Below are positions 1 to 64,000 of a DNA stretch of 64,000 nt, one piece after another. Source of the stretch: an uncultured Gammaproteobacteria bacterium. Lineage in GTDB: Bacteria > Patescibacteriota > Patescibacteriia > Magasanikbacterales > UBA922. The translations under genes were made by a program, and so were the position numbers. Each line of letters opens with the position of its first letter. The stretch's first letter is position 1. Where the stretch lies: positions 72,919-136,918 of the forward strand of contig CAYUTO010000003.1 in the NCBI GenBank assembly GCA_964447765.1. Direction: 5' to 3'. The notes under the pieces were generated by a model that made no database searches, had not been told where the DNA came from, and saw nothing but the letters and a program-made list of their open reading frames with translations.

Positions 1-105
1 TGTATGCAGGAAGTACGACCTCATACCCAAGACCAGATTGCGTTGCCACAATCACACTTTGCTTAGTACTTCCAATTACTGTTCCTTGAATATGTGCGAT
101 CATAC

Positions 106-1611
106 TTAACGAGACAAATATGCCACAAGTGTTTCAACACCAAATCCATTCGCACCAGGTCTGAGCCACGGCTTTGCTTTGCCCATAAATATCGCACTCG
201 CAAGATCAATATGTGCCCATTTGTAATCGACGAAGAATTGGAGGAATGCTGCAGCGGTCGATGCCCCACCAAATGCAGGACTCCCTACTCCACCCAGATT
301 TTTGATGTCAGCAATCTCACTCTTCATAGCTTCACTATATTCTTCACCGAGTGGTAATCTCCACAATAGTTCGCCCACTCCATCCCCTGCCGCAACCAGT
401 TTTTCACACATACTATCATCGGGAGTAAATATTCCCGATCGTTCTGATCCGAGAGCCCCCATACATGCACCTGTAAGCGTAGCAAGATCAATTACTTCAG
501 CTGGTTCATATTTCTTTGCATATACTAGTGCGTCAGCAAGAATGAGACGTCCTTCAGCATCAGTATTCAAAATTTCAACAGTTTTTCCATTCATTGCCAC
601 CAGAATATCATCAGGTCGAAATGCGCTACCACTGGGCATGTTTTCTGCCGCAGGAATCAGGCCTACAATATTTTTCTTGAGTTTGAGTTCAGCCGCAGCT
701 TTAATTGCTCCCAATACTGCCGCTCCTCCAAGCATGTCGTATTTCATCTCTACCATCCATTGTCCTGGTTTTAAAGACAACCCACCAGAATCAAACGTGA
801 TTCCTTTACCCACCAATACGGTTGGTTTTTGAGATTTAGCCGCACCCCAATATTCAACAATAATAAATTTTGGTTCGTGCTCAGAACCTTGCGCTACACC
901 CAATAAGCAGCCCATTTTCAATTTTTTAATTTCTGCTTTTCCGAGCACCGTAGCTTTGATTTTACTTTTTTTTGCCATTTCAACAGCGGCATCTGCAAGA
1001 TACGTTGGAGTCATGGTACTTGGAGGAGTATTTCCAAGATGGCGTGCAAAATTCACTCCCTCAGCAACTATTCTTCCATATGCAATACCTTTTTCACACG
1101 CTTTTTTCTCACTCGCGTTTGCAAGCCCTGCAAACTGCACATCTTCAATTGGAACTGAGTGTGCTTCTACATCGGTCTTATGTTCATCATACGCATACGT
1201 AGAAATTTCACCTGCCCGAACAAAAAGTGAAGCAAGATGTTCAACTGTTTCTTTCTTTTTGAGAACACTCGTAAACACAAGTGACACTTTTTTCCATTTT
1301 TTATTTTGAGCTTGTACAAAAGCTGCGCCTACACACTCGCGCAATTTCTTTACTGAATATTCTTTATCTTTACCCAATCCTACGAGCATAACGCGGGGAT
1401 GATTTTTGTCTTCAGTATGCAATACAAGTTTTTCCAATTTTTTTCCTTTAAATTCTTCCAATTCTACTGCGCCTGTAATTTTTTTTCTTACCTCATCAAG
1501 CATTCCAAAATTCTTTAGCTCTGTCTCAACTTTTTGATCTTCAAATACAGGAAACAATATTACATTGCACGGTTTTAATTCTTCGAGACTTGTGTGAACA
1601 GTATATTTCAT
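106..1611 (-). CDS. pepA: Leucyl aminopeptidase (M17 family)
   Basis: 501 aa ORF containing the M17 signature NTDAEGRLILADAL and the typical C-terminal catalytic-domain layout. Confidence 0.9.
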   Translation of the reverse strand: MKYTVHTSLEELKPCNVILFPVFEDQKVETELKNFGMLDEVRKKITGAVELEEFKGKKLEKLVLHTEDKNHPRVMLVGLGKDKEYSVKKLRECVGAAFVQAQNKKWKKVSLVFTSVLKKKETVEHLASLFVRAGEISTYAYDEHKTDVEAHSVPIEDVQFAGLANASEKKACEKGIAYGRIVAEGVNFARHLGNTPPSTMTPTYLADAAVEMAKKSKIKATVLGKAEIKKLKMGCLLGVAQGSEHEPKFIIVEYWGAAKSQKPTVLVGKGITFDSGGLSLKPGQWMVEMKYDMLGGAAVLGAIKAAAELKLKKNIVGLIPAAENMPSGSAFRPDDILVAMNGKTVEILNTDAEGRLILADALVYAKKYEPAEVIDLATLTGACMGALGSERSGIFTPDDSMCEKLVAAGDGVGELLWRLPLGEEYSEAMKSEIADIKNLGGVGSPAFGGASTAAAFLQFFVDYKWAHIDLASAIFMGKAKPWLRPGANGFGVETLVAYLSR

Positions 1612-1622
1612 ATTGGATTAAT

Positions 1623-4508
1623 TTATTTCTTTTCAATAGTTAATGAAATCTCCACTCCTTCAATAATAACTTTGGTATCAGTTTGTTTTTCAGTTAATTC
1701 TACCGCAAGTACGGATTGAGCAATACTACCTTTATGACCTTCGAAAACTGCACGAAACTGTGTATCTTCAGTGTGCCAATATATTGACACTCTGTCTTCT
1801 ACGGTTAATCCCGATTCTTTTCTAATTTGATTGATCGCACGCACTGTTTCACGTACCAACCCTTCTATCTTCAGCTCATCAGTCATTTCAGTATCGATTC
1901 CAACTTGGATAGCATTGTCTTCTTTTATGATAACAAATTCAGTTGGTTTATTCATCTCTCCTGTGACTGATTTTACATTCATTTCGTCGGCAACAATCTG
2001 CCCTGCAGCATCTGAGAGTGTGATTCCACTAAAATACAAATGTGACAATGTCTGACGTACTTTTATTCCAGCTTGAGCTCGAAGTGCTAATCCCATTTCT
2101 ACCACTTTTCGAACATGTTCCATTTCCCCCAACACATTCTCATCAACTTCTTTCTTATTATACACGGGAAAATCTTCGAGATGCACACTTTCCATTTCTC
2201 CACCCACTTTTTGGTAGAGAGTTTCCGCAATAAATGGAGTAAACGGTGCCATCACTTTTGATAGAGTTTGTAAAACGGTTTGAAGTGTGGCAAGTGCCGC
2301 TTCTTTATCACCAACATCCTCACCCTTGAAACGATCACGGCTTCGTCGCACATACCACTGTGATAATTCAGTGACAAATTCTACGATTGGTCGACTTGCT
2401 TCTGCAAGTTTGTACGCTTCCATTCCCTCCGTAACTTCCTTAACTAAAATATTAAGCTTAGAAAGAATCCATCGATCCAAAATGTGTTTACTTTCGACTT
2501 TCGACTTTCGACTTTCGACTTTTTCTGTAAACAGTTCATAAAACTCACACACATTCCACAAAGTGTTTATGAGTTTGTTATACATTTCTCGTACTCCTGC
2601 TTCCGAGAAATTCAGATTCTCTGCTGCCATCACAGGGGACGTCAACAAATAATATCGAAGCGCATCTGCTCCGTATTTTTCAAGGAGAGTATTAGGGTCT
2701 GGATAATTCTGTAATTTTTTACTCATCTTTTTACCATCTTCCGCAAGCACGATTCCATTTACAATCACATTTTTGTATGCAGTTTTTCCAAACAGTCCGA
2801 CTGCTAGAATGTGTAGATAATAGAACCATGCGCGAGTCTGATCCTGCCCTTCTGCAATAAACTCTGCAGGAAAACTTGCTTCAAATTTTTCTTTATTTTC
2901 AAATGGATAACGTACTTCAGCATAAGGCATCGATCCAGAATCAAACCAGGTATCGAGAACATCAGGAACTCGAGTATAGGTCTTACCCTCTTTTTCAAAT
3001 GTAATAGTATCAACAATATGTTTGTGTAAATCATCGACTTTCTGACCAGATAATTCCTCAAGCTCTTTAAGAGAACCCACACATATCGAATCACCATCTG
3101 CACTCTGCCAGACAGGGATTACGGTAGCCCAAAAACGCTGTCTGGAAATAGACCAGTCACGCGCTCCTTCGAGCCATTTGCCAAAACGACCTTCTTTAAT
3201 ATGTTCAGGAGACCAATTGATTTTTTCTGCTTGTTTCAATGCTTTTGATTTGATTTTGGTAACGTTTACAAACCAACTACTTGTCGCATAATTGATCAAT
3301 GGAGTATCACAACGCCAGCAATGTGGGTAGCTATGTTCATATTTTTTCTTTGAAAATAATTTTCCATTGTGAGCCAACCATTTTACAATTTCCACGTCTG
3401 TCGCCATATGATCTTCTACTGGCTTCACATGCATTCCACGAAAATCAGTGACGGCATCGATAAAAGTTCCATCCATTTTTACATGCTGAATAAACGGAAC
3501 ATTTTCTTTTTTGAATACTTCATAATCATCAGTACCAAATGCAGGCGCGAGATGTACCACTCCGGTTCCATCAACAGTCGTTACAAAATCAGCAGTGACT
3601 ACACGGAAAGAATTTTTACTATCAGCAAAATATGGGAATAGTGGTTCGTATTCAAGACCAACCAATTCATTGGCTGAAAGTTTTTTTACCACTTCATATT
3701 CTTTTCCTTCAAAATTAACCCCAACTAATTCTCCCGAAAGAATATATTGTTCTTCCCCACTTTTTACCAGAGAATATTCAATATCACTCCCCACTGCAAG
3801 TAACACATTTCCTGGCAATGTCCACGGTGTTGTGGTCCATGCAAGCACAAAAACATTACCATCAATATCCAATTTTTCTTTAGCGTTTTTCAATTTGAAT
3901 TTCGCCGTAACTGAAATATCTTTGATATCTTTATACCCTTCAGTTACCTCTTGCTGAGACAGGGTGGTCTCACAGCGGGGACAGATATGCATGGGTTTAT
4001 ACCCATGATAAATCAGATCTTTATCCCAGAGTTGTTTGAATACTGACCACACTGATTCCATGTATCCATTATCCATCGTACGATACGCATTTTTCATATC
4101 TACCCAGCGACCCAGACGATGAATTGTTTTTTCCCAATCACCTACATAGCTCAATACTTTAGAGCGACATTTCTCATTGAAAACTGCCACACCCATCTCT
4201 TCAATCTCTTTCTTACTTTTAGTACCCAGTTCCTTTTCAATAATATTTTCAATTGGAAGTCCATGACAATCCCATCCCCACACACGTTCTACCCTTCGAC
4301 CTTGCATGGTCCAGTAGCGAGGCACCACATCTTTCATTACACTTCCCACAATGTGACCGTAATGAGGAAGTCCAGTCGCAAATGGTGGCCCGTCATAAAA
4401 CGTATATTGTTTATTTTCTGGTCGATTTTCTACAGATTTTCGAAATGCATCGGTTTTATCCCAATGTTTGAGTATTTCTAATTCTTGTTCTTGTGCGTTA
4501 TAGGGCAT
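1623..4508 (-). CDS. ileS: Isoleucyl-tRNA synthetase
   Basis: 961 aa class I aaRS. HIGH motif in FYDGPPFATGLPHYGH and a KMSKK loop (KMSKKLQNY). Length and motif context fit IleRS rather than ValRS or LeuRS. Confidence 0.88.
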   Translation of the reverse strand: MPYNAQEQELEILKHWDKTDAFRKSVENRPENKQYTFYDGPPFATGLPHYGHIVGSVMKDVVPRYWTMQGRRVERVWGWDCHGLPIENIIEKELGTKSKKEIEEMGVAVFNEKCRSKVLSYVGDWEKTIHRLGRWVDMKNAYRTMDNGYMESVWSVFKQLWDKDLIYHGYKPMHICPRCETTLSQQEVTEGYKDIKDISVTAKFKLKNAKEKLDIDGNVFVLAWTTTPWTLPGNVLLAVGSDIEYSLVKSGEEQYILSGELVGVNFEGKEYEVVKKLSANELVGLEYEPLFPYFADSKNSFRVVTADFVTTVDGTGVVHLAPAFGTDDYEVFKKENVPFIQHVKMDGTFIDAVTDFRGMHVKPVEDHMATDVEIVKWLAHNGKLFSKKKYEHSYPHCWRCDTPLINYATSSWFVNVTKIKSKALKQAEKINWSPEHIKEGRFGKWLEGARDWSISRQRFWATVIPVWQSADGDSICVGSLKELEELSGQKVDDLHKHIVDTITFEKEGKTYTRVPDVLDTWFDSGSMPYAEVRYPFENKEKFEASFPAEFIAEGQDQTRAWFYYLHILAVGLFGKTAYKNVIVNGIVLAEDGKKMSKKLQNYPDPNTLLEKYGADALRYYLLTSPVMAAENLNFSEAGVREMYNKLINTLWNVCEFYELFTEKVESRKSKVESKHILDRWILSKLNILVKEVTEGMEAYKLAEASRPIVEFVTELSQWYVRRSRDRFKGEDVGDKEAALATLQTVLQTLSKVMAPFTPFIAETLYQKVGGEMESVHLEDFPVYNKKEVDENVLGEMEHVRKVVEMGLALRAQAGIKVRQTLSHLYFSGITLSDAAGQIVADEMNVKSVTGEMNKPTEFVIIKEDNAIQVGIDTEMTDELKIEGLVRETVRAINQIRKESGLTVEDRVSIYWHTEDTQFRAVFEGHKGSIAQSVLAVELTEKQTDTKVIIEGVEISLTIEKK
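2486..2527. repeat. Tandem 7-mer (ctttcga x4-5) inside ileS, same word as the intergenic gtcgaaagtc repeat family
   Basis: ctttcgactttcgactttcgactttcgacttt read directly. It translates in frame on the minus strand as KVESRKSKVESK. Confidence 0.8.
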
Positions 4509-4521
4509 ACGATTTAATTAA

Positions 4522-4600
4522 CAATTAGCAATGAACAACTAACAAATCCCTATTGGTAATTTTTGCTAATTGTTCATTGTTAATTGTTCGTTGTAAAATA
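4522..4600 (-). promoter_or_regulatory. Long imperfect inverted repeat in the ileS 5' leader
   Basis: aacaattagcaatgaacaactaacaa ... ttgctaattgttcattgttaattgtt; arms are near reverse complements of each other (~25 bp). Confidence 0.4.
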
Positions 4601-4745
4601 AAAAGCCCCCAGTGTGAGGACCCAAGTTCTTGGGCGGTACCACCTCACTTCCATAGCGGCTACTTCATATATGCTATTACGGGCACACCCGAGAGGTTCT
4701 AATTCCGACTAAGTCGGAGTTCTTCCTCTAGCGCTTCTATATAGA
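4600..4745 (-). promoter_or_regulatory. Putative T-box riboswitch leader (Ile specifier) upstream of ileS
   Basis: The minus strand contains AAGTGAGGTGGTACCGCC, close to the T-box consensus AGGGTGGNACCGCG. A stem-I-like helix has GAAUUAGAA in the specifier position (AUU is an Ile codon followed by a purine). A downstream hairpin with a U-tract (cactgggggcttttt) follows. Position in front of ileS is the classic T-box context. Confidence 0.45.
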
Positions 4746-4837
4746 ATTTTCTGTTGATTGCAGAAAAATACGCTAATACAATTGTACAATAAATATACAA
4801 GCAAGCGAGAAAAAAGTCAAAGCTCAAGTTTTTTCAA

Positions 4838-5287
4838 TTACAATCCAAAATTCTTCTTAAGAATTGTCCTATAAATACTATTTCTACTCACCATCCCCAC
4901 TACTTTTCCATTTTCAACTACGGGCAGACGATTCACATCATGTGCAAGCATCAGTGATCCAGCTTTCATGATTGGATCGTCTGGTGTTACAGTCAAAATA
5001 TTTCTCTTCATAAATACTTCCACCTTGGTATTTCTGATGTCCCCTGCTTTCGACTCTCGTGCCTCCATATCAGTATAACTTTCAGGACTATCATAAAAAC
5101 TCTTGTACCAGGGATATAAAATCCGTACAATATCTTTTTCTGAGACAAATCCAACTACACGCTCCTGATCATCAAGTACCGGAACACCGGTTACCTGATT
5201 TGTGTACAGAAGACGCGCCACTTCCTCATACGTAGTGTCTGGCGTTACAAAAACGTTATGAGTATCCATCAGTTCTTTGACTTTCAT
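4838..5287 (-). CDS. CBS-domain pair protein
   Basis: Two CBS-like modules (VTPDTTYEEVARLL...GVPVLDDQERVVGFVSEKDIV and LTVTPDDPIMKAGSLMLAHDVNRLPVVENGKVVGMVS). Start chosen at MKVKELMD. Confidence 0.65.
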   Translation of the reverse strand: MKVKELMDTHNVFVTPDTTYEEVARLLYTNQVTGVPVLDDQERVVGFVSEKDIVRILYPWYKSFYDSPESYTDMEARESKAGDIRNTKVEVFMKRNILTVTPDDPIMKAGSLMLAHDVNRLPVVENGKVVGMVSRNSIYRTILKKNFGL

Positions 5288-5500
5288 ATGGGTGGGGTTA
5301 AAAGTAAAGAAAAAAATATGGATGAGTATAGTCACATTTTCACTATATTTCTATCATAGCGACAACTTGCGCAACCGTCAAATTATACGTATAGTCTCTT
5401 TACCAAACAGAATAAAAACGATATACTTTTTTGTATACTAAAGCCTGTGTAATTGAATTGTCGTTTAACTTTTTACTCTTGCCTTTTGACTTCTATACGT

Positions 5501-5959
5501 ATGTATACAGGACCACTCTATATTGCAGGTGACCATGGTGGATATGCACTAAAAAAGCGATTAATTCGGTTTGTAGAAAACGAGCTTAGCCGATCGATTG
5601 AAGACATGGGTCCACTCGAACACGTAGAGCACGATGATTATACTGACTATACATTCCCCCTTGCAAAACGCGTGGTAGATGAACATGCACGCGGTATTCT
5701 CGTGTGTCGTAATGGAATCGGGGTATGTATGGCGGCAAATAAAGTCGCCGGAATCCGTGCAGGTATTGGATACAATATTGCAGTTGGAGAATCCATGATG
5801 AAAGATGATGATACAAACATTCTTTGTCTTGCAGCAGATCATCTCTCCGAAGATTTTGCCATGGCAATTGTAAAAAGATGGCTCGAAACTCCTTTTAGTG
5901 AAGCCGAACGACATGTGCGAAGACTCGGAAAAATCGAAGAATTTGAAAAAAATGTATGA
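5501..5959 (+). CDS. rpiB: Ribose-5-phosphate isomerase B (RpiB/LacAB family)
   Basis: MYTGPLYIAGDHGGYALK ... CRNGIGVCMAANKVAGIRAG pattern typical of RpiB. Start at ATG 5501. Confidence 0.8.
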   Translation: MYTGPLYIAGDHGGYALKKRLIRFVENELSRSIEDMGPLEHVEHDDYTDYTFPLAKRVVDEHARGILVCRNGIGVCMAANKVAGIRAGIGYNIAVGESMMKDDDTNILCLAADHLSEDFAMAIVKRWLETPFSEAERHVRRLGKIEEFEKNV

Positions 5960-6603
5960 TTGCTATTATCCCTTCGATTCTAGTCAAAACCAAGAATGAA
6001 TTTTTGTCTCAAATTTCTCTACTAGAGCATTCGGTCACTCATCTCCAGCTTGATATTGCTGATGGAAATTTTGTTTCTAATACTACGTGGAGTGAGCCAG
6101 AGATTATCCGCCACAGTGAAGGATACACATTTGAACTTCACCTTATGGTCGAGCATCCGCTCGAAGTTATTGCTGAATGGAGTACTGTAGCAAATGTCAC
6201 CAAATATATCGTCCATTTTGAATCTGAGGACAACATTGAAGAAGTCATATCTCATATACAAGCATCTAATGGACTGAAACGCGAAGTCTTCATTGCACTC
6301 AATCCTGAGACACAGCTAAGTGCACTCGAAAGAATTGCCGATCGGATTGATGGAGTTCTCTTTATGGGTGTCACCCCTGGGTTTCAAGGGCAAAAATTAA
6401 TTCCTGCAGTTCTTGAAAAAATCACTCAGTGCAGAAACAGATATCCTCATTTGTACACTGAACTAGATGGTGGTGTCCATGAAGATACGCTCGAAGCGAT
6501 CGTCAAAAGCGGTGTTCATGCGATTTGTCCGGGAAGTTTGGTGTTCAAACGAGAACAGAAACCGAGTGAACAAATTATATTTATCAAAAACCAATTAGCG
6601 TAA
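5956..6603 (+). CDS. rpe: Ribulose-phosphate 3-epimerase
   Basis: IIPSIL N-terminus, HLMVEHP and a LDGGV C-terminal motif. Start overlaps the rpiB stop by 4 nt. Confidence 0.8.
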   Translation: MIAIIPSILVKTKNEFLSQISLLEHSVTHLQLDIADGNFVSNTTWSEPEIIRHSEGYTFELHLMVEHPLEVIAEWSTVANVTKYIVHFESEDNIEEVISHIQASNGLKREVFIALNPETQLSALERIADRIDGVLFMGVTPGFQGQKLIPAVLEKITQCRNRYPHLYTELDGGVHEDTLEAIVKSGVHAICPGSLVFKREQKPSEQIIFIKNQLA

Positions 6604-6613
6604 ACAAATATAT

Positions 6614-7579
6614 ATGTCTCAAAAAAATGACCTCCTCGACCTCGTGATTATCGGAGCTGCTGCTGCAGGGTGTGCTGCTGCCGTATACGCCGCACGAAGA
6701 AATTTGAAGTTCGCTGTGGTTACCAAAGATATTGGTGGAGAAGTTGCTCTTTCAGGAGAAGTAGAAAACTGGCCAGGTATCATACACACCACTGGTTTTG
6801 AATTGGCACAACAGTTCTACAAACATATGGAATCATATGGTATCAAAGCAGATGTAGGCTATTCGGTAACTTCGATTGAAAAGGAAGGAAAATATTTCAT
6901 TGTAAAAACTGAAGATTACTCAAAAAAAGAAAAGCTCTTCTATACAAAAACCGTAATTATCGGAAGTGGTATCCACCCTCGAGAGCTTGGGATTCCAGGA
7001 GAAAAAGAGTTGCGCGGCAAGGGAGTCACCTACTGTACCGTATGTGACGGACCGCTTTATCGCAATAAAATAACCACCACAATCGGAGCCGGAAATGCAG
7101 CACTCGAGTCGGCTCTCATGATGGCTGAGCTTGCAACCAAAGTGTATTGCATTACCAAATTCCCTAATACCAAAGAAACCAATGGTGGATTTCCCAAAGG
7201 TGAAAATATTTTGATTGATAAATTAAAAAAAGCTCCTAATGTGGAGATTATCTACGGCGCTATCACTACTGAAATACTGGGCACCGAAAATGTAACCGGC
7301 GTTTCTTATACCGACAACACCGGATCAAAACAAACTATCGAAACGAACGGTGTCATGGTACATATTGGAAATATTCCTAATTCCACTTTTGCGCCAATTG
7401 TCGACCGAACCCCCTTGGGCGAAATTATCGTGGATCTTACTTGCGCCACCTCAATCCCGGGAATTTTCGCAGCAGGAGATGTAACCACGGTTCCCTACAA
7501 ACAAATTGTCATTGCCGCAGGCCAGGGAGTCACAGCAGCACTCTCTGCTATCGCATATATCAATAAATGGGAAGAGTAA
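6614..7579 (+). CDS. trxB: Thioredoxin reductase (FAD/NAD(P)-binding, CxxC)
   Basis: DLVIIGAAAAGCAAAVYAAR FAD site, redox-active CTVCDG, second Rossmann motif TTIGAGNAALE, and FAAGDV. Confidence 0.85.
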   Translation: MSQKNDLLDLVIIGAAAAGCAAAVYAARRNLKFAVVTKDIGGEVALSGEVENWPGIIHTTGFELAQQFYKHMESYGIKADVGYSVTSIEKEGKYFIVKTEDYSKKEKLFYTKTVIIGSGIHPRELGIPGEKELRGKGVTYCTVCDGPLYRNKITTTIGAGNAALESALMMAELATKVYCITKFPNTKETNGGFPKGENILIDKLKKAPNVEIIYGAITTEILGTENVTGVSYTDNTGSKQTIETNGVMVHIGNIPNSTFAPIVDRTPLGEIIVDLTCATSIPGIFAAGDVTTVPYKQIVIAAGQGVTAALSAIAYINKWEE

Positions 7580-7661
7580 AAAAAATGTTTCTTATTTACT
7601 TCCATTTTGCTATACTTACATTCGTATTATAGCTTTGAGTTTTTACCTTTGAGCTTTAAGT

Positions 7662-7979
7662 TTGAAATCTATGTTCCTCGAATCAGTATTTCCTGTACTC
7701 CCATCATCAATTACCGAGATACTCGTCTACGTCTCAGCTTTCTTGGGTATTTTGTTGCTTTCATACGGAGTATTTCTCGAAGCAGAGAGTCGACAGGATT
7801 TAGTATTTTTTCTTGGAGCTTGCTTTCTTCTGGTCTATGCAATCTACATCGCAAATCTCGTCTTTGTTCTTGCAATGGGTGCATTCGCCTTGAACTCGAT
7901 GATTGAATTTATCGAAATACTCACTGGACTTCACAAACATAATCCCGAGCAACTCGAACGTGTTAAAAAATTACGCTAA
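7662..7979 (+). CDS. Small hydrophobic membrane protein (hypothetical)
   Basis: 105 aa with three predicted TM helices. It ends 4 nt before the kinase start. Confidence 0.35.
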   Translation: MKSMFLESVFPVLPSSITEILVYVSAFLGILLLSYGVFLEAESRQDLVFFLGACFLLVYAIYIANLVFVLAMGAFALNSMIEFIEILTGLHKHNPEQLERVKKLR

Positions 7980-7983
7980 TGCT

Positions 7984-8955
7984 ATGTACGATCTTGTAAC
8001 TATCGGAGACTCCACCGTCGACATGTTCCTTCTTATCGACGAAGCTACTCTCAACTGTGATATCAAAACCAATGAATGCCAACTCTGCTTTACCTATGCA
8101 GATAAAATTCCGATCAATGGTGCTATTCAGGCAATTGGTGGGAATGCTGCGAACGTAGCTGCTGGAGGCGCAAAATTGGGTCTAAAAACAGCAATAGTCA
8201 CTGAAGTGGGAGATGATATCAACGGACTCCTCATCAATGATGATTTGACCAAAATAGGTGTTAACACCAATCTTGTACATGTAAATAAAGGAAAAGAAAC
8301 AAGATATTCAGTGGTATTAAGTTATAAAGGAGAGCGAACGATTCTTTCCTACCACGCTCCCCGAACATACCCTAAACCAAAACTACCCCCTGCCAAAGCT
8401 CTCTATTACACTTCTCTTGGAAAAACATTTGAGCGAATCCAAGCTGCAGTAATCGCCTATAAGAAAAAACACAAAACAGTAATTTTGGCGTGCAATCCTG
8501 GATCATACCAATTTGGTGCTGGGATACAAAAAACACGACAGATTCTACCATTCACTGATATTTTATTTGTAAACAAAGAAGAAGCAGAGAAAATTACCCA
8601 GTCCAAGGGTACTGTACAAGAGCTTACAAAACTTTTACACACCAAAGGAGTTCGGATCGTTGTTGTTACCGATGGGTCGAAAGGATCGTATGTATCTAAT
8701 GGAGAGTCTCTCTATCATATGCCACGGTTCCCCGTAAAAACACTTTCCCGAACTGGCGCAGGCGATGCCTATGCCAGTGGATTTATGAGTGCACACCTCA
8801 GCGGACACACTATTCCTCAGGCAATGTCTTGGGGTACGGCGAATGCTTCCAGTGTGGTGCAGCAGTTTGGCGGACACACCGGCACACTTACCAAAAAACA
8901 AATTGCAACTATACTCAAAAAATATAGCTCAATTAAGCCAAAACTTGTGGTCTAA
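7984..8955 (+). CDS. PfkB-family carbohydrate kinase (ribokinase-like)
   Basis: N-terminal MYDLVTIGDSTVD, GGNAANVAAG and C-terminal TGAGDAYASGF motifs of the ribokinase/PfkB family. Confidence 0.8.
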   Translation: MYDLVTIGDSTVDMFLLIDEATLNCDIKTNECQLCFTYADKIPINGAIQAIGGNAANVAAGGAKLGLKTAIVTEVGDDINGLLINDDLTKIGVNTNLVHVNKGKETRYSVVLSYKGERTILSYHAPRTYPKPKLPPAKALYYTSLGKTFERIQAAVIAYKKKHKTVILACNPGSYQFGAGIQKTRQILPFTDILFVNKEEAEKITQSKGTVQELTKLLHTKGVRIVVVTDGSKGSYVSNGESLYHMPRFPVKTLSRTGAGDAYASGFMSAHLSGHTIPQAMSWGTANASSVVQQFGGHTGTLTKKQIATILKKYSSIKPKLVV

Positions 8956-9020
8956 GACTTGACAAAGATGCTACTCCATGATACAAAGTAGCGTACATTT
9001 TTGATCGTTAATTTTAGTGT

Positions 9021-10304
9021 ATGGTTGCAAAGCAGAAGCAGGACATTATCCTCTATGTAGGAAAAATTCTGCCCTACATGATTACCGCAATTCGCGCATA
9101 CGAAAAGCAAAACAAACGAAAATTTCGTATTGCATTGTTATTTGATATCAAAGAAAAACGAAACATCCCAACTGACGATATTATCAAAAATATTGATCTT
9201 GTGTTGTCATGTAATACTCTTTCTGAGAGCGCTATACAAGAAACTCTACTACCTTATGAAGATGAGTTGCTCGCAATTTCATGTAGAGGCGAAGATTATA
9301 TTGAAATGTTTGCTCGAATTATCCCTTTTGTACCCTATCTCCGCACCCCAACGAGCGAATCACTCCGATGGGCATCAGACAAACTACTCATGCGAAGACG
9401 TCTATTTACCTATAACAAAAAAATCACCCCTGCATACATAGTAGTTACCGATACAACTCCTACCTCATTACAAAAAATTGAACAAAAGGTTGGATTTCCT
9501 CTAGTAGTGAAACCCACAGGTCTTGCTGCAAGTCGACTAGTAACTATATGTTTCCACAAAGAAGAGCTTGAAACAACTCTAAAAAAGGTTTTTAAAAAAA
9601 TTAATGCACTATATCAAGAAACGGGAGGTAACTGGACCCCACAAGTACTCGTAGAGCAATTCATGGATGGAGAAATGTACTCGATTGACGGGTACGTGTC
9701 TGCACGTGGAAAAGTACAGTTTGTTCCTCTCGTTCATATTCAAACTGGACGCACCATTGGTTTTGATGATTTCTTTGGATATATCCAGATGACTCCTACC
9801 AATCTCAACAAAGAAAGTATTGATATTGCTCGAGGTGTTGCACGAGAAGCAGTCCACGCCCTTGCGCTACGTAGCACCGCTGTACACATTGAACTTATGA
9901 AAACTGAGGGTGGCTGGAAAGTAATTGAAATTGCAGCACGTCAAGGCGGATACCGCCATCACATGTATGACTATTCGTATGGGATCAACCATACTATGAA
10001 CGATATTCTGATTCGTATCCCCGAAGAAGTGCATACTAAGCGCAAAGTGAAGGGATACACAGCGTATATGAAATTTTTTGCAAAAAAAGAAGGTAAACTT
10101 TCAAAACTAACGGGGGTCAAACGAGCCCAGGAATTGAAATCGTTTAAAGAAATTAGTGTAAATAAAAAAATTGGTGACACTTGTACCTACGCCAAAAATG
10201 GTGGCACCAGTGTGTTCAACATTCTTCTCTTTAATCCTGAAAAATCAGAATTACTCGCAGACATTCGACGACTTGAGCAAATGGTAGAAATAGAAGTACA
10301 ATAA
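9021..10304 (+). CDS. ATP-grasp domain protein (carboxylate-amine ligase-like)
   Basis: GFPLVVKPTGLAASRLV ... EQFMDGEMYSIDGYV ... AVHIELMKTEGGWKVIEIAARQGG pattern of ATP-grasp enzymes. Confidence 0.6.
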   Translation: MVAKQKQDIILYVGKILPYMITAIRAYEKQNKRKFRIALLFDIKEKRNIPTDDIIKNIDLVLSCNTLSESAIQETLLPYEDELLAISCRGEDYIEMFARIIPFVPYLRTPTSESLRWASDKLLMRRRLFTYNKKITPAYIVVTDTTPTSLQKIEQKVGFPLVVKPTGLAASRLVTICFHKEELETTLKKVFKKINALYQETGGNWTPQVLVEQFMDGEMYSIDGYVSARGKVQFVPLVHIQTGRTIGFDDFFGYIQMTPTNLNKESIDIARGVAREAVHALALRSTAVHIELMKTEGGWKVIEIAARQGGYRHHMYDYSYGINHTMNDILIRIPEEVHTKRKVKGYTAYMKFFAKKEGKLSKLTGVKRAQELKSFKEISVNKKIGDTCTYAKNGGTSVFNILLFNPEKSELLADIRRLEQMVEIEVQ

Positions 10305-10311
10305 TATACCT

Positions 10312-11118
10312 ATGTTACCAGTAATTTTTCCTCGACATATCAGTTGGAAAGTTTTTTTTACAAATTCTGACCCATACTCTCCGTTTGGAACAAAGACGTT
10401 TTCACGCATAAAAAAAACACTCTCCATTCTTACAGATGCTGGATACGTATTCACAATCGAGGATGTAGATGAACTTTATTTAAACAAATTTATTCCACGT
10501 TACGAAGCTTTTATTTCTTCAAAAGAGCGCGGCACCATTTTCCCTATTAAAGATCGCATTAATGATGGTAAAAAACGGGGATGGCAGTATAAAGCTCTAT
10601 CACTCTATAAAAATACAGAATACCTCGGTGGATTAATTTTCTCTACAGACGCAGTCTCTAGTTTTATCTCCTCGAATTACAAAGTATTTCCTCATGAGAT
10701 TCCTGAAAAAATATCAATAGGAGTAAGCTTTGTTGCTGAAAAATATTTTAATGAGTACTCAATAAGTAATAAAATTGAATTTATCACTCACGGATTAGAT
10801 CGAAATATATATGGCTTCCATTCCAATATTGGACTTGCCTGTTACAAAGTTCAAATTGGTGGACGCCCTTTTATACCACTCAAACGAACATCCACTAATG
10901 AGCCAAACGAGATACTAGAAACACTCCCTATCTTCGAAGAAGACATGCTCGTTTTTCTTGGAGAAAAACATGAAGAATTTATTACCAAAGCCTTGCTCGT
11001 ATCAGAAAAACCTGAAGAGGAGTTACAAAAGAAATTTCCGATACTTTTTTCAAACAATTATTTTGAAACTAAAATTGTCACACATGGTGAGGTACCAATG
11101 ATTCCTGACTGGAAATAA
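10312..11118 (+). CDS. Hypothetical protein
   Basis: 268 aa ORF packed tightly after the ATP-grasp gene; no motif recognised. Confidence 0.45.
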   Translation: MLPVIFPRHISWKVFFTNSDPYSPFGTKTFSRIKKTLSILTDAGYVFTIEDVDELYLNKFIPRYEAFISSKERGTIFPIKDRINDGKKRGWQYKALSLYKNTEYLGGLIFSTDAVSSFISSNYKVFPHEIPEKISIGVSFVAEKYFNEYSISNKIEFITHGLDRNIYGFHSNIGLACYKVQIGGRPFIPLKRTSTNEPNEILETLPIFEEDMLVFLGEKHEEFITKALLVSEKPEEELQKKFPILFSNNYFETKIVTHGEVPMIPDWK

Positions 11119-11148
11119 AATAGAGGCGCATTGCAATACACCTCTATT

Positions 11149-11928
11149 TTAGATACCCCATCTCACTTTTCTCTCTTCTCTTTTTCCTTGAAAATACTCG
11201 GGCATTCCTCGTATTTCTTCTATTTCTATTCGTGGGCCGAGGAAGGAAATGCTATGTTCGATTGCTTTAATGTTGCTTTGAATATCCTGTGCCAAATCGC
11301 TATGGTGTTCTGGTTGGTTTTCGGCAAGACCTCGAAGTAATGCGAGCACTCCATTTACCTCTTCAATCATTTTGCCATAATACTCAATTTTTTCCTCATA
11401 CGTTTTTCGATCATGGGTTAATACAGCCTGCATAGCATAGCGACGGATGTCATGCTTCAAGTCTACGAGAAGTTCATTTAATTCTTGTCTATCATCATGA
11501 TCAAAATGATCGAGCACTGTTCCATGACACACAGGTCCAAAACTCCCACCCAAATCACACACCAACATATATTTTTTTCGTAAACTGGGAGTTGCTTTTT
11601 GCATGAAAAATTTATCACCCATTGTTTTTTCATGATGTTCAACCATTTCCTCAAATGCCCGCATATAGGGCCACAATTTGGTTCCGTGCTCTGCCATAGA
11701 ACGTTCCACCTCATGAAGCGTAACGTCTTCAGCCCTATAGAGACGATCAAGCTCTATCTCAAGATCCTGCTTCACCTGTCGAGGAACCAACGGAGGAATA
11801 CGTTTGAGAATTGTTTCGTAGATGGTGAGGGTATGTTGGATGATGGGTTGCATAGTGGAGATAGTATAGCATATCAAAACGACGCACGACACACACAGTA
11901 CGATAAGATACTTTTGGTCGTGTTCCAT
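11149..11928 (-). CDS. Hypothetical protein (N-terminal TM helix)
   Basis: ORF on the minus strand. Start placed at MEHDQKY to avoid overlap with the upstream gene. Confidence 0.45.
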   Translation of the reverse strand: MEHDQKYLIVLCVSCVVLICYTISTMQPIIQHTLTIYETILKRIPPLVPRQVKQDLEIELDRLYRAEDVTLHEVERSMAEHGTKLWPYMRAFEEMVEHHEKTMGDKFFMQKATPSLRKKYMLVCDLGGSFGPVCHGTVLDHFDHDDRQELNELLVDLKHDIRRYAMQAVLTHDRKTYEEKIEYYGKMIEEVNGVLALLRGLAENQPEHHSDLAQDIQSNIKAIEHSISFLGPRIEIEEIRGMPEYFQGKREERKVRWGI

Positions 11929-11950
11929 GAGTCGTGTATTGTTTTCTACT

Positions 11951-12619
11951 TTAGAAGGATAAGTTTTCTTTCCACCGTATATACAACTCTTTGGTCGCAT
12001 GCAAATCCCCTGCGCAGTATTCTGCAATTTCCTTACATTTTCCTGCCTGGAACATAGGTAATACCTCGTGACCGCTTACCCCATTTGATTTAGGTGACTT
12101 GATCCCAAATGCTTTGCAATAAAAATCAAGATTGAATTTTCGATAGGCATTATAGAAGGTCAATTGCTCGAGCAAATCTACATGTGCATCCGTGCTATAC
12201 CGATACGGTGCTAAATTTTTGGTAGGTTTTACTCCGAGCATTGCTGATCGAAGCATAAGTACGGGACAATCAAATCCACGTCCATTAAACGTCACGAATT
12301 TGTGAGAAAATGAAATTGCTTTCCAGAATTTTTCGAGAATTTCTTTTTCTGTACCACATTCATACTTAATTCCATCTTTTTCATATGATTCAACAACTTC
12401 CCCTGAGGTTTGAAAATACACCGCCCCCTTCCCACTCTCAACCGAGAGCATACCAATCGCTACAATCCTATTGGTTGGAGCCCAAAGCGCCATTTGTTGT
12501 TTTACTTTTTCTTCGTCTTCTCCATTTTCTGCAAATTTAAGCAAATAGCTTTTCTGATCACTATCCAATTCGTCAAAAGGTACTGGTATTGTTTCGATAT
12601 CGAACACTACTGTATTCAT
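11951..12619 (-). CDS. Predicted 3'-5' exonuclease, RNase H-like fold (PolB-exonuclease-like)
   Basis: MNTVVFDIETIP N-terminus (Exo I DxE motif) ... FNGRGFDCPVL. Pattern of the predicted 3'-5' exonuclease family. Confidence 0.55.
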   Translation of the reverse strand: MNTVVFDIETIPVPFDELDSDQKSYLLKFAENGEDEEKVKQQMALWAPTNRIVAIGMLSVESGKGAVYFQTSGEVVESYEKDGIKYECGTEKEILEKFWKAISFSHKFVTFNGRGFDCPVLMLRSAMLGVKPTKNLAPYRYSTDAHVDLLEQLTFYNAYRKFNLDFYCKAFGIKSPKSNGVSGHEVLPMFQAGKCKEIAEYCAGDLHATKELYIRWKENLSF

Positions 12620-12771
12620 ACAAGTATTTATTACCCCACTTAATAAAGTACTCAACACTATACGATACTAGTTGATTTTTGGCAAAAATATGCTAGCATA
12701 CATCAAGAATCCATGATTGTGATACACTAATATCTCTCATTGATCCATCCTAACTATAGTGGAAAATTACT

Positions 12772-13680
12772 ATGAAAAAAATTGCTGTTTTTTTTAAAAC
12801 TCCAGGTGCGATGGGATATCCTTTTTCCAAACCTGACTATTGGACATCATATTCTGAACTCTCACAAGAAGTTACAAACCATAGTGGACAACTGTACTTT
12901 ACTCGTGAACAACACACGTATCTTGGTAATGGATCTTTTTCACAGTCATGGATTATTGAAAATAATTCACTCGTAGAAACAGGTCCTATTACCGTTGAAG
13001 TAATCTATGACAAGGGAAGATTTGCACCCGATAACACAGTTCCTATTTTAAATCACTCAAAGATAAAAAGGATTTGCGATGATAAATGGCTTATGTACCA
13101 GCATTTTTCAGAATATTGCCCTACCACTTTTTTTGTTGAAAATGAAATGCAGATACACTCCGCACTTCCCAAACTCAAAACAGACTTACTGGTTTTCAAA
13201 CCCTTCTCAGGAAGCGAAGGCACAGGTGTAACGATTGAAAAAAAAGAATTTTTTATGAGTAACCTCGATACATTACAGTACCCAGGAGTTTTTTCAGAGT
13301 TTATAGATACTTCTATCGGGGTTCCACATATTGTAGAAGGGCTCCACGATCTTCGATTAGCAATTTTTGATGGTGATATTTTGTATTCTTATTTCCGCAC
13401 ACCCCCTCAAGGTAGTTTCTTAGCCAATGTTTCCAAAGGTGGTAAATTTGAAATGGTTGACCCGAACAACTTACCAAAAGAAATCTTAGCTATTGCAAAA
13501 AAAATTGACTCAGAGTTTTCTGAATGTGGACATCGATTCTACAGCATTGATTTTGGGTATACCATAGATGGACCGAAAATTATTGAAATGAATTCAGAGC
13601 TCGGCTTATTACCAAACAAAGAACATCCGATCTTTATCACACTCAAAGAAAAATTAGCTCAGGCTTTTATAGATATGTAA
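12772..13680 (+). CDS. ATP-grasp domain protein (RimK-like)
   Basis: LLVFKPFSGSEGTGV ... DLRLAIFDGDILYSYFRTPPQGSFLANVSKGGKFEMV. Typical ATP-grasp C-terminal half. Confidence 0.55.
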   Translation: MKKIAVFFKTPGAMGYPFSKPDYWTSYSELSQEVTNHSGQLYFTREQHTYLGNGSFSQSWIIENNSLVETGPITVEVIYDKGRFAPDNTVPILNHSKIKRICDDKWLMYQHFSEYCPTTFFVENEMQIHSALPKLKTDLLVFKPFSGSEGTGVTIEKKEFFMSNLDTLQYPGVFSEFIDTSIGVPHIVEGLHDLRLAIFDGDILYSYFRTPPQGSFLANVSKGGKFEMVDPNNLPKEILAIAKKIDSEFSECGHRFYSIDFGYTIDGPKIIEMNSELGLLPNKEHPIFITLKEKLAQAFIDM

Positions 13681-13692
13681 GAATCTCAAACA

Positions 13693-14166
13693 TTAGTTAT
13701 ATAGCAAGTGACCAATGTAGTACATTCCAATTCCAGCAGCCACAGACACATTGAGGCTTTCCTTCATCCCACGCATAGGAATATGTGTGACAATATCACT
13801 CTTCAGAAGATTTTTCTTATCAATCCCCTCAACTTCATTTCCTACGATTAAGGCTATTTTTGTTCCAAGCATTTTTTTGGTGAGTGTACCTAATTCTACA
13901 CTGTCCTTTGCTTTTTCCAAGGCAACGATTGTATATCCTTCTTTTTTTAAACTTGAAATAAGCCGAGCTAGGCTTTTCTTCTGCTCCCAGGGCACTGTTT
14001 TTTCAGCCCCCAGAGCTACTTTATCTATTTCAGGTCGTGGAGGTACCGGTGTGTAGCCTACGAGATAGATTTTATTAAATCCACACGCATCCGCTGTTCG
14101 GAACATTGCACCCACATTGTGACATGAGCGGATATTTGGAAGTATGAGAGCGAGTTCTGGTTTCAT
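13693..14166 (-). CDS. SpoU/TrmL-family RNA 2'-O-methyltransferase (SPOUT)
   Basis: 157 aa. LILPNIRSCHNVGAMFRTADACG ... IVGNEVEGI ... IPMRGMKESLNVSVAAGI are SPOUT motifs; size fits TrmL. Confidence 0.75.
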   Translation of the reverse strand: MKPELALILPNIRSCHNVGAMFRTADACGFNKIYLVGYTPVPPRPEIDKVALGAEKTVPWEQKKSLARLISSLKKEGYTIVALEKAKDSVELGTLTKKMLGTKIALIVGNEVEGIDKKNLLKSDIVTHIPMRGMKESLNVSVAAGIGMYYIGHLLYN

Positions 14167-14184
14167 AGTACCTAAGCATAGCGA

Positions 14185-14216
14185 AAATAAGACTGGATTT
14201 CAACCAGTCTTATTTT
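14185..14216. terminator. Hairpin terminator
   Basis: aaaataagactgg-atttcaa-ccagtcttatttt; perfect stem flanked by A/T runs. Confidence 0.55.
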
Positions 14217-14219
14217 CTA

Positions 14220-15155
14220 TTAATTTTGAGGACGTTCTTGAAGTGGGAGTAATGGACGAACCTGTTTTTGTCTCTCACCTGTAGATGTTGCCGATTTCTC
14301 TCGCTGACGTTCTAATATTTCTTCTTGTCTTATACGCTCAAGCTTACGCTCGGCAGCCGGGGTAGTACTAGCTTTTTCTTCAACATTAAGTTTGATTTCC
14401 GCTGCACGCTCTTCACGAATGGTTTGCAATTCTTCTTTTGCAGACTCATCGCCGGATTTTATCCGATCAAGAAGTTCTTTTTGTTCATCACGGAATTCTT
14501 TGACCTCTTCTTGATGCTCTTCAATTCTAGCTTTTACACTTTCTAAATGAGCACGTACTTCTTCGGGAATATTACTATTTTCAAGCGCATTCATCAGAGA
14601 TCGACTCTTCTCACTTGCTTGTGTGCGCACATTTTCTAAACGCTCAAGCTGTTCGGGAGTAAGTTTTTCTTCTAATTTTAGAAATACCTCTTCTTTGCGT
14701 TCTTTAAAGTTTAACAAATTTTTTAGCAATAGTTGCGCTCGAGCATCTGGATTGTCTATGAGCGTATCTTTTACTTTATCCGCCTGATCTTCGAGACTCG
14801 CTGCGCGCTCAAGTATCTTATTGATACGCTCTTGTACTTGTGGATCATCAGTCTTATCTGCCAATCTCTCGGCAATTTCTGTTCGCTCTTCAGCGAATTG
14901 TAATGCTTTTTCTGCTTTCTTTACTGGGTCGAATGTGGTGAGTAGCACGAATCGTTCTCTCACCCCTAGAAAAAACATTTTCCAGCCGCTCGACTCATCA
15001 GATGTATTCACTTCCCCACTGGTAGTGGGGTCAAGAGCTACATCTACTGAAACTTCGGCTGAAGTTTGTACTGCTTCAGCATTCACTACTCTAGGAACAC
15101 TTGAGAAAATGAGCCCAAGTGATAAAAATAGCGCGATAGATACTTTTTTATACAT
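14220..15155 (-). CDS. Secreted coiled-coil protein (signal peptide, E/K/R-rich)
   Basis: N-terminal signal peptide (MYKKVSIALFLSLGLIFSSVPRVVNA) followed by ~280 aa of charged heptad-like sequence. Confidence 0.5.
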   Translation of the reverse strand: MYKKVSIALFLSLGLIFSSVPRVVNAEAVQTSAEVSVDVALDPTTSGEVNTSDESSGWKMFFLGVRERFVLLTTFDPVKKAEKALQFAEERTEIAERLADKTDDPQVQERINKILERAASLEDQADKVKDTLIDNPDARAQLLLKNLLNFKERKEEVFLKLEEKLTPEQLERLENVRTQASEKSRSLMNALENSNIPEEVRAHLESVKARIEEHQEEVKEFRDEQKELLDRIKSGDESAKEELQTIREERAAEIKLNVEEKASTTPAAERKLERIRQEEILERQREKSATSTGERQKQVRPLLPLQERPQN

Positions 15156-15491
15156 ATTTTTTAAAATGTGGGTATCGAAAACAGCCCGGGTGGGCTGTTT
15201 CCACTTGTCAGCTTAATGTAAGACGAGGAACAAAGATAAATACTGCACTTGCAATCATTATCCCTGCTGCTAAATAATAATATACCAAAGAAAACTCAGA
15301 CTTAATGGCGTCTGTGGCCAAATATTTTGGTTGCATATTTTGTTTATTTGTTTTTGTATATTGTATGTTGCAACGTTATATACTATACCACAAAAAACAC
15401 GTTTTGTCAACCCCGTTTTTTCGACATTTTACTAGAAAAATTGTTTTTTTCTGTTATACTATGTTGTGCGACACAAAAAAATATTCAATTT

Positions 15492-16496
15492 ATGCAAACG
15501 CTCACCAAATACAAAACTGATTTCCTCGAACACCTCGAAATTGAAAAAAATCGAAGTGACAAGACTACCAAAAACTATGATTTTTATCTTCGTCGCTTTG
15601 TCGAATGGTTTGGGGAAGACAAAACACCAGAAGCAATTACTTTCGAAGACATTCGTCAGTATCGCCTTTGGCTCAATCGCCTGATTGATGTCCATGGAGA
15701 GCCCTTGAAGAAGAATACTCAGAACTACCATTTGATTGCGCTCCGCACTTTTCTCAAGTATCTTGCCAAACGAGATATCAAAACGTTATCGGCCGAAAAA
15801 ATCGAACTCATGAAGATGCCTGATCGTGAAGTTTCATTTCTTGATGGGAGTGATCTCAACCGTATTCTTGAAGCTCCGCTCAAACATATTAATACAAAAA
15901 AATTGGAAGCTGAAGGAAGTAAGATTGTAGCTGGACCAACACTCTTGATTGCGTACCGAGACAAATCTATCCTTGAGTTGCTTTTTTCTACTGGTCTTCG
16001 TGTGTCAGAATTAGTCAAACTCAAAAAAGATGATGTGAATTTGAAACGAGATGAATTTACGGTTGTTGGTAAAGGACGAAAAGCCAGGGTCGTCTTCCTC
16101 TCAGAACAAGCAAAATACTTTCTCAAAAAATATTTGGATCTACGAAATGATATTCACCCCTACCTCTTTGTTTCGCACGACAAACGAACCAAAAAACATG
16201 AGATAGCAAAAAATGCTTCAAAAGATACTCCTGATGAACCCCTAACCCCTCGTTCCGTACAACGCCTGGTCCAAAAACATGCCCGTGAAGCCGGTATTAC
16301 CAAAATTGTGACTCCACATACCTTACGACACTCGTATGCCACTGATTTGCTCCAAAATGGGGCGGATATTCGCAGTGTACAGTCCATGCTTGGGCACGCA
16401 TCAATCACTACTACTCAAATCTATACCCATATTACTGACAAAGAATTATTGAATATTCATAAAAAATTTCATGGGAAGAAAAGAAATGATGATTGA
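15492..16496 (+). CDS. Tyrosine site-specific recombinase (XerC/XerD-like integrase)
   Basis: C-terminal catalytic box LRHSYATDLLQNGADIRSVQSMLGHASITTTQIYTHI (R..HxxR..Y). Start at ATG 15492. Confidence 0.85.
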   Translation: MQTLTKYKTDFLEHLEIEKNRSDKTTKNYDFYLRRFVEWFGEDKTPEAITFEDIRQYRLWLNRLIDVHGEPLKKNTQNYHLIALRTFLKYLAKRDIKTLSAEKIELMKMPDREVSFLDGSDLNRILEAPLKHINTKKLEAEGSKIVAGPTLLIAYRDKSILELLFSTGLRVSELVKLKKDDVNLKRDEFTVVGKGRKARVVFLSEQAKYFLKKYLDLRNDIHPYLFVSHDKRTKKHEIAKNASKDTPDEPLTPRSVQRLVQKHAREAGITKIVTPHTLRHSYATDLLQNGADIRSVQSMLGHASITTTQIYTHITDKELLNIHKKFHGKKRNDD

Positions 16497-16502
16497 CAAA
16501 AA

Positions 16503-16587
16503 GAGTCAAAAGTCGTAAAGTGGAAAGTCGAAAGTCTAATTTTGTATTCTCTTTATGACTTTACGGACTTTATAGACTTTCGACTCA
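16503..16587. repeat. Intergenic palindromic repeat, family R1 (gtcgaaagtc/gactttcgac words)
   Basis: agtcaaaagtcgtaaagtggaaagtcgaaagtc ... atgactttacggactttatagactttcgactc; imperfect ~35-bp inverted arms. Confidence 0.7.
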
Positions 16588-16590
16588 TAC

Positions 16591-16662
16591 GGGCCTATAG
16601 TTCAATGGATAGAACACCAGCCTTCTAAGCTGGTTATGCAGGTTCGATTCCTGCTGGGCCCA
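16591..16662 (+). tRNA. tRNA-Arg (anticodon TCT)
   Basis: Cloverleaf read manually: acceptor gggccta/tgggccc, D-arm gttc...gaac, anticodon stem ccagc/gctgg with loop cttctaa, T-arm gcagg-ttcgatt-cctgc. No encoded CCA. Confidence 0.85.
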
Positions 16663-16667
16663 CACAT

Positions 16668-16701
16668 GAAAACCGTCCTCCGACTCTGAGGGCGGTTTTT
16701 T
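16668..16701 (+). terminator. Rho-independent terminator after tRNA-Arg
   Basis: aaccgtcctccgactctgagggcggtttttt; GC stem then a T-tract. Confidence 0.55.
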
Positions 16702-16768
16702 ATACCAAACTCTTGCATTTGTAGCGACTTTACGCAATACTACTAGCATAATTCTTATACTACACAAT

Positions 16769-17503
16769 ATGTGGGTACTCGTAGGAATCGTACTGTTCAT
16801 CATATTTATCAGTGTCCGACAGGTGAACCAGTACCAGAGAGGTGTGAAGTTTCAACTCGGTAAATATGTAAAGATTGTTGAACCAGGATGGAGATTGGTA
16901 TTCCCGATTATTCAGAGTATGCAAAAAGTGGATATCCGTACCAAGGCAGTTGATGTACCTTATCAGGAAGCAATTACCAAAGATAACGTATCTGCAAAAA
17001 TTAATGCGGTAATCTACTATCGAGTTTCTGATGCAGCAAAAGCAATACTCGAAGTAGAAAACTTCTGGTTTGCCGTTTCCCAACTTGCACAAACTACCAT
17101 GCGAAATGTGGTAGGACAACTCGAGCTCGATGAACTTCTTGCTCGCCGTGAAGAAGCTGCAAAAAGAATCCGAGAAATTATTGACGTTGCTTCTGACCCT
17201 TGGGGAATTAAAGTTGAAAGTGTGGAATTGAAAGACGTCACACTCCCCGATGACATGCAGCGAGTAATTGCAAAACAAGCTGAAGCTGAACGTGAAAAGC
17301 GAGCAGTGATTATCAAAGCAGAAGGAGAAATCGCAGCCGCAACAAACATTGCAAAAGCTGCTGACATGCTTTCAGGTAGCCCTGGAGCACTCCACCTCCG
17401 TACCCTAAGTACTATCAATGATGTAAGTAGTGACCAATCAAATACGATCATTTTTGCAGTACCTCTCGAAATATTGCGTTCATTTGAACGTTCAAACCAA
17501 TAA
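16769..17503 (+). CDS. SPFH/band-7 (stomatin/prohibitin-like) membrane protein
   Basis: N-terminal TM, then RQVNQYQRGVKFQLGKY ... INAVIYYRV ... coiled-coil tail; classic SPFH pattern. Confidence 0.85.
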   Translation: MWVLVGIVLFIIFISVRQVNQYQRGVKFQLGKYVKIVEPGWRLVFPIIQSMQKVDIRTKAVDVPYQEAITKDNVSAKINAVIYYRVSDAAKAILEVENFWFAVSQLAQTTMRNVVGQLELDELLARREEAAKRIREIIDVASDPWGIKVESVELKDVTLPDDMQRVIAKQAEAEREKRAVIIKAEGEIAAATNIAKAADMLSGSPGALHLRTLSTINDVSSDQSNTIIFAVPLEILRSFERSNQ

Positions 17504-17522
17504 TATTCGATATCTATATCAT

Positions 17523-17549
17523 AAAAGCCCCTATTACAGGGGCTTTTAT
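17523..17549. terminator. Hairpin terminator
   Basis: aaaagcccctattacaggggctttt. Confidence 0.65.
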
Positions 17550-17640
17550 GATATAGTATGGGTTGACAAAAAACACACGCACAAGTATACTGTGCTTCAC
17601 ATTACGTACAACAAATAATTGATGCAGAGGTCAGGTTTGG

Positions 17641-17715
17641 GGTGGCTATGGTGTAGTGGTAACACAGAGGTTTGTGGTACCTTTATCACGGGTTCGATCC
17701 CCGTTAGCCACCCCA
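17641..17715 (+). tRNA. tRNA-His (anticodon GTG) with G-1 and encoded CCA
   Basis: Acceptor gtggcta/tagccac preceded by an extra G (G-1). Discriminator C followed by an encoded CCA. Anticodon loop ttGTGgt, T-arm acggg-ttcgatc-cccgt. Confidence 0.8.
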
Positions 17716-17744
17716 AAAAGGATCTCTCAAATAAAACGTCTGTA

Positions 17745-17764
17745 CAGGCGTTTTATTGTACACA
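17745..17764 (+). terminator. Rho-independent terminator after tRNA-His
   Basis: aacgtctgtacaggcgtttt. Confidence 0.55.
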
Positions 17765-17796
17765 AAACTCGGGTATACTAGTGACGCATATCTACT

Positions 17797-18918
17797 ATGA
17801 TCCACACACATAAAAAAATACTTATTGTTTCCCTTTCGGCAGGGTCAGGTCATATCCAGACTGCTAAAGCGCTTGAAAAAGCTGCTAAACTTGATTTTCC
17901 CGAACTTGAGTGTAGGCACATCGACATTGCTGACTATATTACCCCCTTGCTCAAAAAAACTACGGTTGAAGGATATGATTTTCTCGTATCCCATCTTCCC
18001 AAAGTCTGGTCTGGATTATTCCGAATCTCTGATAATAAGGTATTTATAAAAACATATCATGCTCTTACTGATTACCTAAAAATGCTTAGTTCATTTGAAT
18101 TTCTTCAGGAAGTCGAAAATTTTGCACCCGACCACATTATCACCACTCATTTTTTACCTTCGGAAATTTTGGCACACGCCATGAAAAAACGCAGCAAAGC
18201 TGTTCCTATTACTCAAATAGTTACCGACTACGGTCTACACCCTATGATCGTGATTAATGGAGTAACAAATTATGTAGTGAGCACACCCGAGATGAAAGAG
18301 GAATTAATTCACACGCACAAAATCCCCTCTACCCGTATTCATGAATTTGGTATTCCGATTGACCCTGCTTTTTATCACACACCATCACTCGAAGAAGCAC
18401 GAGTGAAACTGAAACTACCCGAAGACAAACCTTTGGTTTTATTACTTTCTGGTGGAAGTGGAATGATTGAACTTGCCGATACTATCGAAGAATTATTTGC
18501 ACACTTACAGCTACCTACCGCTATAGTTGCAGTAACGGGGAAAAATAAAAAAATGCTTACTCGTATTTCGAAGCTCAGTCCACCAGCACACATTACCTAC
18601 ATCCCACTCGGCTGGACTGATGATATTTCTTCGCTTATGAAATTAGCTTCAGTTGTCGTAAGCAAACCAGGAGGACTCACGACTACCGAATGCACTGTGT
18701 CTCAGGTTCCTCTTATTGCCATTCATCCGATTCCTGGTCAGGAAGAATTTAATGTAGAATATTTGAAAAAAAATCATCTCGGTGACCACGCTCCAACTAC
18801 CAGAGACGTATTACCGCTTGTAACCCACTACCTCTCACAAAAGACTACAAAAAAAGACTACACACGGGTGCAGTCTGGTACACAATTACTAGAATTTATT
18901 TCACAATTGAAAACTTAG
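17797..18918 (+). CDS. GT28-family glycosyltransferase (MGDG synthase/MurG-like)
   Basis: N-terminal KILIVSLSAGSGHIQTAKAL (MGDG synthase/UgtP-like G-loop). C-terminal PGGLTTTE ... glycosyltransferase family 28 C-terminal pattern. Confidence 0.7.
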   Translation: MIHTHKKILIVSLSAGSGHIQTAKALEKAAKLDFPELECRHIDIADYITPLLKKTTVEGYDFLVSHLPKVWSGLFRISDNKVFIKTYHALTDYLKMLSSFEFLQEVENFAPDHIITTHFLPSEILAHAMKKRSKAVPITQIVTDYGLHPMIVINGVTNYVVSTPEMKEELIHTHKIPSTRIHEFGIPIDPAFYHTPSLEEARVKLKLPEDKPLVLLLSGGSGMIELADTIEELFAHLQLPTAIVAVTGKNKKMLTRISKLSPPAHITYIPLGWTDDISSLMKLASVVVSKPGGLTTTECTVSQVPLIAIHPIPGQEEFNVEYLKKNHLGDHAPTTRDVLPLVTHYLSQKTTKKDYTRVQSGTQLLEFISQLKT

Positions 18919-19388
18919 AATTCATCAGGATATGAATCATTATATCCAGGTGTTATCGGATTATTGATACTCCCATACAAACCCATATATATAAAGTAGG
19001 TGATACTATAAGCACCCAGTATTACCGCGGTTCCTGTTACACAATACATTAAAATTTTCTTTCCCGTCTCGATTTTTTCTTCATTACCACTGGAGGTCAT
19101 GATGACAAATCCTGCATACAAGGCCAAAGCAACAGCAATGATGCCCATTACACCCAAAAATGTTTTGATCAGTTTTGCCACGATTATTCGAGGGTCACTG
19201 TGTGTTAATTTGGCCCCCTTATCACCACCAAATGCATTGAGTTGTGCTTCCATTTCTGAACCTTGAAATTGCCCTGGTGTTTGAGTTGATGGGCTCGTAG
19301 CAAACACTATACTAGGCATACTTGAAAAAAGTATTCCGAGTAAGAATGTAGCACCTACGATCAATTTTTTTATTTTTTTCATATTCAA
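18915..19388 (-). CDS. T4SS-pilin-like (VirB2/TrbC-type) small secreted membrane protein, paralog 1 of 11
   Basis: Signal peptide, then two hydrophobic helices around a polar turn: IIAVALALYAGFVIMTSSGNEEKIETGKKILMYCVTGTAVILGAYSIT. Confidence 0.7.
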   Translation of the reverse strand: MNMKKIKKLIVGATFLLGILFSSMPSIVFATSPSTQTPGQFQGSEMEAQLNAFGGDKGAKLTHSDPRIIVAKLIKTFLGVMGIIAVALALYAGFVIMTSSGNEEKIETGKKILMYCVTGTAVILGAYSITYFIYMGLYGSINNPITPGYNDSYPDEF

Positions 19389-19397
19389 GCTTCAAAT

Positions 19398-19811
19398 TTA
19401 TTGTTGACCTATCGTTTCTGCAAGAATTCGGCTTGTTACAAAACTGGTGATGCTATATGCAGATAAAATAATAATAAGCCCAACAACTGCATAACCGATG
19501 ATTTTTTTTGCTTTTGATAGATTTTCTTCGTTACCCGCAGCTGTAAAAATCAGAAAGCCGGCATAGACCACCAACACCACAAACATAATTCCTAACAAGG
19601 ACAATACCAACTGGATTCCTTTGGCAACGGTAATACGAATATCTTGCGCTTCGGTACCATATCCTGCAGCTTGAGATCCAGCATTGAGCTGCCCCATGAT
19701 GTCTGGACCAGTAGTTGTTGCTAGAGCTCCTGCTGGCGAAAAAACAAATACTCCAAACATTAGGAATGAAGTAAAAAGTACACGCACAGCTAGTGCTTTC
19801 ATTTTTTGCAT
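19398..19811 (-). CDS. T4SS-pilin-like protein, paralog 2
   Basis: LSLLGIMFVVLVVYAGFLIFTAAGNEENLSKAKKIIGYAVVGLIIILSAYSIT; same architecture. Confidence 0.7.
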   Translation of the reverse strand: MQKMKALAVRVLFTSFLMFGVFVFSPAGALATTTGPDIMGQLNAGSQAAGYGTEAQDIRITVAKGIQLVLSLLGIMFVVLVVYAGFLIFTAAGNEENLSKAKKIIGYAVVGLIIILSAYSITSFVTSRILAETIGQQ

Positions 19812-19815
19812 ATTT

Positions 19816-20238
19816 TTATGGTGTGGCGGCAGGAGTCGGAGTAGTTGGAGTACTTACTGATCCTTCCAATACTCGTGGAACTACAAATCTGGTAATACTA
19901 TAAGCTGCCATGAGAATGATGAGTCCTATTACTGCTCGACCTATAATATTTTTCGCCTTAGTAACTTGCTCGTCTTCTCCTAGTGCCATCATCCAAAGGT
20001 AGCCAGCGTATACGATGAGTACGGTGAATAGTACTCCTAATACTGAAAATAATACGGTGATCAGTCTTCCAATATTTTCTGCTAATGTTGTCTCTGTTGC
20101 TTTTACAAACCCTGCTTGCGTTCCTGCTTTATGCACATCATCAATACCTAGATTTTGAGTATAGACAGTAGTACTTAATAGACCAGAAAATAGAAACGCG
20201 GCTAACAAAAAAATTTTAACAGTTTGTAGTTTTTTCAT
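19816..20238 (-). CDS. T4SS-pilin-like protein, paralog 3 (C-terminal T/P-rich tail)
   Basis: Start at MKKLQTVK. VLFTVLIVYAGYLWMMALGEDEQVTKAKNIIGRAVIGLIILMAAYSIT ... TPTTPTPAATP. Confidence 0.65.
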   Translation of the reverse strand: MKKLQTVKIFLLAAFLFSGLLSTTVYTQNLGIDDVHKAGTQAGFVKATETTLAENIGRLITVLFSVLGVLFTVLIVYAGYLWMMALGEDEQVTKAKNIIGRAVIGLIILMAAYSITRFVVPRVLEGSVSTPTTPTPAATP

Positions 20239-20239
20239 A

Positions 20240-20635
20240 TTATTGACCACTAAATCGTGACGTAATAAACACGGTGATTGCATATGATGATACCACAATA
20301 AACAGCCCCATGATTGATGATTTGATAATTTCTTTTGCTTTATTCACTTGCTCGTCCTCTCCTCCTGCAGTCATCCAGAGATACCCTGCGTAGACAGTAA
20401 GCACTAGGAATATAATACCTACCAGACTCAACACTGTTTTTATCACATTTCCTACCACGACAGTTAGGTCAGTAGGCACATTTCCCCCAATACCTTTTTG
20501 TAAATTCTTCAGATTATCGTCTGCATTGCCCAAATTTTGATTTGTGCCCATTACTCGACTTGGTAATGCCATAATACTGAGAGATATCAGAACTCCTCGT
20601 ATCCAGTATTTTTTTACGCTATTAATAATTTTCAT
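20240..20635 (-). CDS. T4SS-pilin-like protein, paralog 4
   Basis: LSLVGIIFLVLTVYAGYLWMTAGGEDEQVNKAKEIIKSSIMGLFIVVSSYAIT. Confidence 0.7.
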   Translation of the reverse strand: MKIINSVKKYWIRGVLISLSIMALPSRVMGTNQNLGNADDNLKNLQKGIGGNVPTDLTVVVGNVIKTVLSLVGIIFLVLTVYAGYLWMTAGGEDEQVNKAKEIIKSSIMGLFIVVSSYAITVFITSRFSGQ

Positions 20636-20650
20636 AACTAGTTCAAATTA

Positions 20651-21061
20651 CTATCCAAAATTGATTGCATTGGTTATAAATGCTGCAATAGCATATGCAC
20701 TCACCGTGATTATCAATCCAATGATTGCAGCAATTAATGTCTGGCGAGATTTGGCGATTTTTTCTTCTTCTCCTCGAGCGAGGAACCAGGTGATTCCCGC
20801 ATAGAGTGTGAGGACAAAGAATAAAAGACCTAATATTCCAAATAGCCACTGCGCGACTGATCCAATATATGTCGCTATTTCGTTTTTTGGTAACCCGGTA
20901 GGCCCTACCGCTGATTCCAGTGCTGCCCCCGCATCTTCGATGGTTTTTTTGGCGTGTACCTTATTAAAAAACAACAATGAAGCTGCCACAGCAAGAGGAA
21001 TACTCAGAAACAAGGTTTTAATTTTTGAATAGACCCACATGTTTAAATAATTTATTTTCAT
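20651..21061 (-). CDS. T4SS-pilin-like protein, paralog 5
   Basis: LFGILGLLFFVLTLYAGITWFLARGEEEKIAKSRQTLIAAIIGLIITVSAYAIA. Confidence 0.7.
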   Translation of the reverse strand: MKINYLNMWVYSKIKTLFLSIPLAVAASLLFFNKVHAKKTIEDAGAALESAVGPTGLPKNEIATYIGSVAQWLFGILGLLFFVLTLYAGITWFLARGEEEKIAKSRQTLIAAIIGLIITVSAYAIAAFITNAINFG

Positions 21062-21218
21062 TAGTTTATTCTTAATCCCCCTATAGAAGGACTAAACACT
21101 TAATTGACCTTATTTAATAACGTGGTTTTTTACATTAAACAGAGGTTACTACGTTACGCTCATCTTTTATTTTATTAACGTAAATAGCTTCTCCCATACT
21201 GCTCATCCGCGAGCTCGA

Positions 21219-21767
21219 TTACGTATCTACACACAAACTTGCTTCATTCGGATCACTACTGTCACACTCCCAACCTGACTCTACTGTACAAGTTGCACTA
21301 CACCCATCTCCTGGATTTGTATTTAAATCGTCACATTCTTCAGCACCTTCTCTTTTTCCGTTTCCACATACCGTTCCTGTAGGTGTTGTCTGAGTAGTAG
21401 TGCCTCCACTATTTGATCCAAGCTTAAACACAAAGTTAGTAAGGGCGTATGCTCCGATAACAATGATAATTCCGATTGTCGCAGCAATAATTGTATTTAG
21501 GGCTTTTTCTGTCGTCTCTGAACTACCTCTCGCCGTCATCCAGAGAATACCCCCGTATAGCACGAGCACAAAGAATAGAACCGAAATCATCGAAAGCAGC
21601 GTTCCAATGATATTACCCGCAATAGTTGGAACACTATCTCCGTAGGTATCAAGCTTTGCTGCACTTGCTGTATCTTTCAGCCCAAAATCATTAGCAAGAA
21701 CGGTAGTGCCGAAAGCGAAAATTGAGAATGCTGCGATAAGACCGATAAGTAAATACACTTTTTTCAT
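21219..21767 (-). CDS. T4SS-pilin-like protein, paralog 6, with C-terminal Myxococcus-type cysteine-rich repeat
   Basis: Start at MKKVYLL. Pilin core LLSMISVLFFVLVLYGGILWMTARGSSETTEKALNTIIAATIGIIIVIGAYAL. Tail CGNGKREGAEECDDLNTNPGDGCSATCTVESGWEC matches the CxxGxxExxEECDDGNxxxGDGCSxxC repeat pattern. Confidence 0.65.
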   Translation of the reverse strand: MKKVYLLIGLIAAFSIFAFGTTVLANDFGLKDTASAAKLDTYGDSVPTIAGNIIGTLLSMISVLFFVLVLYGGILWMTARGSSETTEKALNTIIAATIGIIIVIGAYALTNFVFKLGSNSGGTTTQTTPTGTVCGNGKREGAEECDDLNTNPGDGCSATCTVESGWECDSSDPNEASLCVDT

Positions 21768-21786
21768 AAGAAAAAATTGATTAATT

Positions 21787-22242
21787 TCATGGAGAGTAGC
21801 CCGATGTTCCTGATGAGTATTGATTTCCACATGACGTGCCAATAGTCTCACAAAGAGAACGCAATACAAAACTCATAATAGAGTACGATGCCATAATAAT
21901 CACAAGTCCCATGACCGCAGCGCTTAGTATTTTTTTTGCACTGCCCACCTTCTCATCATTACCTCCTGCGGTCATCCAGGTGAACCCAGCGTAGAGAACA
22001 ATAATCACGGCAATGATCCCTAATAGACTCAAGGCAAAATTGATAATACGCACCGTAATAATACGAGGATCTTCCGCACTCAACCCTGAGTACTGTGTCC
22101 CTGCACAATCAAGCCCTAGAATGTCACCTGCACCTGTCTGTCCATCACAACCTTGCGCCAAGGATTTCACTGGAAAAAAGGCTATAATTAGAGCAAAACA
22201 AATAACTGAGAAAAGAGTTGCGAGAACTAATTTTTTATTCAT
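21787..22242 (-). CDS. T4SS-pilin-like protein, paralog 7
   Basis: Start at MNKKLV; the longer ORF extension upstream is rejected. ALSLLGIIAVIIVLYAGFTWMTAGGNDEKVGSAKKILSAAVMGLVIIMASYSIM; Cys pairs lie N- and C-terminal of the core. Confidence 0.65.
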   Translation of the reverse strand: MNKKLVLATLFSVICFALIIAFFPVKSLAQGCDGQTGAGDILGLDCAGTQYSGLSAEDPRIITVRIINFALSLLGIIAVIIVLYAGFTWMTAGGNDEKVGSAKKILSAAVMGLVIIMASYSIMSFVLRSLCETIGTSCGNQYSSGTSGYSP

Positions 22243-22343
22243 ACAGAATAGGTGAGAGTCAAAGCTTTCCTGGCCAGTAACGTGCCTATGACCAGTGAAA
22301 GCTCTGACACCCGTATGGGTGCCTGAGTCTGACAACTGTATTT

Positions 22344-22760
22344 TTACGCTTCTTCGACAGCTGTCTGAATAGAATTGATAAAGAAATTTGCAATTGCGTA
22401 TGCAGATAGAATGATCGCGAGACCAATCACTGCAGCAATGATAATTTTCTTTGCAGCTTCTACACTTTCGTCGTTTCCGCCGGCGGTCATCCACTTGAAA
22501 CCACCCCAGAGGATCAATATAACTGCGATTAAACCTAGGAACGTCAATGCGAGGTTGATAATATTTACTACTACCGCGCGCGCATCAGTTTCTTCAGTAC
22601 TGATGTTTAAACCAGTCGTTGGCTCAATTCCAAATGGATCATCAGAACCATTTCCTGTTGCCAAACTTACCTTTGGTGACAACGTAAACACCGTTACCAA
22701 AGCTACAATACCAAGCATGATATTTCTATGCTTTAGTAATTTTGCTTGTATGTTTTTCAT
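22344..22760 (-). CDS. T4SS-pilin-like protein, paralog 8
   Basis: ALTFLGLIAVILILWGGFKWMTAGGNDESVEAAKKIIIAAVIGLAIILSAYAIA. Confidence 0.7.
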   Translation of the reverse strand: MKNIQAKLLKHRNIMLGIVALVTVFTLSPKVSLATGNGSDDPFGIEPTTGLNISTEETDARAVVVNIINLALTFLGLIAVILILWGGFKWMTAGGNDESVEAAKKIIIAAVIGLAIILSAYAIANFFINSIQTAVEEA

Positions 22761-22837
22761 ACTCCCTCACCCCCCTTCAATTTTTTACATGTTTTATGCA
22801 TAATATTCACTAGTGTGATATGTATATACGTAGATTA

Positions 22838-23245
22838 TTAGTTTGGACTAGCTTGTAGAGTATTCAAAATCAACGTAATTATAGCATAGCTACTGAAAAT
22901 CACAATAATTCCAATCCCAGCCCAGAGCATAGCTTGTAAACCCTTCTGAATCCTTTCAGAATTCCCTGCTGAAGTGAGCCAAAGCACACCTCCATATACG
23001 AATACTACGAAGGTGATTGAACCGATGATTCCCATGATAGCCCCAATGCTATTCCCAATAATCGTTTTAATATCTGTTGTTGCAAGTGGATTGGTAAGTG
23101 AGACACAATCTTGTCCTTCACGACAACCGATCGTTGGAGTACTCGAGGCCAAGGCTAATTGAAAATTACTAACACTCACCAGAGTGCTTAGTATAATTAC
23201 CATAATTCCGACTAACTTTGTCCTATTTTTTTTCATATCAACCAT
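22838..23245 (-). CDS. T4SS-pilin-like protein, paralog 9
   Basis: IMGIIGSITFVVFVYGGVLWLTSAGNSERIQKGLQAMLWAGIGIIVIFSSYAII. Confidence 0.7.
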   Translation of the reverse strand: MVDMKKNRTKLVGIMVIILSTLVSVSNFQLALASSTPTIGCREGQDCVSLTNPLATTDIKTIIGNSIGAIMGIIGSITFVVFVYGGVLWLTSAGNSERIQKGLQAMLWAGIGIIVIFSSYAIITLILNTLQASPN

Positions 23246-23257
23246 ACTGGTGCCAAA

Positions 23258-24349
23258 TTAGGAAGTAATCCCGATAGCTTTTACAATAAAACTTACTAAT
23301 ACATACGCTGAAAACGCGATAATCATACCTACCGTTGCTGCGACCAATATTTGTTTTCCTTGTCCTACTTTTTCTGAATTTCCAAATGATAGAACCATAG
23401 TGAGTCCACCATAGACAAAGAACGCAAATCCAAGACCAGCTATAATACCAAATAACCAAGTTGCTACGTTTACACCCAATTGCACCAAATCTTCTACGTT
23501 GCGACATGACCCAGTAAATGCGCAGGAAGGAAGTGGACCTTGATAACCATCTGGTGCCTTATATCGTTCAGCAATATACTGGTCAATTGCTTTTGACACC
23601 TCCACTTCAGTCGTTTTCTTTACACATGTATTATTTTCTCCTGTCGTACAATGTCGTGCAGCCGAACAAACGTCTGAGGGTAATTGAGTACAATCGATAC
23701 TTGAGTCATCTTTTGCAAGACATTTAGCCCCAGCTACTTGCCAAAAACATTGAGAGTTCGCTTCACACGTTGACTTGTCTTTCCCATTATTTTGAGCACA
23801 TATTCCAACTGGATTTTCTAGCTGCTGCTCGAGAGAAGCCGTTGCTACATAATACACCTGAAAATCCATATTTAACCCCGCATCTTCTCCTTCAAAATAG
23901 TAACGAGTAAACACACCTGAAGAAGGTACGTATGGTGTAGCATGATAGGTTATACTTGCCGGCTGATTGTCGTCTTGGGTGGTATTCCAACTCAAAGTCG
24001 AATTTCCATTATCAGATTTTTCTTCCCTTACATATTCTCCTCGTTGCAATTTATCTGCATTCTGTTTGATAAAACGACTGCTGTCACGGAGATTTACCCA
24101 CTCCACAACTGAAGTATTATTTGCCACCTCGACACAAAAAATTTCAAATGCAGTCCCTGGGACATTGGGGTCTGCCAACACACTGTCATTATTCCCAATA
24201 GAAAAAATAAGTAATTTATGATTTTCTCGTGCAAATGATTGACACTTTCCCCCTGTAAATTCTGACGCACTTACTTGTTGCGCGCTAAAAAGACACACTA
24301 CGCTCAACAAAGTTAACCAGAATATTTTGTGAATTTTTTCTAAGCGCAT
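23258..24349 (-). CDS. Large Cys-rich secreted protein with C-terminal T4SS-pilin-like domain, paralog 10
   Basis: Signal peptide, ~280 aa ectodomain with more than 14 Cys, then LFGIIAGLGFAFFVYGGLTMVLSFGNSEKVGQGKQILVAATVGMIIAFSAYVLV. Confidence 0.65.
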   Translation of the reverse strand: MRLEKIHKIFWLTLLSVVCLFSAQQVSASEFTGGKCQSFARENHKLLIFSIGNNDSVLADPNVPGTAFEIFCVEVANNTSVVEWVNLRDSSRFIKQNADKLQRGEYVREEKSDNGNSTLSWNTTQDDNQPASITYHATPYVPSSGVFTRYYFEGEDAGLNMDFQVYYVATASLEQQLENPVGICAQNNGKDKSTCEANSQCFWQVAGAKCLAKDDSSIDCTQLPSDVCSAARHCTTGENNTCVKKTTEVEVSKAIDQYIAERYKAPDGYQGPLPSCAFTGSCRNVEDLVQLGVNVATWLFGIIAGLGFAFFVYGGLTMVLSFGNSEKVGQGKQILVAATVGMIIAFSAYVLVSFIVKAIGITS

Positions 24350-24351
24350 AC

Positions 24352-25737
24352 TTAATACGTTTGTTGAATTTTTGCTGCACCATTGAGAATCACCGTCTTA
24401 TCTTTCTTGAGTGTCTCCTGTTCAGTATTTCCTGGTCTCAAAAATTCGGTAATTAAATCTTTCATAGTTGAAACTGCAATATCACTTTCCCGGCCCCGAT
24501 ACCAATTATCAGCGAATAGCGCTTGTGTTGCAAAAGGTTCCATTGTTTCATCTGTTTGCTGCTCTGCAATCTGTTCTCGGTACGGACTTGGTCTAAAGGT
24601 TGCAGTGGTATACGTTTTTACTTTTTCTTTTGAAGTGATAAATCTCACAAAATCCCAGGCCTCATTCTGGTATTTTGATTTCTTTACTACTGATTCGAGC
24701 CAATAGTTTGCAACATTGGAAGGGGAACTTGGATTCAGCTGTGGCACAGTTGTAATCTGGATATCCAGTTGCGGTGCTCGTTCTTTTATCCGAGGATAAT
24801 CATAGGCAAATCCAAGAAAAAACGCGCTTTTCCCTCGTACAAATTCATCAAATGCATTTTGTTGTTTTTCATTCCAGCTATATCGATCAGCGGTAGCGCG
24901 CGCAAATCCCGTATAGAAATCTAGTGCACGAAGCATCGGATGCGATCGATCTTGTGCACGATCAACACCCGCAGCAAAAGTAACCGACTGCTGACTTACT
25001 GGAATAACACCACTCTGCATCATAAAGAGAGACACAATATCAAAAAAATTATCAATATTATTTGAGGTACCAAGTGCTACTCCTGACTGAGTAATATCAA
25101 GAGTTGAATTGAATTTGGTAGTTTTTTGTATTGCCTCCACAAATTCTTCCCAAGTAGCAGGAGCTTCAGCAATTCCTGCTCGATCAAGGAGTGTTTGATT
25201 GTAAAATAATGCAAGAGAGTCAAACGCAATCGGGAGCCCATAAATTTGTCCATCGATTACCACGTCCTTGTGAACCGACTGTACGTACTCATTTCGAATA
25301 TCCCGTTCACGAGGCAATGGCACGGTATCGATTACCACAGCCATTTCTTTGGTATATTTATTTTTCTCTACCAAACGAGGTACTTGCACACTCGCAGGTG
25401 CTGCAGATAGCCTATTCTGATTTTTACGTAGCCAGCGAACGTGCATTGAAACAATGTCAGGTCCCACATCATCTGCAAGTGCATTGGTGAACAATGTATC
25501 AAATTCTTCGTAACGAACCTGACGAATGTTGATCGTTACTTGAGGTCGCATCGCTTTGTATTCTGCGGCATATTTCTTCAGCTCATCCACATCATTAAAT
25601 ACAGTCCAATAGTTCAAAGTAACACCTCTCACCGATGTTTGTTCTTCGGCAGTCAAACCTTTGCAACCAAAACCAGAAAAAAGCAACATGGTGCTGAGCA
25701 AAGAAAGAGATAGTATGGATTTTGTGATTTTTCTCAT
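24352..25737 (-). CDS. Extracellular solute-binding protein (ABC-type, family 1 sugar-binding-like), probable lipoprotein
   Basis: Lipobox-like LLFSGFGC after a signal sequence. Overall periplasmic-binding-protein pattern. No permease or ATPase genes adjacent. Confidence 0.65.
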   Translation of the reverse strand: MRKITKSILSLSLLSTMLLFSGFGCKGLTAEEQTSVRGVTLNYWTVFNDVDELKKYAAEYKAMRPQVTINIRQVRYEEFDTLFTNALADDVGPDIVSMHVRWLRKNQNRLSAAPASVQVPRLVEKNKYTKEMAVVIDTVPLPRERDIRNEYVQSVHKDVVIDGQIYGLPIAFDSLALFYNQTLLDRAGIAEAPATWEEFVEAIQKTTKFNSTLDITQSGVALGTSNNIDNFFDIVSLFMMQSGVIPVSQQSVTFAAGVDRAQDRSHPMLRALDFYTGFARATADRYSWNEKQQNAFDEFVRGKSAFFLGFAYDYPRIKERAPQLDIQITTVPQLNPSSPSNVANYWLESVVKKSKYQNEAWDFVRFITSKEKVKTYTTATFRPSPYREQIAEQQTDETMEPFATQALFADNWYRGRESDIAVSTMKDLITEFLRPGNTEQETLKKDKTVILNGAAKIQQTY

Positions 25738-25752
25738 AAAATTTAGAGGAGA

Positions 25753-25822
25753 AATTAAAGATTAAAGATTGAATAAACGGAATATTAGTCTTTAATCTTT
25801 AATTTTTAATTTTTATTCTTTA
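25753..25822. repeat. Intergenic palindromic repeat, family R2 (aagattaaagatt/aatctttaatctt words)
   Basis: aaattaaagattaaagattg ... agtctttaatctttaatttttaatttttattcttt. Confidence 0.65.
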
Positions 25823-25823
25823 A

Positions 25824-26519
25824 CTACCTAAATATCTCAAACACGAAATCCACTAGTGCGTAGCTTGCAAAAATTAACACAACTCCTAGACCTGCCCATA
25901 ATATTGTCTCACGAGCTTTCTGTGTGCGTTCTGAATTTCCTCGTGCGGTCATCCAAGTAATTCCTCCATACAACATCATTACTAATGCAACAGTTCCAAT
26001 TACTCCCATAACTCCTCGAATGATAATTCCAATCAGATCCTCCACATTATCGACTTTGAGTTTATTGAGTTCGTCTGCATATTGCGTAAATGATGCAGAT
26101 GGAGATGTTTCACGAGCCACATCTTCAAGACATTTTTCAATACTAGGTTTTTCCGTACACGGCGCACAATTCCCTGGTGTCACAATACTTCCCCCTGCTG
26201 CGCTGTCTCCATACTTGATGCATTGGCTCCCGCACTGACAGGCCCCACTCGGATAGGTAATACCACCTGCTTGGCAGGCTGCTTTTGTTTCAAAAACTCG
26301 GTCTATTTGAGGATTGCAAAAAGTTTCCAACCACTCAGTAGTAATTGTTCCTACTCCTTGTATTCCATTTAAAGTAGGAACAGCATCTCCTACTCCATAA
26401 CATACCCCACTTATTTTACAGACCTGAACTAACGCTAATGCTTTATCTGAAAAAAATAACGTACTCATCAATATTACCAGCACCACAATCATTTTTGAAC
26501 TCCTTTGAAATAAACGCAT
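25824..26519 (-). CDS. Cys-rich secreted protein with C-terminal T4SS-pilin-like domain, paralog 11
   Basis: Signal peptide, ~130 aa Cys-rich region (CKISGVCYG ... CQCGSQC ... CAPCTEKPSIEKC), then IGTVALVMMLYGGITWMTARGNSERTQKARETILWAGLGVVLIFASYALV. Confidence 0.65.
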   Translation of the reverse strand: MRLFQRSSKMIVVLVILMSTLFFSDKALALVQVCKISGVCYGVGDAVPTLNGIQGVGTITTEWLETFCNPQIDRVFETKAACQAGGITYPSGACQCGSQCIKYGDSAAGGSIVTPGNCAPCTEKPSIEKCLEDVARETSPSASFTQYADELNKLKVDNVEDLIGIIIRGVMGVIGTVALVMMLYGGITWMTARGNSERTQKARETILWAGLGVVLIFASYALVDFVFEIFR

Positions 26520-26537
26520 ACTTTTTTTAATTCCTGA

Positions 26538-27374
26538 CTATAGTAAACCCTCTTTCTTGGCAAAATGTATTGCAGTTTTCAGTAATGCTATTTTATTTCC
26601 AGTATCAAAATATTCTCCCTCATATTCATACGCAAAAAATTTCTTTTTCTTTGCCAGAGTATTTGCTGCGTCAGAAAGCCAAATTTCTCCATCTTTTCCT
26701 TCTACTTGAGAATCAAGAATTGCCCAAATATCATTGGTAAAAATATAACGCATTCCCCCAACGATCAAACCTAATGGAGAAACTGCTTCAGGCGTAGGTT
26801 TTTCACGAAATTCATTTACCCGGTAAACACCCTTTCCTAATGGTTTTCCATATACATTACCGTACTTTCTCATCTCTTCAGTATTATCCATTTTTTGAAC
26901 ACCAATTACTGAAGCTTTCTTTTTATAAAAAATATCTAGCAGTTGCTGTATGACAGGAGTTTTAGCATCAATAATACTATCACCATCTGAGAAGGCGAAT
27001 GGTTCATCTCCTACAAACTCTTTTGCACACAATAATGCATGCCCATTCCCTCGCGGCTCAGCTTGTCTGGTATAAAAAAATCGTACTTTTTCACTTAAAT
27101 CTATGAGAGATTGTATGCGATCGAGCTTTCCCTGACTTTCCAAATATGCCTCAAAATCACGATCACGATCAAAATGATCTTCTATCGCACGCTTTTGAGA
27201 GCTCGTAACAAAAATGATTTCAGTAATTCCACTTGCTACCATTTCTTCTACAATATATTGAAGTACTGGTTTATCAAGTACTGGTAACATTTCTTTTGGC
27301 ATGGCTTTGGTAGCTGGAAGAAACCGCGTACCCAAACCTGCGACAGTGATTACACCTTTACGAACTTTTTTCAT
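26538..27374 (-). CDS. galU: UTP-glucose-1-phosphate uridylyltransferase
   Basis: KGVITVAGLGTRFLPATKAMPKEMLPVLDKPVLQYIVEE N-terminus; diagnostic for GalU. Confidence 0.85.
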   Translation of the reverse strand: MKKVRKGVITVAGLGTRFLPATKAMPKEMLPVLDKPVLQYIVEEMVASGITEIIFVTSSQKRAIEDHFDRDRDFEAYLESQGKLDRIQSLIDLSEKVRFFYTRQAEPRGNGHALLCAKEFVGDEPFAFSDGDSIIDAKTPVIQQLLDIFYKKKASVIGVQKMDNTEEMRKYGNVYGKPLGKGVYRVNEFREKPTPEAVSPLGLIVGGMRYIFTNDIWAILDSQVEGKDGEIWLSDAANTLAKKKKFFAYEYEGEYFDTGNKIALLKTAIHFAKKEGLL

Positions 27375-27505
27375 ACTTTCTTTTTACAATAAGATGGTGA
27401 GTAGTATACCACAATATTCAAAATACATGGAACACGATACACGACGAATACAGATACAAGTGAATTTGAATTTATTTGGTATAGTGTTCCATGTATTTTG
27501 TATTT

Positions 27506-28888
27506 TTATTTCACCTCTTCCCAACTAATAAGTTCATACGTAGAACCCACTGGAAAGCCAGGTGGTGGATAATATTTCAAATTACCATCGTACACATGGT
27601 TGGTGTAATAGTACCCTGATACTACTTGCCCCCCTGTATTAATATATTTCCAACCCCCACCAGCATATGAAATTTGAGACCCAAAAAAGGTAAGCGAATT
27701 TTTGAGAGCACCTGCATGCTCATTCGGATTATAGTATGGGGTAAAAATTTTTCCATATTGTGTCAGCGCAGCTGCATTAATCTCCAGATTAGTTGGTGCT
27801 TCATACGGCACAATAATATCACCCTGAGCAATGATACCGATCACATCATCGCTTGATTTTTGTTTTTGCAATAAATTATTCGAAATAAACACTTCTTTCT
27901 GATTACTTGGTACAGGGAAATTACCTACACCGATAGTTATTCTCCCGTCTACAGTTCCTTGCAACCATGTATTATCTTCAATAAACATTACCCCGTTTGC
28001 CGGAAGCGTATACGTACCTATTGTAGTTTTGGTACCAATATCATAGCAATACGTGGTCCCATTCCAATACCACCCCGACCAACTTGATCTCCAACTTCCT
28101 TCGCCATAATAACAATCTCTGGTATTTACCCGGTACACGGTATATTGGGTATTATTAAATATAATTTGGTATCCTTCTGCCCCAGAAGAAGCCAAATATT
28201 TTCCGCCATTCTGAGCAGCAGTACGAATAGCTGAGAGATCAGCAGATACTGAACCAAAATCAGCCGCAGGAACAGGAAATTCCCAATAATAGGTAGGTCC
28301 ACCAGTCCCCCAGATTCCAGGCCTTGTAGTGCCTTGGTAATTATAGGTAGACTTTGCACTCCTGACCCATGAGTCAGTTGTACCATCAAATTTGATTCCG
28401 CCATTCGACATAATCTCTCCATGCACCTCGGTCGTAGCACTAAATGACATATCAACGTTTTGTATAAAGGCACTATCTGTAAACGAAGGGAAGCCTAATC
28501 GCACCTTTAGAGCCCGGTTTGCATTTGGAGAAGAAACCACCGTTCCCGTAGACGCAACGGCGATGACTGAAGAGTTTGGTAGTGGGGTTGAAATATTAAT
28601 TGCATAACTTCCAACAACATCATTAAACTTATCTTTTACCGTATGAACATACGGGCCAGGTTGTCCTGTGCCGTCAGTAAAATCTGTTGGATTATGCGCT
28701 AGATGCCAACGATAATAATTGATACCTGCCTCAGCAATATGAAACGTCACATCTCGACGATAATATTCCAGTGAAATTCTATGTTCAAATAGAGCATAGC
28801 TCAAAATACCCAACACCATAATCACAAAAGCAATCGAACCAAAAACCATGACGATGAGAAGTGTATTGCCGGCGTATTTTTTTATCAT
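27506..28888 (-). CDS. N-terminally anchored extracellular protein (possible pilus tip/PilX-like component), W/Y/G/T-rich
   Basis: Single N-terminal TM (LLIVMVFGSIAFVIMVLGILSYALF), then a ~430 aa aromatic/Gly-rich domain. Last gene of the minus-strand pilin operon. Confidence 0.45.
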   Translation of the reverse strand: MIKKYAGNTLLIVMVFGSIAFVIMVLGILSYALFEHRISLEYYRRDVTFHIAEAGINYYRWHLAHNPTDFTDGTGQPGPYVHTVKDKFNDVVGSYAINISTPLPNSSVIAVASTGTVVSSPNANRALKVRLGFPSFTDSAFIQNVDMSFSATTEVHGEIMSNGGIKFDGTTDSWVRSAKSTYNYQGTTRPGIWGTGGPTYYWEFPVPAADFGSVSADLSAIRTAAQNGGKYLASSGAEGYQIIFNNTQYTVYRVNTRDCYYGEGSWRSSWSGWYWNGTTYCYDIGTKTTIGTYTLPANGVMFIEDNTWLQGTVDGRITIGVGNFPVPSNQKEVFISNNLLQKQKSSDDVIGIIAQGDIIVPYEAPTNLEINAAALTQYGKIFTPYYNPNEHAGALKNSLTFFGSQISYAGGGWKYINTGGQVVSGYYYTNHVYDGNLKYYPPPGFPVGSTYELISWEEVK

Positions 28889-28897
28889 AGGAGCGTT

Positions 28898-29012
28898 TAG
28901 TCGAAAGTCGAAAAGTCTGTAAAGTTATAAAGTCGAGAGGTGGAATGAAAAGCGTTTTCCATGACTTTCACCCTGCCGACAGGCAGGACTTTATAGACTT
29001 TTTTGACTTCGT
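28898..29012. repeat. Intergenic palindromic repeat, family R1
   Basis: agtcgaaagtcgaaaagtctgtaaagttataaagtcgag ... gactttatagacttttttgacttcgtgactc, with a central ccctgccgacaggcagg hairpin. Confidence 0.7.
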
Positions 29013-29019
29013 GACTCTA

Positions 29020-29643
29020 TTAATTCGTTTTCAAATTTCTGATATGAGTAAGTGATTCGACCCTCAAGGGCACTGGACTTTTAGTCACATCCTTTTCGAT
29101 TTCAATAATAATTTTTATCATTCGGATATTGGTAAGAGTAATCGGGAGAGTCATCGCAGCTTGTGACCCCGTATATGATTCTGTAAAATACTGAAATGTT
29201 GGTGTGCCTCTACTTGCGTTTTGCACATAACTTGCAATAGTAGTGATTTGCTCCTGACCTGTATAACTCAGGGGATTTCCACTTGGTTTCAATATTCCTC
29301 TCCTCAAATCAGTACCTGAAAGCCAATAACGCACCCGCTCACGTAAACTATCTCCATCAATATTTGCATACACCGTGAGAGATGAAGTGGTAGCCTGTGC
29401 AACTGGATACGAACCAATACTCGATTGTTCGGCAGTTCTAATCGTATTGACGATTTCAGAAATTACACGACGAGCGTCTTTTTGACCAAATAATTGATCA
29501 TTGAGTATGCGCTGATTGCGAAAACTCAATATGATAAATGATGTAGCTCCCAACATTACAATCATAGTGATTCCTAATACCACTGATACTTCAATCAAGC
29601 TCATGCCCCGAGTATACTCACTTTTTTTTGTAAAAACTTTCAT
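29020..29643 (-). CDS. Prepilin-type N-terminal cleavage/methylation domain protein (pseudopilin/minor pilin)
   Basis: Class III signal RG|MSLIEVSVVLGI at the N-terminus. Confidence 0.7.
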   Translation of the reverse strand: MKVFTKKSEYTRGMSLIEVSVVLGITMIVMLGATSFIILSFRNQRILNDQLFGQKDARRVISEIVNTIRTAEQSSIGSYPVAQATTSSLTVYANIDGDSLRERVRYWLSGTDLRRGILKPSGNPLSYTGQEQITTIASYVQNASRGTPTFQYFTESYTGSQAAMTLPITLTNIRMIKIIIEIEKDVTKSPVPLRVESLTHIRNLKTN

Positions 29644-31442
29644 AGTGAAGTTAACTCTGTAATAATAAAATGATCAGTCGTGACTTGAAAAATATCTTCA
29701 TGATCTTGATATCCAACAGCCTCAACACGGATCGTATATTCTCCTGCGGCCAGATTTCCTACATACACCTGCCCAGGAGGAGTGCAGGCGTTGGTGTACA
29801 CAAAAGTAAGATCGGACAATAACGGCGAAACAGCAGAATCGATCGTATCAAAATATACTCGATACCTCATGTATCGCTCACCATCATGAGTATCAGAAAT
29901 ATTTACACTACTTTGTGTAAAATACGTACCACCTGTTCCGTCAGGCCCTACAAATACCCAATTTTGTCCCGTACTTGAAGGACTTGTTGCCATTTGAAAA
30001 CGAACCGTGGTTGAAGGTGACTGAGCCATTGGGTTCCATGACCAGATGATATAGCGGGCATTTTCTCCGGTATCAATTGTTGATGATTCGAGATATCCGT
30101 TTGAAACATATACGCTACCATTTCGTGAAAGCGTTAGATTCCCTGGACTAGTAAGCGCATCAATACCACTTCCTGAACTATACCCTAATCCTGTACCAAA
30201 GCTTTCATTATTAGAGCCTCCCGACCAATCAGTCTGTGAAATACTTCCAACTCCAGTATTTTTTACTACTGAAAATCCGTTTGGTCCGGTAATTGTTACC
30301 GTAGCATTTGCAATAGGCGCTGACTGGTGTTCAGCTAGTATGATTAGCGATCTATTTGTATTTGGTCCCACAATCAATGTTCCCACCTCTGCTGCACCAG
30401 GTAATACAGTCATAGGCACATCGGGAATAGTCCCTAGAAGATCATATCCTGTTACTGATAAGCCATAGCTATCCCATGGTACATTCAAGTTCGATTTCAC
30501 TCCATTCCCATCAGTAGTATAGCTTTGATTTATCAGATATACACTCGGATTTGCTCCAATCATACGACTTCCCTTTATCTGAAAAGGAACATTTGGTACG
30601 ACATTACACTGAGCATTTTTCGTTTCTACACTTACACTGGATAATTCATCAATTGTAAGTGTTAGATTACTCACTGCTTGCTTAAGAATCGTCACATTCG
30701 GACTTGTAGGATTTGGGTTGGTTGAACTTGGTGCGTAGGTTTTATCCGTTGTGTAACCTGTCTTTGTAGCTTGTATAAAATATTTTGCAGTACCGGTGAC
30801 TAAATCATAAATACGCAAAAATCCATTATTATCAGTAGTATCAACAAAGTTGTAAGAAGGATTAGTGCTTGTTGCAATTACGGTCACCGATGCACCAGTA
30901 ACCGGATTTCCATAAGCGTCTATTACTTGAACAAACAATGCACCGTGATTGAGATTACCTTCAAGATATTTAGGTGCAATATAGGTATACATTGAGAAAG
31001 GTTCAGCTTGATCGCATGAAATACATCGTGCCTCAATCTGAACAAATTTATAATCATTTGGTGCAGTATCAGTAGGAGTTCCCCCGATCAAACCATCAAA
31101 CGGATCATCAATATTTCGGATGGTTCGAATGATTTCAAAACGCATCCCATTTCGGATAGTAGTGGTAGTATACTCAAACACGCCCGAAGGACTCCCATTG
31201 ATAATTCCCACGCTCTCAAATGGCGCATTATGCATAATTTCCATCTGCTCATTGAGGACTGCCGTTGCAAGAATACGAACGCGAGAATGATACACCAATG
31301 AAAAACTCAATTGGATACTCCCAAAAATTCCTACGATAAATAGACCAAAAATACCGAGTGCTACTACCGCCTCAATCAATGTAAATCCTCTCGATATAGA
31401 TGTTGATTTCATCAAAAAACGATTATAGGACACTTGACTCAC
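29640..31442 (-). CDS. Large prepilin-like protein (type IV pilin N-terminus, ~600 aa)
   Basis: SRG|FTLIEAVVALGIFGLFIVG N-terminal motif, then a long T/S/N/G-rich beta-type domain. Confidence 0.7.
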   Translation of the reverse strand: MSQVSYNRFLMKSTSISRGFTLIEAVVALGIFGLFIVGIFGSIQLSFSLVYHSRVRILATAVLNEQMEIMHNAPFESVGIINGSPSGVFEYTTTTIRNGMRFEIIRTIRNIDDPFDGLIGGTPTDTAPNDYKFVQIEARCISCDQAEPFSMYTYIAPKYLEGNLNHGALFVQVIDAYGNPVTGASVTVIATSTNPSYNFVDTTDNNGFLRIYDLVTGTAKYFIQATKTGYTTDKTYAPSSTNPNPTSPNVTILKQAVSNLTLTIDELSSVSVETKNAQCNVVPNVPFQIKGSRMIGANPSVYLINQSYTTDGNGVKSNLNVPWDSYGLSVTGYDLLGTIPDVPMTVLPGAAEVGTLIVGPNTNRSLIILAEHQSAPIANATVTITGPNGFSVVKNTGVGSISQTDWSGGSNNESFGTGLGYSSGSGIDALTSPGNLTLSRNGSVYVSNGYLESSTIDTGENARYIIWSWNPMAQSPSTTVRFQMATSPSSTGQNWVFVGPDGTGGTYFTQSSVNISDTHDGERYMRYRVYFDTIDSAVSPLLSDLTFVYTNACTPPGQVYVGNLAAGEYTIRVEAVGYQDHEDIFQVTTDHFIITELTSL

Positions 31443-31884
31443 TTATTATTCTTTCGACAATGCGTACAACCTCTTCCTTTGTTTTTACCGGATGAGAAGG
31501 ATTTTTTTCCTCTTTCATAAGCGCTTCCACCAGATCATCCTTCATTTCTAATAATTCTTGCTTATGTTCAGTAATTTTTTGTTTTAAAGCGGTTATTACT
31601 TTTCTATCTTGTACCACGGACGTTGGATCCTCTTGTGTACTTAGTTGTAATTGTGTTTTCAACGCGGCAATCGCTGCGACTACGTGCTGAATATGTACTA
31701 CCAAATTTTGCACCTGCTTAGTGGTATTTTTTACTTCTTTTATTAAATATTCAGCTCGTTCACGTGTAGCTGCTGCCTTTAATTCTTCACTCACTTCTCC
31801 TTCTTTTTCTTCTCTACGTTCTTTATTTTTTTCTCTTTCGAGATGATGATTTTTTTCTACAGTCTCCATATTTTTTATTTTCAC
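31423..31884 (-). CDS. Coiled-coil charged protein (hypothetical), first gene of the minus-strand pilin operon
   Basis: 153 aa, E/K-rich; overlaps the downstream pilin gene by 20 nt. Confidence 0.4.
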   Translation of the reverse strand: MKIKNMETVEKNHHLEREKNKERREEKEGEVSEELKAAATRERAEYLIKEVKNTTKQVQNLVVHIQHVVAAIAALKTQLQLSTQEDPTSVVQDRKVITALKQKITEHKQELLEMKDDLVEALMKEEKNPSHPVKTKEEVVRIVERIISESSVL

Positions 31885-31918
31885 TATAGATTTTTGATAA
31901 GTATATCACATCAGATAA

Positions 31919-31992
31919 TTGAAGACTAAAAATCGAAGATTAAATGCAGATATTCCAATCTTTAATCTTCGATTTTTATTTTTTATTCTTTC
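31919..31992. repeat. Intergenic palindromic repeat, family R2
   Basis: gaagactaaaaatcgaagattaaa ... tttaatcttcgatttttattttttattcttt. Confidence 0.65.
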
Positions 31993-31994
31993 AA

Positions 31995-32040
31995 AAAAAA
32001 CAAAAACACCCCGTTTGTCGGGATGTTTTTTAGCGAATCG
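31995..32040 (-). terminator. Rho-independent terminator of rpsR (minus strand)
   Basis: Minus strand reads catcccgacaaacggggtgtttttgtttttttt. Confidence 0.55.
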
Positions 32041-32046
32041 TACAAT

Positions 32047-32280
32047 TTATTTCGGCACAAAGGCGAGAAGTCCTGCGATACGAGCTTGTTTGATTGCTCG
32101 TGCAATCTGACGCTGATGTTTTGCGCAGAGTCCGCTTCTTCGGCGAGGTTGAATCTTCATATATGAAGAGGTAAACCTGCGAAGTGATTCATTGTCTTTG
32201 TAATCAATGTGTTTTTTCTTGTCGATACAGAAGAAGCATTGCTTTTGCTTTTTCAGTTTTTGATTTTTCACTGGATTCAT
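32047..32280 (-). CDS. rpsR: 30S ribosomal protein S18
   Basis: CFFC...IDYKD...LRRF...GLCAKHQRQIARAIKQAR; canonical S18. Confidence 0.9.
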   Translation of the reverse strand: MNPVKNQKLKKQKQCFFCIDKKKHIDYKDNESLRRFTSSYMKIQPRRRSGLCAKHQRQIARAIKQARIAGLLAFVPK

Positions 32281-32297
32281 ACATTACTTCATTTTGA

Positions 32298-32744
32298 TTA
32301 AAACGGGATATCTTCTACTTTTATTTCATCATCAGGAGCGGTTGTTGGAGCACTTGGTCTCTCATCTTCTTCTTTTCCTCCGCCGAATGACTCTCCTTGG
32401 CTACCTGCACCACCTCGTGGCGCATCAAGCATAATTAGATTTTCTGCAATAAGCTCGGTTCGATAGCGTTTCACACCATCTTGACCGGTCCACTCTCTCG
32501 TTTCCAGACGTCCTTCGATATACACACGACGTCCTTTTCCGAGATATTGACCCGAGATGTCCGCAAGCTTTCCCCATAACACCACATTGTGGTATTCAGG
32601 GCGCTCTTGGCGCGTACCTGAGGCATCTTTCCACACTCTGCTTGTTGCTACACCGATATTTGCGACACTTTGACCAGAAGGGGTACTTCTGACTTCAGGA
32701 TCCCGGGTAAGACGCCCGAGGATCATAGCTCGATTCAGGTCCAT
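32298..32744 (-). CDS. ssb: Single-stranded DNA-binding protein
   Basis: OB-fold N-terminus MDLNRAMILGRLTRDPEVR ... WGKLA. Gly-rich linker and acidic C-terminal tip DDEIKVEDIPF. Confidence 0.9.
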   Translation of the reverse strand: MDLNRAMILGRLTRDPEVRSTPSGQSVANIGVATSRVWKDASGTRQERPEYHNVVLWGKLADISGQYLGKGRRVYIEGRLETREWTGQDGVKRYRTELIAENLIMLDAPRGGAGSQGESFGGGKEEDERPSAPTTAPDDEIKVEDIPF

Positions 32745-32811
32745 AGAGAAATGAGTTATAAATAAGTGCCGAACCCTCCTTGGTTTAGGGAACGACTAGG
32801 ACTTATACTCA

Positions 32812-33330
32812 TTATACCTTATCAATATCTTTCTGCAATATCTCATCAAGCTTTTCACCAATATTTTCCAAATTAAGGCTTGATTCAGCAGGAACACTCT
32901 CCTTTTTCTCTTCAGGTACCACTTCAGATCGTTCCTTATACTCTCTTCGTACCTCAGGCCGGCCTCCTCGGGTAGGCAAATCAGCTTTTGGAGGAGCGCT
33001 CAAGGCTGTAGGATCTAGAGCCAAGGTAATCGTACTTTTTTGTTTGGAATCATGCACCTGAACTCCCACTCGGAGGATACCCCCAATAAGTCTGATACTC
33101 TGCTCGAGAGCCAGAACCTTCTCAGGGAGAATCTCTATAGTAAAAAACTCAAAATATCCATATCGGATATGCTTCATTGGGTATGCAAGTCTACTTTTGC
33201 CCAAATCGACTCTTTTGATTTCTTCAGCCCCATGTGCTTTGAGCTGACTTTCGATCTGTGCAGCAATCGGAGCTACCTCGTCTTCAGCGAGCGTGCCCGG
33301 GAGTACGCACAATATCTCATACTTTTTCAT
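32812..33330 (-). CDS. rpsF: 30S ribosomal protein S6 (with C-terminal extension)
   Basis: MKKYEILCVLPGTL ... SRLAYPMKHIRYGYF N-terminal domain. Conserved rpsF-ssb-rpsR order. Confidence 0.85.
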   Translation of the reverse strand: MKKYEILCVLPGTLAEDEVAPIAAQIESQLKAHGAEEIKRVDLGKSRLAYPMKHIRYGYFEFFTIEILPEKVLALEQSIRLIGGILRVGVQVHDSKQKSTITLALDPTALSAPPKADLPTRGGRPEVRREYKERSEVVPEEKKESVPAESSLNLENIGEKLDEILQKDIDKV

Positions 33331-33465
33331 AACTTTGACCTTTCAAAAATACACGTTAAATTAAATATTTTTAGATACTAAAACGACACCAATTTTATTT
33401 TTACGACCGCGGAGACTATATCAATGTATAAGGTATTTGTCAATAGAGTAGTTAGCACGGAAATA

Positions 33466-33536
33466 TTGAAGATTAAAGATTAAAAATGGGATATCTTTAT
33501 ATTAATCCTCATTCTTCAGTCTTTAATTTTTAATCT
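33466..33536. repeat. Intergenic palindromic repeat, family R2
   Basis: ttgaagattaaagattaaaaatggg ... agtctttaatttttaatctc. Confidence 0.6.
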
Positions 33537-33558
33537 CATAGTACGTGATACAAAAAAT

Positions 33559-35319
33559 GTGCTATACTATGCACTGATTAGTCGAGCATCAACTCACTTT
33601 CTTATGTTACCTTTGGAAGAGTTCAAAAAACTTCTTGCTAAAAAATTTAAATTAACCGCGGCACAAATTGCTACCCATCTTGAAGATGCACAAAACCGAG
33701 GTCGCGATTTGGAAACGTACCTGATTGAAAAGAACGTGGTAAAAGAAGATGCTTTGTACGAAGCGGTCGCAGAAGAATATGGATTGTCTCGAGTTTCCTT
33801 AAAAGGACGCGATATTCCTTCTGAAACATTACATGAATTACCTGAAGCTTTTGCTGAAGCGCACCGTATTGTAGCATTTGAAAGTACACCAACGTCCCTC
33901 AAAATTGCCCTTACTGATCCGACCGATGTACAAACTATCGAATTTATACGCAGAAAAAGTAGAAAAGACCTTGAAGTCTTTATTACCACTCCTCGCGAAA
34001 CCAAAGAAGCTTTGCGTAGGTACCGCTCAAACCTCAAACAAGAACTGAGCCAACCGCTTGCACACTCAGATCCTACAGACCTCAAAAAAGCTGCTGAGGA
34101 ACTTCCGATTATTAATATTGTTAATTCGATTCTCGAACATTCGGTATTCGAGAACTCTAGTGATATTCATATCGAACCGACTGAACTCGATGTGGTTGTT
34201 CGATTTCGTATTGATGGAATCCTACGCGAAATGATGCACTTACCGAAAGCGGTGCAGAGCGGTATTGTTGCCCGAATTAAAATTCTTTCAAACTTAAAAA
34301 TTGATGAACACATGATTCCGCAGGATGGACGATTTAAAATCTCTGTTCAAGGAGAAACATTATCGTTTCGTGTCTCAATCATTCCAGTGTATGACGGAGA
34401 AAAGATTGTCATGCGTCTTCTCCATGAAGGACAAAAACCGTTAACACTCGATGAACTTGGATTTTTACCTGGAATCAAAGAGCTTGTTGATGAGGCGATT
34501 GAAAAACCGCACGGCATGGTATTAGTTACAGGTCCTACCGGATCAGGAAAAACGACGACGCTTTATTCCATATTGGGAATGCTCAATCAGCCCGATGTAA
34601 ATATCTGCACGATTGAAGATCCGATCGAATACCACGTAACGGGTATTAATCAAAGTCAGATTAATCCTAAAGCTGGATTTACCTTTGCATCAGGACTTCG
34701 TTCGTTCCTTCGTCAAGATCCTGACATTATCATGGTGGGAGAAATTCGTGACAAGGAAACTGCGGAAATCGCCATTCATGCTGCGATGACCGGACACTTA
34801 GTATTATCAACCCTACACACCAATGATGCGCCTACTACCATCCCCCGTTTACTCGACATGGATATTCCGCCATTCTTGGTTGCATTCACTGCAAATATCA
34901 TTATTGCACAACGATTGGTTAGAAAAATCTGCCCCAATTGCAAAGAGTCGTTTAAACTAACCGCGAAAGAATTAAAACAACTACACTCTCTCATTGATAA
35001 ATCAAAAATGACTACTCTTTTCAAAGAACATGGAGTAACACTCACTGCAAAAGAAAAAAATCTCGAATCACTCACCTTTTATCGTGGTAAAGGATGTAAA
35101 AAATGCGAAGGCTCTGGATACAAAGGTCGTATCGGAATTTATGAAGTAATGGTAATTGACGAAGAACTTCAAAAAATTATCAATACCAAAGCTAATGCAA
35201 ATGATATTAAAGCGCACGCTATAAAAAATGGCATGCTTACTCTATTTCAAGATGGACTCATAAAGTCAAAACAAGGTATGACGACTATCGAAGAAGTACT
35301 CCGCGCAAGCAAAGACTAA
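33559..35319 (+). CDS. pilB: Type IV pilus assembly ATPase PilB (GspE family)
   Basis: Walker A VTGPTGSGKTTT, Asp box, Walker B and His box, plus a C-terminal Cys tetrad (CPNC...CKKCEGSG). N-terminal GSPII_E_N-like domain. Confidence 0.9.
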   Translation: MLYYALISRASTHFLMLPLEEFKKLLAKKFKLTAAQIATHLEDAQNRGRDLETYLIEKNVVKEDALYEAVAEEYGLSRVSLKGRDIPSETLHELPEAFAEAHRIVAFESTPTSLKIALTDPTDVQTIEFIRRKSRKDLEVFITTPRETKEALRRYRSNLKQELSQPLAHSDPTDLKKAAEELPIINIVNSILEHSVFENSSDIHIEPTELDVVVRFRIDGILREMMHLPKAVQSGIVARIKILSNLKIDEHMIPQDGRFKISVQGETLSFRVSIIPVYDGEKIVMRLLHEGQKPLTLDELGFLPGIKELVDEAIEKPHGMVLVTGPTGSGKTTTLYSILGMLNQPDVNICTIEDPIEYHVTGINQSQINPKAGFTFASGLRSFLRQDPDIIMVGEIRDKETAEIAIHAAMTGHLVLSTLHTNDAPTTIPRLLDMDIPPFLVAFTANIIIAQRLVRKICPNCKESFKLTAKELKQLHSLIDKSKMTTLFKEHGVTLTAKEKNLESLTFYRGKGCKKCEGSGYKGRIGIYEVMVIDEELQKIINTKANANDIKAHAIKNGMLTLFQDGLIKSKQGMTTIEEVLRASKD

Positions 35320-35323
35320 TTAT

Positions 35324-36448
35324 ATGACAAGTTCTGCACTACGAAATGCATCACAATTAAAGGAAGCGCGTCCATCACGCCAATTTTTTAGTTCTCGACA
35401 TGTGAAAATTCCCATGGTTGATCGTATTTTTTTTCTCGATCATTTAAAAACCATGATTCATGCAGGACTCTCACTCATCGAAGCATTGCATGTGCTCGCA
35501 AAAGAAGCGCAGAATAAAAAATTTGCTCGTATTGTAAAGGAAATTACCGATCATGTAGAAAAAGGAAACCAACTAAGTGATAGTCTCATGCTCTATCCAA
35601 AAATTTTTCCTGATTTGCAAACAAAAATGATTGCGTCTGGTGAAATTGCAGGAAAACTTGAAGATGCACTCGATCAAGTGGTTGTGCAAATGAAAAAAAA
35701 TCATGCACTTGTTGCGAGTGTTAAAGGAGCGCTCATTTATCCTTCCGTAATTGTAGGTGCGATTCTCATTATTGGGATCCTCATGGTCACTATGGTCCTC
35801 CCTAAGCTTACCGCCATGTTTGATGAATTCGAGGCTGAACTCCCACTCTCAACCAAAGTGTTGATTGGTATTACAGACTTTTTGTCACAGCCACTCAATT
35901 TGATACTTGTCCTTGGTGTTACAGCTCTCTTTGTTACCCTCTTTATTGTCATGATAAAAAAGAATGTAGCCTTTAGGTATTTTATGCACGGGGTTATCCT
36001 CCACTTACCTATTTTTGGAGCGATTGTAAAAAAAGTTAATCTCGCACGATTTTCTATAACCTTATCATCCCTTCTCAAAAGTACTATTCCGATTGTCGAC
36101 GCCGTACGTATTGCTGGAGAAACATGCAAAAATGTCCGATACCGAGGAGCACTTCTCAATGCCACTGAAAACCTTTCCAAAGGTGAACAATTATCAGATA
36201 CTCTTGCTACCAGTCCAAAACTGTTTCCACCTATGGTAACTGAAATGGTGATGGTAGGAGAAAAAACGGGTGAAATAGATCATTTACTGCAAGAACTTGC
36301 ATCATTCTATTCAGACGAAGTTGATAAAACCATGAAAAATTTTTCAACCATTATTGAACCGGTGATTATTATTTTACTCGGCGTAGGTGTTGCAGGTATC
36401 GCTGTTTCCATCATCATGCCGATGTATTCACTCACCCAAGCTTTCTAA
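35324..36448 (+). CDS. pilC: Type IV pilus inner-membrane platform protein PilC (GspF family)
   Basis: Two GspF repeats, each with TM helices. Characteristic DALDQVV and PLLNATENLSKGEQLSD regions. Confidence 0.85.
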   Translation: MTSSALRNASQLKEARPSRQFFSSRHVKIPMVDRIFFLDHLKTMIHAGLSLIEALHVLAKEAQNKKFARIVKEITDHVEKGNQLSDSLMLYPKIFPDLQTKMIASGEIAGKLEDALDQVVVQMKKNHALVASVKGALIYPSVIVGAILIIGILMVTMVLPKLTAMFDEFEAELPLSTKVLIGITDFLSQPLNLILVLGVTALFVTLFIVMIKKNVAFRYFMHGVILHLPIFGAIVKKVNLARFSITLSSLLKSTIPIVDAVRIAGETCKNVRYRGALLNATENLSKGEQLSDTLATSPKLFPPMVTEMVMVGEKTGEIDHLLQELASFYSDEVDKTMKNFSTIIEPVIIILLGVGVAGIAVSIIMPMYSLTQAF

Positions 36449-36457
36449 ACTATTCAC

Positions 36458-37564
36458 ATGCTTACCCATCCTTTTCCACATGCATTTGGAATCGATATCG
36501 GAGACCGATCAGTAAAACTGGTCCAACTTAGAAATCGTGAAAAAATTAGAAGCACGACTTTCCAGCCAGTTGCAATGCGTACCTGTCCTCTCGAGCCAGG
36601 ACTCGTAGTCAATGGAATTATTGAACAACCAGAAATGGTTCGAAAAAAAATAGAAAAACTGCTCAAAGGTTCTGGCCGAGGTGAGCACCCAATCAAGAGC
36701 CCATGGGTCGTAGCGTCAGTCCCTGAAAATCATAGTTTTCTGAAACTTATCTCAATACCGGACAGCGACATAGCTATTGCAGAGGCGCCCGATGTACTTA
36801 ATTTGATTTCAACATACTTACCTGTAGACGATCTTTCCACTTACTCAGTAGATTGGCACGTGGTGCAACCTGAGGGCAATGATACTGAAGTGCGAATTTT
36901 GGTAGGTGCAATTCCTAAACGTATTGGTGACAGCTACACCTATTTACTCGAAAGTCTCGGCCTCGGAGTAATGGCGCTTGAAATTGAAGAAGTTGCAATT
37001 GCCCGTTCAATGGTGACCGCGCACAAAGAGTACAAAGAAGAAGCTCGTGCGATTATCGACATTGGTTCAACCCGCACCCAGGTCATCATATATGACCGTG
37101 ATGTTATTCAATTCAGCACAGTGCTTCCTTTTTCAGGAGAAATGTTGACCCATGCCATCATGGATTCACAAAAAGTAGATGAAGCTACTGCAGAAAAAAT
37201 AAAAATTGATACTGGATTAGAAATTCCACAGGGCAAAAAAAATACTCCCGCACTTCTCAAATTAGTACATGCATTTTCCAAATCTCTCGAACACACATTC
37301 TCATCATACTATGGTCACAACACTCGTGCTAATAGAATTACCCGTATTGTCTTGTGCGGAGGATCGTGTAATTTAGTTCATCTCGACACCGTCCTCAACG
37401 AAGCTTTAGGTGTTGAGTGTGTACGGGGAAATGTATGGAAAAATCTTGGTATTGATCCCAAGCATGCGCCCATGGATAATACGTTAGCTCTGTCATACGC
37501 AACAGCCATTGGACTCGCCCTTCGAGCAGCTGATAATCCATTTAGCAAACGCGACACTATCTAA
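36458..37564 (+). CDS. pilM: Type IV pilus assembly protein PilM (actin-like ATPase)
   Basis: FGIDIGDRSVKLVQL N-terminal phosphate-1 motif ... IDIGSTRTQV ... CGGSCNL. Confidence 0.8.
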   Translation: MLTHPFPHAFGIDIGDRSVKLVQLRNREKIRSTTFQPVAMRTCPLEPGLVVNGIIEQPEMVRKKIEKLLKGSGRGEHPIKSPWVVASVPENHSFLKLISIPDSDIAIAEAPDVLNLISTYLPVDDLSTYSVDWHVVQPEGNDTEVRILVGAIPKRIGDSYTYLLESLGLGVMALEIEEVAIARSMVTAHKEYKEEARAIIDIGSTRTQVIIYDRDVIQFSTVLPFSGEMLTHAIMDSQKVDEATAEKIKIDTGLEIPQGKKNTPALLKLVHAFSKSLEHTFSSYYGHNTRANRITRIVLCGGSCNLVHLDTVLNEALGVECVRGNVWKNLGIDPKHAPMDNTLALSYATAIGLALRAADNPFSKRDTI

Positions 37565-37569
37565 TCAGT

Positions 37570-38100
37570 ATGATGTTTCCAGTTCGAATCAATGTATTAT
37601 CAGATTCAAAAAAAGCCCACCTCAAACGCTTGGCACTTTTTACTTATCTCAAAAGTTCTTTTGCACTCGTATTCTCACTGATTGCAGTACTTGCCGCCGT
37701 ACTTCTAGTTACTGAAAGTTTTTTTATTGATTACCGCGCAGCTCTCACCTACGGAGTACTCTCAGGAAGACGATCATACCTCATTGACACTCAACGAATT
37801 GGAGCGACCAATAGCCAACTCAAGAAAATCGAACAAACACAATCCACGTTTACACTCTGGTCACCTCGGGTACACACTATTCTTGCTGCCCTTCCACCAG
37901 GAATTGAGGTGAGTTCTATTATTTTAGACGGAGAAACAAACACCTTTTCCCTTGCAGGAGTTGCTGCTTCACGCGAAGTGCTCGGTCTGTGCGAAACAGC
38001 TATGAAAACACTTCCCATACTTGAATCAGTACAGATACCATTGGGAGAACTTACTCGTAAAGAAGATATTCCGTTTACTATCACTGCAACGCTCAAATAA
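37570..38100 (+). CDS. PilN-like bitopic membrane protein
   Basis: 176 aa with a single TM near the N-terminus; positioned directly after pilM. Confidence 0.5.
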   Translation: MMFPVRINVLSDSKKAHLKRLALFTYLKSSFALVFSLIAVLAAVLLVTESFFIDYRAALTYGVLSGRRSYLIDTQRIGATNSQLKKIEQTQSTFTLWSPRVHTILAALPPGIEVSSIILDGETNTFSLAGVAASREVLGLCETAMKTLPILESVQIPLGELTRKEDIPFTITATLK

Positions 38101-38101
38101 T

Positions 38102-38662
38102 ATGAGATTCACAATTACTCACAAACTTATTTTTACTACTACGTTCTTCTTCTCTGCAGGAATTGGCGTGATATTCGGTTTTATTTTCCCTTCACTGAAC
38201 TCGATCACCCAAACTACTGATGCCATGGTTGCACAAGTGAGCGCTGACAATGAAGAACTGGAACGCGTACGGCTGCTTCGCAGATCACTTATCGAAATAG
38301 ACACTGTTGAGGAGGACTTATCACGTACTACTGCAATTTCAATTACCCGGTCAGAAGAAGAAAAATTAATTGAATTAATCGAGTTTATTGCGGAGCGAAA
38401 TGGTGTAGACCAAGAACTATCAGTTTCTTACCAACCTTACGAAGACGCGACACAGTTTATCGGATATTACCTTTTTTCATTCTCTACCAAAGGACCCTTA
38501 GAACGTATCGAAAGCTATCTAGTCGATCTTGAATCAATTCCGTATTATCTGAGCATTAAAGGTCTGACTATTGAAAAAAATTCAAAATTAGGAGAGAATC
38601 ATGTTGTCATGACTTTTAGAGCGACGCTTAATACTACGAGTGAACCATCTTATGTTAACTAA
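38102..38662 (+). CDS. PilO-like bitopic membrane protein
   Basis: Start at MRFTITHK with a single N-terminal TM and coiled-coil. Positional call. Confidence 0.45.
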   Translation: MRFTITHKLIFTTTFFFSAGIGVIFGFIFPSLNSITQTTDAMVAQVSADNEELERVRLLRRSLIEIDTVEEDLSRTTAISITRSEEEKLIELIEFIAERNGVDQELSVSYQPYEDATQFIGYYLFSFSTKGPLERIESYLVDLESIPYYLSIKGLTIEKNSKLGENHVVMTFRATLNTTSEPSYVN

Positions 38663-39047
38663 TACTCCCAAACGCATAGACAATCCGATCCCCCCTGAAT
38701 TCGCAAACGTTTCAGTACTTCGACTGATTACGATTGGAGTTGCGCTCATTTGTCTCACTGTCACGAGCTATGCCACCTGGACGGTATACCTTATGTCCAA
38801 TCGAATATCTACCTACGAGACTGATTTTCAAGCACAAATTGTATCAAAAAGTGTAGGTCCAGTGAATTTCGCACTTCTCGAACAAGTCTTGTTGATTGAC
38901 AGTGAAAAACAACAAATGGAATTTATTCCTCCTATTCGGGATCCTTTTTACGACCAGACAATCACTTCAACGATCAGTGGCGCCTCAGTTGGCTCAACTA
39001 CAACACCTATTATTCCCGAGGCTACGTCCTCTACTACTGGCTTATGA
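38640..39047 (+). CDS. Small membrane-anchored protein (possible PilP-like)
   Basis: 135 aa with one TM and an S/T-rich tail. Positional call only. Confidence 0.35.
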   Translation: MNHLMLTNTPKRIDNPIPPEFANVSVLRLITIGVALICLTVTSYATWTVYLMSNRISTYETDFQAQIVSKSVGPVNFALLEQVLLIDSEKQQMEFIPPIRDPFYDQTITSTISGASVGSTTTPIIPEATSSTTGL

Positions 39048-40168
39048 AATACGCGTTTGAACTAGGACACCAGCCGCACGTATCTGTTGCTGAAATTATC
39101 TCTGTCTGCAAGCGGTTATCGATTTCTTACGAAGAAATCAAAACTGCTGACTCTTTTTTTATTATCGAAGTCGAAGAGACACTTGATGCACAAGCGCTCA
39201 TACATATTCTTGGTGGCACGATTCGAATCGCACATGCTTTGGAAAAAAAGACTGATGATGTGCACACGATTGCAGAACATCTGGAACAAGTAACTGATGG
39301 AAAAATTCAATTTTCTATTTCTGGAATAAACCAAAAATCATTAGCACTTGAAGTAAAAAAATATTTGAAAAGTATTGGGCGCTCGGTAAGGTATATCGAA
39401 TCAAAGAATGCTGCGACCGTGATCCACAATAATTTAATTGAAAAAAAGGGAGATATTATCAAAGTAGGTACCGAATGGTATGTGACTGATGCAATTCAAG
39501 ACATCGAATCTTTTACTCGCCGTGATTACGAGCGTCCACGCACCGACAGTAGAAGCGGTATGATTCCACCCAAGCTTGCACGCATGATGGTAAATCTTAC
39601 CGAAGCTCCACTCAATTCTCACATTCTCGACCCATTTTGCGGATCAGGTACCGTACTTATTGAAGCACTCTCACTTGGATATTCTCACGTATCTGGATCA
39701 GACAATTCAGAAAAAGCCGTTGAAGATTCTATTGAAAATACCCGATGGTTTTTGAAAGATCACACACAAAAAAAAGTCGAGACTGTGGTACACCTCATAC
39801 CTGCGGAAAAATTGGAAAAAGTATTTAAGAAAAGTAGCGTTGACGCAATCGTGTCCGAACCATATATGGGAAAACCCTTGCACGGACATGAAAGCAAATT
39901 TGCACTTGAAACTCAGGCAGTGGAGTTGAAAATGTTATACCTCAGTAGTTTTGAATCTTTTAAACAAATCCTTTCACCTGACGGTGTTATTATCTTTATC
40001 ATTCCAGTATTCAAATCAGGTAAAGAGTGGGTGAAAACTAATACCCATATTGAAATAGAAAAACTTGGATTCAAAGTTGTTCCTTTTTCGGAAAAAAATA
40101 CTTCTCTCCTCTATTCTCGGGACAACCAATTTGTTGGTCGCGAAATTTGGAAATTCAAAAAAACTTGA
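39044..40168 (+). CDS. THUMP-domain RNA (guanine-N2)-methyltransferase-like SAM-dependent methyltransferase
   Basis: SAM-binding motif LDPFCGSGTVLIEA and NPPY-like SEPYMGK downstream; N-terminal THUMP-like region. Confidence 0.65.
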   Translation: MKYAFELGHQPHVSVAEIISVCKRLSISYEEIKTADSFFIIEVEETLDAQALIHILGGTIRIAHALEKKTDDVHTIAEHLEQVTDGKIQFSISGINQKSLALEVKKYLKSIGRSVRYIESKNAATVIHNNLIEKKGDIIKVGTEWYVTDAIQDIESFTRRDYERPRTDSRSGMIPPKLARMMVNLTEAPLNSHILDPFCGSGTVLIEALSLGYSHVSGSDNSEKAVEDSIENTRWFLKDHTQKKVETVVHLIPAEKLEKVFKKSSVDAIVSEPYMGKPLHGHESKFALETQAVELKMLYLSSFESFKQILSPDGVIIFIIPVFKSGKEWVKTNTHIEIEKLGFKVVPFSEKNTSLLYSRDNQFVGREIWKFKKT

Positions 40169-40233
40169 CAGTAGGTGCTGTTTTTGAGAATACTAGATAC
40201 CAGTGTTCGCTCTTTTGACAACGGAGAATTGCG

Positions 40234-40578
40234 ATGGCAGAAAAATCCAAGATAAAACGGCTTCGCATCGAAGCACTCATATGGGCACTGACGATCACAT
40301 TCGTGGTCGGCGGACTCATCATGATCACTGGCCACGAGAGAAATGCGATAGCACACGAACTCGGTAGACGGCCTGCAATCGGATATCCCGTTTATCGGGG
40401 TGAATACACCATCATGATCATGAACATGCACCTCGGCGAGGTCTATTGGTTCACCGACTGCCCTCGACTGAAGGATTTTACTCGGTATGAGGAAGTTGCG
40501 ATCTACGGCGATCACCGGAATCGCTGCCACGACTGGCGCACTCTCACCCCCTCGGAATATGACATCTCCAAGAAGTAA
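40234..40578 (+). CDS. Hypothetical membrane protein in GC-rich islet 1
   Basis: 114 aa with one TM. GC-rich codons. TTGACA-N17 promoter upstream at ~40172. Confidence 0.45.
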   Translation: MAEKSKIKRLRIEALIWALTITFVVGGLIMITGHERNAIAHELGRRPAIGYPVYRGEYTIMIMNMHLGEVYWFTDCPRLKDFTRYEEVAIYGDHRNRCHDWRTLTPSEYDISKK

Positions 40579-40797
40579 CTCTTATTCCCTTGGCATGTCG
40601 CGGTCGACTACACCAACCCACAAGTGAACACTACCATTCACCGCCTCATGCCTTTATTGGTCCGAAAAACTTCGGGACAGTAAAGGAGATCGAGGCGGTG
40701 TTTTGTTTTCCCACAAAATTATTGACAACCTCACCAAAACCTTTATACTATGCACTTGTCGAGCTACGTGCCGACCGTCACCAGGAGAAACATACAC

Positions 40798-41106
40798 ATG
40801 TCGAATCCGGCAGAACAAGAAGAAGAGATCAAGCTCGCCCCTCCAATCGAGTACACCGGCCACACAGTCCACCTCCATCGCAAACCCAGCAAGAAGGGTC
40901 CGAAGGTGTACACTGGCAAGATTCGCATCGCTGAGTTCCCTCAGACGATCGTCCTCTACTACGATGGACGCTCGAGCTGCTTTGAATCAGACAAGTGGCA
41001 GAAGATTCTCAAGGACAACCAACTCACGCTCGAGGCGACCGTGGAGCAGCCGCTCCACAGACCCGTCCGAGTGGACTTCTTCATCAACGACGCCAACGCG
41101 TCGTAG
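40798..41106 (+). CDS. Hypothetical protein in GC-rich islet 1
   Basis: Start at MSNPAEQEEE with a GGAGA RBS 8 nt upstream. Followed by the hairpin gctcgcaccc...gggtgcgagc. Confidence 0.45.
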   Translation: MSNPAEQEEEIKLAPPIEYTGHTVHLHRKPSKKGPKVYTGKIRIAEFPQTIVLYYDGRSSCFESDKWQKILKDNQLTLEATVEQPLHRPVRVDFFINDANAS

Positions 41107-41176
41107 CTTGCGCGCTCGCACCCCTGGACTTCGGTCGACGGGTGCGAGCATATCAATTCCCTATCAAGGAATTTTT

Positions 41177-41398
41177 TTATTTACTAATTTCTACGATTTT
41201 CTTCTTTCCGGTTTTACCTTTAAGAATTACGATAGACGATTTTGCAATATCAAAATATTCACTTAAAATTTTAATTAGCTGTTCATTCGCTTCACCATCA
41301 ACTGGAGATGCAGTGAGACGAACTTGATATTCTGTTTCTGAAATTTTTTTTATACCAGTTTTTGATGAACGGGGTTTAACGGTAATAGTAAGACGCAT
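41177..41398 (-). CDS. DUF167 (YggU-like) small protein
   Basis: MRLTITVKPRSSKTGI...VRLTASPVDGEANEQLIKILSEYF matches the DUF167/YggU pattern. Confidence 0.7.
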   Translation of the reverse strand: MRLTITVKPRSSKTGIKKISETEYQVRLTASPVDGEANEQLIKILSEYFDIAKSSIVILKGKTGKKKIVEISK

Positions 41399-41522
41399 AT
41401 TGTATTTCCCCTCCTTTCGTAATAAGGTATATACTATATCACACCTCGAGACTTCGGCAGACCCTTCCCTATAGGAGAGGAAAATATAAAAAACAGACAG
41501 CTTTCGCCATCTGTTTTATGTA

Positions 41523-42827
41523 TTATTCGTGCTTATGTTCAGGTCTTCCGGTTAATATTTTCTCATGAAGAAAATTGATTACTTTTCGATTCACGAGATA
41601 TACCCGTACTGAATCTTGCACTTCTGCTTTGGTGAGATTTTCAAGGTATTCAGGGTGGTCTTTGTATTCTTTCTTCATTTTTTCAATTTCTACTTTGAGC
41701 TCCTGATCATCTACGGTAAGATTCTCATCCTTGGCAATCTGGCGAGAAACGAGTGCAGCTTTTGCACGCTTCGTAGCTTGCTCAGTAAAATCTTTTTGAA
41801 TATCCTCTTCGCTTTTCTTCAAGTCTGCCAAATATTGATCAATCGTGATTCCATTTTTTTCAAGATCACGTTTCAATTCATAAAACATTTTCTTTCGCTC
41901 AGCCTCTATCAATACTTCAGGAATTTCTTCGAACTTTGATTTGTCGATAAGTGCATCAAACATTTCGATCTCAGCTACTTCATCAGCTTTATGCAGTGCT
42001 TCATGCTCCATGTTGCTCTGCAATAATTCACGAAGTTTGATGACACTTTCTTGTCCTACTTTTTTTGCAAATTCATCATTCACTTCGGGGAAGACTCGAG
42101 TATACACTTCTTTTACTTTTGTTTTGAAATGCCCCGTGTTTCCTGCAAGCATTTTGTTGTAATAGTCTTTTGGAAATGGAACATCAAATTCTTTTTCCTC
42201 ACCCTTGGTAACTCCGAGAAGCGCATCATTGAATCCAGGAATGTGCTGCTTTTCTGATAAATACACCTGGTAATCTTTTGCCTGCCCACCTTCGATAGGT
42301 ACTCCATCGAGAAGGAGATCCATATCGATTACCACTTTGTCTTCTATGGTTGCAGGACCTTCTTTTACTACTTCTACAGCCTGCATTTTGGTGAGGTTTT
42401 CAATCACTGCATCAATATCAGTTTCAGTTACAGGCTTTGCTTTGTGTTCTACTTTTATTTTGTCGAGTTTTGGAAGAGTCACTACAGGAAGAAGTGCCAC
42501 TACTGCTTTGTATACAAAATCATTGCCTGGAGCGATTTTTTCAATATTAATTTTTGGCATTCCGATGGTATCAAGTTTTGCCTCCATGACCGCATTATAG
42601 AATGTTTCCTGGAGAATACTCTCGAGAGCTTCATTCATCACGTGCATTTCACCAATTTCACGTTTTACCATATCAAAAGGAGCATGTCCTTTGCGGAAGC
42701 CTTTGATCGTAGTTCTATTTGAGATTCGCTCAGCTGCTTTTCGCAAGTGTTTTTCGTATTCAGCCGGGGTTACCGTAATCGTCATCTCGATTTCTGAGTT
42801 TTTGAGTTTTTTATGAGTGTGTTCCAT
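41523..42827 (-). CDS. tig: Trigger factor
   Basis: 434 aa. N-terminal ribosome-binding domain with the GFRKGHAPFDMV motif, a central FKBP-like region and a C-terminal helical arm. Confidence 0.9.
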   Translation of the reverse strand: MEHTHKKLKNSEIEMTITVTPAEYEKHLRKAAERISNRTTIKGFRKGHAPFDMVKREIGEMHVMNEALESILQETFYNAVMEAKLDTIGMPKINIEKIAPGNDFVYKAVVALLPVVTLPKLDKIKVEHKAKPVTETDIDAVIENLTKMQAVEVVKEGPATIEDKVVIDMDLLLDGVPIEGGQAKDYQVYLSEKQHIPGFNDALLGVTKGEEKEFDVPFPKDYYNKMLAGNTGHFKTKVKEVYTRVFPEVNDEFAKKVGQESVIKLRELLQSNMEHEALHKADEVAEIEMFDALIDKSKFEEIPEVLIEAERKKMFYELKRDLEKNGITIDQYLADLKKSEEDIQKDFTEQATKRAKAALVSRQIAKDENLTVDDQELKVEIEKMKKEYKDHPEYLENLTKAEVQDSVRVYLVNRKVINFLHEKILTGRPEHKHE

Positions 42828-42855
42828 AGAAAAAAATTATATCTAGAAGTTTCGA

Positions 42856-42884
42856 GATTATAGCGAAAAGGACGGTAATTGTCA
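42856..42884 (-). promoter_or_regulatory. Sigma70-type promoter of tig (TTGACA-N17-TATAAT)
   Basis: Minus strand reads ccTTTGACAattaccgtccttttcgcTATAATc. Confidence 0.55.
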
Positions 42885-43073
42885 AAGGTAAACAAAAAAC
42901 CACCTGTCGGTGGATCTTACATCATCTTTTTACTACTCAATACTTATTAAGTGGTTAAAAGATGTGGCGAGAAGAGGTGTAAAACTCAGCTCGCCGGGTT
43001 TGCCCTTGCCGGGACCAGCATTTTCCAATGATTCAAGCGTTACATTGGATCGCTTTTATTTTAAAATGAACAG

Positions 43074-43304
43074 TTACCAGTGAGCGCCGAGTCTTTTCCT
43101 CAGCTCTCTGGTCTTTATCAGGTCGAGAGCTCCGACCCCTCCCCAAAAGGTGAGGAAGCACGAGACCTTCACGCCCGTAGTGAGGAATACCACGCCCCAC
43201 CCGTTCAGTTGAATCTCCTCTCCAACCGCCAAGATTGCAGAGGAGAACGACGCGAGTACGATCAAGGCTCTGGCCAAGAATGTCATCCACTGACGAAAAT
43301 CCAC
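43074..43304 (-). CDS. Small membrane protein in GC-rich islet 2
   Basis: 76 aa with two hydrophobic segments; overlapping alternative frames exist. Confidence 0.3.
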   Translation of the reverse strand: MDFRQWMTFLARALIVLASFSSAILAVGEEIQLNGWGVVFLTTGVKVSCFLTFWGGVGALDLIKTRELRKRLGAHW

Positions 43305-43358
43305 TCTACCTCCGTTGGACTTGCCTGAACCGAAGTTCAGGACTTTTTTCTGACCTTC

Positions 43359-43670
43359 TTATCCCAGAAGCCCTCTTTTCCGTAAATCAGACACCACCGG
43401 GGCCATCAGAGAGAGCAGCTCTGGGTCTTTCAAGACCTTGGTGGCGCAGTCTCCTGAACTCATCTCACCCGCATCCATTGCTTCGAAAAGCTTCATCAGC
43501 CTGGTGAGCTTCATCATCAATGCTGCAAGTTCAGGGTCATCCTGAAAAGCAACTTCGATTTCCTCCTTAGTCAAGGTCCCTTTCTTGGCTTTTACAAACC
43601 AGGAATGGAGCTTCGCCAGGTGAGGATCACTCTGCCTTTTATATATAAACCGTCGACGCGGCGTACCCAT
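43359..43670 (-). CDS. Hypothetical protein in GC-rich islet 2
   Basis: Start at MGTPRRR. Driven by the repeat-borne promoter at 43821-43849. Confidence 0.45.
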   Translation of the reverse strand: MGTPRRRFIYKRQSDPHLAKLHSWFVKAKKGTLTKEEIEVAFQDDPELAALMMKLTRLMKLFEAMDAGEMSSGDCATKVLKDPELLSLMAPVVSDLRKRGLLG

Positions 43671-43800
43671 GTGCCTTCCTTTTCTACCAAGCCGAAGCTT
43701 GTTGGTTTTAGTAGGGTGAGAAATTCTCAACCCTCATTTCTAATTATTTAGCTAAAATAAGCAAAAATGAGGACTAAGTAGGTATAATCGCGATATGTAA

Positions 43801-43887
43801 ACGACGATCTGGAACAATAGACTATACCATAATTTAGCAATTTTGTCAAGCCTTTTGGGGTATATTTTGGCTCAATGTAGCAAAATT
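43801..43887 (-). repeat. ~87-bp direct repeat copy A carrying a consensus promoter (TTGACA-N17-TATAGT)
   Basis: Near-identical to 44628-44711. Minus strand reads cTTGACAaaattgctaaattatggTATAGTctattgttccagatcgtc. Confidence 0.75.
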
Positions 43888-43999
43888 TGTACGTTCTTTT
43901 GCACTATAAAAATGAAAGACCCGCATCGTGTGATGCGGGGTTGCTCGGAAATCGAGCGAAGGATCAAGGGAACTTCCCAAGATCCCGAGAATTCAAGTG

Positions 44000-44461
44000 C
44001 TACTTGCGGCGGAGCATCCGGCTTCGGACGCTCCGTTGGGGCACGAGCCACTCCCAGTCCTGCACCCACCGGTCGCCGTTCCAGACGACATAGGCGACAC
44101 GGCCTTGATCGTCAGGATGACGCCAGTCAGTGAAGACGAAGTTGACCTTGCCACGGAGAACAGCAGGGATGTCATCCTGATACTTCAGGATATGCTCACC
44201 ATCCTCCTGTCCGAGATGAGCCGAGAGGTTCTTCGCCTGATCGACCATCGTCGACTTCTGTCTTCCCCTGCGGAAGCCGAGGATGTCGTAGGTGCGAGCA
44301 CCCACAGTCATCGTGGTCGGGATGACCCTATCCTTGATGAGATTCTCCTCGAAGAACTTGTTGGGGTTCTCGAGGAAGCTCTGGAAGTTCTCAGCCGTGA
44401 TCTTCCCCTCGCCAACGAGGACGAAGAAGTGCTGCATCTGCGGGAACGTCGGGTTGCTCAT
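44000..44461 (-). CDS. Hypothetical protein in GC-rich islet 2
   Basis: 153 aa, W-rich C-terminal region (VVWNGDRWVQDWEWL). Hairpin terminator downstream (gacccgcatcgtgtgatgcggg). Confidence 0.5.
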   Translation of the reverse strand: MSNPTFPQMQHFFVLVGEGKITAENFQSFLENPNKFFEENLIKDRVIPTTMTVGARTYDILGFRRGRQKSTMVDQAKNLSAHLGQEDGEHILKYQDDIPAVLRGKVNFVFTDWRHPDDQGRVAYVVWNGDRWVQDWEWLVPQRSVRSRMLRRK

Positions 44462-44627
44462 GCATTATCTCCTATGGCCCACTGGCAGTCAGTAAACGTC
44501 TCGGCACCGTGCCTACTGCGCTTCTGATACACCGTTGTGGGTCTATGAAGGAAGGGGAATTCCCAGCCTTCGTTTCTGGTTATTTGGCTTAAATAAACAA
44601 AAATGAAGGCTGGAATGTTATATAAAG

Positions 44628-44711
44628 GACGATCTGGAACAATAGACTATACCATAATTTAGCAATTTTGTCAAGCCTTTTGGGGTATATTTTGGCTCAA
44701 TGTAGCAAAAT
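44628..44711 (-). repeat. ~87-bp direct repeat copy B carrying the same consensus promoter
   Basis: ggacgatctggaacaatagactataccataatttagcaattttgtcaagccttttggggtatattttggctcaatgtagcaaaat. Confidence 0.75.
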
Positions 44712-44813
44712 ACCTATAAAAATGAAAAGCCCCGCATGTATAGCGGGGTGACCAATTTTGCGCTGACGACATGTCGAGCGCTCAGGGATCGTGAATCGAC
44801 CAAGGGAACACCC

Positions 44814-45362
44814 CTAGATCTTAAGTTCCAGCGTGACTTGGGCAGTTACGCTTACGCAACCCGCCTCATTTCTAGTCTGCACAGTACACGTCAGATTAGG
44901 AGCAACCGCAGGTGGCTCCTTCTCTTTTACCTCAGTAGCCGGGACCGAGACGAGCCTGTGTGCCTCTTCCAGCGAAGTTGCTGCCTGTTTCATGTAGGCG
45001 AACCGGGTCTTTACCGGCCCGACAATCTTATGCACATGATTCGCCGTATCGAGCAAAATGAGACACCACATTTTATCGATACCACGACTCTCATGCACTA
45101 TATTAGGATCGTCTCTGGTGACGGAGGCAGTGTACCAACGAATACCACCCGAGTCGTCGTATCTAATTCCGACGACTCGAAAGGCCCCCGGTATACGCTC
45201 ATGCTTTTCTCTACGAATCTCATATGAAACTTCCCCGATCATACCAGGGAAGTCTTTCTTCAACTTCGCCTCGAGTTCTTTAAGCCTCATCCTCATTTCT
45301 TCTTGTGTGGGTATTTTTTCTTCCACTTTGTCTTTTTTTGGTACTGATTTCGGGGATTTCAT
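44814..45362 (-). CDS. Hypothetical protein in GC-rich islet 2
   Basis: Start at MKSPKSV. Promoter-like ggTTGACAaattataataaatttgtTAGATT upstream at ~45400-45440. Confidence 0.45.
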   Translation of the reverse strand: MKSPKSVPKKDKVEEKIPTQEEMRMRLKELEAKLKKDFPGMIGEVSYEIRREKHERIPGAFRVVGIRYDDSGGIRWYTASVTRDDPNIVHESRGIDKMWCLILLDTANHVHKIVGPVKTRFAYMKQAATSLEEAHRLVSVPATEVKEKEPPAVAPNLTCTVQTRNEAGCVSVTAQVTLELKI

Positions 45363-45528
45363 CGGCAACTCCAGATTTTGTGGGTGTACTTGGAAAAGAG
45401 CGATAGATGAATCTAACAAATTTATTATAATTTGTCAACCCTTTTGCCTAAAATTAGCCTTTTTATATCTTTTTTCGTATATATTGTATATTCTTTATGT
45501 GCTACAATAATTCCAAACTAACTCCTTT

Positions 45529-48213
45529 ATGCCTACCAAAAACAAAACAGTCGTTATAATTGATGGAAACGCTATAATCCATCGCGCTTACCACGCTCTT
45601 CCTCCACTCACTGCTCCAGATGGAACGCTCGTAAATGCGGTGTATGGATTTGCGTCTATGCTCCTCAAAGTGATGGCAGATCTCAAGCCTGACTACCTCG
45701 TCACCACCTTTGATGTGGCCGGCGGTACTTTTCGCGATGAAATCTATACTGAATACAAAGCCACTCGGGTAAAAACTGACCAGGCACTCTATGACCAGAT
45801 TCCACTGGTTCACGAACTCGTCAAAGGTTTTAATGTACCGATTTATACCAAAACTGGATTTGAGGCAGATGACCTGATCGGAACGCTTGCAAAAAAGATT
45901 ACTGAAAAACATTCTGATATTACCTGTATTATCGTGACTGGTGACAAAGATTTGCTCCAGCTCGTAGACAATAATAAAATCGAGGTGTACCTCCTCCGAA
46001 AAGGAATGTCAGATTTTGAATTATTCAACGAAGCTCATGTGCAGGAAAAATTTGGATTCTCGCCGATACAGATGATTGATTACAAATCTCTTCGTGGTGA
46101 CACCTCTGATAATATTCCTGGGGTCAAAGGCATTGGAGAAAAAACTGCCACCGAATTGCTTACCAATTTTGGAACACTCGAAAAAATTTACGATGCTCTG
46201 AAAAATGAAGACAAAAAAATATCTGCAAGTGTGCAAAAAAAATTAACCGAAGGATATGAGTCAGCATTGATGAGCAAAAAACTTGCGACGATTGATACCG
46301 ATGTACCTGATATCGATTACTCGCTTCCCGAAATGCAAACAACTTCATACAAAAGAGAAGAGGTAATTGAATTATTCAAAAAATTTGGTTTTTACTCGCT
46401 CGTAAAACGTGTGTCTGGCGGTGCCGATGCTGTCGAGGAAAAAACTACGAATCCCAAAAAGAAAGAAAAGAAAATGAAAGTTGGCGAAGTAATTATTGTT
46501 GATACCAAAAACATTTCAGAGCTTAGTACACTTATACAAAAATACAAAGTCTGCGCATGTCGACCTTGTTTCCAGAATGAAAATGGAAATATCATCACCT
46601 CAACATGCACTGGAATTGTATGCGTTATTGCCGACACATCATGGATGATTCCGCTTTCAATGCTTGAAAAACTTCCCTTTAATTCAAAAGACATTACCAT
46701 TGTCGGGCATGATGTAAAACAATTTGTAAAACTGTACACGCATGTAGGAGTCGAATTTAAAGCGCGGTTATTTGATGTCATGATTGCATCGTATTTACTG
46801 AATTCGAGCACTCGTGCACACGACATGGAGTCAATCGCGATTCGAGAATTAGGAATTGAATTACCAAATACTGATCAATCATCGCTATTCGGCATTGACC
46901 CAAAAATTATTGCAACAGAGCTTGCAGCCACGCTCAAAGTATCAGAGAAATACGAAAAACAATTAGTGAGTGAATCAGAGAAGGGATTATTTGAAGACAT
47001 TGAAATGGCTTTGATCCCTGTGCTTGCACACATGGAGCTCGCGGGAGTTGCAATTGATATCCCACTCTTGGGACACCTATCAGTAAAAATCGCTAAGACT
47101 ATTAAGGAACTAGAAAAAAATATCTGGAAAGAAGCAGGGAAAGAATTCAATGTCTCGTCTTCCACCCAACTTCGGGATATTTTATTTGTTGATTTAGGTC
47201 TTCCGACTGACATGATCAAAAAAGGCAAAACGGGTTACTCGACTGCAGCAAGCGAGCTTGAAAAACTGAGAGAACTACATTCTATTATTCCTTTTATCGA
47301 AGAATACCGTGAAGTTGAAAAGCTCAGAAATACCTATATTGATGTATTACCGACTTTGATTAATCAGAAAACTGGTCGAATTCACACAACATTTAATCAG
47401 GCAATTGCAGCTACAGGACGACTCTCAAGTATTGACCCGAATTTGCAAAATATTCCAATTAGAACTGAATTAGGGAAAGACGTACGCAAAGCATTTATTG
47501 CGGACAAAGGAAATAAACTGATTTCAGCTGATTACTCACAAATTGAATTGCGTATTGTTGCCTCACTTGCGAATGATCTAAAAATGATTGAGATATTTAA
47601 AAAAGGTGAAGATATTCATACCGCGACCGCAGCTGCAATTCACAATATTCCACTTGATAAAGTTACCAAGGATATTCGACGATCTGCAAAAGAAGTTAAC
47701 TTTGGAGTTCTCTATGGCATGGGATCATTTGGTCTTTCGTCTCGCACAGGAATTTCTCACGCAGAAGCAAAAGAATTTATCCAAAAATATTTTGATACGT
47801 TTGCAGGGGTAAAGAAATATATGGATGACACACTGGAACGTGCAAAAGAAACCGGATATGTAGAAACACTATTTGGTCGCAAACGTTATGTACCAGAATT
47901 ACAATCACCTAATAGACAAATCCAGGCAGCAGGTGAACGCATGGCAATCAACATGCCGATCCAAGGAACCGCAGCTGATATTATGAAGATGGCGATGATT
48001 GCAGTGTACCACGCACTTAAAAAAGAAAAGTTACTTGATTCACACGCTCGAATGACTCTACAGATACACGATGAATTGGTTCTTGAGGTTGAAGAAAAAT
48101 ATGCCGAAGCGGTTGCTCTGATAGTAAAAACGGAAATGCAAAATGTTGCGAAACTCAAAGTACCGATTGATGTAGGAGTAGAGATTGGCGATCGGTGGGG
48201 GGAGATGAAGTAG
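45529..48213 (+). CDS. polA: DNA polymerase I
   Basis: N-terminal 5'-3' exonuclease (VIIDGNAIIHRAYHA). Central exonuclease-like domain. C-terminal family-A polymerase motifs (DYSQIELR, RRSAKEVNFGVLYGMG, QIHDELV). Confidence 0.9.
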   Translation: MPTKNKTVVIIDGNAIIHRAYHALPPLTAPDGTLVNAVYGFASMLLKVMADLKPDYLVTTFDVAGGTFRDEIYTEYKATRVKTDQALYDQIPLVHELVKGFNVPIYTKTGFEADDLIGTLAKKITEKHSDITCIIVTGDKDLLQLVDNNKIEVYLLRKGMSDFELFNEAHVQEKFGFSPIQMIDYKSLRGDTSDNIPGVKGIGEKTATELLTNFGTLEKIYDALKNEDKKISASVQKKLTEGYESALMSKKLATIDTDVPDIDYSLPEMQTTSYKREEVIELFKKFGFYSLVKRVSGGADAVEEKTTNPKKKEKKMKVGEVIIVDTKNISELSTLIQKYKVCACRPCFQNENGNIITSTCTGIVCVIADTSWMIPLSMLEKLPFNSKDITIVGHDVKQFVKLYTHVGVEFKARLFDVMIASYLLNSSTRAHDMESIAIRELGIELPNTDQSSLFGIDPKIIATELAATLKVSEKYEKQLVSESEKGLFEDIEMALIPVLAHMELAGVAIDIPLLGHLSVKIAKTIKELEKNIWKEAGKEFNVSSSTQLRDILFVDLGLPTDMIKKGKTGYSTAASELEKLRELHSIIPFIEEYREVEKLRNTYIDVLPTLINQKTGRIHTTFNQAIAATGRLSSIDPNLQNIPIRTELGKDVRKAFIADKGNKLISADYSQIELRIVASLANDLKMIEIFKKGEDIHTATAAAIHNIPLDKVTKDIRRSAKEVNFGVLYGMGSFGLSSRTGISHAEAKEFIQKYFDTFAGVKKYMDDTLERAKETGYVETLFGRKRYVPELQSPNRQIQAAGERMAINMPIQGTAADIMKMAMIAVYHALKKEKLLDSHARMTLQIHDELVLEVEEKYAEAVALIVKTEMQNVAKLKVPIDVGVEIGDRWGEMK

Positions 48214-48294
48214 AGTCGAAAGTCCATAAAGTAAAAAGTCGAAAGGTTATTTGTATTTTATTTTCGACTTTTTAGACTTTGTGACTTTCGACTA
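48214..48294. repeat. Intergenic palindromic repeat, family R1
   Basis: agtcgaaagtccataaagtaaaaagtcgaaag ... tttcgactttttagactttgtgactttcgact. Confidence 0.75.
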
Positions 48295-48358
48295 AAAAAG
48301 AATAGCCAGGGTACATGAAAGCGCGAATGCGCCGTCAGTGTCCCTGGCGATGATAGGC

Positions 48359-48793
48359 TCAGATTGTCGGTCGATACTTCCGGAAAATATCGGCAAAGAA
48401 CTTCTCCGCCGACACCCCTTTCAGTTCGACCATCCGAACCCCGAGTACCTCGGCTTCGTGCCTCTCCTTTTCCCGCCTTTCGGGATTGAGTTCTTCGAAG
48501 CTGGTTACCACCACAACCTCTTTCTTGTGACCATTGAGGTCTTTGAGGATCCGGCGGACCAGAAGCCATGACTGCTCTCGTGTTGCGCATGCCTGCTCGA
48601 CGTCTCCGACGTAGACGTACAGCGCATCAGCCCGGATGAGTTCGTGACGATTGAAATTCCTGTAGATGAGCTCAGGAGCATCCCATTCACCAGGTTTTCT
48701 TTCGTACGAATGCACCACAAGCGTGTCGTTGTGCCGTTTGTACTGTTTATGCCCTGCCGGTACTTCCGGTACAGTCCCGAATGTCACTATCAT
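48359..48793 (-). CDS. Hypothetical protein in GC-rich islet 3
   Basis: ~145 aa (MIVTFGTVPEVPAG ... VVVVTSFEELNPERRE), alpha/beta-like. GC-rich codons. No motif recognised. Confidence 0.45.
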   Translation of the reverse strand: MIVTFGTVPEVPAGHKQYKRHNDTLVVHSYERKPGEWDAPELIYRNFNRHELIRADALYVYVGDVEQACATREQSWLLVRRILKDLNGHKKEVVVVTSFEELNPERREKERHEAEVLGVRMVELKGVSAEKFFADIFRKYRPTI

Positions 48794-49042
48794 CTCGAAC
48801 ACTTATGCCCTCGTTTCTCATGCCTGCGCCAGGAAAGCACCTGCTCGTTGGAACAATAGTCCACCGAACCTTTGTTCCTTATCCTGTGACACACATGAGT
48901 CTACGCCCACTCCTCCTTATGCCAGTAGGCTGTAATTTGACTATAACACATGTAAGATTAAAAGTTAAAAGTAAAAAGATAGTGCAAATACAAAAAAATA
49001 CACGAAATTTTTCTCTCGTGTATTTTTTTGCCTTTTGCGCTT

Positions 49043-50278
49043 TTACTTTTGCCTTTTCTCAATATGTATAAAATGTCCAAACCCAAGACTGTGAATTGTC
49101 CAATCAAATACGATTCGTAATTTTCGAAGGATTCCTGGCATATACAACACATATACTGTTCGTCGTATCCACCATGCAAACCAACCATAAAACTCCATAT
49201 TACCAATTACCGCAATTCCATACCAATCTCCGACTGGCATAAGTTGGCCTTTTGATTTGAATACAAATGGTTTTACTTCTTTTCCTGCAATTCTCCGCGC
49301 AATATCAATCCCTACGAACCTACCTGCTTTATGAGCTACTTCGGCAAGTTGAGGGCACGGTTTTCCAGTAATACCGTCAAGAGTGTAGGCAATATCCCCG
49401 ATTGCATAACATGTTTCATCCCCTTCCATTCGCAAATACTGATCCACCTTAATTCTACCTTTCTCACATTTACTCTCTTCTACAAACTGTGTACCTAAAT
49501 TCATAAATCCGGCTGCCCACACCGTAATATCACTGGTAATTTCCTCGCCCGTTTTCAATATTACTGAGTTTTTAGTGACTTTAGCGACTGAATTATTATA
49601 TACAAATTCTACTCCTAGTTTTTCTAGACGTTTGGTTACATGCGCCTGCATACTTGGTTTCATCGCAGACAAAACTGAACTATTTGGTTCAATCACACGG
49701 ACGGTGATTTTTTTGTGTGGATATAATTTTTTTAAATCACCATTTTTCAGTGTTCCATATTGTCCTGCAATTTCCACCCCCACATATCCTCCCCCAACAA
49801 CCGTAATCACGCACTCGTCAGTTTTGCAATTCTCAAGATTCTCCACCAAGGCGTATTTGAGTGCAAGCGCATCTTTCAAACTTCGCACATGATGGGTAAA
49901 TTCAGTAGTCCCTGGCACGCCATAGAAATTCACTGTGCTTCCCATCGCAACAATGCAATAATCATACGAAATAATACCACTCGTGGTATGGACTTCTTTT
50001 TTTTCATACTGAATATTCTCTACCTTGGCATTGATATAAGTATGAGGAGTATTATGCACCAATTCACGCAGCGGAATTGATGCATGTGTCGATTCAACAG
50101 AACCTGTAGCAACCTCGTGTAACAAAGGAATAAAAGTAAAATAATTATTTTCATCGACTATCGTAATATGACTCCCTAGTCCTTTTCGCTCCAAGCTTCG
50201 ATTCAACGTACGAAATGCTTCGTATCCTCCAATTCCGGCCCCAAGAATTACAATATCTGTTTTTATTTTTTCCATCAT
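49043..50278 (-). CDS. ndh: Type II NADH dehydrogenase / FAD-dependent pyridine nucleotide-disulfide oxidoreductase
   Basis: KTDIVILGAGIGGYEA FAD motif, second Rossmann VTVVGGGYVGVEIAG, and C-terminal membrane-association region. Confidence 0.8.
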   Translation of the reverse strand: MMEKIKTDIVILGAGIGGYEAFRTLNRSLERKGLGSHITIVDENNYFTFIPLLHEVATGSVESTHASIPLRELVHNTPHTYINAKVENIQYEKKEVHTTSGIISYDYCIVAMGSTVNFYGVPGTTEFTHHVRSLKDALALKYALVENLENCKTDECVITVVGGGYVGVEIAGQYGTLKNGDLKKLYPHKKITVRVIEPNSSVLSAMKPSMQAHVTKRLEKLGVEFVYNNSVAKVTKNSVILKTGEEITSDITVWAAGFMNLGTQFVEESKCEKGRIKVDQYLRMEGDETCYAIGDIAYTLDGITGKPCPQLAEVAHKAGRFVGIDIARRIAGKEVKPFVFKSKGQLMPVGDWYGIAVIGNMEFYGWFAWWIRRTVYVLYMPGILRKLRIVFDWTIHSLGFGHFIHIEKRQK

Positions 50279-50402
50279 AGACTATAACTAAATTAAACGT
50301 TTCCTTATTATAGCAGGGCACCCGATAGATTGCCTAGCCTACCAACAGGCAAAAACAAAATTCGCCCATAGTGCAGGCGAATTTTGTTTGTTTTAATCGA
50401 AG

Positions 50403-50885
50403 TTATACCTTGGTTTTCTTTTCTTCTTTACGAGAACAGTCACAACCACCGCCGCAGCATCCATCATCGTCTGTATCACCATGACCTTTTCCGTCAGCTC
50501 CACATCCACATTCTTCATTCTTTCGTCCCATCAGTGCGAATTTACCCGCTCCAATAGTATGTAGAGCTAAAAGCGCACCCAAAAGCACGATTGGAAGTTC
50601 AGTTGCACCTCCATATGGCATCTTGGTGTGTACTGTGAGCAATGCTACCACCATAGTAGCAGCAAGTAGTGCAGTCACAATACGATTAAAGAGTCCTAGT
50701 ATTATTGCAATACCGCCGATAAATTCTACCAACGCTACAAACCATGCAAAGAATAATGGCATTGGAAGTCCAATTCCCTGCATCATCCCTGCAGCTCCGT
50801 CAATTCCACCGATTTTCATCCAGCCGTGATAGATAAATACGATACCCACTGCTAGGCGAAGTGCCACCAGTCCCCAATGTTTCAT
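50403..50885 (-). CDS. DoxX-family membrane protein with Cys/Gly/Asp-rich C-terminal tail
   Basis: Four TM helices (MKHWGLVALRLAVGIVFIYHGW...). Tail CGCGADGKGHGDTDDDGCCGGGCDCS. Confidence 0.65.
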   Translation of the reverse strand: MKHWGLVALRLAVGIVFIYHGWMKIGGIDGAAGMMQGIGLPMPLFFAWFVALVEFIGGIAIILGLFNRIVTALLAATMVVALLTVHTKMPYGGATELPIVLLGALLALHTIGAGKFALMGRKNEECGCGADGKGHGDTDDDGCCGGGCDCSRKEEKKTKV

Positions 50886-51080
50886 TTTTGACTCACCATT
50901 CATACACATACACGATATATTAAAAATAAGTGTAAACACGAGATTAGTGTACACTACTTTTACCTCTTATTCAAGAGATTGAGTAATGCTACAAAACCAG
51001 GTACAATGATTCACGTAACACATACTATAGCAGCGAAGACACAACACACACAACATACCCCTTATTTCCACTCAACCTCT

Positions 51081-52055
51081 ATGTTTATCTTCTTGTACGG
51101 TAAAGATACATTCAGAAGTCGCGAATCACTTCGAAAAATGATTCTGAAATTCAAGACTGATCGTGATCCTTCGGGCTACAACGTAGCTCGTTTTGACGCA
51201 CTCACTGAGAAACCTACTGTAATCCTCACCGAACTCCATGGCTCACCCTTTTTAGCTGAAAAACGAATGGTTATTATTGAATATGCCCTTGAATCAAAGC
51301 ACTCTGAACTTCATGAAAAGTTAGCTGCAGTACTCGAAAATGATGCGGCAATTCCTGCAACGACTATCTGTGTGTTATACGAACGAGTCGACAGCTACAA
51401 GACAAAAGCACAAAAAGAATTGCTCAAAAAACTTTCAGTCTCCAAATATGCCCAACATTTCGACATTCTTGAGGGTGGCGATTTACGAAGATGGATTAGC
51501 GAGCATGCCAAAGAAAGAAATCTAACGATTGAAAATAATGCGCTTGAATTTATCGTACTCCATTCCAAAGGAGATACCTGGTTTATCCATTCACTCATCG
51601 AACAATTGGCTGGATATTGTACAGATAAAGTGTGTACGACTGATACTGTTCGATTATTCCTCAATGAGACAGCTGATGATAACATTTTCAATCTGATTGA
51701 TGCAATCGTTGCCAAAAAACCTGAGAAAGTATATGCGATGATTCGTGAACAGTATGAGCAAGGTCAAGATGCACACTACATTTTTGCCATGATAGTGAGA
51801 CAGTTCCGAATTATGCTTGAACTGAAAGATGCATTACACCTGGCCCCATCCACTCCTCCTGATGTACTTGCAAAAAATATAGGACTTCATCCATTTGTCG
51901 TCAAAAAAACAATCCCTCTTCTTCGATCATACGCTCTCACCGAACTGAAAGCCGTGTACGCAGAATTACTCTCAATGGATATCAAAACAAAAACCGGCAA
52001 GGGGAACTTGCCAGTTATGATCGATATGCTCGTTGGGAAGATTTGTGTACAATAG
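51081..52055 (+). CDS. holA: DNA polymerase III delta subunit
   Basis: MFIFLYGKDTFRSRESL N-terminus typical of HolA, about 325 aa, clamp-loader delta fold pattern. Confidence 0.75.
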   Translation: MFIFLYGKDTFRSRESLRKMILKFKTDRDPSGYNVARFDALTEKPTVILTELHGSPFLAEKRMVIIEYALESKHSELHEKLAAVLENDAAIPATTICVLYERVDSYKTKAQKELLKKLSVSKYAQHFDILEGGDLRRWISEHAKERNLTIENNALEFIVLHSKGDTWFIHSLIEQLAGYCTDKVCTTDTVRLFLNETADDNIFNLIDAIVAKKPEKVYAMIREQYEQGQDAHYIFAMIVRQFRIMLELKDALHLAPSTPPDVLAKNIGLHPFVVKKTIPLLRSYALTELKAVYAELLSMDIKTKTGKGNLPVMIDMLVGKICVQ

Positions 52056-52068
52056 TCACTCTTCGTTA

Positions 52069-53133
52069 TTACACATTTCGTTCTGTTAAAATTTTTTTCA
52101 TCTCTCCACTTAATATCATTTTTGTAACCTCGGCCATCTCTGCAATTGATAATGATTCACCAAACTCGCGCTTCAAGCCTCGAACTTTATTCGCTATTTT
52201 CCATTCTTCTTCACTAAACTGCGATTTTATTTCTTCTATTTGCGCATATTCTACAATACGCTCAACCGAAGCGCCTTTTGTTCCACGCATTTCCAATAAT
52301 ATATCTAGTGTTTTCGATATTTTTGCAGCCTCATCGGATCTCTCGCGCGCTGTTTCAAAATCGACCTTATCCTTATCTTCGAAATTAACTTCAACAAACC
52401 CTGTACTTACCTCTTGTTTACCTTCAACGGGTCTATTCTTATCATCCTGAGCTTTATCCAAAATTCTTTTGAGGATTGATTGGACGTTATCTTCTTTTTT
52501 TACTTTAAGCAATAGACCAAATTCATCACCACTGTAATGGGCTACAATATCATCAGGACGAGGTGCTCCAAATAACGAAATACCAAAAGATCGCAACACC
52601 TTGTCTCCGGTTACATGCCCCAAAACATCATTGATTTTTTTGAATCCATCAAGATCAAGCGCTACAACCGCCAACTTTTCTCCTTCTGTGAGCACTTGCA
52701 TCGTTGTGCCAAAATCTTGACTAATTGCCCGCCTCGTCCGAAGTTCAGGAATGAGACGGTCTTCTTTGTCAGTACTCGCACTATTTTCAATCGCATTCTC
52801 AATCAAATTTTTCAGCATTTCCATTTTTGCCGAATAGAGAGAGCCTTTTGCGTTGGACGTATCATATAGAGGATCTTGAACCTTTTGTTCTGCAATCGCA
52901 CGAAGTCCGCGAACTACTGAACGTTCAAACTGGACTCGGATATTCTCTACAACCTCAGGAGCTAATTTTTTTTCTGCAGATTCCAAAATCTCATGCACTC
53001 GCTCGGGAAGTTCTGCTGAAGGTATCACACTTTCTCCTACAAAAACTTTTGTCTTTCCATCAACCCGCTTTCCACTTCGGGGCTTCTTTTCTGCTGCTTG
53101 TTCTGGAGGTTTTGGTCCACCTTCTCTACTCAT
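52069..53133 (-). CDS. GGDEF-domain protein (diguanylate cyclase-like; active-site motif reads SGDEF)
   Basis: C-terminal GGDEF domain: LAVVALDLDGFKKINDVLGHVTGDKVL ... AHYSGDEFGLLL. Confidence 0.75.
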   Translation of the reverse strand: MSREGGPKPPEQAAEKKPRSGKRVDGKTKVFVGESVIPSAELPERVHEILESAEKKLAPEVVENIRVQFERSVVRGLRAIAEQKVQDPLYDTSNAKGSLYSAKMEMLKNLIENAIENSASTDKEDRLIPELRTRRAISQDFGTTMQVLTEGEKLAVVALDLDGFKKINDVLGHVTGDKVLRSFGISLFGAPRPDDIVAHYSGDEFGLLLKVKKEDNVQSILKRILDKAQDDKNRPVEGKQEVSTGFVEVNFEDKDKVDFETARERSDEAAKISKTLDILLEMRGTKGASVERIVEYAQIEEIKSQFSEEEWKIANKVRGLKREFGESLSIAEMAEVTKMILSGEMKKILTERNV

Positions 53134-53189
53134 ACTAAGTAATTATATAAAAAAATCCCTATACTTTTAGTATAGGGATTATATTTCGT

Positions 53190-53459
53190 TTACGCTTTCT
53201 TTACAAGTTTTGCAGCTTTTGAGGTCATTCGTGAGAGGTATCGTGATGCAGCTCCCTGCTTCAACACACCTTTCTTTACTGCTTTATCAAGTTTCTTTTG
53301 AGCAAGCTTGATTTTGTCACCCATGTCTTTTTCACCTTTTTCAACTGCGGCTCGAGCTTTTTTCAAAGCTTCTTTGTACGCGCGTTTGAAAACGAGGTTT
53401 TCAGCTTCACGCTTCTTTGATTGGCGTAGAGCTTTCTTTGCATTTCTTAAAATTGGCAT
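53190..53459 (-). CDS. rpsT: 30S ribosomal protein S20
   Basis: MPILRNAKKALRQSKKREAEN...; canonical S20. Confidence 0.9.
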   Translation of the reverse strand: MPILRNAKKALRQSKKREAENLVFKRAYKEALKKARAAVEKGEKDMGDKIKLAQKKLDKAVKKGVLKQGAASRYLSRMTSKAAKLVKKA

Positions 53460-53528
53460 AATAAATATCTAATTCTTCGGATTTATAATAAATATGTGAG
53501 AGTATAGCGCAGTATAGCTAAATAAGAG

Positions 53529-54626
53529 CTAACTGTCAAGCTGAGGCTTATCAAGGAGATCAGGCACAATTACCTTCTCACTCGCCCCCGTGATTCGTAC
53601 CACATCCTTATCAATTTTACCAAGCTCTTTATAGGCGGTATTGAAATGGTTTACGGTGGTAGACATACTCAGACCCAATTTCTTCATATACTCATCATAC
53701 GCATTGATATGTTTCCCGAGCATTTCCACATTCTTTCGAATCATCTTTGCCCCTTCTTCAATCTTCAAAGCTCGAAGACCGAAGAGTACAGTCTGGAGAT
53801 AAGCTGAAAAAGTTGTCGGCGAGACTATTACCACCTTCTTTTCATTGAACGCGTAATCAATCAAATTTCTGGTATTTACTTTTACAGCACCCACTTCATT
53901 CACGAGAAGATCATAGTAAATCGCTTCAGATGGAATATACATGAATGCAAATTCCAGCGTTCCCTCATCTGGTTTGATATATTTTGCTGTTTCATCAATT
54001 CGTTTTTTCAAATCATTTTTGAAATCTTTTTCTAGTTGTTCTCGATGTGGTCCCTCTGGTTCATGAATCAATCGTTCATAATTGTCGAGTGAAAACTTGG
54101 CGTCCACCGGAATAATTCCCTCTTTGGTAAATATAGCAACGTCCACAATATCTCCATTATTAAAATGATGCTGAGTTTTGAAATCATTCGGTGACAATAT
54201 ATTTTCAAGAAGTAAATTAAGTCCTACTTCACCCAGATTTCCTCTCTGTTTCTGGTGCTTCAATACTTTTTCAAGGTCGCTTAGCTGTGATGAAAATCCA
54301 ATTACTTGCTGATTCGTCTTATCGAGTGTGGTTAATTTTTCAGTAATGTCTGTAATGATTTTTGAACTCTGTGCAAATTGTGTTTGGAGTGTGTGATGCA
54401 AATTCTGCTGACCTTCACCTACGATTTTATGCGTTTCTGAAATCTTAGTGTCCATTGTTTTCTGCATATCTTGCAGCTGCTGCTGGAACATGAGAAATAT
54501 TGCTTTTTGCTCTTCTGGATTTTCATTTTCTTTTACTGGAGTCGACATCTTCTTATACATCATAAGTATTACTCCGAGCATGGCGAGTAGTAACACACCA
54601 AATACAATCAATAATCCCGTTTGCAT
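53529..54626 (-). CDS. rmuC: DNA recombination protein RmuC
   Basis: N-terminal TM, long coiled-coil, C-terminal RmuC nuclease-like domain (YIKPDEGTLEFAFMYIPSEAIYYDL). Confidence 0.8.
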   Translation of the reverse strand: MQTGLLIVFGVLLLAMLGVILMMYKKMSTPVKENENPEEQKAIFLMFQQQLQDMQKTMDTKISETHKIVGEGQQNLHHTLQTQFAQSSKIITDITEKLTTLDKTNQQVIGFSSQLSDLEKVLKHQKQRGNLGEVGLNLLLENILSPNDFKTQHHFNNGDIVDVAIFTKEGIIPVDAKFSLDNYERLIHEPEGPHREQLEKDFKNDLKKRIDETAKYIKPDEGTLEFAFMYIPSEAIYYDLLVNEVGAVKVNTRNLIDYAFNEKKVVIVSPTTFSAYLQTVLFGLRALKIEEGAKMIRKNVEMLGKHINAYDEYMKKLGLSMSTTVNHFNTAYKELGKIDKDVVRITGASEKVIVPDLLDKPQLDS

Positions 54627-54867
54627 ATATAAAGTATTTTAATCTTCTAATCTTCAATCTTTATTCTTCAGTTATTTCTTCCCTATTTTCCCAAAGAAAA
54701 ACGCGATCAGTGTCGCAGCAATTGATCCGAGGATTAGTATGAGAATTGATAAGAATCCATCCATAGTATTATCCATAATAACACAAACTTTTCTCTCTGT
54801 CATTGTGTCATTCCGAGCGAGTGCACTCGAGTCGAGGAATCCCTTGTTTTGCAATAATATACGGTAA

Positions 54868-54958
54868 AACAAAAAGACACCACAGGTGTGATGTGCTTTT
54901 GGTTTGGGCGGAACTGACAGACACAGTTCCGCAGGGTTGTCCTAAGTTTTACTTCCAC
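54868..54958. repeat. ~90-bp direct repeat copy 1 (hairpin gcggaactg...cagttccgc)
   Basis: aacaaaaagacaccacaggtgtgatgtgcttttggtttgggcggaactgacagacacagttccgcagggttgtcctaagttttacttccacc. Confidence 0.75.
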
Positions 54959-55007
54959 CATGTCTGAGGCAGAAGGAGTATAACCTACTCAAGTATGTGA
55001 AAATGCT

Positions 55008-55886
55008 CTATTTGACTACAGGACCCACTTCTTTGATAAAATCTGGTCCGACGTTACCTTCTATCCCCGCTTTCATTGTGCGCCGGTACCACTCTCTAAA
55101 GTTATTTCGGTAAATTGCGCCCCAGACTTCTATTGTCTGTTGCATCACTCCCGAATCATTCATCCCCGTTTCAGCACTCACCTGTTTTGGGAGTCTTCCT
55201 CTCTTGTATAACACAGCATACAATCTCGCTTGCGCAGCGTAGGCTGTTTCTTCGAATCCTTCTAGGTCTGAGTTGTAGAAGCCCTTCATCTGAGTGCGAT
55301 CTTGTATATTGTTCTTCTGGATGTACTTCAGACAGTCAGAAGCATGCTTCATCTCGTGATAGAAGCCGAGCGCCACGAACTCCGTACTCCCCTGAGAAGG
55401 AGCGGCGACTGCGTACCTATCATTAACGCAGTCATATGCCATTCGCCCAGTCCCACCTATTGGTTCCGAGTAGAATACCCATTGAATCCGACGCGTGCCC
55501 TGCACGTACTCTTTGAGGAGGGCGAAGATCTCTTTGTCATCTTGTGTAGACAAGAATGGATCACCTTCAAACTCGAGAATGACGTCTGCTGAAGCACGCA
55601 GTTGCTGTGGACTTACTGCTGGCAGGTTTTTTACGCTCACGAACTCGTGATCGAGGTCCACGAGTTCAGGAACTTGAGCCCGAACTGCGGTATTGACAGT
55701 CTGGTGTGCCGCCGCCGGTCTGTTCACGACTGATCTCGTATTCCTCTCTTTTGCGAGGAAGAAGATAGCGATACCCCCGAGCACCAGGGCCGAGATTGCC
55801 AGTAGCATACCCGACCAGTTTTTATTCACTGGTTTCTCAGCCATTTTAACTGCTGAGCGAACTTGGTGCTTAGTTTTTTTCGACAT
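55008..55886 (-). CDS. Membrane-anchored putative zinc metallopeptidase (HEMKH motif) in GC-rich islet 4
   Basis: Start at MSKKTKH (GTGAGGT RBS upstream). One TM, then an extracytoplasmic domain with FYHEMKHASD (HExxH). Confidence 0.5.
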   Translation of the reverse strand: MSKKTKHQVRSAVKMAEKPVNKNWSGMLLAISALVLGGIAIFFLAKERNTRSVVNRPAAAHQTVNTAVRAQVPELVDLDHEFVSVKNLPAVSPQQLRASADVILEFEGDPFLSTQDDKEIFALLKEYVQGTRRIQWVFYSEPIGGTGRMAYDCVNDRYAVAAPSQGSTEFVALGFYHEMKHASDCLKYIQKNNIQDRTQMKGFYNSDLEGFEETAYAAQARLYAVLYKRGRLPKQVSAETGMNDSGVMQQTIEVWGAIYRNNFREWYRRTMKAGIEGNVGPDFIKEVGPVVK

Positions 55887-55926
55887 GATTACCTCACTGT
55901 TGCTGGTCCTATAATTAGGACTAAGC

Positions 55927-55955
55927 AAAATACTACAATTTATACGTTTTGTCAA
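55927..55955 (-). promoter_or_regulatory. Promoter (TTGACA-N17-TATTTT) of the metallopeptidase-like gene
   Basis: Minus strand reads caTTGACAaaacgtataaattgtagTATTTTgc. Confidence 0.45.
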
Positions 55956-55971
55956 TGCTACAGGGTATATA

Positions 55972-56059
55972 AAACAAAAAGACACCACGGATGTGATGTG
56001 CTTTTGGTTTGGGCGGAGCTCTCAGGTAGAGCTCCGCAGTTGATGTGAGTTTTACTTCC
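55972..56059. repeat. ~90-bp direct repeat copy 2 (hairpin gcggagctc...gagctccgc, compensatory changes relative to copy 1)
   Basis: aacaaaaagacaccacggatgtgatgtgcttttggtttgggcggagctctcaggtagagctccgcagttgatgtgagttttacttccac. Confidence 0.75.
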
Positions 56060-56376
56060 ACAACCTGAACATAGAAGGGGTCTCAGTAGACCTAGCGCGC
56101 ATATTATTGCGCTTCCAGACCACTACCCTAGGAGTGAGCTTATCACATTCCCTGTACCCACCTAAGGAACAGATACATATGCACCGGGTTGGAAATAGTG
56201 CAGTCCTCACTCTCTTGCATCTTCTGCTGCCCAGGTGCACTGCTCTGCGAAGCACTAATTTGCTCATGGCTCGTAGCCAGTATACCTGCAATGAGCAGAG
56301 GCAGAATAAATATGGACGCTATTATCGCAATGAATTTTTTATCCATTTCCATAGCACCTCAGGTCGGTGGTAAGCT

Positions 56377-56838
56377 TTACCCCCAGAAGCCGAGTCGTTG
56401 CCACCAGTGGGGTGGATACGTCTGGGTCGGTTTGTGTTCACCCGTAAGATCGATCGAGTTCTTAACCTCTACAGCATTCACCCCGTTAATGAGGAAGATG
56501 AAGTTGCACTCTCCCTTACCGAGGTAAGTGGAAAAGGCGATAACTCCACCTTTACTGTATAAATACCCGAACTGATCGACCCCTTTGTTTCCGAATGGTA
56601 ATTCGAGCTCAAATGCGATCAGAGCACTGAACTTCTTTCCACCAGGAACAGAGAGTACGATCGTCTGCATCCCTGGCACCAACTCTTCAGTAGCACTTCC
56701 TAAATAGTGCCACTGGATCTTATTTTTATTGTCGTCAGTGTAGTTCTTCAGAAACTTGAACTTCTTCACGAGTTCCTTCGCGAGGAACACAGTCGTCACG
56801 AGGGCGATGAGAAGGAACAATAGAATGATTGTAAACAT
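56377..56838 (-). CDS. N-terminally anchored hypothetical protein in GC-rich islet 4
   Basis: 153 aa with one TM (IILLFLLIALVTTVFL). Confidence 0.45.
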   Translation of the reverse strand: MFTIILLFLLIALVTTVFLAKELVKKFKFLKNYTDDNKNKIQWHYLGSATEELVPGMQTIVLSVPGGKKFSALIAFELELPFGNKGVDQFGYLYSKGGVIAFSTYLGKGECNFIFLINGVNAVEVKNSIDLTGEHKPTQTYPPHWWQRLGFWG

Positions 56839-56942
56839 GCGACTCTCCAGTGTCCTTGGTTGTAAGGACTAAAAATTATATCACAGAACACCCTCTTTGT
56901 CAAGACTAAATGATGTATGTTTATCTAGATTTAAAACTATCT

Positions 56943-57013
56943 TGTAAATTTATATTTACTAATATATACTATATTTAAGTTATATTATTATCTATTGTAA
57001 ATTTGTATTTACA
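56943..57013 (+). promoter_or_regulatory. Two copies of palindromic operator-like site TGTAAAT-N4-ATTTACA upstream of the TrmB-like regulator
   Basis: tgtaaatttatatttact at 56943-56960 and tgtaaatttgtatttaca at 56996-57013; the second overlaps the start codon region. Confidence 0.45.
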
Positions 57014-57016
57014 ATT

Positions 57017-57760
57017 ATGCAGATTGAAGAGTTGGTAAAAATTGGACTGGCGGAAACTGAAGCAAAGACATATCTTGCTCTTCTTGAACTTGGATCTGGA
57101 ACTGTAACTTCTATCACCCACCGGGCTAGTATCACTCGAACACTCGGGTACCATTCACTTGATCAATTAATCGCATTTGATTTGGTTGAACAAAAAAAGA
57201 ATTCACAACCCGCAGAGTTTCACGTGAAACATCCGCGAAAATTAATCGAGTATGCGGAGAGGCAAAAAACCATGTGGAGTAATCGTATCAATGATGCAGA
57301 AAATCTCTTGCCAAAACTTGAGTCGTCCTATACAATGCTCGGGCGCCCATTTCTTTCAAACCGTGTAGGAGAAGAAGCTGTATTAGATTTGTATAGAATA
57401 CTGTATACAAATAAAAACACACTTATTTCTCTCCTTTGCCCTACGATTCTAGGACGTGACACACTCATAGCTTTCTTTGAAGCCAAATCTCAGTCTGAGA
57501 ATCCTTCAAATATCTGCTGTATCTTTGACACTCCAGAAAATAGACAAGCTCTTGAAGGTCTTTCGGGGGTATCCACTATTCAATGGATTATTCCCTCAAA
57601 AGTACATACAGCTGTATACAAATCGGCTGAAATTATCGTTTCAGAAGACACCATATACACTATTAACAATAAAGAAGGCGAGTTGTGTGCTGATAGTATC
57701 ACCCATGAAGCCACTGTAAGTTCTATGTACACACTACTGTATACATTAATCCAGAAATAG
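57017..57760 (+). CDS. TrmB-family HTH transcriptional regulator
   Basis: N-terminal wHTH LGLAETEAKTYLALLELGSGTVTSITHRASITRT typical of TrmB-like regulators. Confidence 0.65.
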   Translation: MQIEELVKIGLAETEAKTYLALLELGSGTVTSITHRASITRTLGYHSLDQLIAFDLVEQKKNSQPAEFHVKHPRKLIEYAERQKTMWSNRINDAENLLPKLESSYTMLGRPFLSNRVGEEAVLDLYRILYTNKNTLISLLCPTILGRDTLIAFFEAKSQSENPSNICCIFDTPENRQALEGLSGVSTIQWIIPSKVHTAVYKSAEIIVSEDTIYTINNKEGELCADSITHEATVSSMYTLLYTLIQK

Positions 57761-57812
57761 ACCTCTTTTAACCTTGTTTCACATGAAACATATTCCAGAA
57801 TAATTTTAACAC

Positions 57813-57884
57813 GCTCCTATAGTTCAATGGATAGAACAAGACACTCCTAACGTCTAGATCCGCGTTCGATTCGCGGTGGGGGCA
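57813..57884 (+). tRNA. tRNA-Arg (anticodon CCT)
   Basis: Acceptor gctccta/tgggggc. Same D-arm as the Arg-TCT tRNA. Anticodon loop ctCCTaa. T-arm ccgcg-ttcgatt-cgcgg. Confidence 0.75.
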
Positions 57885-58335
57885 CAAATTAGAAAATTCT
57901 TTGAGTACACCATCCTCTCGACACACACTTGCAGAAACCAAGGTCGGGGATAGCCCTAATAACTAGCAATACACGCGGCATACACAAACCGTGTTTTTGT
58001 TACACACCTAATCAATTTTTGAGGTAGATTTAATAATTCATCTCTATACATAATTAAAGATAGAACCTAATCCATTTTTTTTATTTGTTTAATATAAAAT
58101 ACCGACAGCACCCCTAGGAAGAAAGTTGAGCACATACACTACAAAGCCTCACATATTTAATTAAATTGTGTTTAATTTGCTTAATGTAAATAATATTAAG
58201 TGTCGTACAATATAATTATTTACATATTAAACATGCGTATGCCCCAAAATTTTATATTACTAACCCCTTATACCTTGTTTTTTTGAAAAAACCTGTTATA
58301 CTTTTTCCAGTTTCTGTTCCAACACCTAGCCAAGG

Positions 58336-58644
58336 ATGTGTGTCATGCTTCAGTTCTTTGTCTCCTTAGTACTCATTTACCTGGCAACCGAGTTCGCTCG
58401 ATACATTATCGAGCAGACGAAAGCTCTCGGAGAGCTGGACAACACTCAGGATGCCATCAGCGTCACTCCTCCCGCTAACCGCGACATGATAAACTGGTTC
58501 TACTCCTCGTCGGACGAAGAACCACCTACCAAACAGAGGTTACATCCACCACGAACGAAGAAGGGCTCAATACGCCCTCATCGACGTGCACGTATGCGAC
58601 GACCCCCTTGCATACGCAGCGGACCTAACACCGCACGCCTCTGA
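58336..58644 (+). CDS. Hypothetical protein in GC-rich islet 5 (TM N-terminus, basic P/R-rich tail)
   Basis: 102 aa. Followed by a long hairpin ccgtcctaagtctgttcg...cgaacagacttaggacg. Confidence 0.35.
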   Translation: MCVMLQFFVSLVLIYLATEFARYIIEQTKALGELDNTQDAISVTPPANRDMINWFYSSSDEEPPTKQRLHPPRTKKGSIRPHRRARMRRPPCIRSGPNTARL

Positions 58645-58796
58645 TCCCCCGTCCTAAGTCTGTTCGGCACACGAACAGACTTAGGACGCCCATCTTCAAA
58701 AGATTTCACCATCTTTTTTTTATTATACCAGGCAGGTACGTTTGATTTTTTATCATTCTTCTGTTACACTCCGCAATACAAAACTAACTTGTTACT

Positions 58797-59870
58797 ATGT
58801 TATCGATTGGAATTGTCGGACTCCCCAATGTAGGAAAATCAACACTTTTTAACGCGCTTACCAAAAGTAAGCTCGCTGAAGCTGCTAATTATCCTTTTTG
58901 TACTATTGAACCTAATGTTGGTGTAGTTGAAGTTCCAGACGAGCGACTTGCGCCACTTGCCACTACTTCAAAATCGGGAAAAATTATCCCAACCGCAATT
59001 CAATTTGTTGATATTGCAGGAATTGTAAAAGGCGCATCAGAAGGTGAAGGATTGGGAAACAAATTTCTTACTCATATCCGTGAAGCTGACGCGATTGTAC
59101 AGGTCGTACGTGCGTTTGAAGATGGAAATATCATTCACGTATCAGGAAAAGTAGATCCAAAAGACGATAGTGATGTAATCAATCTTGAACTCGCACTTGC
59201 CGACCTTGCAACCGTCTCAAAACGATTGGATAAAACAAAACGCGATGCAAAAGGTGCAGCGGCAAAAGGAAAAGAAGTGGAGATTGCAGTACTCGAAAAA
59301 CTAAACGCACAATTGGGAAGTGGATTACCCACACGAGATCTTGAATTTAATGATGATGAAAAACTAATTGTACGAGATCTACACTTACTTACCATGAAAC
59401 CCATGATGTACGTGGTGAATGTAGAAGAAACTGCGGTAGGGAAAGTAGATTTCAAAAGTATTTTTGGTGCAACTCCCTATATAGAGATCAGTGCAAAAAT
59501 TGAATCAGAAATTGCTGAATTAAATTCTGAAGATGCAAAAATGTTTATGGATGATCTAGGAATGAAAGAAACTGGGCTTGATCGATTAATTGTTGCTGGA
59601 TACAAACTACTTAATCTCATTACATACTTTACTTCTGGAGAACAAGAAACACGTGCATGGACAGTTACAAGTGGGACTCTCGGCCCTGATGCTGCAGGAG
59701 TCATTCATACTGATTTTGTCAAAGGATATATCAAAGCTGATGTTGCAAGTGTTGCCGACTTTGTAGAACTTGGTGGCTGGCCAGGAGTAAAAGAAAAAGG
59801 AAAGATGCAGTTAGTCGGAAAAGATTATGAAGTGAAAGATGGTGATGTATGTTACTTTCATATCGCTTAA
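58797..59870 (+). CDS. ychF: Redox-regulated ATPase YchF (Obg-family)
   Basis: GIVGLPNVGKSTLFNALT P-loop, DIAGIVKGAS, TGS-type C-terminus. Confidence 0.9.
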   Translation: MLSIGIVGLPNVGKSTLFNALTKSKLAEAANYPFCTIEPNVGVVEVPDERLAPLATTSKSGKIIPTAIQFVDIAGIVKGASEGEGLGNKFLTHIREADAIVQVVRAFEDGNIIHVSGKVDPKDDSDVINLELALADLATVSKRLDKTKRDAKGAAAKGKEVEIAVLEKLNAQLGSGLPTRDLEFNDDEKLIVRDLHLLTMKPMMYVVNVEETAVGKVDFKSIFGATPYIEISAKIESEIAELNSEDAKMFMDDLGMKETGLDRLIVAGYKLLNLITYFTSGEQETRAWTVTSGTLGPDAAGVIHTDFVKGYIKADVASVADFVELGGWPGVKEKGKMQLVGKDYEVKDGDVCYFHIA

Positions 59871-59910
59871 CCTAGTCACGAGTCAGTAAAGTCATAAAGT
59901 CGAAAGTAAA
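59871..59910. repeat. Intergenic repeat, family R1 (partial)
   Basis: cctagtcacgagtcagtaaagtcataaagtcgaaagtaaa. Confidence 0.55.
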
Positions 59911-59971
59911 ATGCACATGCAAAAAAAGTAAACGAAAAAGTTAAAAGAAAATACAAATACAATTCATAAAT

Positions 59972-60002
59972 AAAAATCCGCCGTATGGCGGGTTTTGTTT
60001 TT
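59972..60002 (+). terminator. Rho-independent terminator after ychF
   Basis: aaaaatccgccgtatggcgggttttgttttt. Confidence 0.7.
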
Positions 60003-60127
60003 ACCTTTCGTCCTTATCTTCAGGACTCATCAGTTCATGTTTCACATGAAGAGGTCGGCCGTTTTTTTGAGGTACGGCGTAACCTCTCTCCGTTTTACGA
60101 AATGGAGATAAAACTTATACGTAAGGA

Positions 60128-60460
60128 TCAATCAGACTTCTGGTTCATCGCCTCCCACGTCTCTTCGAGAGACTTGCGCACTGCCTCTTGCTCGTGGAAT
60201 TCTCTGTTCACCTTCAGGACAAGGTCCTTCAGATTCAGGAGTATGAAGTAAAGCACGATATCATCTTCTTCGGACAACCCCTTGTCCGAATAGTAGATCC
60301 CTCGAGCTTCGGAGTATTTAACACTCCCTTTCTCCTTTTCTCCGGTCACCTGGACTTCCACTTCCACCACCCATGCGAGACCAGTGATACGGTCTCTGAT
60401 GGCGTCGGAGATCGCGGTAATCTGAAGTACCCACTGCTCTCGCTTGATTTTACTGTTCAT
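60128..60460 (-). CDS. Hypothetical protein in GC-rich islet 6
   Basis: 110 aa. Promoter-like gcCTTGACAacaagcgcttattttggTTAACT on the minus strand upstream (~60565-60595). Confidence 0.4.
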   Translation of the reverse strand: MNSKIKREQWVLQITAISDAIRDRITGLAWVVEVEVQVTGEKEKGSVKYSEARGIYYSDKGLSEEDDIVLYFILLNLKDLVLKVNREFHEQEAVRKSLEETWEAMNQKSD

Positions 60461-60592
60461 TCAGTTCCCCTTGGTGGCCATTACAGACCGATTGAAATGC
60501 ACACAAACCTAGAAACCAACTTTGATTTCCACCATTGTGCGCACTTATACTTAAAGGAGAATGATTTAGTTAACCAAAATAAGCGCTTGTTG

Positions 60593-60853
60593 TCAAGGCT
60601 TATCTATTCCACCTTTGGACCAGGGATTACATCGAATTATCCGCCAGGCCGCTCTGGGTAGACCCTGGATCACTCCATATTTTTTGATTACTTGATACCC
60701 ATACTCACTACAACTCGGAGTAAATTTACAATATCCATAGGGAAATTTTGCCTTCATAGGCCCATGATCAGGTGAAAGTGTTCGCTGATACACCCGAATA
60801 ACAAATAGGAGTATATTTTTGGGAATGGTAATAATAAAACGAAGTAATCGCAT
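60593..60853 (-). CDS. yidD: Membrane protein insertion efficiency factor YidD
   Basis: YQRTLSPDHGP...CKFTPSCSEYGYQVIKKYG; canonical YidD. Confidence 0.8.
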   Translation of the reverse strand: MRLLRFIITIPKNILLFVIRVYQRTLSPDHGPMKAKFPYGYCKFTPSCSEYGYQVIKKYGVIQGLPRAAWRIIRCNPWSKGGIDKP

Positions 60854-60883
60854 ATTTTAGCTTAGTTGAGAGAAAAAAGACGA

Positions 60884-61261
60884 TTAGATGAGTAATCGAG
60901 CTTTTTTGAGAATAGATTCAATATCCTGAGTAATATCAGCATATTCTGCGCTAAAAAGCTTTGGAGTAGATAAAAATGCAATAAAGTAGCCTTCTTTAAT
61001 TCTTTTATCCTTAAGGAGCAGACGAACCACTTCTCGCATCTGCCGCTTCACTCGATTACGCCCCACAGCTTTCTTTTCATGCTTCACACTCGCTACAAAC
61101 CCGATTTTTAGATCATTTTCTACATATCCACGCTTAGGATACTTAGCCGGATCAATTTTCCAGATCTTTGCCCCCACAATATTACCCGACACAAATCTAC
61201 CCTCTTTAAAAAGGATTTCAAAGTCTTTCATTTTTTTAAGCCTACACTCCTGAGATAACAT
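60884..61261 (-). CDS. rnpA: RNase P protein component
   Basis: KKAVGRNRVKRQMREVVRLLL basic RNR-like motif. Start is uncertain: TTG at 61294, or ATG at 61261 or 61231. Confidence 0.75.
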   Translation of the reverse strand: MLSQECRLKKMKDFEILFKEGRFVSGNIVGAKIWKIDPAKYPKRGYVENDLKIGFVASVKHEKKAVGRNRVKRQMREVVRLLLKDKRIKEGYFIAFLSTPKLFSAEYADITQDIESILKKARLLI

Positions 61262-61299
61262 AGCTAAATTGTGTACGCCTTCATAAAGATACAAATTTT

Positions 61300-61340
61300 C
61301 TTTCGACTTTATGGACTTTCCGACTTTTGACTAAAGGTAA
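61300..61340. repeat. Intergenic repeat, family R1 (partial)
   Basis: tttcgactttatggactttccgacttttgac. Confidence 0.55.
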
Positions 61341-61387
61341 GTATAACACAAAGCCCCGTTTGAGCGAGGCTTTGAATTTGTTCAAGT

Positions 61388-61564
61388 TTATCTGGTCTTT
61401 TGAGTGCGTTTTCCTTTGCGTTCGCTACTCACCGTGAGTTTTTTTCGACCCTTAGCGCGTCGGCGCTTGAGTATATCACGACCATCTTTTGTCCTCATTT
61501 TTTTCAAAAAACCATGGGTTTTTGCTCGTTTTCGTTTTTTTGGTTGATACTTTCGCTTTGGCAT
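61388..61564 (-). CDS. rpmH: 50S ribosomal protein L34 (with C-terminal basic extension)
   Basis: [45 protein letters not shown]. Confidence 0.85.
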
Positions 61565-61759
61565 ACAAATGCTCCTTAAGTAATTACTAATAAATACACT
61601 ATACACTATTTTACCTGTTTTGTCAAGAAAAATTCCGTAATTTTAGAGAATTTGGAAGCCTCGCACCAGAACTCTATGTCCGAAATGGACATTTAGAGAC
61701 TGGTGCGAGACCAACGACTTGCCCGTCTTTCGAATACGGCTTTTAAGTCCGAGCGATGC

Positions 61760-62041
61760 TCAGACCTTTGGCCGTCCGAAAAAGACTCTCCCAACACTTT
61801 GCCCGTCCGGCAAGGGGACCTCGTAGGTCTCCCTGGGTCCGACCACGTACTGACTGCTCATGTTCGGACCATTCAGCTTGAAGGCCAGATGGTTGTCCTC
61901 GTAGTTCGTCATCTCGACGATGTTGAGGCTTTTCCGACCACGCTCTCGCTTTCGCTTGATTTTGACCTCTGCCACTCCCTTGCGGCGCACTCGACTATCA
62001 GTCGAGAGATTGCCATTCAGCTGTCTCCAGTCAATGTCCAT
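61760..62041 (-). CDS. Hypothetical protein in GC-rich islet 7 (between rpmH and dnaA)
   Basis: 93 aa. GAGGAG RBS 8 nt upstream. TTGACA-N17-TTTACT promoter-like on the minus strand at ~62063-62091. Confidence 0.35.
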   Translation of the reverse strand: MDIDWRQLNGNLSTDSRVRRKGVAEVKIKRKRERGRKSLNIVEMTNYEDNHLAFKLNGPNMSSQYVVGPRETYEVPLPDGQSVGRVFFGRPKV

Positions 62042-62147
62042 GCGTGCTTGCTCCTCTGAAGTTAGACTACCCGAGCTGCAATAGTAAACAAGAAAAACGC
62101 TTATTTGTCAATAATTTTTATTTCAGGCATACTAGATTTCCTCACAT

Positions 62148-62176
62148 TATCCACATCATCCACAGTTAATCCACAT
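62148..62176 (+). promoter_or_regulatory. Cluster of DnaA boxes upstream of dnaA
   Basis: ttatccaca (consensus DnaA box), tcatccaca and ttaatccaca within 30 bp. Confidence 0.6.
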
Positions 62177-62254
62177 CCTGTGCACTTCTTGCCTATAACC
62201 CACGATACTTCGAATTTTCAAACTGTGTTACAATTCCACACATAAAAAAACGTT

Positions 62255-63643
62255 ATGACCAATTACGAAATTTGGCAGTCAGTTCTCGCTGAATTCGAAC
62301 TCACACTCTCTAAAGCAAACTTCACTACCTGGTTTAAAAATACCGGTATTTCTCAATATGAGAATGGTAGCGTTGTTGTGTGTGTTCCAAATGCATTCAC
62401 CAAAAGCTGGCTCGAAAAAAAATATCATACTACCATTGTTAAAATCTTAGAACGCGTCACCGGAAAGCCCGTAAAAAAGATTGATTACGTAGTCGACAAT
62501 GTACGAAATATCAAAGAACAAGAATGCGGACCTACCTCTCTCGAGGCTGCAAAAACCCCTTCGTTTCACTCTTCGATTGCACCACTTCCTAAAAAGGCTT
62601 TATTAGTTCAGCAATTTGGTCTTAACCCTAAATACGTTTTTGAAACATTTGTCGTAGGTAAAGGCAATGAACTCGCTCATGCCGCTTCTCAAGCCGTAGC
62701 TTCTCGCCCAGGTGAAGCGTATAACCCACTCTTTATCTATGGTGGTGTAGGGCTAGGAAAGACTCACTTGATCCAGGCTATTGGACATACCATGCTCGCT
62801 GCCAACCCTAATGTGAAAATTCTCTACGTAAGTTCTGAGAAATTTACCAATGAGTTTGTAGCATCTATTAAAGAAGGTCGTGCCAAAGAATTCAAAGACC
62901 GCTACCGAAACGTGGACTTACTTTTGATCGATGATATTCAATTTATTGGAGGCAAGGAACAGACTCAAGAAGAATTCTTCCACACTTTTAACGAACTTCA
63001 TCAGATGGGTAAACAAGTAGTCATGACGAGTGACCGACCCCCAAAGGCTATCCCAGCCCTCGAAGATCGTCTTCGAAGTCGATTTGAATGGGGTATGATT
63101 GCCGATGTGTCTCAACCAGACCTAGAAACTCGTATTGCTATTATCCAAAAGAAAGCACAAGAACGTCAATTTCCTATTTCTACTGATATCCAAGCTCTGA
63201 TTGCAACGAACATCCAGAGTAATATTCGCGAACTCGAAGGTGCTTTGAATAAAATTATAGCCTTCCATGAGCTCAAAAATACTCCCCCAACTGAAGAATC
63301 TATTCGACACATCCTCTCAAGCTTTCAAGAACAAAACATGCGCCGCTCTCTTACTCCTAAAGACTTAATCGAGGAGGTTAACAAGTTTTATGACATTAAA
63401 CTTGAAGATACCTTAGGCAAGAGTCGAGAGAAGCGTTTTGCTTTCCCTAGACAAGTGATCATGTACCTCATGCGAGAAGAGCTCAAACTGTCTTATCCAA
63501 GTATTGGGGAAGAGCTTGGTGGACGCGACCATACAACTGCAATGCATGCTCATTCTAAAATTGTGTTACAGATAGAGAATGATCTTAAATTAAGACAGGA
63601 TATGGAGCTTATTAAGCAGAGGTTATACACAAACAAAATCTAA
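62255..63643 (+). CDS. dnaA: Chromosomal replication initiator protein DnaA
   Basis: AAA+ Walker A GGVGLGKTHLIQAIGH, Walker B LLLIDDIQF, sensor motifs, C-terminal DNA-binding helix-turn-helix (YPSIGEELGGRDHTTAMHA). Confidence 0.9.
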   Translation: MTNYEIWQSVLAEFELTLSKANFTTWFKNTGISQYENGSVVVCVPNAFTKSWLEKKYHTTIVKILERVTGKPVKKIDYVVDNVRNIKEQECGPTSLEAAKTPSFHSSIAPLPKKALLVQQFGLNPKYVFETFVVGKGNELAHAASQAVASRPGEAYNPLFIYGGVGLGKTHLIQAIGHTMLAANPNVKILYVSSEKFTNEFVASIKEGRAKEFKDRYRNVDLLLIDDIQFIGGKEQTQEEFFHTFNELHQMGKQVVMTSDRPPKAIPALEDRLRSRFEWGMIADVSQPDLETRIAIIQKKAQERQFPISTDIQALIATNIQSNIRELEGALNKIIAFHELKNTPPTEESIRHILSSFQEQNMRRSLTPKDLIEEVNKFYDIKLEDTLGKSREKRFAFPRQVIMYLMREELKLSYPSIGEELGGRDHTTAMHAHSKIVLQIENDLKLRQDMELIKQRLYTNKI

Positions 63644-63890
63644 TTTCTGTGCATAACTAAGCTAAAAAGTGTATATAAGGCGGTGGGCAGAAAGGGGAGA
63701 AGTAAATCTTTTCCACAGGTACTATCCACTTCATTTATTCCATGCACTTTCTGTTCTTTGTCTCCCCACCATGTTTCCACAACACAAAATCAAAATCTCC
63801 GCTGTGTTTAGCTCTAAAAATAACTTATCCCCTCTATTCACAGCCTCTATTATTATCTACTAGATATATATTATATAAAGAGAGACAAAT
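63644..63890 (+). promoter_or_regulatory. dnaA-dnaN intergenic region, candidate oriC (DnaA-box-like sites plus AT-rich unwinding element)
   Basis: ctatccact and tttccacaa box-like sites. AT-rich tract ttattattatctactagatatatattatataaag immediately before dnaN. Confidence 0.4.
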
Positions 63891-64000
63891 ATGAAATTAA
63901 CATCCACACGTGAAAATTTATTGTATAGTCTGGATATTGCAAGTACATTCGCAGGAAAGCATGCAAACCTACCAATATTACAAAACATACTAATTCGAGC
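63891..64000 (+). CDS. dnaN: DNA polymerase III beta sliding clamp (N-terminal fragment; continues beyond window)
   Basis: MKLTSTRENLLYSLDIASTFAGKHANLPILQNILI matches the DnaN N-terminus pattern (...PILxNxLl). Confidence 0.75.
   Translation, partial: MKLTSTRENLLYSLDIASTFAGKHANLPILQNILIR

Follow-up and report, generated by a model that had tools for sequence, protein, structure and literature searches.

Seven GC-rich islets in a low-GC Magasanikbacteria chromosome interpreted as conserved intergenic cassette slots

Seven GC-rich islets are found in the 64-kb window, the whole stretch of DNA that was analysed, which belongs to the low-GC chromosome of a Magasanikbacteria (CPR) host. We interpret them, with a probability of about 0.6, as seven intergenic slots for cassettes, conserved across a genus-level Candidatus Magasanikbacteria clade and filled from a recombination-driven pool whose GC is actively maintained. 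The cassette ORFs are predicted from sequence to encode lineage-restricted, fast-evolving proteins, which may have variable cell-surface or host/phage-interface roles.

Sliding-window analysis gave a background GC of 0.39-0.40 (200-nt windows: mean 0.405, sd 0.053). Against 0.39, the islets range from 0.48 to 0.58. They are located at 40176-41225 (islet 1, GC 0.505), 42951-45300 (islet 2, 0.496, with peaks of 0.58), 48276-48950 (islet 3, 0.516), 55051-56600 (islet 4, 0.482, with cassettes extending to 56903), 58301-58775 (islet 5, 0.495), 60126-60550 (islet 6, 0.487) and 61626-62100 (islet 7, 0.514). No comparable GC islet was found by this analysis in the first 40 kb. The 13 islet ORFs have GC3 values of 0.51-0.79 (median 0.61) versus 0.16-0.39 (median 0.33) for the 51 other ORFs in the window, with zero overlap (Mann-Whitney p=1.7e-8). 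The first-pass annotation had described by eye seven high-GC islets with GC-rich third codon positions, which uniform GC would have contradicted. Computation supports both, and the limits agree within ~100 nt. Its small genes are also present in each islet, although they total 13 and not 12.

The cassettes share a layout of sigma-70-type promoter, 5'UTR, small ORF and GC hairpin terminator, with one to three units per slot. An own promoter and hairpin terminator had been proposed for most of them; this holds for most units, but E1, F1 and G1 have promoters that match only weakly. Promoters are not distinctive of the islets, since those of the housekeeping genes tig and rpmH match the consensus equally well.

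Islet 1 contains two units on the plus strand. The A1 unit (40165-40709) starts with the promoter TTGACA-N18-AATACT (40165-40194) and ends in a long hairpin with a T-run (40641-40709). Its CDS (40234-40578, GC3 0.63) encodes 114 aa with an N-terminal TM. A1 orthologs are found in L001, L002, L003, L173 and L175, with dN/dS of 0.15-0.27 against L001-L003 and 0.85-0.94 in the antisense frame. The A2 unit (40722-41180; promoter TTGACA-N16-TATACT, 40722-40749) encodes 102 aa (40798-41106, GC3 0.76) and shares a terminator of GC hairpin and T-run with the convergent yggU. Its only homologs are in L001 (48-55%) and L173 (53%).

Islet 2, in the tig-polA slot, is read from the minus strand. The B4 unit (45438-44730) has the promoter TTGACA-N17-TAGATT (45438-45410), a 182-aa CDS (45362-44814, GC3 0.51) and the terminator CCCCGC..GCGGGG (44748-44730). 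No B4 homolog was found in any relative examined, and its 90% cluster contains the source genome alone. The B3 unit (44711-43920) comprises a 93-nt promoter module (44711-44619, TTGACA-N17-TATAGT), a leader with a conserved hairpin (~44618-44556) followed by a GC-rich distal 5'UTR, a 153-aa CDS (44461-44000, GC3 0.79) and a terminator (43939-43920). End to end, it aligns at 91% with the sole cassette of the L161 tig-polA slot. The B2-B1 unit (43886-42900) begins with the second copy of the promoter module (43886-43794) and a leader hairpin (~43820-43724). B2 (43670-43359) encodes 103 aa, and B1 (43304-43074) a predicted membrane protein of 76 aa with a GTG start; the terminator (42913-42900) is followed by the tig promoter. 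Neither has a homolog in the relatives examined.

The C1 unit of islet 3 (48968-48297, minus strand) has the promoter TTAACT-N17-TATAGT (48968-48940), a GC-rich 5'UTR of 137 nt including CTATTGTTCCA, a 147-aa CDS (48802-48359, GC3 0.61) and a hairpin terminator (~48350-48297). Orthologs occupy the same slot in every relative examined, with dN/dS of 0.17-0.33. The predicted structure (AF2 pLDDT 81) resembles a flavodoxin/Rossmann-like fold. Islet 4 contains two units, also on the minus strand. D3-D2 (56903-55970) has a perfect promoter, TTGACA-N17-TATAAT (56903-56875), and a double-hairpin terminator module (56060-55970). D3 (56838-56377) encodes 153 aa with an N-terminal TM, and D2 (56352-56143) 69 aa with a TM. 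D3 orthologs are found in L001-L003 and L181 (dN/dS 0.11-0.17); no homolog of D2 was found. The D1 unit (55955-54865) has the promoter TTGACA-N17-TATTTT (55955-55927), a 292-aa CDS (55886-55008) and a second copy of the terminator module (54957-54865).

The E1 unit of islet 5 (58275-58687, plus strand) has a weak promoter-like TTGTTT-N16-TATACT, identified by eye, a 102-aa CDS with an N-terminal TM (58336-58644, GC3 0.56) and a 16-bp perfect hairpin (58651-58687). Its homologs are in L001/L179 (80%), L184 (83%) and L003 (44%). In the minus-strand F1 unit of islet 6 (60596-59973), a TTGACA (60596-60591) with a weak -10 overlaps the yidD stop codon, and a bidirectional terminator lies at 59996-59973. 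The CDS (60460-60128, 110 aa, GC3 0.64) follows a 5'UTR of ~100 nt. F1 homologs (40-56% aa) are in the yidD-ychF slot of L179, L180, L181 and L184, with dN/dS of 0.14-0.19. The minus-strand G1 unit of islet 7 (62111-61660) is an insertion with the dnaA upstream region on one side and the rpmH promoter on the other. It has a TTGACA (62111-62106) with a weak -10, a 93-aa CDS (62041-61760, GC3 0.69) and a nested hairpin (61709-61660). L180 and L184 have homologs (67%; dN/dS 0.41-0.46) in the corresponding slot.

Over the testable islet ORFs, dN/dS is 0.11-0.46, and 0.7-2.2 in alternative frames. The ORFs with measurable dN/dS are real genes under purifying selection. B1, B2, B4 and D2 are putative genes, judged from ORF length, RBS and codon-position pattern. 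The first-pass annotation had assigned the ORFs to no recognisable family, and searches agree. Pfam gave no family for any of the 13, and PHROGs, PADLOC and NCBIfam gave none for the ten longest (all but B1, D2 and E1). The empty PADLOC result on these ten leaves the suggested anti-defence theme without support. An N-terminal hydrophobic anchor is found in 6 of the 13 products. The sole functional handle is D1, modelled as a membrane-anchored HExxH zincin-fold protein (TM 27-45; HEMKH 177-181; E212) and probably an extracytoplasmic metallopeptidase. The catalytic motif is invariant across the 52 members of its family, and the fold models are confident.

GC-rich orphan genes are found in the same slots of ~10 related Magasanikbacteria genomes (such slots occur in L001-L004, L161, L162, L165, L173, L175 and L179-L184). 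GC3 of the slot ORFs is ~0.46-0.91 in nearly all, versus 0.19-0.48 in their neighbours; three automatically called slot ORFs fall below this, at 0.35-0.44, and possibly represent wrong frames. GC-rich islets without a Pfam match also occur in the more distant, low-GC L082 and L086. A1, C1, D3, F1 and G1 have fast-evolving orthologs in the same slot. The tig-polA, trmB-rmuC and ychF-trmB slots carry unrelated cargo across genomes. In the window, the tig-polA slot holds B4, B3 and B2-B1. L161 has only B3 there, L173 a 179-aa ORF, L001/L003 ORFs of 105 and 141 aa, L002/L175 one of 147 aa and L004/L181 one of 77 aa. The rpmH-dnaA spacer is 648 bp in the window versus 200-400 bp and AT-rich in ~60 relatives, which indicates that the islets were inserted into an ancestral arrangement lacking them. 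Presence or absence in relatives had been proposed as a check. Content does differ, even among close relatives, but the same slots are filled in all sister genomes examined, by divergent orthologs or unrelated cargo. The seven slots are a conserved architecture of the whole clade rather than seven independent accidents in one genome.

Conserved promoter/leader and terminator modules form the slot boundaries, and added units lie between direct repeats of them. The 5'UTR of the tig-polA slot is a conserved structured leader. Promoter and leader are kept ahead of four unrelated ORFs, with six compensatory pairs in the leader hairpin. L165 and L175 share the 3' module. The 93-nt promoter module lies on both sides of B3, in copies 98% identical. 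D1 is flanked by two copies of the 70-90-nt terminator module, of which L001 carries just one.

The cassettes do not share the genealogy of the flanking housekeeping genes: some cassette alleles are younger, others much older. The dS of B3 (0.15 against L161; flanks 0.97-1.18), C1 (0.23 against L004, flanks >2; 0.05 against L173, flanks 0.38-0.44) and E1 (0.14-0.23; flanks 0.4-0.6) is far below that of the flanks, indicating lateral movement of the cassettes. F1 (dS 1.6 to saturated; flanks 0.2-0.6) and D3 (1.4 to saturated; flanks 0.5-0.8) are older. The exchanged tract is the cassette itself: between C1 and L004, ~90% nucleotide identity is restricted to 48400-48800, with indels at both borders.

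We propose that cargo is swapped among related genomes by homologous recombination within boundary modules of ~90-150 nt. A double crossover would give replacement. The repeat geometry suggests that a single crossover with a circularised fragment would give tandem addition flanked by module repeats, which could alternatively come from unequal crossing-over or local gene conversion. DNA uptake would probably occur by natural transformation via type IV pilus machinery, whose genes (PilB, PilC and PilM-like, at 33.5-39 kb) lie a short way upstream.

The high GC of the islets is not a fading import signature. Ortholog GC3 stays at 0.58-0.82 at synonymous saturation. Third-position S->W:W->S changes are 56:42 in C1, 22:23 in A1 and 37:33 in D3. 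The pooled 115:98 fits 1:1 (p=0.27) and rejects the ~3.8:1 expected under neutral amelioration (p=3e-16). The changes were polarised by Fitch parsimony, which is biased at such divergences and gave a spurious W->S excess in housekeeping controls; in GC-rich genes this bias would inflate S->W and thus acts against the equilibrium conclusion. Cassette non-coding DNA has a GC of 0.487, compared with 0.349 in ordinary intergenic DNA and 0.33-0.37 in the conserved leaders. Raised GC at substitutional equilibrium spans the whole swapped segment, UTRs included. Either biased gene conversion or selection probably maintains it. Cassette GC3 could be held ~30 points above the host by a fixation bias with B near 1.5, most economically through GC-biased gene conversion at recombination hotspots, or alternatively through selection on transcript or DNA. 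Replacement by unrelated cargo leaves no heteroduplex inside the cargo, so gene conversion would act only during exchange of homologous alleles. The GC3 gap of ~0.3 is large, which counts against an explanation based on GC-biased gene conversion.

Recent independent imports from a higher-GC donor, with unameliorated composition refreshed by new imports, are the strongest rival reading, though an unlikely one. Donors considered were phage, plasmid, host bacterium and a higher-GC sister lineage. The variable cargo, the recent lateral exchange of C1, B3 and E1 and the derived insertion of G1 agree with import. Horizontal transfer is common among Patescibacteria (PMC12455944), and the wider clade reaches a GC of 0.556 (L097, DnaA 76% identical). 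D1 is patchy, present among the genomes compared only in the window, L004 and L181. Its GC3 is 0.53 in the window versus 0.67-0.76 in homologs elsewhere, and family members also occur on contigs of GC 0.52-0.58. D1 looks partly ameliorated, and at least some cassettes appear to behave as genuine imports. However, three of four D1-homolog contexts are a GC-rich gene within lower-GC surroundings. No phage, plasmid, host or other higher-GC donor was found; four viral-contig scans and a phage blastn were empty, as was PHROGs for the ten longest ORFs. A search of 5.8 billion proteins yielded 10 C1 homologs, and all six looked up (P0003, P0004, P0005, P0008, P0010 and P0012) are in the ndh-polA slot of related low-GC Magasanikbacteria. 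For the six islet proteins present in the collection, 90% clusters contain the source genome only. The native, conserved promoter/leader modules, the balanced substitutions and the GC3 of at least 0.58 that resident orthologs hold past saturation also argue against import. Alleles diverging in an unsampled GC-rich reservoir and re-imported repeatedly would likewise give equilibrium counts. Genes that are accessory or newly acquired are as a rule richer in AT than the host (PMC4450053), so a systematic GC-rich import stream would itself need explanation. The foreign-cassette acquisition first suggested thus survives as insertion, variable content and lateral movement, but not as a higher-GC donor, a fading signature or independent accidents.

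Less probable still is a reading in which selection on expression preserves the GC-rich codons of resident genes and recombination is incidental. Possible targets include translation speed or accuracy of C-ending codons, mRNA stability or structure, and avoidance of AU-targeting RNases. This reading fits the equilibrium composition, the purifying selection, the strong NNC shift in two-fold families (TTC, AAC, TAC, ATC, GAC) and the extent of the GC-rich stretch, which runs from the AT-rich leader end to the terminator, approximately the mature transcript body. However, all synonymous families move to C and G endings symmetrically (third-position C 0.30, G 0.31), unlike tRNA-matched optimal codons. 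The ribosomal protein genes rpsT and rpmH in the window have an ordinary GC3 of 0.33, non-coding cassette DNA is equally enriched, the leader hairpin is AT-rich though on the same mRNA, and GC3 spreads widely among cassettes (0.51-0.79).

It is very improbable that the islets are an integron-like or integrase-driven site-specific cassette system, or what is left of small integrative elements at tRNA/ori hotspots. Tandem small cassettes with repeated boundary elements, and a tyrosine recombinase adjoining a tRNA (15327-16496), recall such systems. But this recombinase is of the Xer type, scoring 230 bits for XerD, and 126 versus a cutoff of 265 for the integron-integrase model. Its composition is that of the host, and 24 kb separate it from the first islet. 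Each cassette has its own promoter; attC core pairs number 0 in 40-62.3 kb versus 4.5 expected by chance. The search for an att-like repeat of the tRNA 3' end was negative, and the relatives' annotated gene lists contain no mobility gene between pilM and dnaN. An integron-like system already fails on its defining features. Insertion hotspots had been placed beside every islet. E1 is indeed 450 nt downstream of tRNA-Arg(CCT) (57813-57885) and G1 in the rpmH-dnaA spacer, but the palindromic repeats also occur outside islets. With 15 matches versus 2.4 expected, the AAAGTCGAAAG-type repeats form a genuine family, which is also found at non-islet intergenic sites at 2.5, 16.5 and 28.9 kb.

An artefact, whether an assembly or binning chimera or chance ORFs in stop-poor GC-rich DNA, might be suspected from long ORFs on both strands (e.g. 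43997-44527 (+) opposite B3) and from B1, B2, B4 and D2 lacking homologs, but for the islets taken together it is already refuted by the 100% identity of 58660-64000 in independent assemblies from two other runs, by syntenic GC-rich islets in ~10 MAGs from different studies, which together exclude the chimeras that had been raised as a concern, by frame-specific purifying selection and by the D1 family.

Recombining bacterial genes are generally GC-richer (Lassalle et al., 2015, PMC4450053). Compared with usual accessory genes (PMC4450053), the islet cassettes deviate in the opposite direction, with GC3 ~30 points above the genome.

Sliding-window GC analysis reproduced the seven GC-rich islets of the first-pass annotation almost to the base. 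The islets lie at ~40.2-62.1 kb and are 0.45-2.6 kb in size. Their GC is 0.48-0.58, against a background of 0.39-0.40, and the same analysis found no comparable GC-rich islet in the first 40 kb of the window. The contrast sits chiefly at third codon positions. The 13 islet ORFs (A1 and A2 in islet 1, B1-B4 in islet 2, C1 in islet 3, D1-D3 in islet 4, and E1, F1 and G1 in islets 5-7) have a third-position GC (GC3) of 0.51-0.79, versus 0.16-0.39 in the 51 other ORFs, with zero overlap (Mann-Whitney p=1.7e-8). All synonymous families move from A/T to C/G endings, and C and G increase equally. Amino-acid usage is nearly unaltered, except for W (x2.1) and R (x1.7). GC3 is normal in other genes without a Pfam match, both the pilus-associated ones and one for a 41-aa membrane peptide, so poor annotation does not account for the effect.

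The window is chromosomal DNA of a Candidatus Magasanikbacteria genome (Patescibacteria/CPR): relatives of the source window identified by PolA (94, 91, 87 and 79% identity) are MAGs labelled Candidatus Magasanikbacteria. Assembly chimeras, raised earlier as a possible artefact, are excluded. Two other runs, assembled independently, match window positions 58660-64000 with 100% identity, and the same syntenic positions are GC-rich in about ten other MAGs. The islet observation is solid.

Read gene by gene, the islets resolve into autonomous transcription units, hereafter cassettes. Each is predicted to have a sigma-70-type promoter and a 5'UTR ahead of an RBS and small ORF, and a GC-rich hairpin with a T-run behind them. 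The units are A1 and A2 in islet 1; B4, B3 and the B2-B1 pair in islet 2; C1 in islet 3; D3-D2 and D1 in islet 4; and E1, F1 and G1 in islets 5-7. The earlier proposal that most have their own promoter and hairpin terminator holds for A1, A2, B4, B3, B2-B1, C1, D3-D2 and D1, as predicted; the promoters of E1, F1 and G1 are weaker. Promoters of the eight stronger units match 9-12 of 12 consensus positions. Those of the housekeeping genes tig and rpmH are equally good, so the cassette promoters are native in style. Two non-coding regions adjoin the cassettes. A 450-nt AT-rich stretch (57890-58330, GC about 0.29) extends from tRNA-Arg(CCT) to E1 and is ~80% conserved in L001, one of the related loci. 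At 62140-62190, a DnaA-box-like cluster (TGTGGATAA/TGTGGATGA, read by eye) lies upstream of dnaA and beside the G1 promoter, so G1 adjoins the likely oriC/dnaA control region.

The islet products belong to no recognisable family, as had been stated. Pfam is blank for all 13, and PHROGs, PADLOC and NCBIfam are blank for the ten longest; Rfam reports no family in the islets apart from the tRNA. The empty PADLOC result for these ten proteins leaves a defence theme, or the suggested anti-defence theme, without support. An N-terminal hydrophobic anchor is found in six of the 13 products. The named frame of every islet ORF with an ortholog is under purifying selection, with dN/dS of 0.15-0.27 for A1, 0.17-0.33 for C1, 0.11-0.17 for D3, 0.14-0.19 for F1 and 0.41-0.46 for G1. 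In alternative frames that overlap these, the ratio is 0.7-2.2; in housekeeping neighbours it is 0.00-0.33, mostly <0.15. B1, B2, B4 and D2 have no homolog in any collection or relative examined, and we infer from their sequences that they are coding. The exact sequence of B3 is not in the protein collection. Long antisense ORFs, expected in GC-rich DNA, lie opposite B3 (43997-44527, + strand), G1 (61703-62059, +) and F1 (60188-60661, +). Automatic callers also picked ORFs of atypical GC3 inside islets, such as 14978-15340 in L179 (GC3 0.35). Together these make wrong-strand and wrong-frame calls in islets likely.

C1 is modelled with confidence (pLDDT 81) as a generic flavodoxin/Rossmann-like domain, to which no function could be assigned. 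D1 contains an HExxH motif, in which H177, E178 and H181 are invariant among 26 aligned family members. In gluzincins, the third zinc ligand is a Glu on a downstream helix. E212 of D1 is likewise invariant, 31 residues past H181, and is placed by the model on helix 208-228, making it a candidate third zinc ligand. The modelled fold is that of a zincin. Searches of Pfam, NCBIfam and the PDB sequences gave no match for D1, and by sequence it belongs to no curated peptidase family there. A word-indexed protein search found two homologs, and an exhaustive search 52. By these sequence criteria, D1 represents a new zincin-like family.

The islets occupy syntenic intergenic positions, here called slots: MTase-yggU, tig-polA, ndh-polA, trmB-rmuC, ychF-trmB, yidD-ychF and rpmH-dnaA. 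The same positions hold small ORFs without a Pfam match in all sisters retrieved (loci L001-L004, L161, L162, L165, L173, L175 and L179-L184), and all seven slots are filled in sister genomes. GC3 of the relatives' slot ORFs is about 0.46-0.91, versus 0.19-0.48 in their neighbours; three automatically called slot ORFs at 0.35-0.44 may be wrong frames. In slots A, C, F and G the cargo is a divergent ortholog: A1 at MTase-yggU, C1 at ndh-polA in every genome examined, F1 at yidD-ychF with only 40-56% identity, and G1 at rpmH-dnaA with 67%. A divergent ortholog of D3 is also found at trmB-rmuC, and this slot and ychF-trmB vary in cargo as well. The tig-polA slot holds at least six unrelated gene sets. 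One of the closest relatives, L173 (dS of about 0.4-0.5 in the flanks), is without all four B genes and carries another ORF.

More distant relatives place these slots in a wider setting. In ~60 of them, the rpmH-dnaA spacer is compact, AT-rich and 200-400 bp long, indicating that G1 is a derived insertion. Low-GC distant relatives (DnaA 75-77%) have their own GC-rich islets without Pfam matches elsewhere. The closest DnaA-anchored metagenome loci, whose DnaA identity is only 75-77%, contain no homolog of any islet protein. Two loci, L097 (Ga0076004_112) and L099, have DnaA 70-76% identical to the window's, locus GC of 0.52-0.56, and insertions of 2.7-3.9 kb in the rpmH-dnaA spacer. GC in the wider clade spans 0.27-0.56.

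Several neighbouring genes were also noted. A gene for a 41-44-aa single-TM peptide lies directly upstream of rmuC in all relatives (window 54672-54803, - strand; L162 3701-3835; L165 3541-3666; L180 8662-8790) and is low in GC, unlike the adjacent cassettes. In some relatives, tig and yggU are separated by a gene for a DUF559 protein (Vsr-like endonuclease; L165 15247-15546; L173 6964-7335). Its GC3 is 0.20, so not all variable insertions are GC-rich. A GGDEF-domain protein (window 52069-53133) has normal GC and evolves unusually fast, with dN/dS of 0.21-0.33 and an amino-acid identity of 30-58% in relatives that share 79-94% identity in PolA. Window positions 18915-26519 encode seven or more small paralogs that carry a T4SS_pilin (TrbC/VirB2-like) domain at the C terminus and have normal GC3; a gene for a solute-binding protein lies among them.

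The genealogies of the cassettes do not follow those of the flanking genes, and they depart from them in both directions. Some cassettes are younger than their surroundings. The identity of C1 is inverse to that of PolA, 88% to L004 and 62% to L001. Between C1 and its L004 ortholog, dS is 0.23, with polA and ndh saturated; the ~90%-identical tract is limited to 48400-48800, and indel blocks are found at both cassette borders. For C1 versus L173, dS is 0.05 (flanks 0.38-0.44); for B3 versus L161, 0.15 (flanks 0.97-1.18); and for E1, 0.14-0.23 (flanks 0.4-0.6). Others are far older than their surroundings: dS is 1.6 to saturated for F1 versus 0.2-0.6 in its flanks, and 1.4 to saturated for D3 versus 0.5-0.8.

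The cassette boundaries consist of recurring modules. The tig-polA slot of L161 is a single cassette, 91% identical to window 44712-43893 (promoter module, leader, B3 and terminator), followed by the tig promoter. In the window, a 93-nt promoter module lies on either side of B3, with 98% identity between copies. A 70-90-nt double-hairpin terminator module lies on either side of D1, and L001, without D1, has one copy. The promoter and ~90 nt of leader in the tig-polA slot are kept before four unrelated ORFs, and similarity stops just past a 22-bp hairpin. The leader (window 44556-44645 and 43724-43820, - strand; L161 5062-5160; L001 9250-9341; L003 9226-9315; L173 4527-4618) lies downstream of the promoter, and its hairpin has an AU-rich palindromic apex, TTATTTTAG/CTAAATAA, and six pairs with compensatory changes. 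It has no Rfam match and may act as a regulatory RNA or an operator. At the 3' end, the terminator module is also common to different cargos. Because unrelated cargo shares these modules, the slots act as conserved expression platforms with swappable cargo.

Exchange may proceed through the modules themselves. A single crossover with a circular fragment would leave direct repeats of the homologous segment around the insert, and the boundary modules (~100 nt) could serve as the handles. Since the cassette repeats are nothing but ordinary modules of promoter or terminator type, the recombination they imply is homologous and not site-specific. Directly upstream of the islets is a type IV pilus assembly cluster; its position is compatible with DNA uptake by this route but is no proof of it. 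Three short motifs were considered as cassette signals and rejected. The border motifs TTCCCTTG, past the stops of A1, B3 and B4, and TTAGTCCT, past the -10 elements of B2, D1 and D3, show no significant window enrichment that would mark a recombination core. CTATTGTTCC is significantly enriched in the window (4 vs 0.16), but marks only the C1 leader in relatives.

The first-pass annotation had attributed the high GC to cassettes from a higher-GC foreign donor. No such donor was found in protein, viral-contig or phage searches. C1 has 10 homologs in 5.8 billion proteins, and the six whose context was retrieved are all in the syntenic slot; those 90% clusters that could be looked up contain the source genome only. 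Four viral-contig scans, phage blastn and PHROGs, covering phage origin, were all empty. Orthologs hold GC3 of 0.58-0.82 at saturated dS. Third-position changes polarised by parsimony on the C1, A1 and D3 trees, from divergence data, comprise 115 GC->AT and 98 AT->GC. Neutral amelioration from a GC3 of about 0.62 to the host's 0.30 predicts ~3.8:1 and is rejected (p=3e-16), whereas 1:1 is not (p=0.27). Housekeeping controls reveal a parsimony bias, but in GC-rich genes it would raise the GC->AT count and so runs against this result. The cassette composition is not decaying. D1 has lower GC3 and a patchy distribution, which suggests that some cassettes are genuine, partly ameliorated imports. 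In other genomes, too, D1 homologs are richer in GC than the DNA around them, which makes high GC a property of the family wherever it occurs. The foreign-origin proposal needs revision: it may hold for imports of the D1 type, but no donor was found in these searches and the composition is at equilibrium.

Non-coding DNA of the cassettes has a GC of 0.487, compared to 0.349 in ordinary intergenic DNA and 0.33-0.37 in the conserved transcribed leaders. It is thus the swapped segment that is enriched, and neither codons nor the transcript as such set the limits of the enrichment, which weakens pure codon selection. Ribosomal protein genes in the window have no GC3 enrichment. GC-biased gene conversion (gBGC) is the most economical candidate for the cause. 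In recombining bacterial genes, these and their intergenic neighbours are GC-enriched whatever the codon optimality (Lassalle et al. 2015, PMC4450053). The cassettes resemble this in being GC-enriched at third positions and in adjacent non-coding DNA. They differ in that the effect is sharply local and large (GC3 0.61 vs 0.33) and concerns accessory orphans, not core genes. By our calculation, a fixation bias of about B=1.5 would suffice for a GC3 of 0.65 where mutation bias would give 0.30.

An integron or integrative element is rejected because the only tyrosine recombinase is Xer-like and distant, attC sites are absent, the cassettes have their own promoters, and no mobility genes are found from pilM to dnaN in the window or relatives. 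This sole tyrosine recombinase of the 64 kb (15327-16496) is 24 kb from the first islet. It is XerD/XerC-like (230/223 bits) and scores 126 bits with the integron-integrase model (cutoff 265). No IntI or attI was found for the cassettes, and attC core pairs (R''-RYYYAAC ... GTTRRRY-R', 40-130 nt apart, both strands of 40000-62300) number 0 vs 4.5 +/- 2.9 in block shuffles. The recombinase is 389 aa, longer than typical XerC/D and below NCBIfam equivalog cutoffs. It lies directly upstream of tRNA-Arg(TCT) (16591-16663), with AAAGTCG repeats between.

The islets had also been described as adjacent to insertion hotspots. For tRNA genes this is true of E1 only, and no att-like repeat of the tRNA 3' end was found. 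Repeats of the AAAGTCGAAAG type do not mark islets specifically, since intergenic sites outside the islets have them too and their enrichment is limited to the window and its closest relatives. In the window, there are 15 hits vs 2.4 expected, at 2491-2522, 16517-16534, 28904-28939, 48212-48271, 59896-59906 and 61300-61310. The first site consists of four overlapping 7-nt tandem copies inside a class I tRNA-synthetase ORF. The remaining sites are mostly intergenic, and some are inverted pairs between convergent genes. Candidate roles are terminators or DNA-uptake-like sequences.

We tentatively propose, with a probability of roughly one in four, that Magasanikbacteria, and perhaps other CPR, keep dedicated chromosomal expression slots. 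The conserved modules of each slot (promoter, structured leader and terminator) would also serve as recombination handles, through which orphan gene cassettes are exchanged across the clade. Exchange would then produce the strongest local gBGC footprint yet in a bacterium (GC3 +0.3, B about 1.5), in a reduced genome drifting towards AT. If this is true, accessory genes become GC-richer than the core through recombining, and the usual rule is inverted. Accessory, orphan and newly gained genes normally have less GC than their host; the flexible genes of these slots systematically have more, and their composition is stable. Composition-based island finders treat any deviation as recent import. 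The cassettes are also a natural test for GC maintenance, as they share the cell and mutation spectrum with their flanks (GC3 0.61 vs 0.33). This contrast could help separate gBGC from selection holding GC above mutational equilibrium. The cassettes point to the genes that vary within an uncultured CPR lineage, with small, often membrane-anchored products including the zincin-like family. Host-attachment or phage-interface functions of CPR episymbionts would be expected among such products. These genes are prone to mis-binning, wrong-strand calls and discard as contamination in MAG curation.

In the literature searched, GC-rich orphan islets of Patescibacteria are not described. Several known systems share some of their features. 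Like integron cassettes, the window cassettes form tandem-addable arrays of small, mostly orphan genes with a repeated structured element after each, and swappable cargo shares a conserved upstream expression platform. Integron cassettes are mostly promoterless and expressed from Pc. The window cassettes have their own promoters and are without IntI, attI and attC.

Phage morons are small independent units, with their own promoter and terminator, that have been added between genes conserved among relatives (Cumby et al. 2012, PMC3594210). They differ from their neighbours in GC, and their presence is variable among syntenic relatives (PMC3594210; after Juhala/Hendrix). The cassettes share this unit anatomy and deviant composition (GC3 0.51-0.79 vs 0.16-0.39). 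However, morons are found in phages or prophages, whereas the cassettes are flanked by tig, polA, rmuC, ychF, rpmH and dnaA and have no phage homology in PHROGs, viral contigs or phage records. In addition, the cassette slots are conserved clade-wide, and their deviant GC is at equilibrium and does not reflect recent transfer.

Replacement-type flexible genomic islands have reportedly been described by Rodriguez-Valera and colleagues, and bacterial recombination hotspots are said to have been characterized by Oliveira, Touchon & Rocha. In both, as in the cassettes, one position between core genes has often non-homologous content in each strain, and its genealogy is decoupled from the flanking core genes. 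Flexible islands are usually tens of kb long, contain glycosyltransferase/O-antigen-type clusters, and are AT-richer than or equal to the core. They are exchanged through homologous recombination in conserved flanks, and their products are often cell-surface related. In contrast, cassette units are single genes of 0.4-1 kb, much GC-richer than the core, and their putative handles are the ~100-nt promoter/leader and terminator modules, not the flanking genes.

Bacterial ORFans, as usually described and reportedly by Daubin & Ochman in 2004, are short and lineage-restricted, have dN/dS several-fold above core genes, and occur at variable loci. Cassette genes are also short, lineage-restricted, fast-evolving and at variable loci. 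However, a GC content below that of the host genome is typical of ORFans and of recently acquired genes (PMC4450053), whereas cassette genes are ~30 points richer in GC3. By this comparison, the closest analogues are integron cassettes, whose defining features are absent here; replacement flexible islands and hotspots, which differ in scale and have the opposite GC sign; and phage morons, in the wrong setting.

Follow-up and report, generated by a model that had tools for sequence, protein, structure and literature searches.

The window, by which we mean the whole 64-kb (64,000-nucleotide) stretch of DNA that was analyzed, is part of a Magasanikbacteria-like CPR genome and contains an array of small genes located between polA and tig, with tig, polA and DUF167 as its flanks. 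The cassettes of this array are autonomous promoter-gene-terminator units, all on the minus strand and set between core genes; GC3 is 0.79 in gene B, 0.51 in gene C and 0.34 in the host. In the order of predicted transcription, and followed by the tig promoter, the components are:

45410–45438, minus strand: promoter of gene C, TTGACA-N17-TAGATT
44814–45362, minus strand: gene C, a 182 aa ORFan and the first cassette of the array
44730–44748, minus strand: intrinsic terminator of gene C, CCCCGC-loop-GCGGGG and then a T-run
44000–44461, minus strand: gene B, 153 aa, assigned by sequence to a CPR family of DGR variable proteins
43920–43939, minus strand: intrinsic terminator of gene B, with an orthologous terminator in the relative L001
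43359–43670, minus strand: gene A, a 103-aa ORFan, driven by module copy 1
43074–43304, minus strand: gene D, 76 aa, with a GTG start after GGAGG
42900–42913, minus strand: terminator closing the A–D unit, immediately ahead of the tig promoter
42857–42885: tig promoter

An earlier note on this DNA had described a promoter-leader module heading genes A and B, with each of the two genes ending in a related hairpin terminator. The terminator of B is as described, and that of C is related to it, but the hairpin 3′ of gene A (43324–43341) lacks a minus-strand T-run. Genes A and D are not separated by a terminator on the minus strand, and D is therefore probably co-transcribed with A. A third, diverged promoter of the same type had been placed in front of gene C, and a promoter is indeed present there, although its likeness to the module is confined to a 28-nt stretch around the −35 (z about 4). 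The module itself consists of the following parts:

44535–44820, minus strand: repeat unit R2, comprising a post-stop element, the terminator of C, the promoter and the leader through hairpin P1; upstream of B
43699–43984, minus strand: repeat unit R1, comprising a post-stop element, the terminator of B, the promoter and the leader through hairpin P1; upstream of A
44619–44711, minus strand: 93-nt core, copy 2, with −35 at 44669–44674 and extended −10 at 44646–44651
43794–43886, minus strand: 93-nt core, copy 1, with −35 at 43844–43849 and extended −10 at 43821–43826
44798–44820 and 43962–43984, minus strand: post-stop element

The two cores, which correspond to the near-identical copies that the earlier note had put at 43801–43887 and 44628–44711, are 98% identical across 93 nt, and the copy-to-copy alignment of this part has 96 matches and 1 mismatch. 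The perfect TTGACA-N17-TATAGT promoter claimed for both is present in each, on the minus strand and with an extended −10 (TG before the −10); the 29-nt promoter string TTGACAAAATTGCTAAATTATGGTATAGT has exactly two occurrences, both on the minus strand, against 0 expected from 100 shuffles, and each of the two promoters scores 11/12 in a consensus scan. The core of copy 2 also takes in the first part of the transcript. Alignment of the copies together with their flanks reveals a longer repeat than had been recognized, with homology extending to 286 nt per copy at ∼50–74% identity outside the core. This unit is intergenic and runs from the post-stop element through the terminator of the upstream gene and the promoter to the leader hairpin; the stop codon of gene C falls within the repeated post-stop element. 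String, motif and CM searches found no further copies of the module within the 64-kb window.

That one module heads two different genes is borne out by comparison of their products. BLASTP of the A and B proteins gives a weak match limited to 34 N-terminal residues, which is not upheld by hhalign, where gene A and the B family reach a probability of 0.1. The description of both genes as ORFans holds for A and fails for B, which has many homologues. Homologue searches with the A and C proteins returned, in the databases searched, only the query protein itself, and neither gene has a match to phages by tblastn. Pfam, PHROGs, PADLOC and NCBIfam contain nothing usable for genes A to D or for a further two GC-rich ORFs, the single Pfam match of gene D being a weak, sub-threshold one to DUF4022; gene D also has two hydrophobic stretches that we read as transmembrane helices. 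Gene A is predicted to be all-helical, and a fold search with its model gave no match. The possibility that A or C are decayed paralogues of B was also considered, and ruled out by a six-frame HMM search that recovered no B-like trace.

Gene B has 15 close homologues with 40–92% identity, the closest of which is from a Candidatus Magasanikbacteria MAG, and a family of 1013 cluster representatives is recovered at E≤1e-3. The family consists of small GC-rich proteins, with variable N-termini and a conserved VR domain, and the HMM of the family gives gene B a score of 216 bits; by this sequence comparison it is a member of a CPR family of DGR variable proteins. DGRs are especially common in CPR bacteria, and are the only prokaryotic system for targeted protein hypermutation known to us. 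The homologues have a C-terminal VR of ∼120 nt, with the TR downstream and then bAvd and RT. An RT and a TR-like repeat lie beside the homologue in five of the fetched loci (L007, L009, L016, L021 and L065), with bAvd and RT adjoining it in L007, and Avd and a TR-like repeat are present in L006 and L038 on contigs that end there. Homologues in L006, L007, L009 and L021 carry a VR, and in the four VR/TR pairs checked TR adenines account for 16/17, 19/19, 15/16 and 20/21 of the mismatches. In having a VR, a TR from which it differs almost only at adenines, bAvd and RT, the homologues are like CPR DGR targets; among the DGRs described by Roux et al. 2021 is a cellular clade restricted to Patescibacteria/CPR (PMC8144416).

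The last ∼130 nt of gene B (44000–44131) are the equivalent of the VR of the active homologues. A blastn-short search for a TR found no second copy of this 3′ part in the window, and the RT and Avd of L007, used as tblastn queries, found neither gene in the 64 kb (best E 0.3–0.6), so that gene B of the window is tied to DGRs through its homologues. Unlike DGR targets with their full complement of genes, gene B lacks TR, Avd and RT within 64 kb, and its VR equivalent shows no extra divergence, differing from that of L001 no more than the rest of the gene does. Because no RT or TR is present in the window, gene B appears to be an orphan target that is at present not diversified. L001 likewise lacks RT and Avd, and an RT is present in only 3/9 family members whose downstream sequence extends for at least 2.5 kb. 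An AlphaFold2 model of gene B (pLDDT 84) gives weak matches to C-type-lectin-like folds, so that the fold expected of a DGR VR domain is only weakly indicated. A PDB sequence search gave no match.

Nearly all B-family members share the same leader, with hairpin P1, an alternative helix, and hairpins P2 and P3 immediately upstream of the Shine-Dalgarno sequence, and this architecture is present in at least 40 loci. P1 is a long hairpin with a conserved base and a freely variable apex. In the leader alignment 92.5% of P1 cells are paired and 14/20 pairs have changed on both sides, so that the covariation anticipated in the earlier note was found once more copies were aligned; slid controls are 42–55% paired and 0/500 shuffles reach the observed value, a control that overstates significance because the aligned leaders share a phylogeny. 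RNAalifold independently predicts P1, P2 and P3. The linker 3′ of P1 copies its 5′ arm and covaries with its 3′ arm to give an alternative helix, P1′, with a mean length of 6.6 bp within a leader versus 5.8 bp across leaders (0/2000 permutations reach the observed value). CM matches in 68 loci are all located in the leader position next to a B-family gene, except for one at 2498–2544 of L077, where the module stands immediately behind a family cassette and heads a gene from outside the family, a second such case. Half of the metagenome matches to the P2 pattern (44/88) precede B-family genes, and the others lie in unrelated DNA, GC-rich for the most part, and are not followed by a B-family gene; the invariance of P2 in this set is partly imposed by the search pattern. 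The leader corresponds to no Rfam family: Rfam 15 has no match to the window at the gathering threshold or at E≤10, and at permissive thresholds the six canonical loci give, at the leader, only generic miRNA-like hairpin noise.

In the window the leaders are represented by the following features:

44562–44614, minus strand: P1 hairpin of copy 2, ∼22 bp long, from folding, aligned in register with P1 of the family
43726–43778, minus strand: leader hairpin P1, copy 1, from folding, in register with the family P1
44469–44553, minus strand: 3′ part of the gene B leader
43671–43734, minus strand: 3′ part of the gene A leader

Both leaders fold into the stem-loop that the earlier note had proposed, with arms that differ in sequence between the copies and remain complementary, and the gene A copy of P1 has a U-A to C-G double change that is unique in a 28-sequence family alignment. 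The canonical P2 and P3 sequences are missing from the window leaders of A and B. The leader of gene A has a second hairpin (43713–43734) overlapping the P1 3′ arm, a UUCG hairpin (43689–43700), and the Shine-Dalgarno AGGAAGG at 43674–43680. In the MFE fold of the gene B leader, UUCCU (44549–44553) pairs with the AGGAG Shine-Dalgarno (44469–44473) and the pairing encloses a GC-rich inserted domain; the predicted unpaired probability of this Shine-Dalgarno is 0.05 versus 0.24 in shuffles.

The reading that we favor, and regard as probable, is that the module is the promoter and structured leader of a CPR family of DGR targets, which was duplicated and then captured by an orphan gene. As a conserved multi-hairpin 5′UTR with covariation, mutually exclusive helices and pyrimidine-rich segments able to pair with the Shine-Dalgarno sequence, the leader is like known cis-regulatory leaders, and from the structural models it may act in cis on the mRNA to control translation initiation and/or stability. 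Unlike riboswitch-like leaders, it has no conserved unpaired ligand pocket that we could identify, and the P1 apex is variable.

The most serious competing explanation, although we think it rather unlikely, accepts the module as a DGR-target leader and takes P1 to be a dsRNA processing or stability element – for instance a site for RNase III or a structure protecting the 5′ end – with no switch. A stem of ∼20–22 bp with symmetric 1x1 loops would suit such a role, as would the acceptance of 40–100 nt insertions at the apex while the lower stem is kept, and the predictions for a switch are equivocal: predicted Shine-Dalgarno burial does not significantly exceed that of shuffled leaders (0.28 versus 0.35, p=0.11), and blocking the P1 arms in silico by constrained folding changes accessibility inconsistently. 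The mimicry of the 5′ arm by a linker that covaries with the 3′ arm nevertheless argues for an alternative pairing, and in the gene B leader P1′ overlaps the UUCCU that pairs with the Shine-Dalgarno.

On the origin of the near-identity of the two cores, the relative L001 is informative. In L001 gene B stands alone between polA and tig, with orthologous leader and terminator, and its CDS is 93–95% identical to that of the window; conservation in this comparison is lowest in the promoter core (∼79–84%, with 14 mismatches in ∼90 nt), whereas between the two window copies the core is the most conserved part and the flanks are at 50–68%. Because L001 has B only, with a promoter that differs from that of each window copy, the sequence comparison indicates that the near-identity of the cores is recent and reflects gene conversion or copying. 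Purifying selection strong enough to preserve a regulatory sequence, with no recent copying, could be imagined for a near-consensus promoter with an extended −10, but is made improbable by the divergence of this same core from L001 in a background of 93–95% CDS identity.

A second possibility in which the core is primary is that it moves autonomously as a promoter element, of MITE-like type or as a “putative mobile promoter”, and inserts before arbitrary genes. Promoter reuse of this kind was documented by Nijveen, Matus-Garcia and van Passel 2012, who considered the −150 to −50 window and required at least 80% identity over 50 nt (PMC3575422). The similarity is clear in that a nearly identical upstream region, here with a structured RNA element included, precedes two genes of one genome without detectable homology, and 98% identity over 93 nt lies above the level of at least 80% over at least 50 nt upstream of non-homologous CDSs. 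The identical tract sits at ∼−124 to −250 relative to the start codons, for the most part beyond the −150 to −50 window, which is not cleanly matched because the leaders are 150–180 nt long. Unlike putative mobile promoters, however, which are dispersed, the window copies are adjacent in a tandem cassette array, with just two in 64 kb. The core edges have no terminal inverted repeats or target-site duplications, and identity falls sharply beyond the 93-nt tract while lower-identity homology continues on both sides into terminator and leader, as fits a conversion tract within an older paralogous unit. Elsewhere, promoter and leader remain attached to the B family. We accordingly give mobility of the core little credence, and prefer conversion within a duplicated DGR-target cassette.

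Less credible again is that the hairpin acts as DNA – a palindromic operator, a cruciform or an attC-like site – and that the array was built by site-specific recombination. Imperfect palindromes between small same-strand genes, conserved in structure and variable in sequence, invite this suggestion, and the cassettes resemble morons and integron cassettes in being small same-strand independent units of atypical GC between unrelated genes. But many P1 pairs on the sense strand are G-U, and thus A-C mismatches on the other, and CM scores are consistently higher for the sense strand (with the R1 CM, 49 bits sense versus 26.4 antisense for P1 copy 1, and 57 versus 49.5 for copy 2); both point to a leader hairpin that acts as RNA. 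An operator would also be expected to keep its sequence, and not complementarity alone. The stem ends have no R″/R′ boxes (RYYYAAC / GTTRRRY), the internal loops are symmetric, and there is no integrase ORF within 41–48 kb. The comparison with cassette arrays made in the earlier note stands for the autonomy of the units, and the reused module is not a generic one but a family-specific DGR leader. An integron-like array is not supported, with no attC-type site, no common Pc promoter and no integrase ORF within 41–48 kb, and with each cassette having its own promoter and terminator; nor are phage morons, given the polA and tig flanks, the lack of PHROG matches, and an IMG/VR search that found no B-family relatives or leader matches. 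Finally, an assembly artefact that fused the A–D segment with the B cassette by way of the 93-nt repeat, although the source is a metagenome-assembled contig and proteins A and C are each known from one contig only, is barely credible, as it would require two chimeric joins around a short internal repeat that is bordered on both sides by diverged homologous sequence, with the B terminator, which has its L001 orthologue, running straight into copy 1, and the sequence beyond D continuing into the conserved tig promoter.

On the favored reading of a duplicated DGR-target cassette, each family member would be an autonomous cassette in which a sigma-70 promoter of the extended −10 type precedes a ∼140–200-nt leader, the gene and a terminator, and transcription would start just downstream of the promoter; in P1′ the linker would pair with the P1 3′ arm in place of P1. 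In the lineage of the window the B cassette may have been duplicated in tandem, giving junctions with the order post-stop element, terminator, promoter and leader. Two of the gene bodies would then have been swapped for unrelated ORFans, C upstream and A plus D downstream, and the 93-nt core of the two surviving modules homogenised by gene conversion or copying. Duplication, replacement and homogenisation together would place gene A under a DGR-target leader. This history is a reconstruction, and A and C contain no B-like sequence. Gene A is a true ORFan that has acquired a DGR-target promoter-leader module.

To our knowledge, little is known about how, when and why variable proteins are made in CPR bacteria, and the titles and abstracts of the DGR literature found do not mention a conserved promoter-leader. 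The conservation of the leader across several CPR classes, its strong covariation and its alternative helix suggest that expression of the variable proteins is regulated after transcription start. More tentatively, and at somewhat less than even chances for the combined claim, the three hairpins and the covarying alternative helix may constitute a CPR RNA leader, with no counterpart in Rfam, that serves DGR variable-protein genes specifically and gates their expression, with the cassette as a portable unit. If this is so, the conserved cassette flanks would permit tandem amplification, gene conversion and replacement of gene bodies, and would explain the presence of orphan genes (A, and the non-family ORF in L077) under DGR-target control. 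The leader offers a concrete RNA to probe and mutate, and is a cheap genomic marker, since the CM detects family members, orphan targets included, without needing the RT. The window itself provides a dated case in which an unrelated orphan gene would have captured a promoter and leader through tandem duplication and gene conversion, and such capture bears on how new genes gain expression signals in reduced genomes.

A GC island (50-60% GC versus ~39% across the window) lies between polA and the trigger factor gene (tig) and holds an array of small minus-strand genes, here named A to D; the GC3 of gene B is 0.79, versus 0.34 for tig and polA.

41523-42827, minus strand, trigger factor (tig), one flank of the array
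42900-42913, minus strand, terminator ending A and D
43074-43304, minus strand, gene D, 76 aa, with two hydrophobic stretches
43359-43670, minus strand, gene A, 103 aa
43920-43939, minus strand, terminator of B
44000-44461, minus strand, gene B, 153 aa
44730-44748, minus strand, terminator of C
44814-45362, minus strand, gene C, 182 aa
45529-48213, plus strand, polA, the other flank

From their sequence, the hydrophobic stretches of gene D may be read as transmembrane helices. A related terminator had been reported after both A and B; it follows B and C, but there is none between A and D. A hairpin at 43324-43341 between these two genes (CCTGAAC-TTCG-GTTCAGG) has a T-run on the plus strand only and thereby looks like a terminator for that strand, although it is not preceded by any plus-strand gene. 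Further GC-rich islands (40100-41150, 48350-48950, 60000-60500 and 61500-62000; 0.47-0.59 GC versus ~0.39 background) contain small ORFs without domain matches, such as 40234-40578 (GC3 0.63) and 40750-41106 (GC3 0.77), and neither B-like sequence nor the P1 leader hairpin described below was found in these islands.

Genes A and B are each headed by a module of promoter and folded mRNA leader, and the earlier note's near-identical duplicate is borne out: 43794-43886 and 44619-44711 share 98% identity over 93 nt, and the window contains two and only two instances of the 29-nt string TTGACA-N17-TATAGT, where chance predicts 0. Both promoter sites score 11/12 with an extended -10. The homology exceeds the extent first described, as two 286-nt units align (43699-43984 and 44535-44820), each comprising, in order, a post-stop element (GATCTWGGGRWGTTCCCTTGRTC, present in only two copies), the terminator of the upstream gene, the promoter and the leader hairpin, with 50-74% identity outside the core. 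For the third, more diverged promoter of the same type proposed before C, similarity to the module is confined to 28 nt around the -35. Another GC-rich island, 55000-56500, has a duplicated intergenic module of its own (54865-54934 and 55970-56039), 87% identical over 70 nt and continuing beyond them; on its minus strand are two hairpins whose stem covaries (GCGGAACTG / GCGGAGCTC), then a T-run and a promoter with TTGACA, and terminator-promoter junctions are therefore reused there too.

The note had also called both module-headed genes ORFans. This holds for A, for which, as for C, searches of 5.8 billion proteins and of phage genomes gave no relatives and domain searches gave no match, but not for B, which has 15 close homologues, the nearest in a Candidatus Magasanikbacteria MAG; A and C as decayed copies of B were considered and rejected. 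A profile built from the 15 homologues yielded 1013 cluster representatives, and genomic context was decisive for assigning the family. At one locus (L007) the 3' end of the homologue recurs downstream as a 122-nt repeat, after which come bAvd and a reverse transcriptase (RT). RT and a template repeat (TR)-like repeat are both present at five fetched loci (L007, L009, L016, L021 and L065), and L006 and L038 have Avd and the repeat at the point where their contigs end. Nearly all repeat mismatches fall where the downstream copy has an adenine (16/17, 19/19, 15/16 and 20/21), and since such near-exclusive adenine mismatches are the signature of diversity-generating retroelements (DGRs), the sequences identify this CPR family as one of DGR variable proteins. 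The assignment fits the cellular DGR clade restricted to Patescibacteria, with its conserved C-terminal variable repeat (VR) domain (PMC8144416). An AlphaFold2 model of gene B (pLDDT 84) gave only weak C-type-lectin-like matches. Gene B itself seems to be an orphan target, because no RT, Avd or TR is found within the window and, compared with L001, its VR-equivalent has not diverged more than the rest of the gene; where the flanks of family members are long enough, about half of these members also have no DGR beside them.

Family coding sequences are GC-rich throughout (GC3 0.6-0.93) within AT-rich CPR genomes (e.g. L002, L006, L009, L021 and L097), while promoters and P1 remain AT-rich; a few RT-less members are AT-rich (L102 and L069/L105; GC 0.38-0.39). 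In L006 (1-5620 of a 123-kb contig) the family gene, TR and Avd adjoin inovirus-like genes, one for a REP_ORF2-G2P replication protein and one for Zot. In the protein P0015, an unrelated C-terminus is joined to the first ~40 residues of gene B (PTFPQMQHFF..ENPNKFFE), L048 from 4325 on begins like the family but continues with another C-terminal part, and other members (P0018/P0020/P0022) carry 3-4 tandem VR-domain copies.

One architecture is common to the regions upstream of family members, both in genomes found through protein similarity and in other contigs: a TTGACA-N17-(TG)nTATAAT promoter, a pyrimidine-rich 5' segment, a long hairpin P1 (base GGCUUUCUUU / AAAGAAGGCC, apex 5 nt to >100 nt), a linker, hairpins P2 (CCUCUUUGCC / GGCGAGGAG) and P3, and the Shine-Dalgarno. 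RNAalifold predicts P1, P2 and P3 unaided from natural full-length leaders. Among 28 distinct P1 sequences, including both window copies (alignment A7), 92.5% of cells pair and 14/20 pairs have changed on both sides, values reached by 0/500 shuffles of these leaders, which are related by descent; sliding the partner by 1-3 columns lowers pairing to 42-55%. The stems quoted in the note are the P1 base. The hairpins at 44562-44614 and 43726-43778, the only P1 matches in the window, are both in register with the family; in the copy before A, and in no other, one U-A pair has become C-G by a double change, and this copy also pairs one position mismatched in the copy before B. G-U pairs are frequent and covariance models (E-values being rough) score the sense strand higher, which places the structure in RNA rather than DNA. 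When metagenomes were scanned for the P2 pattern, 88 matches came up, and a family gene follows 44 of them; the remainder, in unrelated, mostly GC-rich DNA where no family gene follows, are taken as chance matches, and the invariance of P2 is partly an ascertainment effect. No Rfam family matches the leader in the window or at canonical loci, and the RT-associated motifs of PMC5737381 are distinct from it. GC-rich palindromic insertions of 40-100 nt, resembling small REP/MITE-like repeats, occupy the P1 apex in L011, L020, L023, L036, L097 and L098, with the base kept.

In L001, closely related at 92% protein identity, B stands alone between polA and tig, with orthologous leader and terminator. 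Tandem duplication of such a cassette would yield a junction of post-stop element, terminator, promoter and leader, and this junction occurs twice in the window. Tandem family cassettes are also present in L002-L005 and L074, and L077 offers an independent case like that of gene A: immediately behind a family cassette, a second promoter-leader of the P1 type (2498-3060) precedes an ORF of 125 aa from outside the family, whose N-terminus resembles that of the multi-repeat member P0022. The promoter core is the least conserved part between window and L001 orthologues (14 mismatches/~90 nt versus 93-95% identity in coding sequence) and the most conserved between the window paralogues (96 matches and 1 mismatch versus 50-68% in the flanks). 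Its near-identity is therefore due to recent conversion or copying rather than to constraint. A mobile-element origin is rejected in favor of local tandem duplication and conversion. We note that in L001 (7271-7900) tig and a DUF167 gene are separated by a gene for a HAD-family hydrolase, where the window has only 125 nt (41398-41523), and that beyond DUF167 the neighborhoods differ further, the window having GC-rich ORFs there.

We demonstrate leader structure and family specificity; the role, which we infer, is most likely to control translation initiation and/or the stability of the mRNA in cis, the transcription starts being predictions. The linker repeats the 5' arm of P1 and can pair with the 3' arm as an alternative helix, P1', forming 6.6 bp with its own 3' arm versus 5.8 bp with those of other leaders (0/2000 permutations reach the observed value). 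Past P1, the window and L001 subgroup departs from the consensus: in the predicted gene B fold, UUCCU pairs with the AGGAG Shine-Dalgarno (predicted to be 95% paired) around an inserted GC-rich domain, and P1' overlaps this UUCCU. These pairings might make the leader a conformational switch, a model that is still hypothetical since Shine-Dalgarno burial across the 28 leaders is not significantly above shuffles (0.28 vs 0.35, p=0.11) and in-silico blocking of either P1 arm leads to no consistent change. A live rival is that P1 is a processing or stability element.

The proposed likeness to cassette arrays and phage morons fails on the defining features of integrons, with no integrase ORF in 41-48 kb, and on those of morons, and the family was not found in IMG/VR. 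The window duplication is an instance of promoter reuse (PMC3575422), and it adds a dated case of leader capture by an orphan gene to what is new here, a widespread structured leader, absent from Rfam, that goes with the genes of DGR variable proteins in CPR bacteria.

Follow-up and report, generated by a model that had tools for sequence, protein, structure and literature searches.

Repeats flanking a membrane HExxH protein gene in Candidatus Magasanikbacteria: probable copies of a structured 3' terminator module

A single GC-rich gene bracketed by two direct repeats raises the question whether the repeats are traces of an insertion or functional parts of the genes that they accompany. The preliminary description of the window, by which we mean the whole 64-kb stretch of DNA analysed, offered both duplicated att sites and a structured leader or terminator element as explanations. 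The repeat search over the window found both copies bracketing the HExxH gene, in two matching parts: 54865-54934 with 55970-56039 (70 nt, 87% identical) and 54936-54958 with 56039-56061 (23 nt, 83% identical). The identical core noticed earlier is also real: the 64 kb contain exactly two instances of the 25-nt sequence GTGATGTGCTTTTGGTTTGGGCGGA, whereas 100 shuffles gave an expectation of 0.00. Compensatory changes in the central hairpin were likewise recovered, GCGGAACTG/CAGTTCCGC in one copy corresponding to GCGGAGCTC(T)/(A)GAGCTCCGC in the other.

While the repeat itself stood, its length of about 90 bp did not. The covariance model R1 extended each copy to about 130 nt, the repeat reaching further 5' in the RNA sense than had been estimated (Table 1). 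The identity of the two copies is 71% when their full length is compared, and they are no closer to each other than are the copies of other species (61-73%). The functional strand of the element is the minus strand. Copy 2 sits downstream of the 153-aa and 69-aa ORFs and copy 1 downstream of the 292-aa HExxH gene; the distance from copy 1 to rmuC downstream of it (53529-54626; Pfam RmuC, E = 1e-48) is about 240 nt, in agreement with the position upstream of rmuC given before.

Table 1. Positions of the two element copies, their parts and the neighbouring genes in the window.
Feature	Positions	Strand	Details
Element copy 1 (class A), whole module	54864-54995	minus	R1 109 bits, E = 2e-20
Copy 1 P0 hairpin	54976-54990	minus	GAGUA-GGUUA-UACUC
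Copy 1 P1 hairpin	54952-54975	minus	CUUCU...GGAAG; loop with CAGACA (54961-54966)
Copy 1 P2 hairpin	54908-54932	minus	GCGGAACUG-UGUCUGU-CAGUUCCGC; loop UGUCUG 54918-54923
Copy 1 A/C-rich linker	54896-54907	minus	CCAAACCAAAAG
Copy 1 predicted intrinsic terminator	54866-54894	minus	ACAUCAC-ACCU-GUGGUGU + CUUUUUGUUUU; terminator scan
Promoter-like sequence for tiny ORF and rmuC, past copy 1	54775-54803	minus	ATGACA-17-TATTAT (TG-extended); consensus match
Gene of 292-aa membrane-anchored HExxH...E protein	55008-55886	minus	
Promoter-like sequence for 292-aa gene, just past copy 2	55927-55955	minus	TTGACA-17-TATTTT; consensus match
Element copy 2 (class A), whole module	55969-56098	minus	R1 117.2 bits, E = 3e-22, full length
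Copy 2 P0 hairpin	56079-56092	minus	GGUCU-ACUG-AGACC
Copy 2 P1 hairpin	56055-56077	minus	CUUCU...GGAAG; loop with CAGGU (56063-56067)
Copy 2 P2 hairpin	56013-56037	minus	GCGGAGCUCU-ACCUG-AGAGCUCCGC; loop ACCUG 56023-56027
Copy 2 A/C-rich linker	56001-56012	minus	CCAAACCAAAAG; nearly invariant
Copy 2 predicted intrinsic terminator	55971-55999	minus	ACAUCAC-AUCC-GUGGUGU + CUUUUUGUUUU; terminator scan
69-aa orphan ORF with hydrophobic segment	56143-56352	minus	
153-aa orphan membrane protein gene	56377-56838	minus	C-terminus ...WWQRLGFWG

The bracketed gene fits its earlier characterization as GC-rich (0.493 for the 292-aa ORF against 0.405 in the window) and as encoding a membrane-anchored HExxH protein, with a transmembrane helix predicted at the N-terminal residues 24-47 and the motif FYHEMKHASD. 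The residues H177, E178, H181 and E212, and also D117 and R221, are invariant in 44 family members and likewise in six homologues from the locus. Judged by these residues, the protein carries the gluzincin-type signature of HExxH with a downstream Glu as putative third ligand. The family is rare, with 52 cluster representatives among 1.84 billion proteins.

The GC-rich stretch is wider than the single foreign gene of the earlier description, reaching from about 54900 to 56800, and includes three orphan ORFs. Genes carrying the element are all GC-rich (0.47-0.60), compared with 0.38-0.40 in core genes. The homologues of the 153-aa gene in six related loci (L029, L037, L038, L042, L043 and L044) have a class A element about 10-40 nt past their stop codon, and the stretch of about 320 nt that holds the 69-aa ORF (56061-56380) is missing from L037, L038 and L042.

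On the minus strand, the terminator scan gave for both copies a hairpin of seven pairs, three of them G-C, with a loop of four nucleotides and the tail CTTTTTGTTT. The hairpin energy is -6.9 kcal/mol, or -11.9 when the A/U extension is included, and the stem is unchanged in all copies, the U.G wobble pair included. A hairpin followed by a U-tract is, by the sequence criterion, a predicted intrinsic terminator. The upstream ORF has its stop codon at, or overlapping with, the start of the element. Of the promoter-like sequences beyond the two copies, which are sigma-70-like by consensus match, the TTGACA box is conserved in L028, L039, L042, L053 and L048. The earlier alternative of a structured leader or terminator reused along consecutive minus-strand genes could thereby be narrowed to its second half: since the element begins at the upstream stop codon and ends in a hairpin with a U-tract, and the promoter of the next gene comes after it, it would belong to the upstream gene as a 3' terminator module and would not be a leader of the downstream one.

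In RNA order the element consists of hairpin P0 at the upstream stop codon, hairpins P1 and P2, the A/C-rich linker, and the terminator hairpin with its U-tract, and the fold is one of four separate hairpins. The fold z-scores of the minus-strand RNA were -3.1 for copy 1 and -5.8 for copy 2, and those of the plus strand -1.5 and -3.2. RNAalifold recovered the same helices, and its predicted consensus also paired the linker CCAAACCAAAAG with the U-tract CUUUUUGUUUU. Among 13 distinct but related class A sequences, all of one clade and aligned by fitting to the model, seven pairs were changed on both sides, four in P0 and three in P2, a count found in none of 500 shuffles. The proportion of paired cells was 96.7%, compared with 92.3% in the shuffles, of which again none of 500 reached the observed value, and with 37-54% in slid controls. 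The stem of P1 is invariant except for a change from C-G to U.G at one pair. Across more than 20 copies, P1, the base of P2 and the terminator stem keep one sequence while the adjacent loops vary freely; being invariant, these stems are beyond the reach of covariation testing. Kept U.G pairs occur in the terminator of 13/13 sequences, in P1 of four and in P2 of five, and as these would be A.C mismatches on the opposite strand, the minus strand is the RNA-sense strand.

The loops of P1 and P2 would pair with each other. In copy 1 the P2 loop segment UGUCUG is complementary to CAGACA of the P1 loop, in copy 2 ACCUG is complementary to CAGGU, and the complementary segments found altogether were CAGACA/UGUCUG, CAGGU/ACCUG, UGGC/GCCA and ACAGG/CCUGU. 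The summed duplex length of loops with their own partners was 27, a value that none of 265 derangements reached (maximum 25) and that was matched in 1/5000 shuffles; the summed duplex energy was -60.2, against -43.0 ± 5.6 for permuted partners (fraction 0.0012), the strength of this statistic being moderate because the loops are short. In these alignments P0, P2 and the predicted loop-loop contact covary in the manner of RNA.

Rfam 15 gave zero matches up to E = 10 in the part 54600-56400 of the window and, over six related loci, nothing overlapping the element up to E = 5; at the gathering score the whole window contained three tRNAs and nothing else. The element is a previously undescribed candidate structured RNA, specific to one clade of Candidatus Magasanikbacteria. 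Several known kinds of element were considered for it and, from inspecting the sequence and its gene neighbourhood, rejected. A tRNA- or tmRNA-like structure was dismissed as ARAGORN gave only three tRNAs, located elsewhere, and a type III toxin-antitoxin RNA as tandem short repeats are absent. A SECIS-like recoding hairpin after UGA does not agree with the UAA present at that position in L028 and L039. For an operator of the TrmB-like regulator, a better pair of palindromes is found in the divergent intergenic region, and the conserved T.G asymmetry of the hairpin fits RNA better.

Bacterial small RNAs usually have such an anatomy, with a pair of stable hairpins, an A/C-rich region left unpaired and a U-tailed terminator, and the invariant single-stranded stretches would also suit a 3' UTR-derived small RNA acting in trans on transcripts or binding a protein. 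This reading is nevertheless very unlikely, as the element has no visible promoter of its own, it begins where a GC-rich coding sequence ends, at the stop codon, and two or more paralogous copies with different loops are present at one locus.

About a dozen genomes of related Candidatus Magasanikbacteria (CPR) have the element at the same locus, between the trmB-like gene and rmuC, and provided 11 other distinct sequences. The comparison with relatives lacking the insertion, proposed in the preliminary description as a way to define the empty site, could be made: loci without the HExxH gene (L029, L037, L038 and L044) have a single element in the same place, and the surplus of 1105 nt in the window corresponds to one element, the promoter and the gene. 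Five other loci with the gene were covered on both of its sides. In L028, L039, L042 and L053 the two flanking elements are different variants with only about 40 nt in common, and in L048 a variant is present only downstream of the gene, which follows directly after the trmB-like intergenic region. Class A elements tend to follow the FWG and ITYI genes and class B elements the 292-aa family. Units of promoter, gene and element are present or absent as wholes between genomes. Among close relatives the element forms a conserved island of 91% identity within a region that is 33-70% identical.

Between L042 and L048 the 292-family proteins are 84% identical and the RmuC proteins 80%, and between the window and L042 the corresponding values are 49% and 95%. 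The tree of the HExxH gene is in conflict with that of RmuC, and the sequence comparisons indicate movement of the 292-family gene from lineage to lineage. Recombination breakpoints between lineages are not confined to the element but also occur within genes; for L042 and L048 they are located in the trmB-like region and inside the 292-family gene, at its 3' end.

These comparisons bear most directly on the reading of the elements as att- or attC-like recombination sites, in which a circular cassette of promoter, gene and element would integrate at a resident element and leave the gene between two. Relatives without the gene retain exactly one element at the spot, gene families tend to retain their own 3' element variant, as integron cassettes retain attC, and lineages exchange the 292-family gene. 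A recombinase might also bind at the invariant hairpin ACATCAC-N4-GTGGTGT, which in L034 is found immediately before the gene of a large serine recombinase. On the other hand, no recombinase or integrase was found within about 6 kb in any of about ten related loci, the Pfam families within 5-6 kb in L039-L053 being YidD, YchF, TrmB, RmuC, S20, GGDEF, HolA, DoxX and PolA. None was found in or beside the insert of the window either, which holds the 292-aa gene only. The two copies, at 71% identity, differ even in their terminator loops (ACCU and AUCC), so that a crossover core common to both is absent at this point. The wobble pairs agree with the sense strand, the loop-loop covariation and the U-tract are RNA features, the cassettes have their own promoters, and the L042/L048 breakpoints are not only at elements. 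An att- or attC-like role is therefore quite unlikely. Of the earlier suggestion of att-site duplication around an inserted cassette, the empty site with one copy was found and the att mechanism is not supported, given the 71% identity, the differing flank variants, the RNA covariation, the lack of a recombinase and the breakpoints within genes. The repeats are probably not scars of an insertion event. An origin as IS200/IS605-type ends with a passenger gene was rejected since such ends would not leave the one copy that the empty site retains, and repeats of a diversity-generating retroelement since no reverse transcriptase is nearby and the differences between the copies are not at adenines.

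The presence of many additional copies at unrelated positions had been named as the observation that would favour a generic repeat. Such copies were found to a slight extent: the terminator part of the element is present at three unrelated places, before IleRS in L036, before the serine recombinase gene in L034, and in L033. An exact search for the terminator among 185,579 GTDB species representatives gave ten matches in eight genomes, one or two per genome, and the R1 model found the two copies in the 64-kb window and none at other places in 223 kb of related loci. Logan assemblies of SRR12712864 and SRR12712865, from the source communities, contain the exact proteins. In metagenomes, the pattern GGAAGTAAAACN{25,55}CCAAACCAAAAG, which was poorly chosen, gave 11 matches, all by chance and in coding DNA. 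In viral sequences, an 18-mer of the linker and the terminator pattern turned up only chance matches or ordinary terminators that lack the upstream domain, and these scans thus gave no sign of a phage origin. That the element is a selfish or generic intergenic repeat of the REP, BOX or MITE type, with a function not tied to the locus, is hardly credible. The recurrence of the terminator part at unrelated places agrees with it, but the copy number is very low, the orientation and the position after a GC-rich ORF are always the same, inspection revealed no terminal inverted repeats or target duplications, and the covariation indicates selection on the fold.

Taken together, the repeats are probably two paralogous copies of a structured 3' terminator module that, judging from the sequences, would be reused for each gene unit between the trmB-like gene and rmuC. 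Minus-strand transcription of the upstream gene would run through P0 at the stop codon and then through P1 and P2 with their mutually pairing loops, and would stop at the invariant 7-bp hairpin with CUUUUUGUUUU. The A/C-rich linker could then pair with the U-tract to give a fully paired 3' end. The module would thus end transcription and insulate each cassette from the next promoter, while the kissing-loop domain and the paired 3' end might guard the transcript from 3'-to-5' decay or offer a binding surface for a partner. As conserved islands among fast-diverging genes, the elements may further supply homology for the gain, loss and exchange of cassettes by ordinary homologous recombination. 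We infer termination, transcript ends and stability from sequence alone.

The gene that follows a copy is the 292-aa gene, or a tiny ORF with rmuC, rpsT and the GGDEF gene. A regulatory RNA, either riboswitch-like or a protein-dependent attenuator, would set the read-through into this next gene. The compact kissing-loop fold, the conserved unpaired GGAAGUAAAAC and CCAAACCAAAAG and the invariant terminator directly after them have the layout of an aptamer with an expression platform, and the fact that the unpaired parts and some of the paired ones do not vary in sequence points to a specific ligand or protein. Regulation of this kind is still unlikely: reading by eye revealed no anti-terminator alternative or segment complementary to the terminator strands, the downstream gene is not the same for the two copies and is served by a conserved promoter of its own, it is the upstream stop codon that stays constant, and the Rfam searches of the window and the six related loci gave no match.

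The terminator module as proposed leaves some of the conservation unaccounted for. Sequence invariance across more than 20 copies, beside loops that vary freely, points to a sequence-specific partner, which is absent from a simple model of a terminator or stabiliser. It is conceivable, at a low probability, that the invariant hairpin and the pseudoknotted domain are recognised by a dedicated factor, either in an integron-like exchange of CPR cassettes without an integrase or as a new sensor RNA co-regulating GC-rich, exchanged cassettes of surface proteins. That P1, the terminator stem and the P2 base keep a fixed sequence in paralogues and in different species, and that lineages exchange the 292-family cassette, is compatible with such a factor and is left unexplained by a plain terminator.

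With the element, the CPR, where few RNA elements have been described, gains a candidate structured RNA motif that shows covariation and a predicted loop-loop contact and lacks an Rfam counterpart. It also marks a hypervariable locus beside rmuC, in which units of a promoter, a GC-rich orphan membrane-protein gene and a structured terminator undergo gain, loss and exchange between lineages. For annotation, the locus is a reminder that direct repeats flanking a foreign-looking gene are not necessarily att sites. Restricted to one lineage and based on sequence, the finding is a lead rather than a result of broad consequence.

Of the known systems, integron cassettes resemble the locus in having a structured element 3' of small, compositionally odd and often orphan genes in an array of the same orientation, in the number of cassettes differing between genomes, and in a sequence that varies while paired positions are kept. 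The attC site folds on the bottom strand as a single imperfect hairpin with RYYYAAC/GTTRRRY ends. The element, unlike it, has several hairpins with a predicted loop-loop contact, a U-tract terminator and sense-strand wobble pairs; reading by eye revealed no RYYYAAC/GTTRRRY motifs at its borders, and its locus has neither an integrase nor attI and its cassettes carry promoters. REP/BIME, pneumococcal BOX and Neisseria Correia elements are likewise repeated, hairpin-forming intergenic DNA, sometimes with terminator activity, but their copies number tens to hundreds and lie in both orientations, whereas the element has one or two copies per genome, a fixed orientation and a tie to one gene class.

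Riboswitch aptamers with loop-loop contacts, such as the purine and guanidine-II riboswitches, share with the element two hairpins with pairing loops, conserved junction nucleotides and a terminator directly downstream. The element differs from these in lacking a closing helix or three-way junction, in loops that are not ACGR, in the absence of an Rfam match and in standing behind a gene instead of leading one. The 3' stabilisers known as positive retroregulators, for example the terminator fragment of Bacillus thuringiensis crystal protein genes, are similar in that a structured, fully paired 3' end would, as predicted also for the element, shield the upstream mRNA from 3'-to-5' exonucleases. 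They have no sequence relation to the element, in which the stabilisation is a deduction and a multi-hairpin domain with tertiary pairing is present.

Rho-independent terminators with an upstream A-tract come close in form. The element differs from them in a stem that, its U.G wobble included, stays invariant across paralogues, gene contexts and species while the loop varies freely. Its terminator also comes after a conserved, structured stretch of about 100 nt with a predicted loop-loop contact, which ordinary intrinsic terminators, to our knowledge, lack. In common with them the element has a 7-bp hairpin with a 4-nt loop followed by CUUUUUGUUUU and an A-rich run that can pair with the U-tract, and it lies between a stop codon and the next promoter.

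The repeat search returned the direct repeat as two aligned pairs, 54865-54934 with 55970-56039 (70 nt, 87% identical) and 54936-54958 with 56039-56061 (23 nt, 83% identical), and the 25-nt core had exactly two occurrences in the 64 kb, where chance predicts 0.00. The two copies of the preliminary description were thus borne out, as were the compensatory changes noted in their central hairpin. The repeat is real but larger than the proposed 90 bp: a covariance model built from 13 sequences extends the unit to about 130 nt. Overall, identity between the two copies is 71% across 133 aligned columns, and the model detected no third copy in the window or further one across 223 kb of related loci.

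The element is most informative when read on the minus strand, which it shares with the genes (fold z-scores -3.1 and -5.8, compared with -1.5 and -3.2 on the plus strand). With the terminator hairpin followed by CUUUUUGUUUU, both copies passed the minus-strand terminator scan, and by its sequence the element qualifies as an intrinsic terminator. RNAalifold added a pairing between the linker and the U-tract, by which the 3' end would be fully paired. The earlier suggestion of a reused structured leader or terminator holds for the terminator and not for the leader, the element being the probable 3' end of the upstream cassette transcript. A further hairpin immediately precedes the -35-like ATGACA of the tiny-ORF promoter; hairpins of other sequence occupy its place in L029, L035, L037, L038 and L039.

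Components of the element and neighbouring features, in window coordinates (L numbers are loci or contigs of related Candidatus Magasanikbacteria genomes)
Feature	Position	Strand	Description
Element copy 1	54864-54995	minus	
Element copy 2	55969-56098	minus	
P0		minus	short hairpin beginning at, or just past, stop codon of upstream ORF
P1		minus	hairpin CUUC(C/U)...GGAAG
P1-P2 joining stretch		minus	A/C-rich, 5' start UAAAAC
P2		minus	hairpin GCGGAG...CUCCGC
Linker		minus	CCAAACCAAAAG, 3' of P2
Terminator		minus	7-bp hairpin ACAUCAC-N4-GUGGUGU, then CUUUUUGUUUU
P1/P2 loop pair, copy 1			CAGACA/UGUCUG
P1/P2 loop pair, copy 2			CAGGU/ACCUG
P1/P2 loop pair, L028, L029, L037			UGGC/GCCA
P1/P2 loop pair, L043			ACAGG/CCUGU
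P1/P2 loop pair, L053			CAGG/CCUG
292-aa ORF	55008-55886	minus	GC 0.493 (window 0.405), between both repeats
Promoter, 292-aa gene	55955-55927	minus	sigma-70-like TTGACA-17-TATTTT, 3' of copy 2
5' UTR hairpin, 292-aa gene	55887-55926	minus	AGUCCUAAUUAUAGGACC, between promoter and start codon
69-aa ORF stretch	56061-56380		about 320 nt, no element of its own
Promoter, tiny ORF and rmuC	54803-54775	minus	sigma-70-like ATGACA-17-TATTAT, 3' of copy 1
Hairpin before ATGACA	54811-54845	minus	ATTCC...GGAAT, inner palindrome CGAGTGCACTCG
Tiny membrane ORF MDNTMDGFLSILILILGSIAATLIAFFFGKIGKK	54672-54776	minus	34 aa, hydrophobic, between copy 1 and rmuC
Palindrome pair	56942-56965, 56995-57018		TTGTAAAT-N4-ATTTACAA, divergent intergenic region, trmB-like gene/153-aa ORF
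Orphan ORF	58336-58644	plus	102 aa, GC-rich, between tRNA-Arg (57813-57885) and ychF
Terminator-only site, L036			after GC-rich orphan, before IleRS
Terminator-only site, L034			after GC-rich orphan, before large serine recombinase, near AbiV-like gene
Third terminator match, L033			cut by contig end, upstream part beyond contig

Comparison of the sequences shows that the predicted fold is under selection and includes a loop-loop contact. In the 13 distinct sequences of class A, the full form of the element found in the window, 96.7% of cells held standard pairs, compared with 92.3% in shuffles (0/500 as high) and 37-54% with slid partners, and seven pairs had changed on both sides (four in P0, three in P2; 0/500 shuffles), all in related sequences of one clade aligned by fitting to the model. 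P1, the P2 base and the terminator stem do not vary, so covariation is uninformative on them. A U.G wobble is present in the terminator of every copy, and P1 and P2 hold more such pairs, all of which would be A.C mismatches on the opposite strand. The P1 and P2 loops are mutually complementary in every sequence, and changes in the one track those in the other. Across six representative types, the duplexes of these short loops with their own partners summed to a length of 27, the maximum of the 265 derangements being 25; this length was reached by 1/5000 loop shuffles. The duplex energies summed to -60.2 kcal/mol against -43.0 +/- 5.6 with permuted partners (fraction 0.0012).

The element is restricted to one clade of Magasanikbacteria and tied to cassettes of GC-rich orphan genes. 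Searching for the terminator pattern in one genome for each of 185,579 species gave ten matches, all true instances and all in MAGs of Candidatus Magasanikbacteria. Five of the records bear the title 'uncultured Gammaproteobacteria': L030, L035, L037 and L038 are syntenic with the Magasanikbacteria trmB-like/rmuC locus, and L034 shares its contig with the rmuC locus L048. These five titles, all on MAG records of GTDB representatives, look wrong. Further instances, found independently of the pattern, came from loci for which RmuC homologues 80-95% identical had served as anchors. The conserved order is ychF, tRNA-Arg, a divergent trmB-like regulator, one to three small GC-rich orphan genes with the element 3' of them, the tiny membrane ORF, rmuC, rpsT, a GGDEF gene and holA. 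No element preceded rmuC in genomes whose RmuC is 69-73% identical, and none lay beside a 292-aa family member of 37% identity. It passed no membership test for integron attC sites or Rfam families, nor the copy-number test for a dispersed repeat.

Class A stands behind genes whose products end in ...GFWG, the homologues of the 153-aa ORF in the window, or in ...ITYI. Class B stands behind the 292-aa family genes of L028, L031, L039, L042, L048 and L053; the copy 3' of this gene is class A in the window only. The 5' part of class B is unlike that of class A but keeps to the same principle, in that a strand further upstream, GGACGG or GACGGGU, complements the loop of P2, CCGUCC or ACCCGUC; its linker is a related A/C-rich stretch, e.g. 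AAAAGACAAAAG or CCAUACAAAAG, and the terminator is that of class A. On its own, behind a different GC-rich hairpin, the terminator part occurs at two characterised unrelated sites (L036 and L034), which speaks only weakly for a generic REP-like repeat; one or two copies per genome, fixed orientation and covariation make that reading very improbable. In L034:3476-7998 the orphan is a GC-rich gene of 245 aa, and the terminator lies 140 nt upstream of the serine recombinase gene (Resolvase and Recombinase domains). The region, which also has the AbiV-like HEPN gene close by, may be a mobile or defence island.

The gene between the repeats is, as had been read, GC-rich and encodes a protein with a predicted N-terminal transmembrane helix and the HExxH motif (FYHEMKHASD); also the position of a copy upstream of rmuC (Pfam RmuC, E=1e-48) was correct, the tiny ORF lying between. 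The GC-rich stretch exceeds the gene (about 54900-56800), including the 153-aa and 69-aa orphan ORFs; further GC-rich kilobase bins lie at about 40-41, 43-45 and 48-49 kb. The family is rare (52 cluster representatives among 1.84 billion proteins), and a word-indexed search of 5.8 billion proteins found a single homologue (51% identity), on a 1.6-kb contig of the same layout with an element on either side. H177, E178, H181, E212, D117 and R221 are invariant in 44 members, H177/E178/H181/E212 forming by sequence the HExxH...E signature of gluzincin-type zinc peptidases. There was no match in Pfam, NCBIfam, PADLOC or PDB sequences. The confident AF2 model (pLDDT 85.7) placed minimal zinc peptidases on top in Foldseek against PDB (PprI, 3c37, SPRTN, Wss1), with non-significant matches (E>=0.05, TM about 0.2). 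It is therefore fair to speak of a 'putative membrane metalloprotease', a name that the motif supports and the fold does not prove. The gene's 5' UTR contains a hairpin, which in L028, L042 and L048 reads GGUCCUUA(C/U)AGUGAGGACC.

Compared with L037 and L038, whose single-element sites provide the empty-site comparison, the window has 1105 nt extra, equal to one element together with promoter and 292-aa gene; L038's only element can be aligned with each of the two copies in the window. Several observations speak against an att-site duplication as first proposed: the copies are no closer to each other than copy 2 is to elements of other species (61-73% identical), their terminator loops are unlike, the 292-family gene is flanked in four other genomes by class A and class B with only about 40 nt in common, and no recombinase lies within 5-6 kb of any related locus. 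In L048 the gene comes immediately after the trmB-like intergenic region and has class B on its 3' side.

The trmB-like/rmuC locus is hypervariable overall. Aligned with L042, whose RmuC is 95% identical, the window shows 88-98% nucleotide identity in the trmB-like gene and rmuC and 33-70% in the orphan genes, among which the element core stands out with 91%. The trees of the 292-aa family and RmuC conflict: window and L042 share 49% identity in the former and 95% in the latter, L042 and L048 84 and 80%. This conflict, together with parts of the 292-family gene 90-98% identical in nucleotides between L042 and L048 where rmuC is mostly about 65-88%, indicates exchange of the gene between lineages. 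The 3' breakpoint between L042 and L048 falls within the gene, not at the element. The presence/absence differences compared (window with L037/L038; L042 with L048) are whole promoter-gene-element units, except for the stretch with the 69-aa ORF (hydrophobic segment), which separates the 153-aa gene from copy 2. L037, L038 and L042 lack this stretch and have the element about 10 nt or less from the stop codon of the 153-aa homologue. Ordinary homologous recombination with selection on self-contained transcription units is the simplest reading.

The two palindromes, the second of which is an 8-bp inverted repeat without mismatch, are likely an operator of the TrmB-like regulator; L048 has a similar sequence. 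The tiny ORF is kept ahead of rmuC in all close relatives, has almost no leader beyond the predicted -10 box, and is reminiscent of small membrane peptides such as type I toxins. The 102-aa orphan ORF has a counterpart in L029. Sub-threshold Hammerhead_3 matches (L039:690-750, 27.7 bits; L043:1157-1211, 22.9 bits; gathering score 48.5) lie at a syntenic spot between the yidD-side gene and ychF; nothing comparable was found at the corresponding place in the window (59800-61500).

The element is best described as an intrinsic terminator with a previously undescribed, covarying, pseudoknotted upstream domain. Most likely it forms the 3' end of every cassette transcript. The analysis shows its terminator-like build, its link to the stop codon before it and the promoter behind it, as well as selection on the fold and pairing of the loops. 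It would terminate transcription and insulate one cassette from the next, the conserved elements would act as homology islands for recombination, and the compact domain and paired 3' end may shield the mRNA against 3'-to-5' decay. P1, the P2 base and the terminator stem are invariant in more than 20 copies from several gene contexts while the neighbouring loops vary freely, which points to a putative sequence-reading partner (protein, RNA or ligand). This keeps three alternatives alive: a regulated attenuator, for instance of the riboswitch type with an expression platform, which is unlikely, an attC-like recombination site, slightly more doubtful, and a released small RNA, which appears improbable. 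The element, narrow in its distribution, is a clean candidate for a new RNA motif and points to a hypervariable locus of a CPR lineage at which cassettes are exchanged. A similar role in 3' protection is ascribed to the 'positive retroregulator' 3' of Bacillus thuringiensis toxin genes, which the element would resemble in its proposed protection of the mRNA 3' end.
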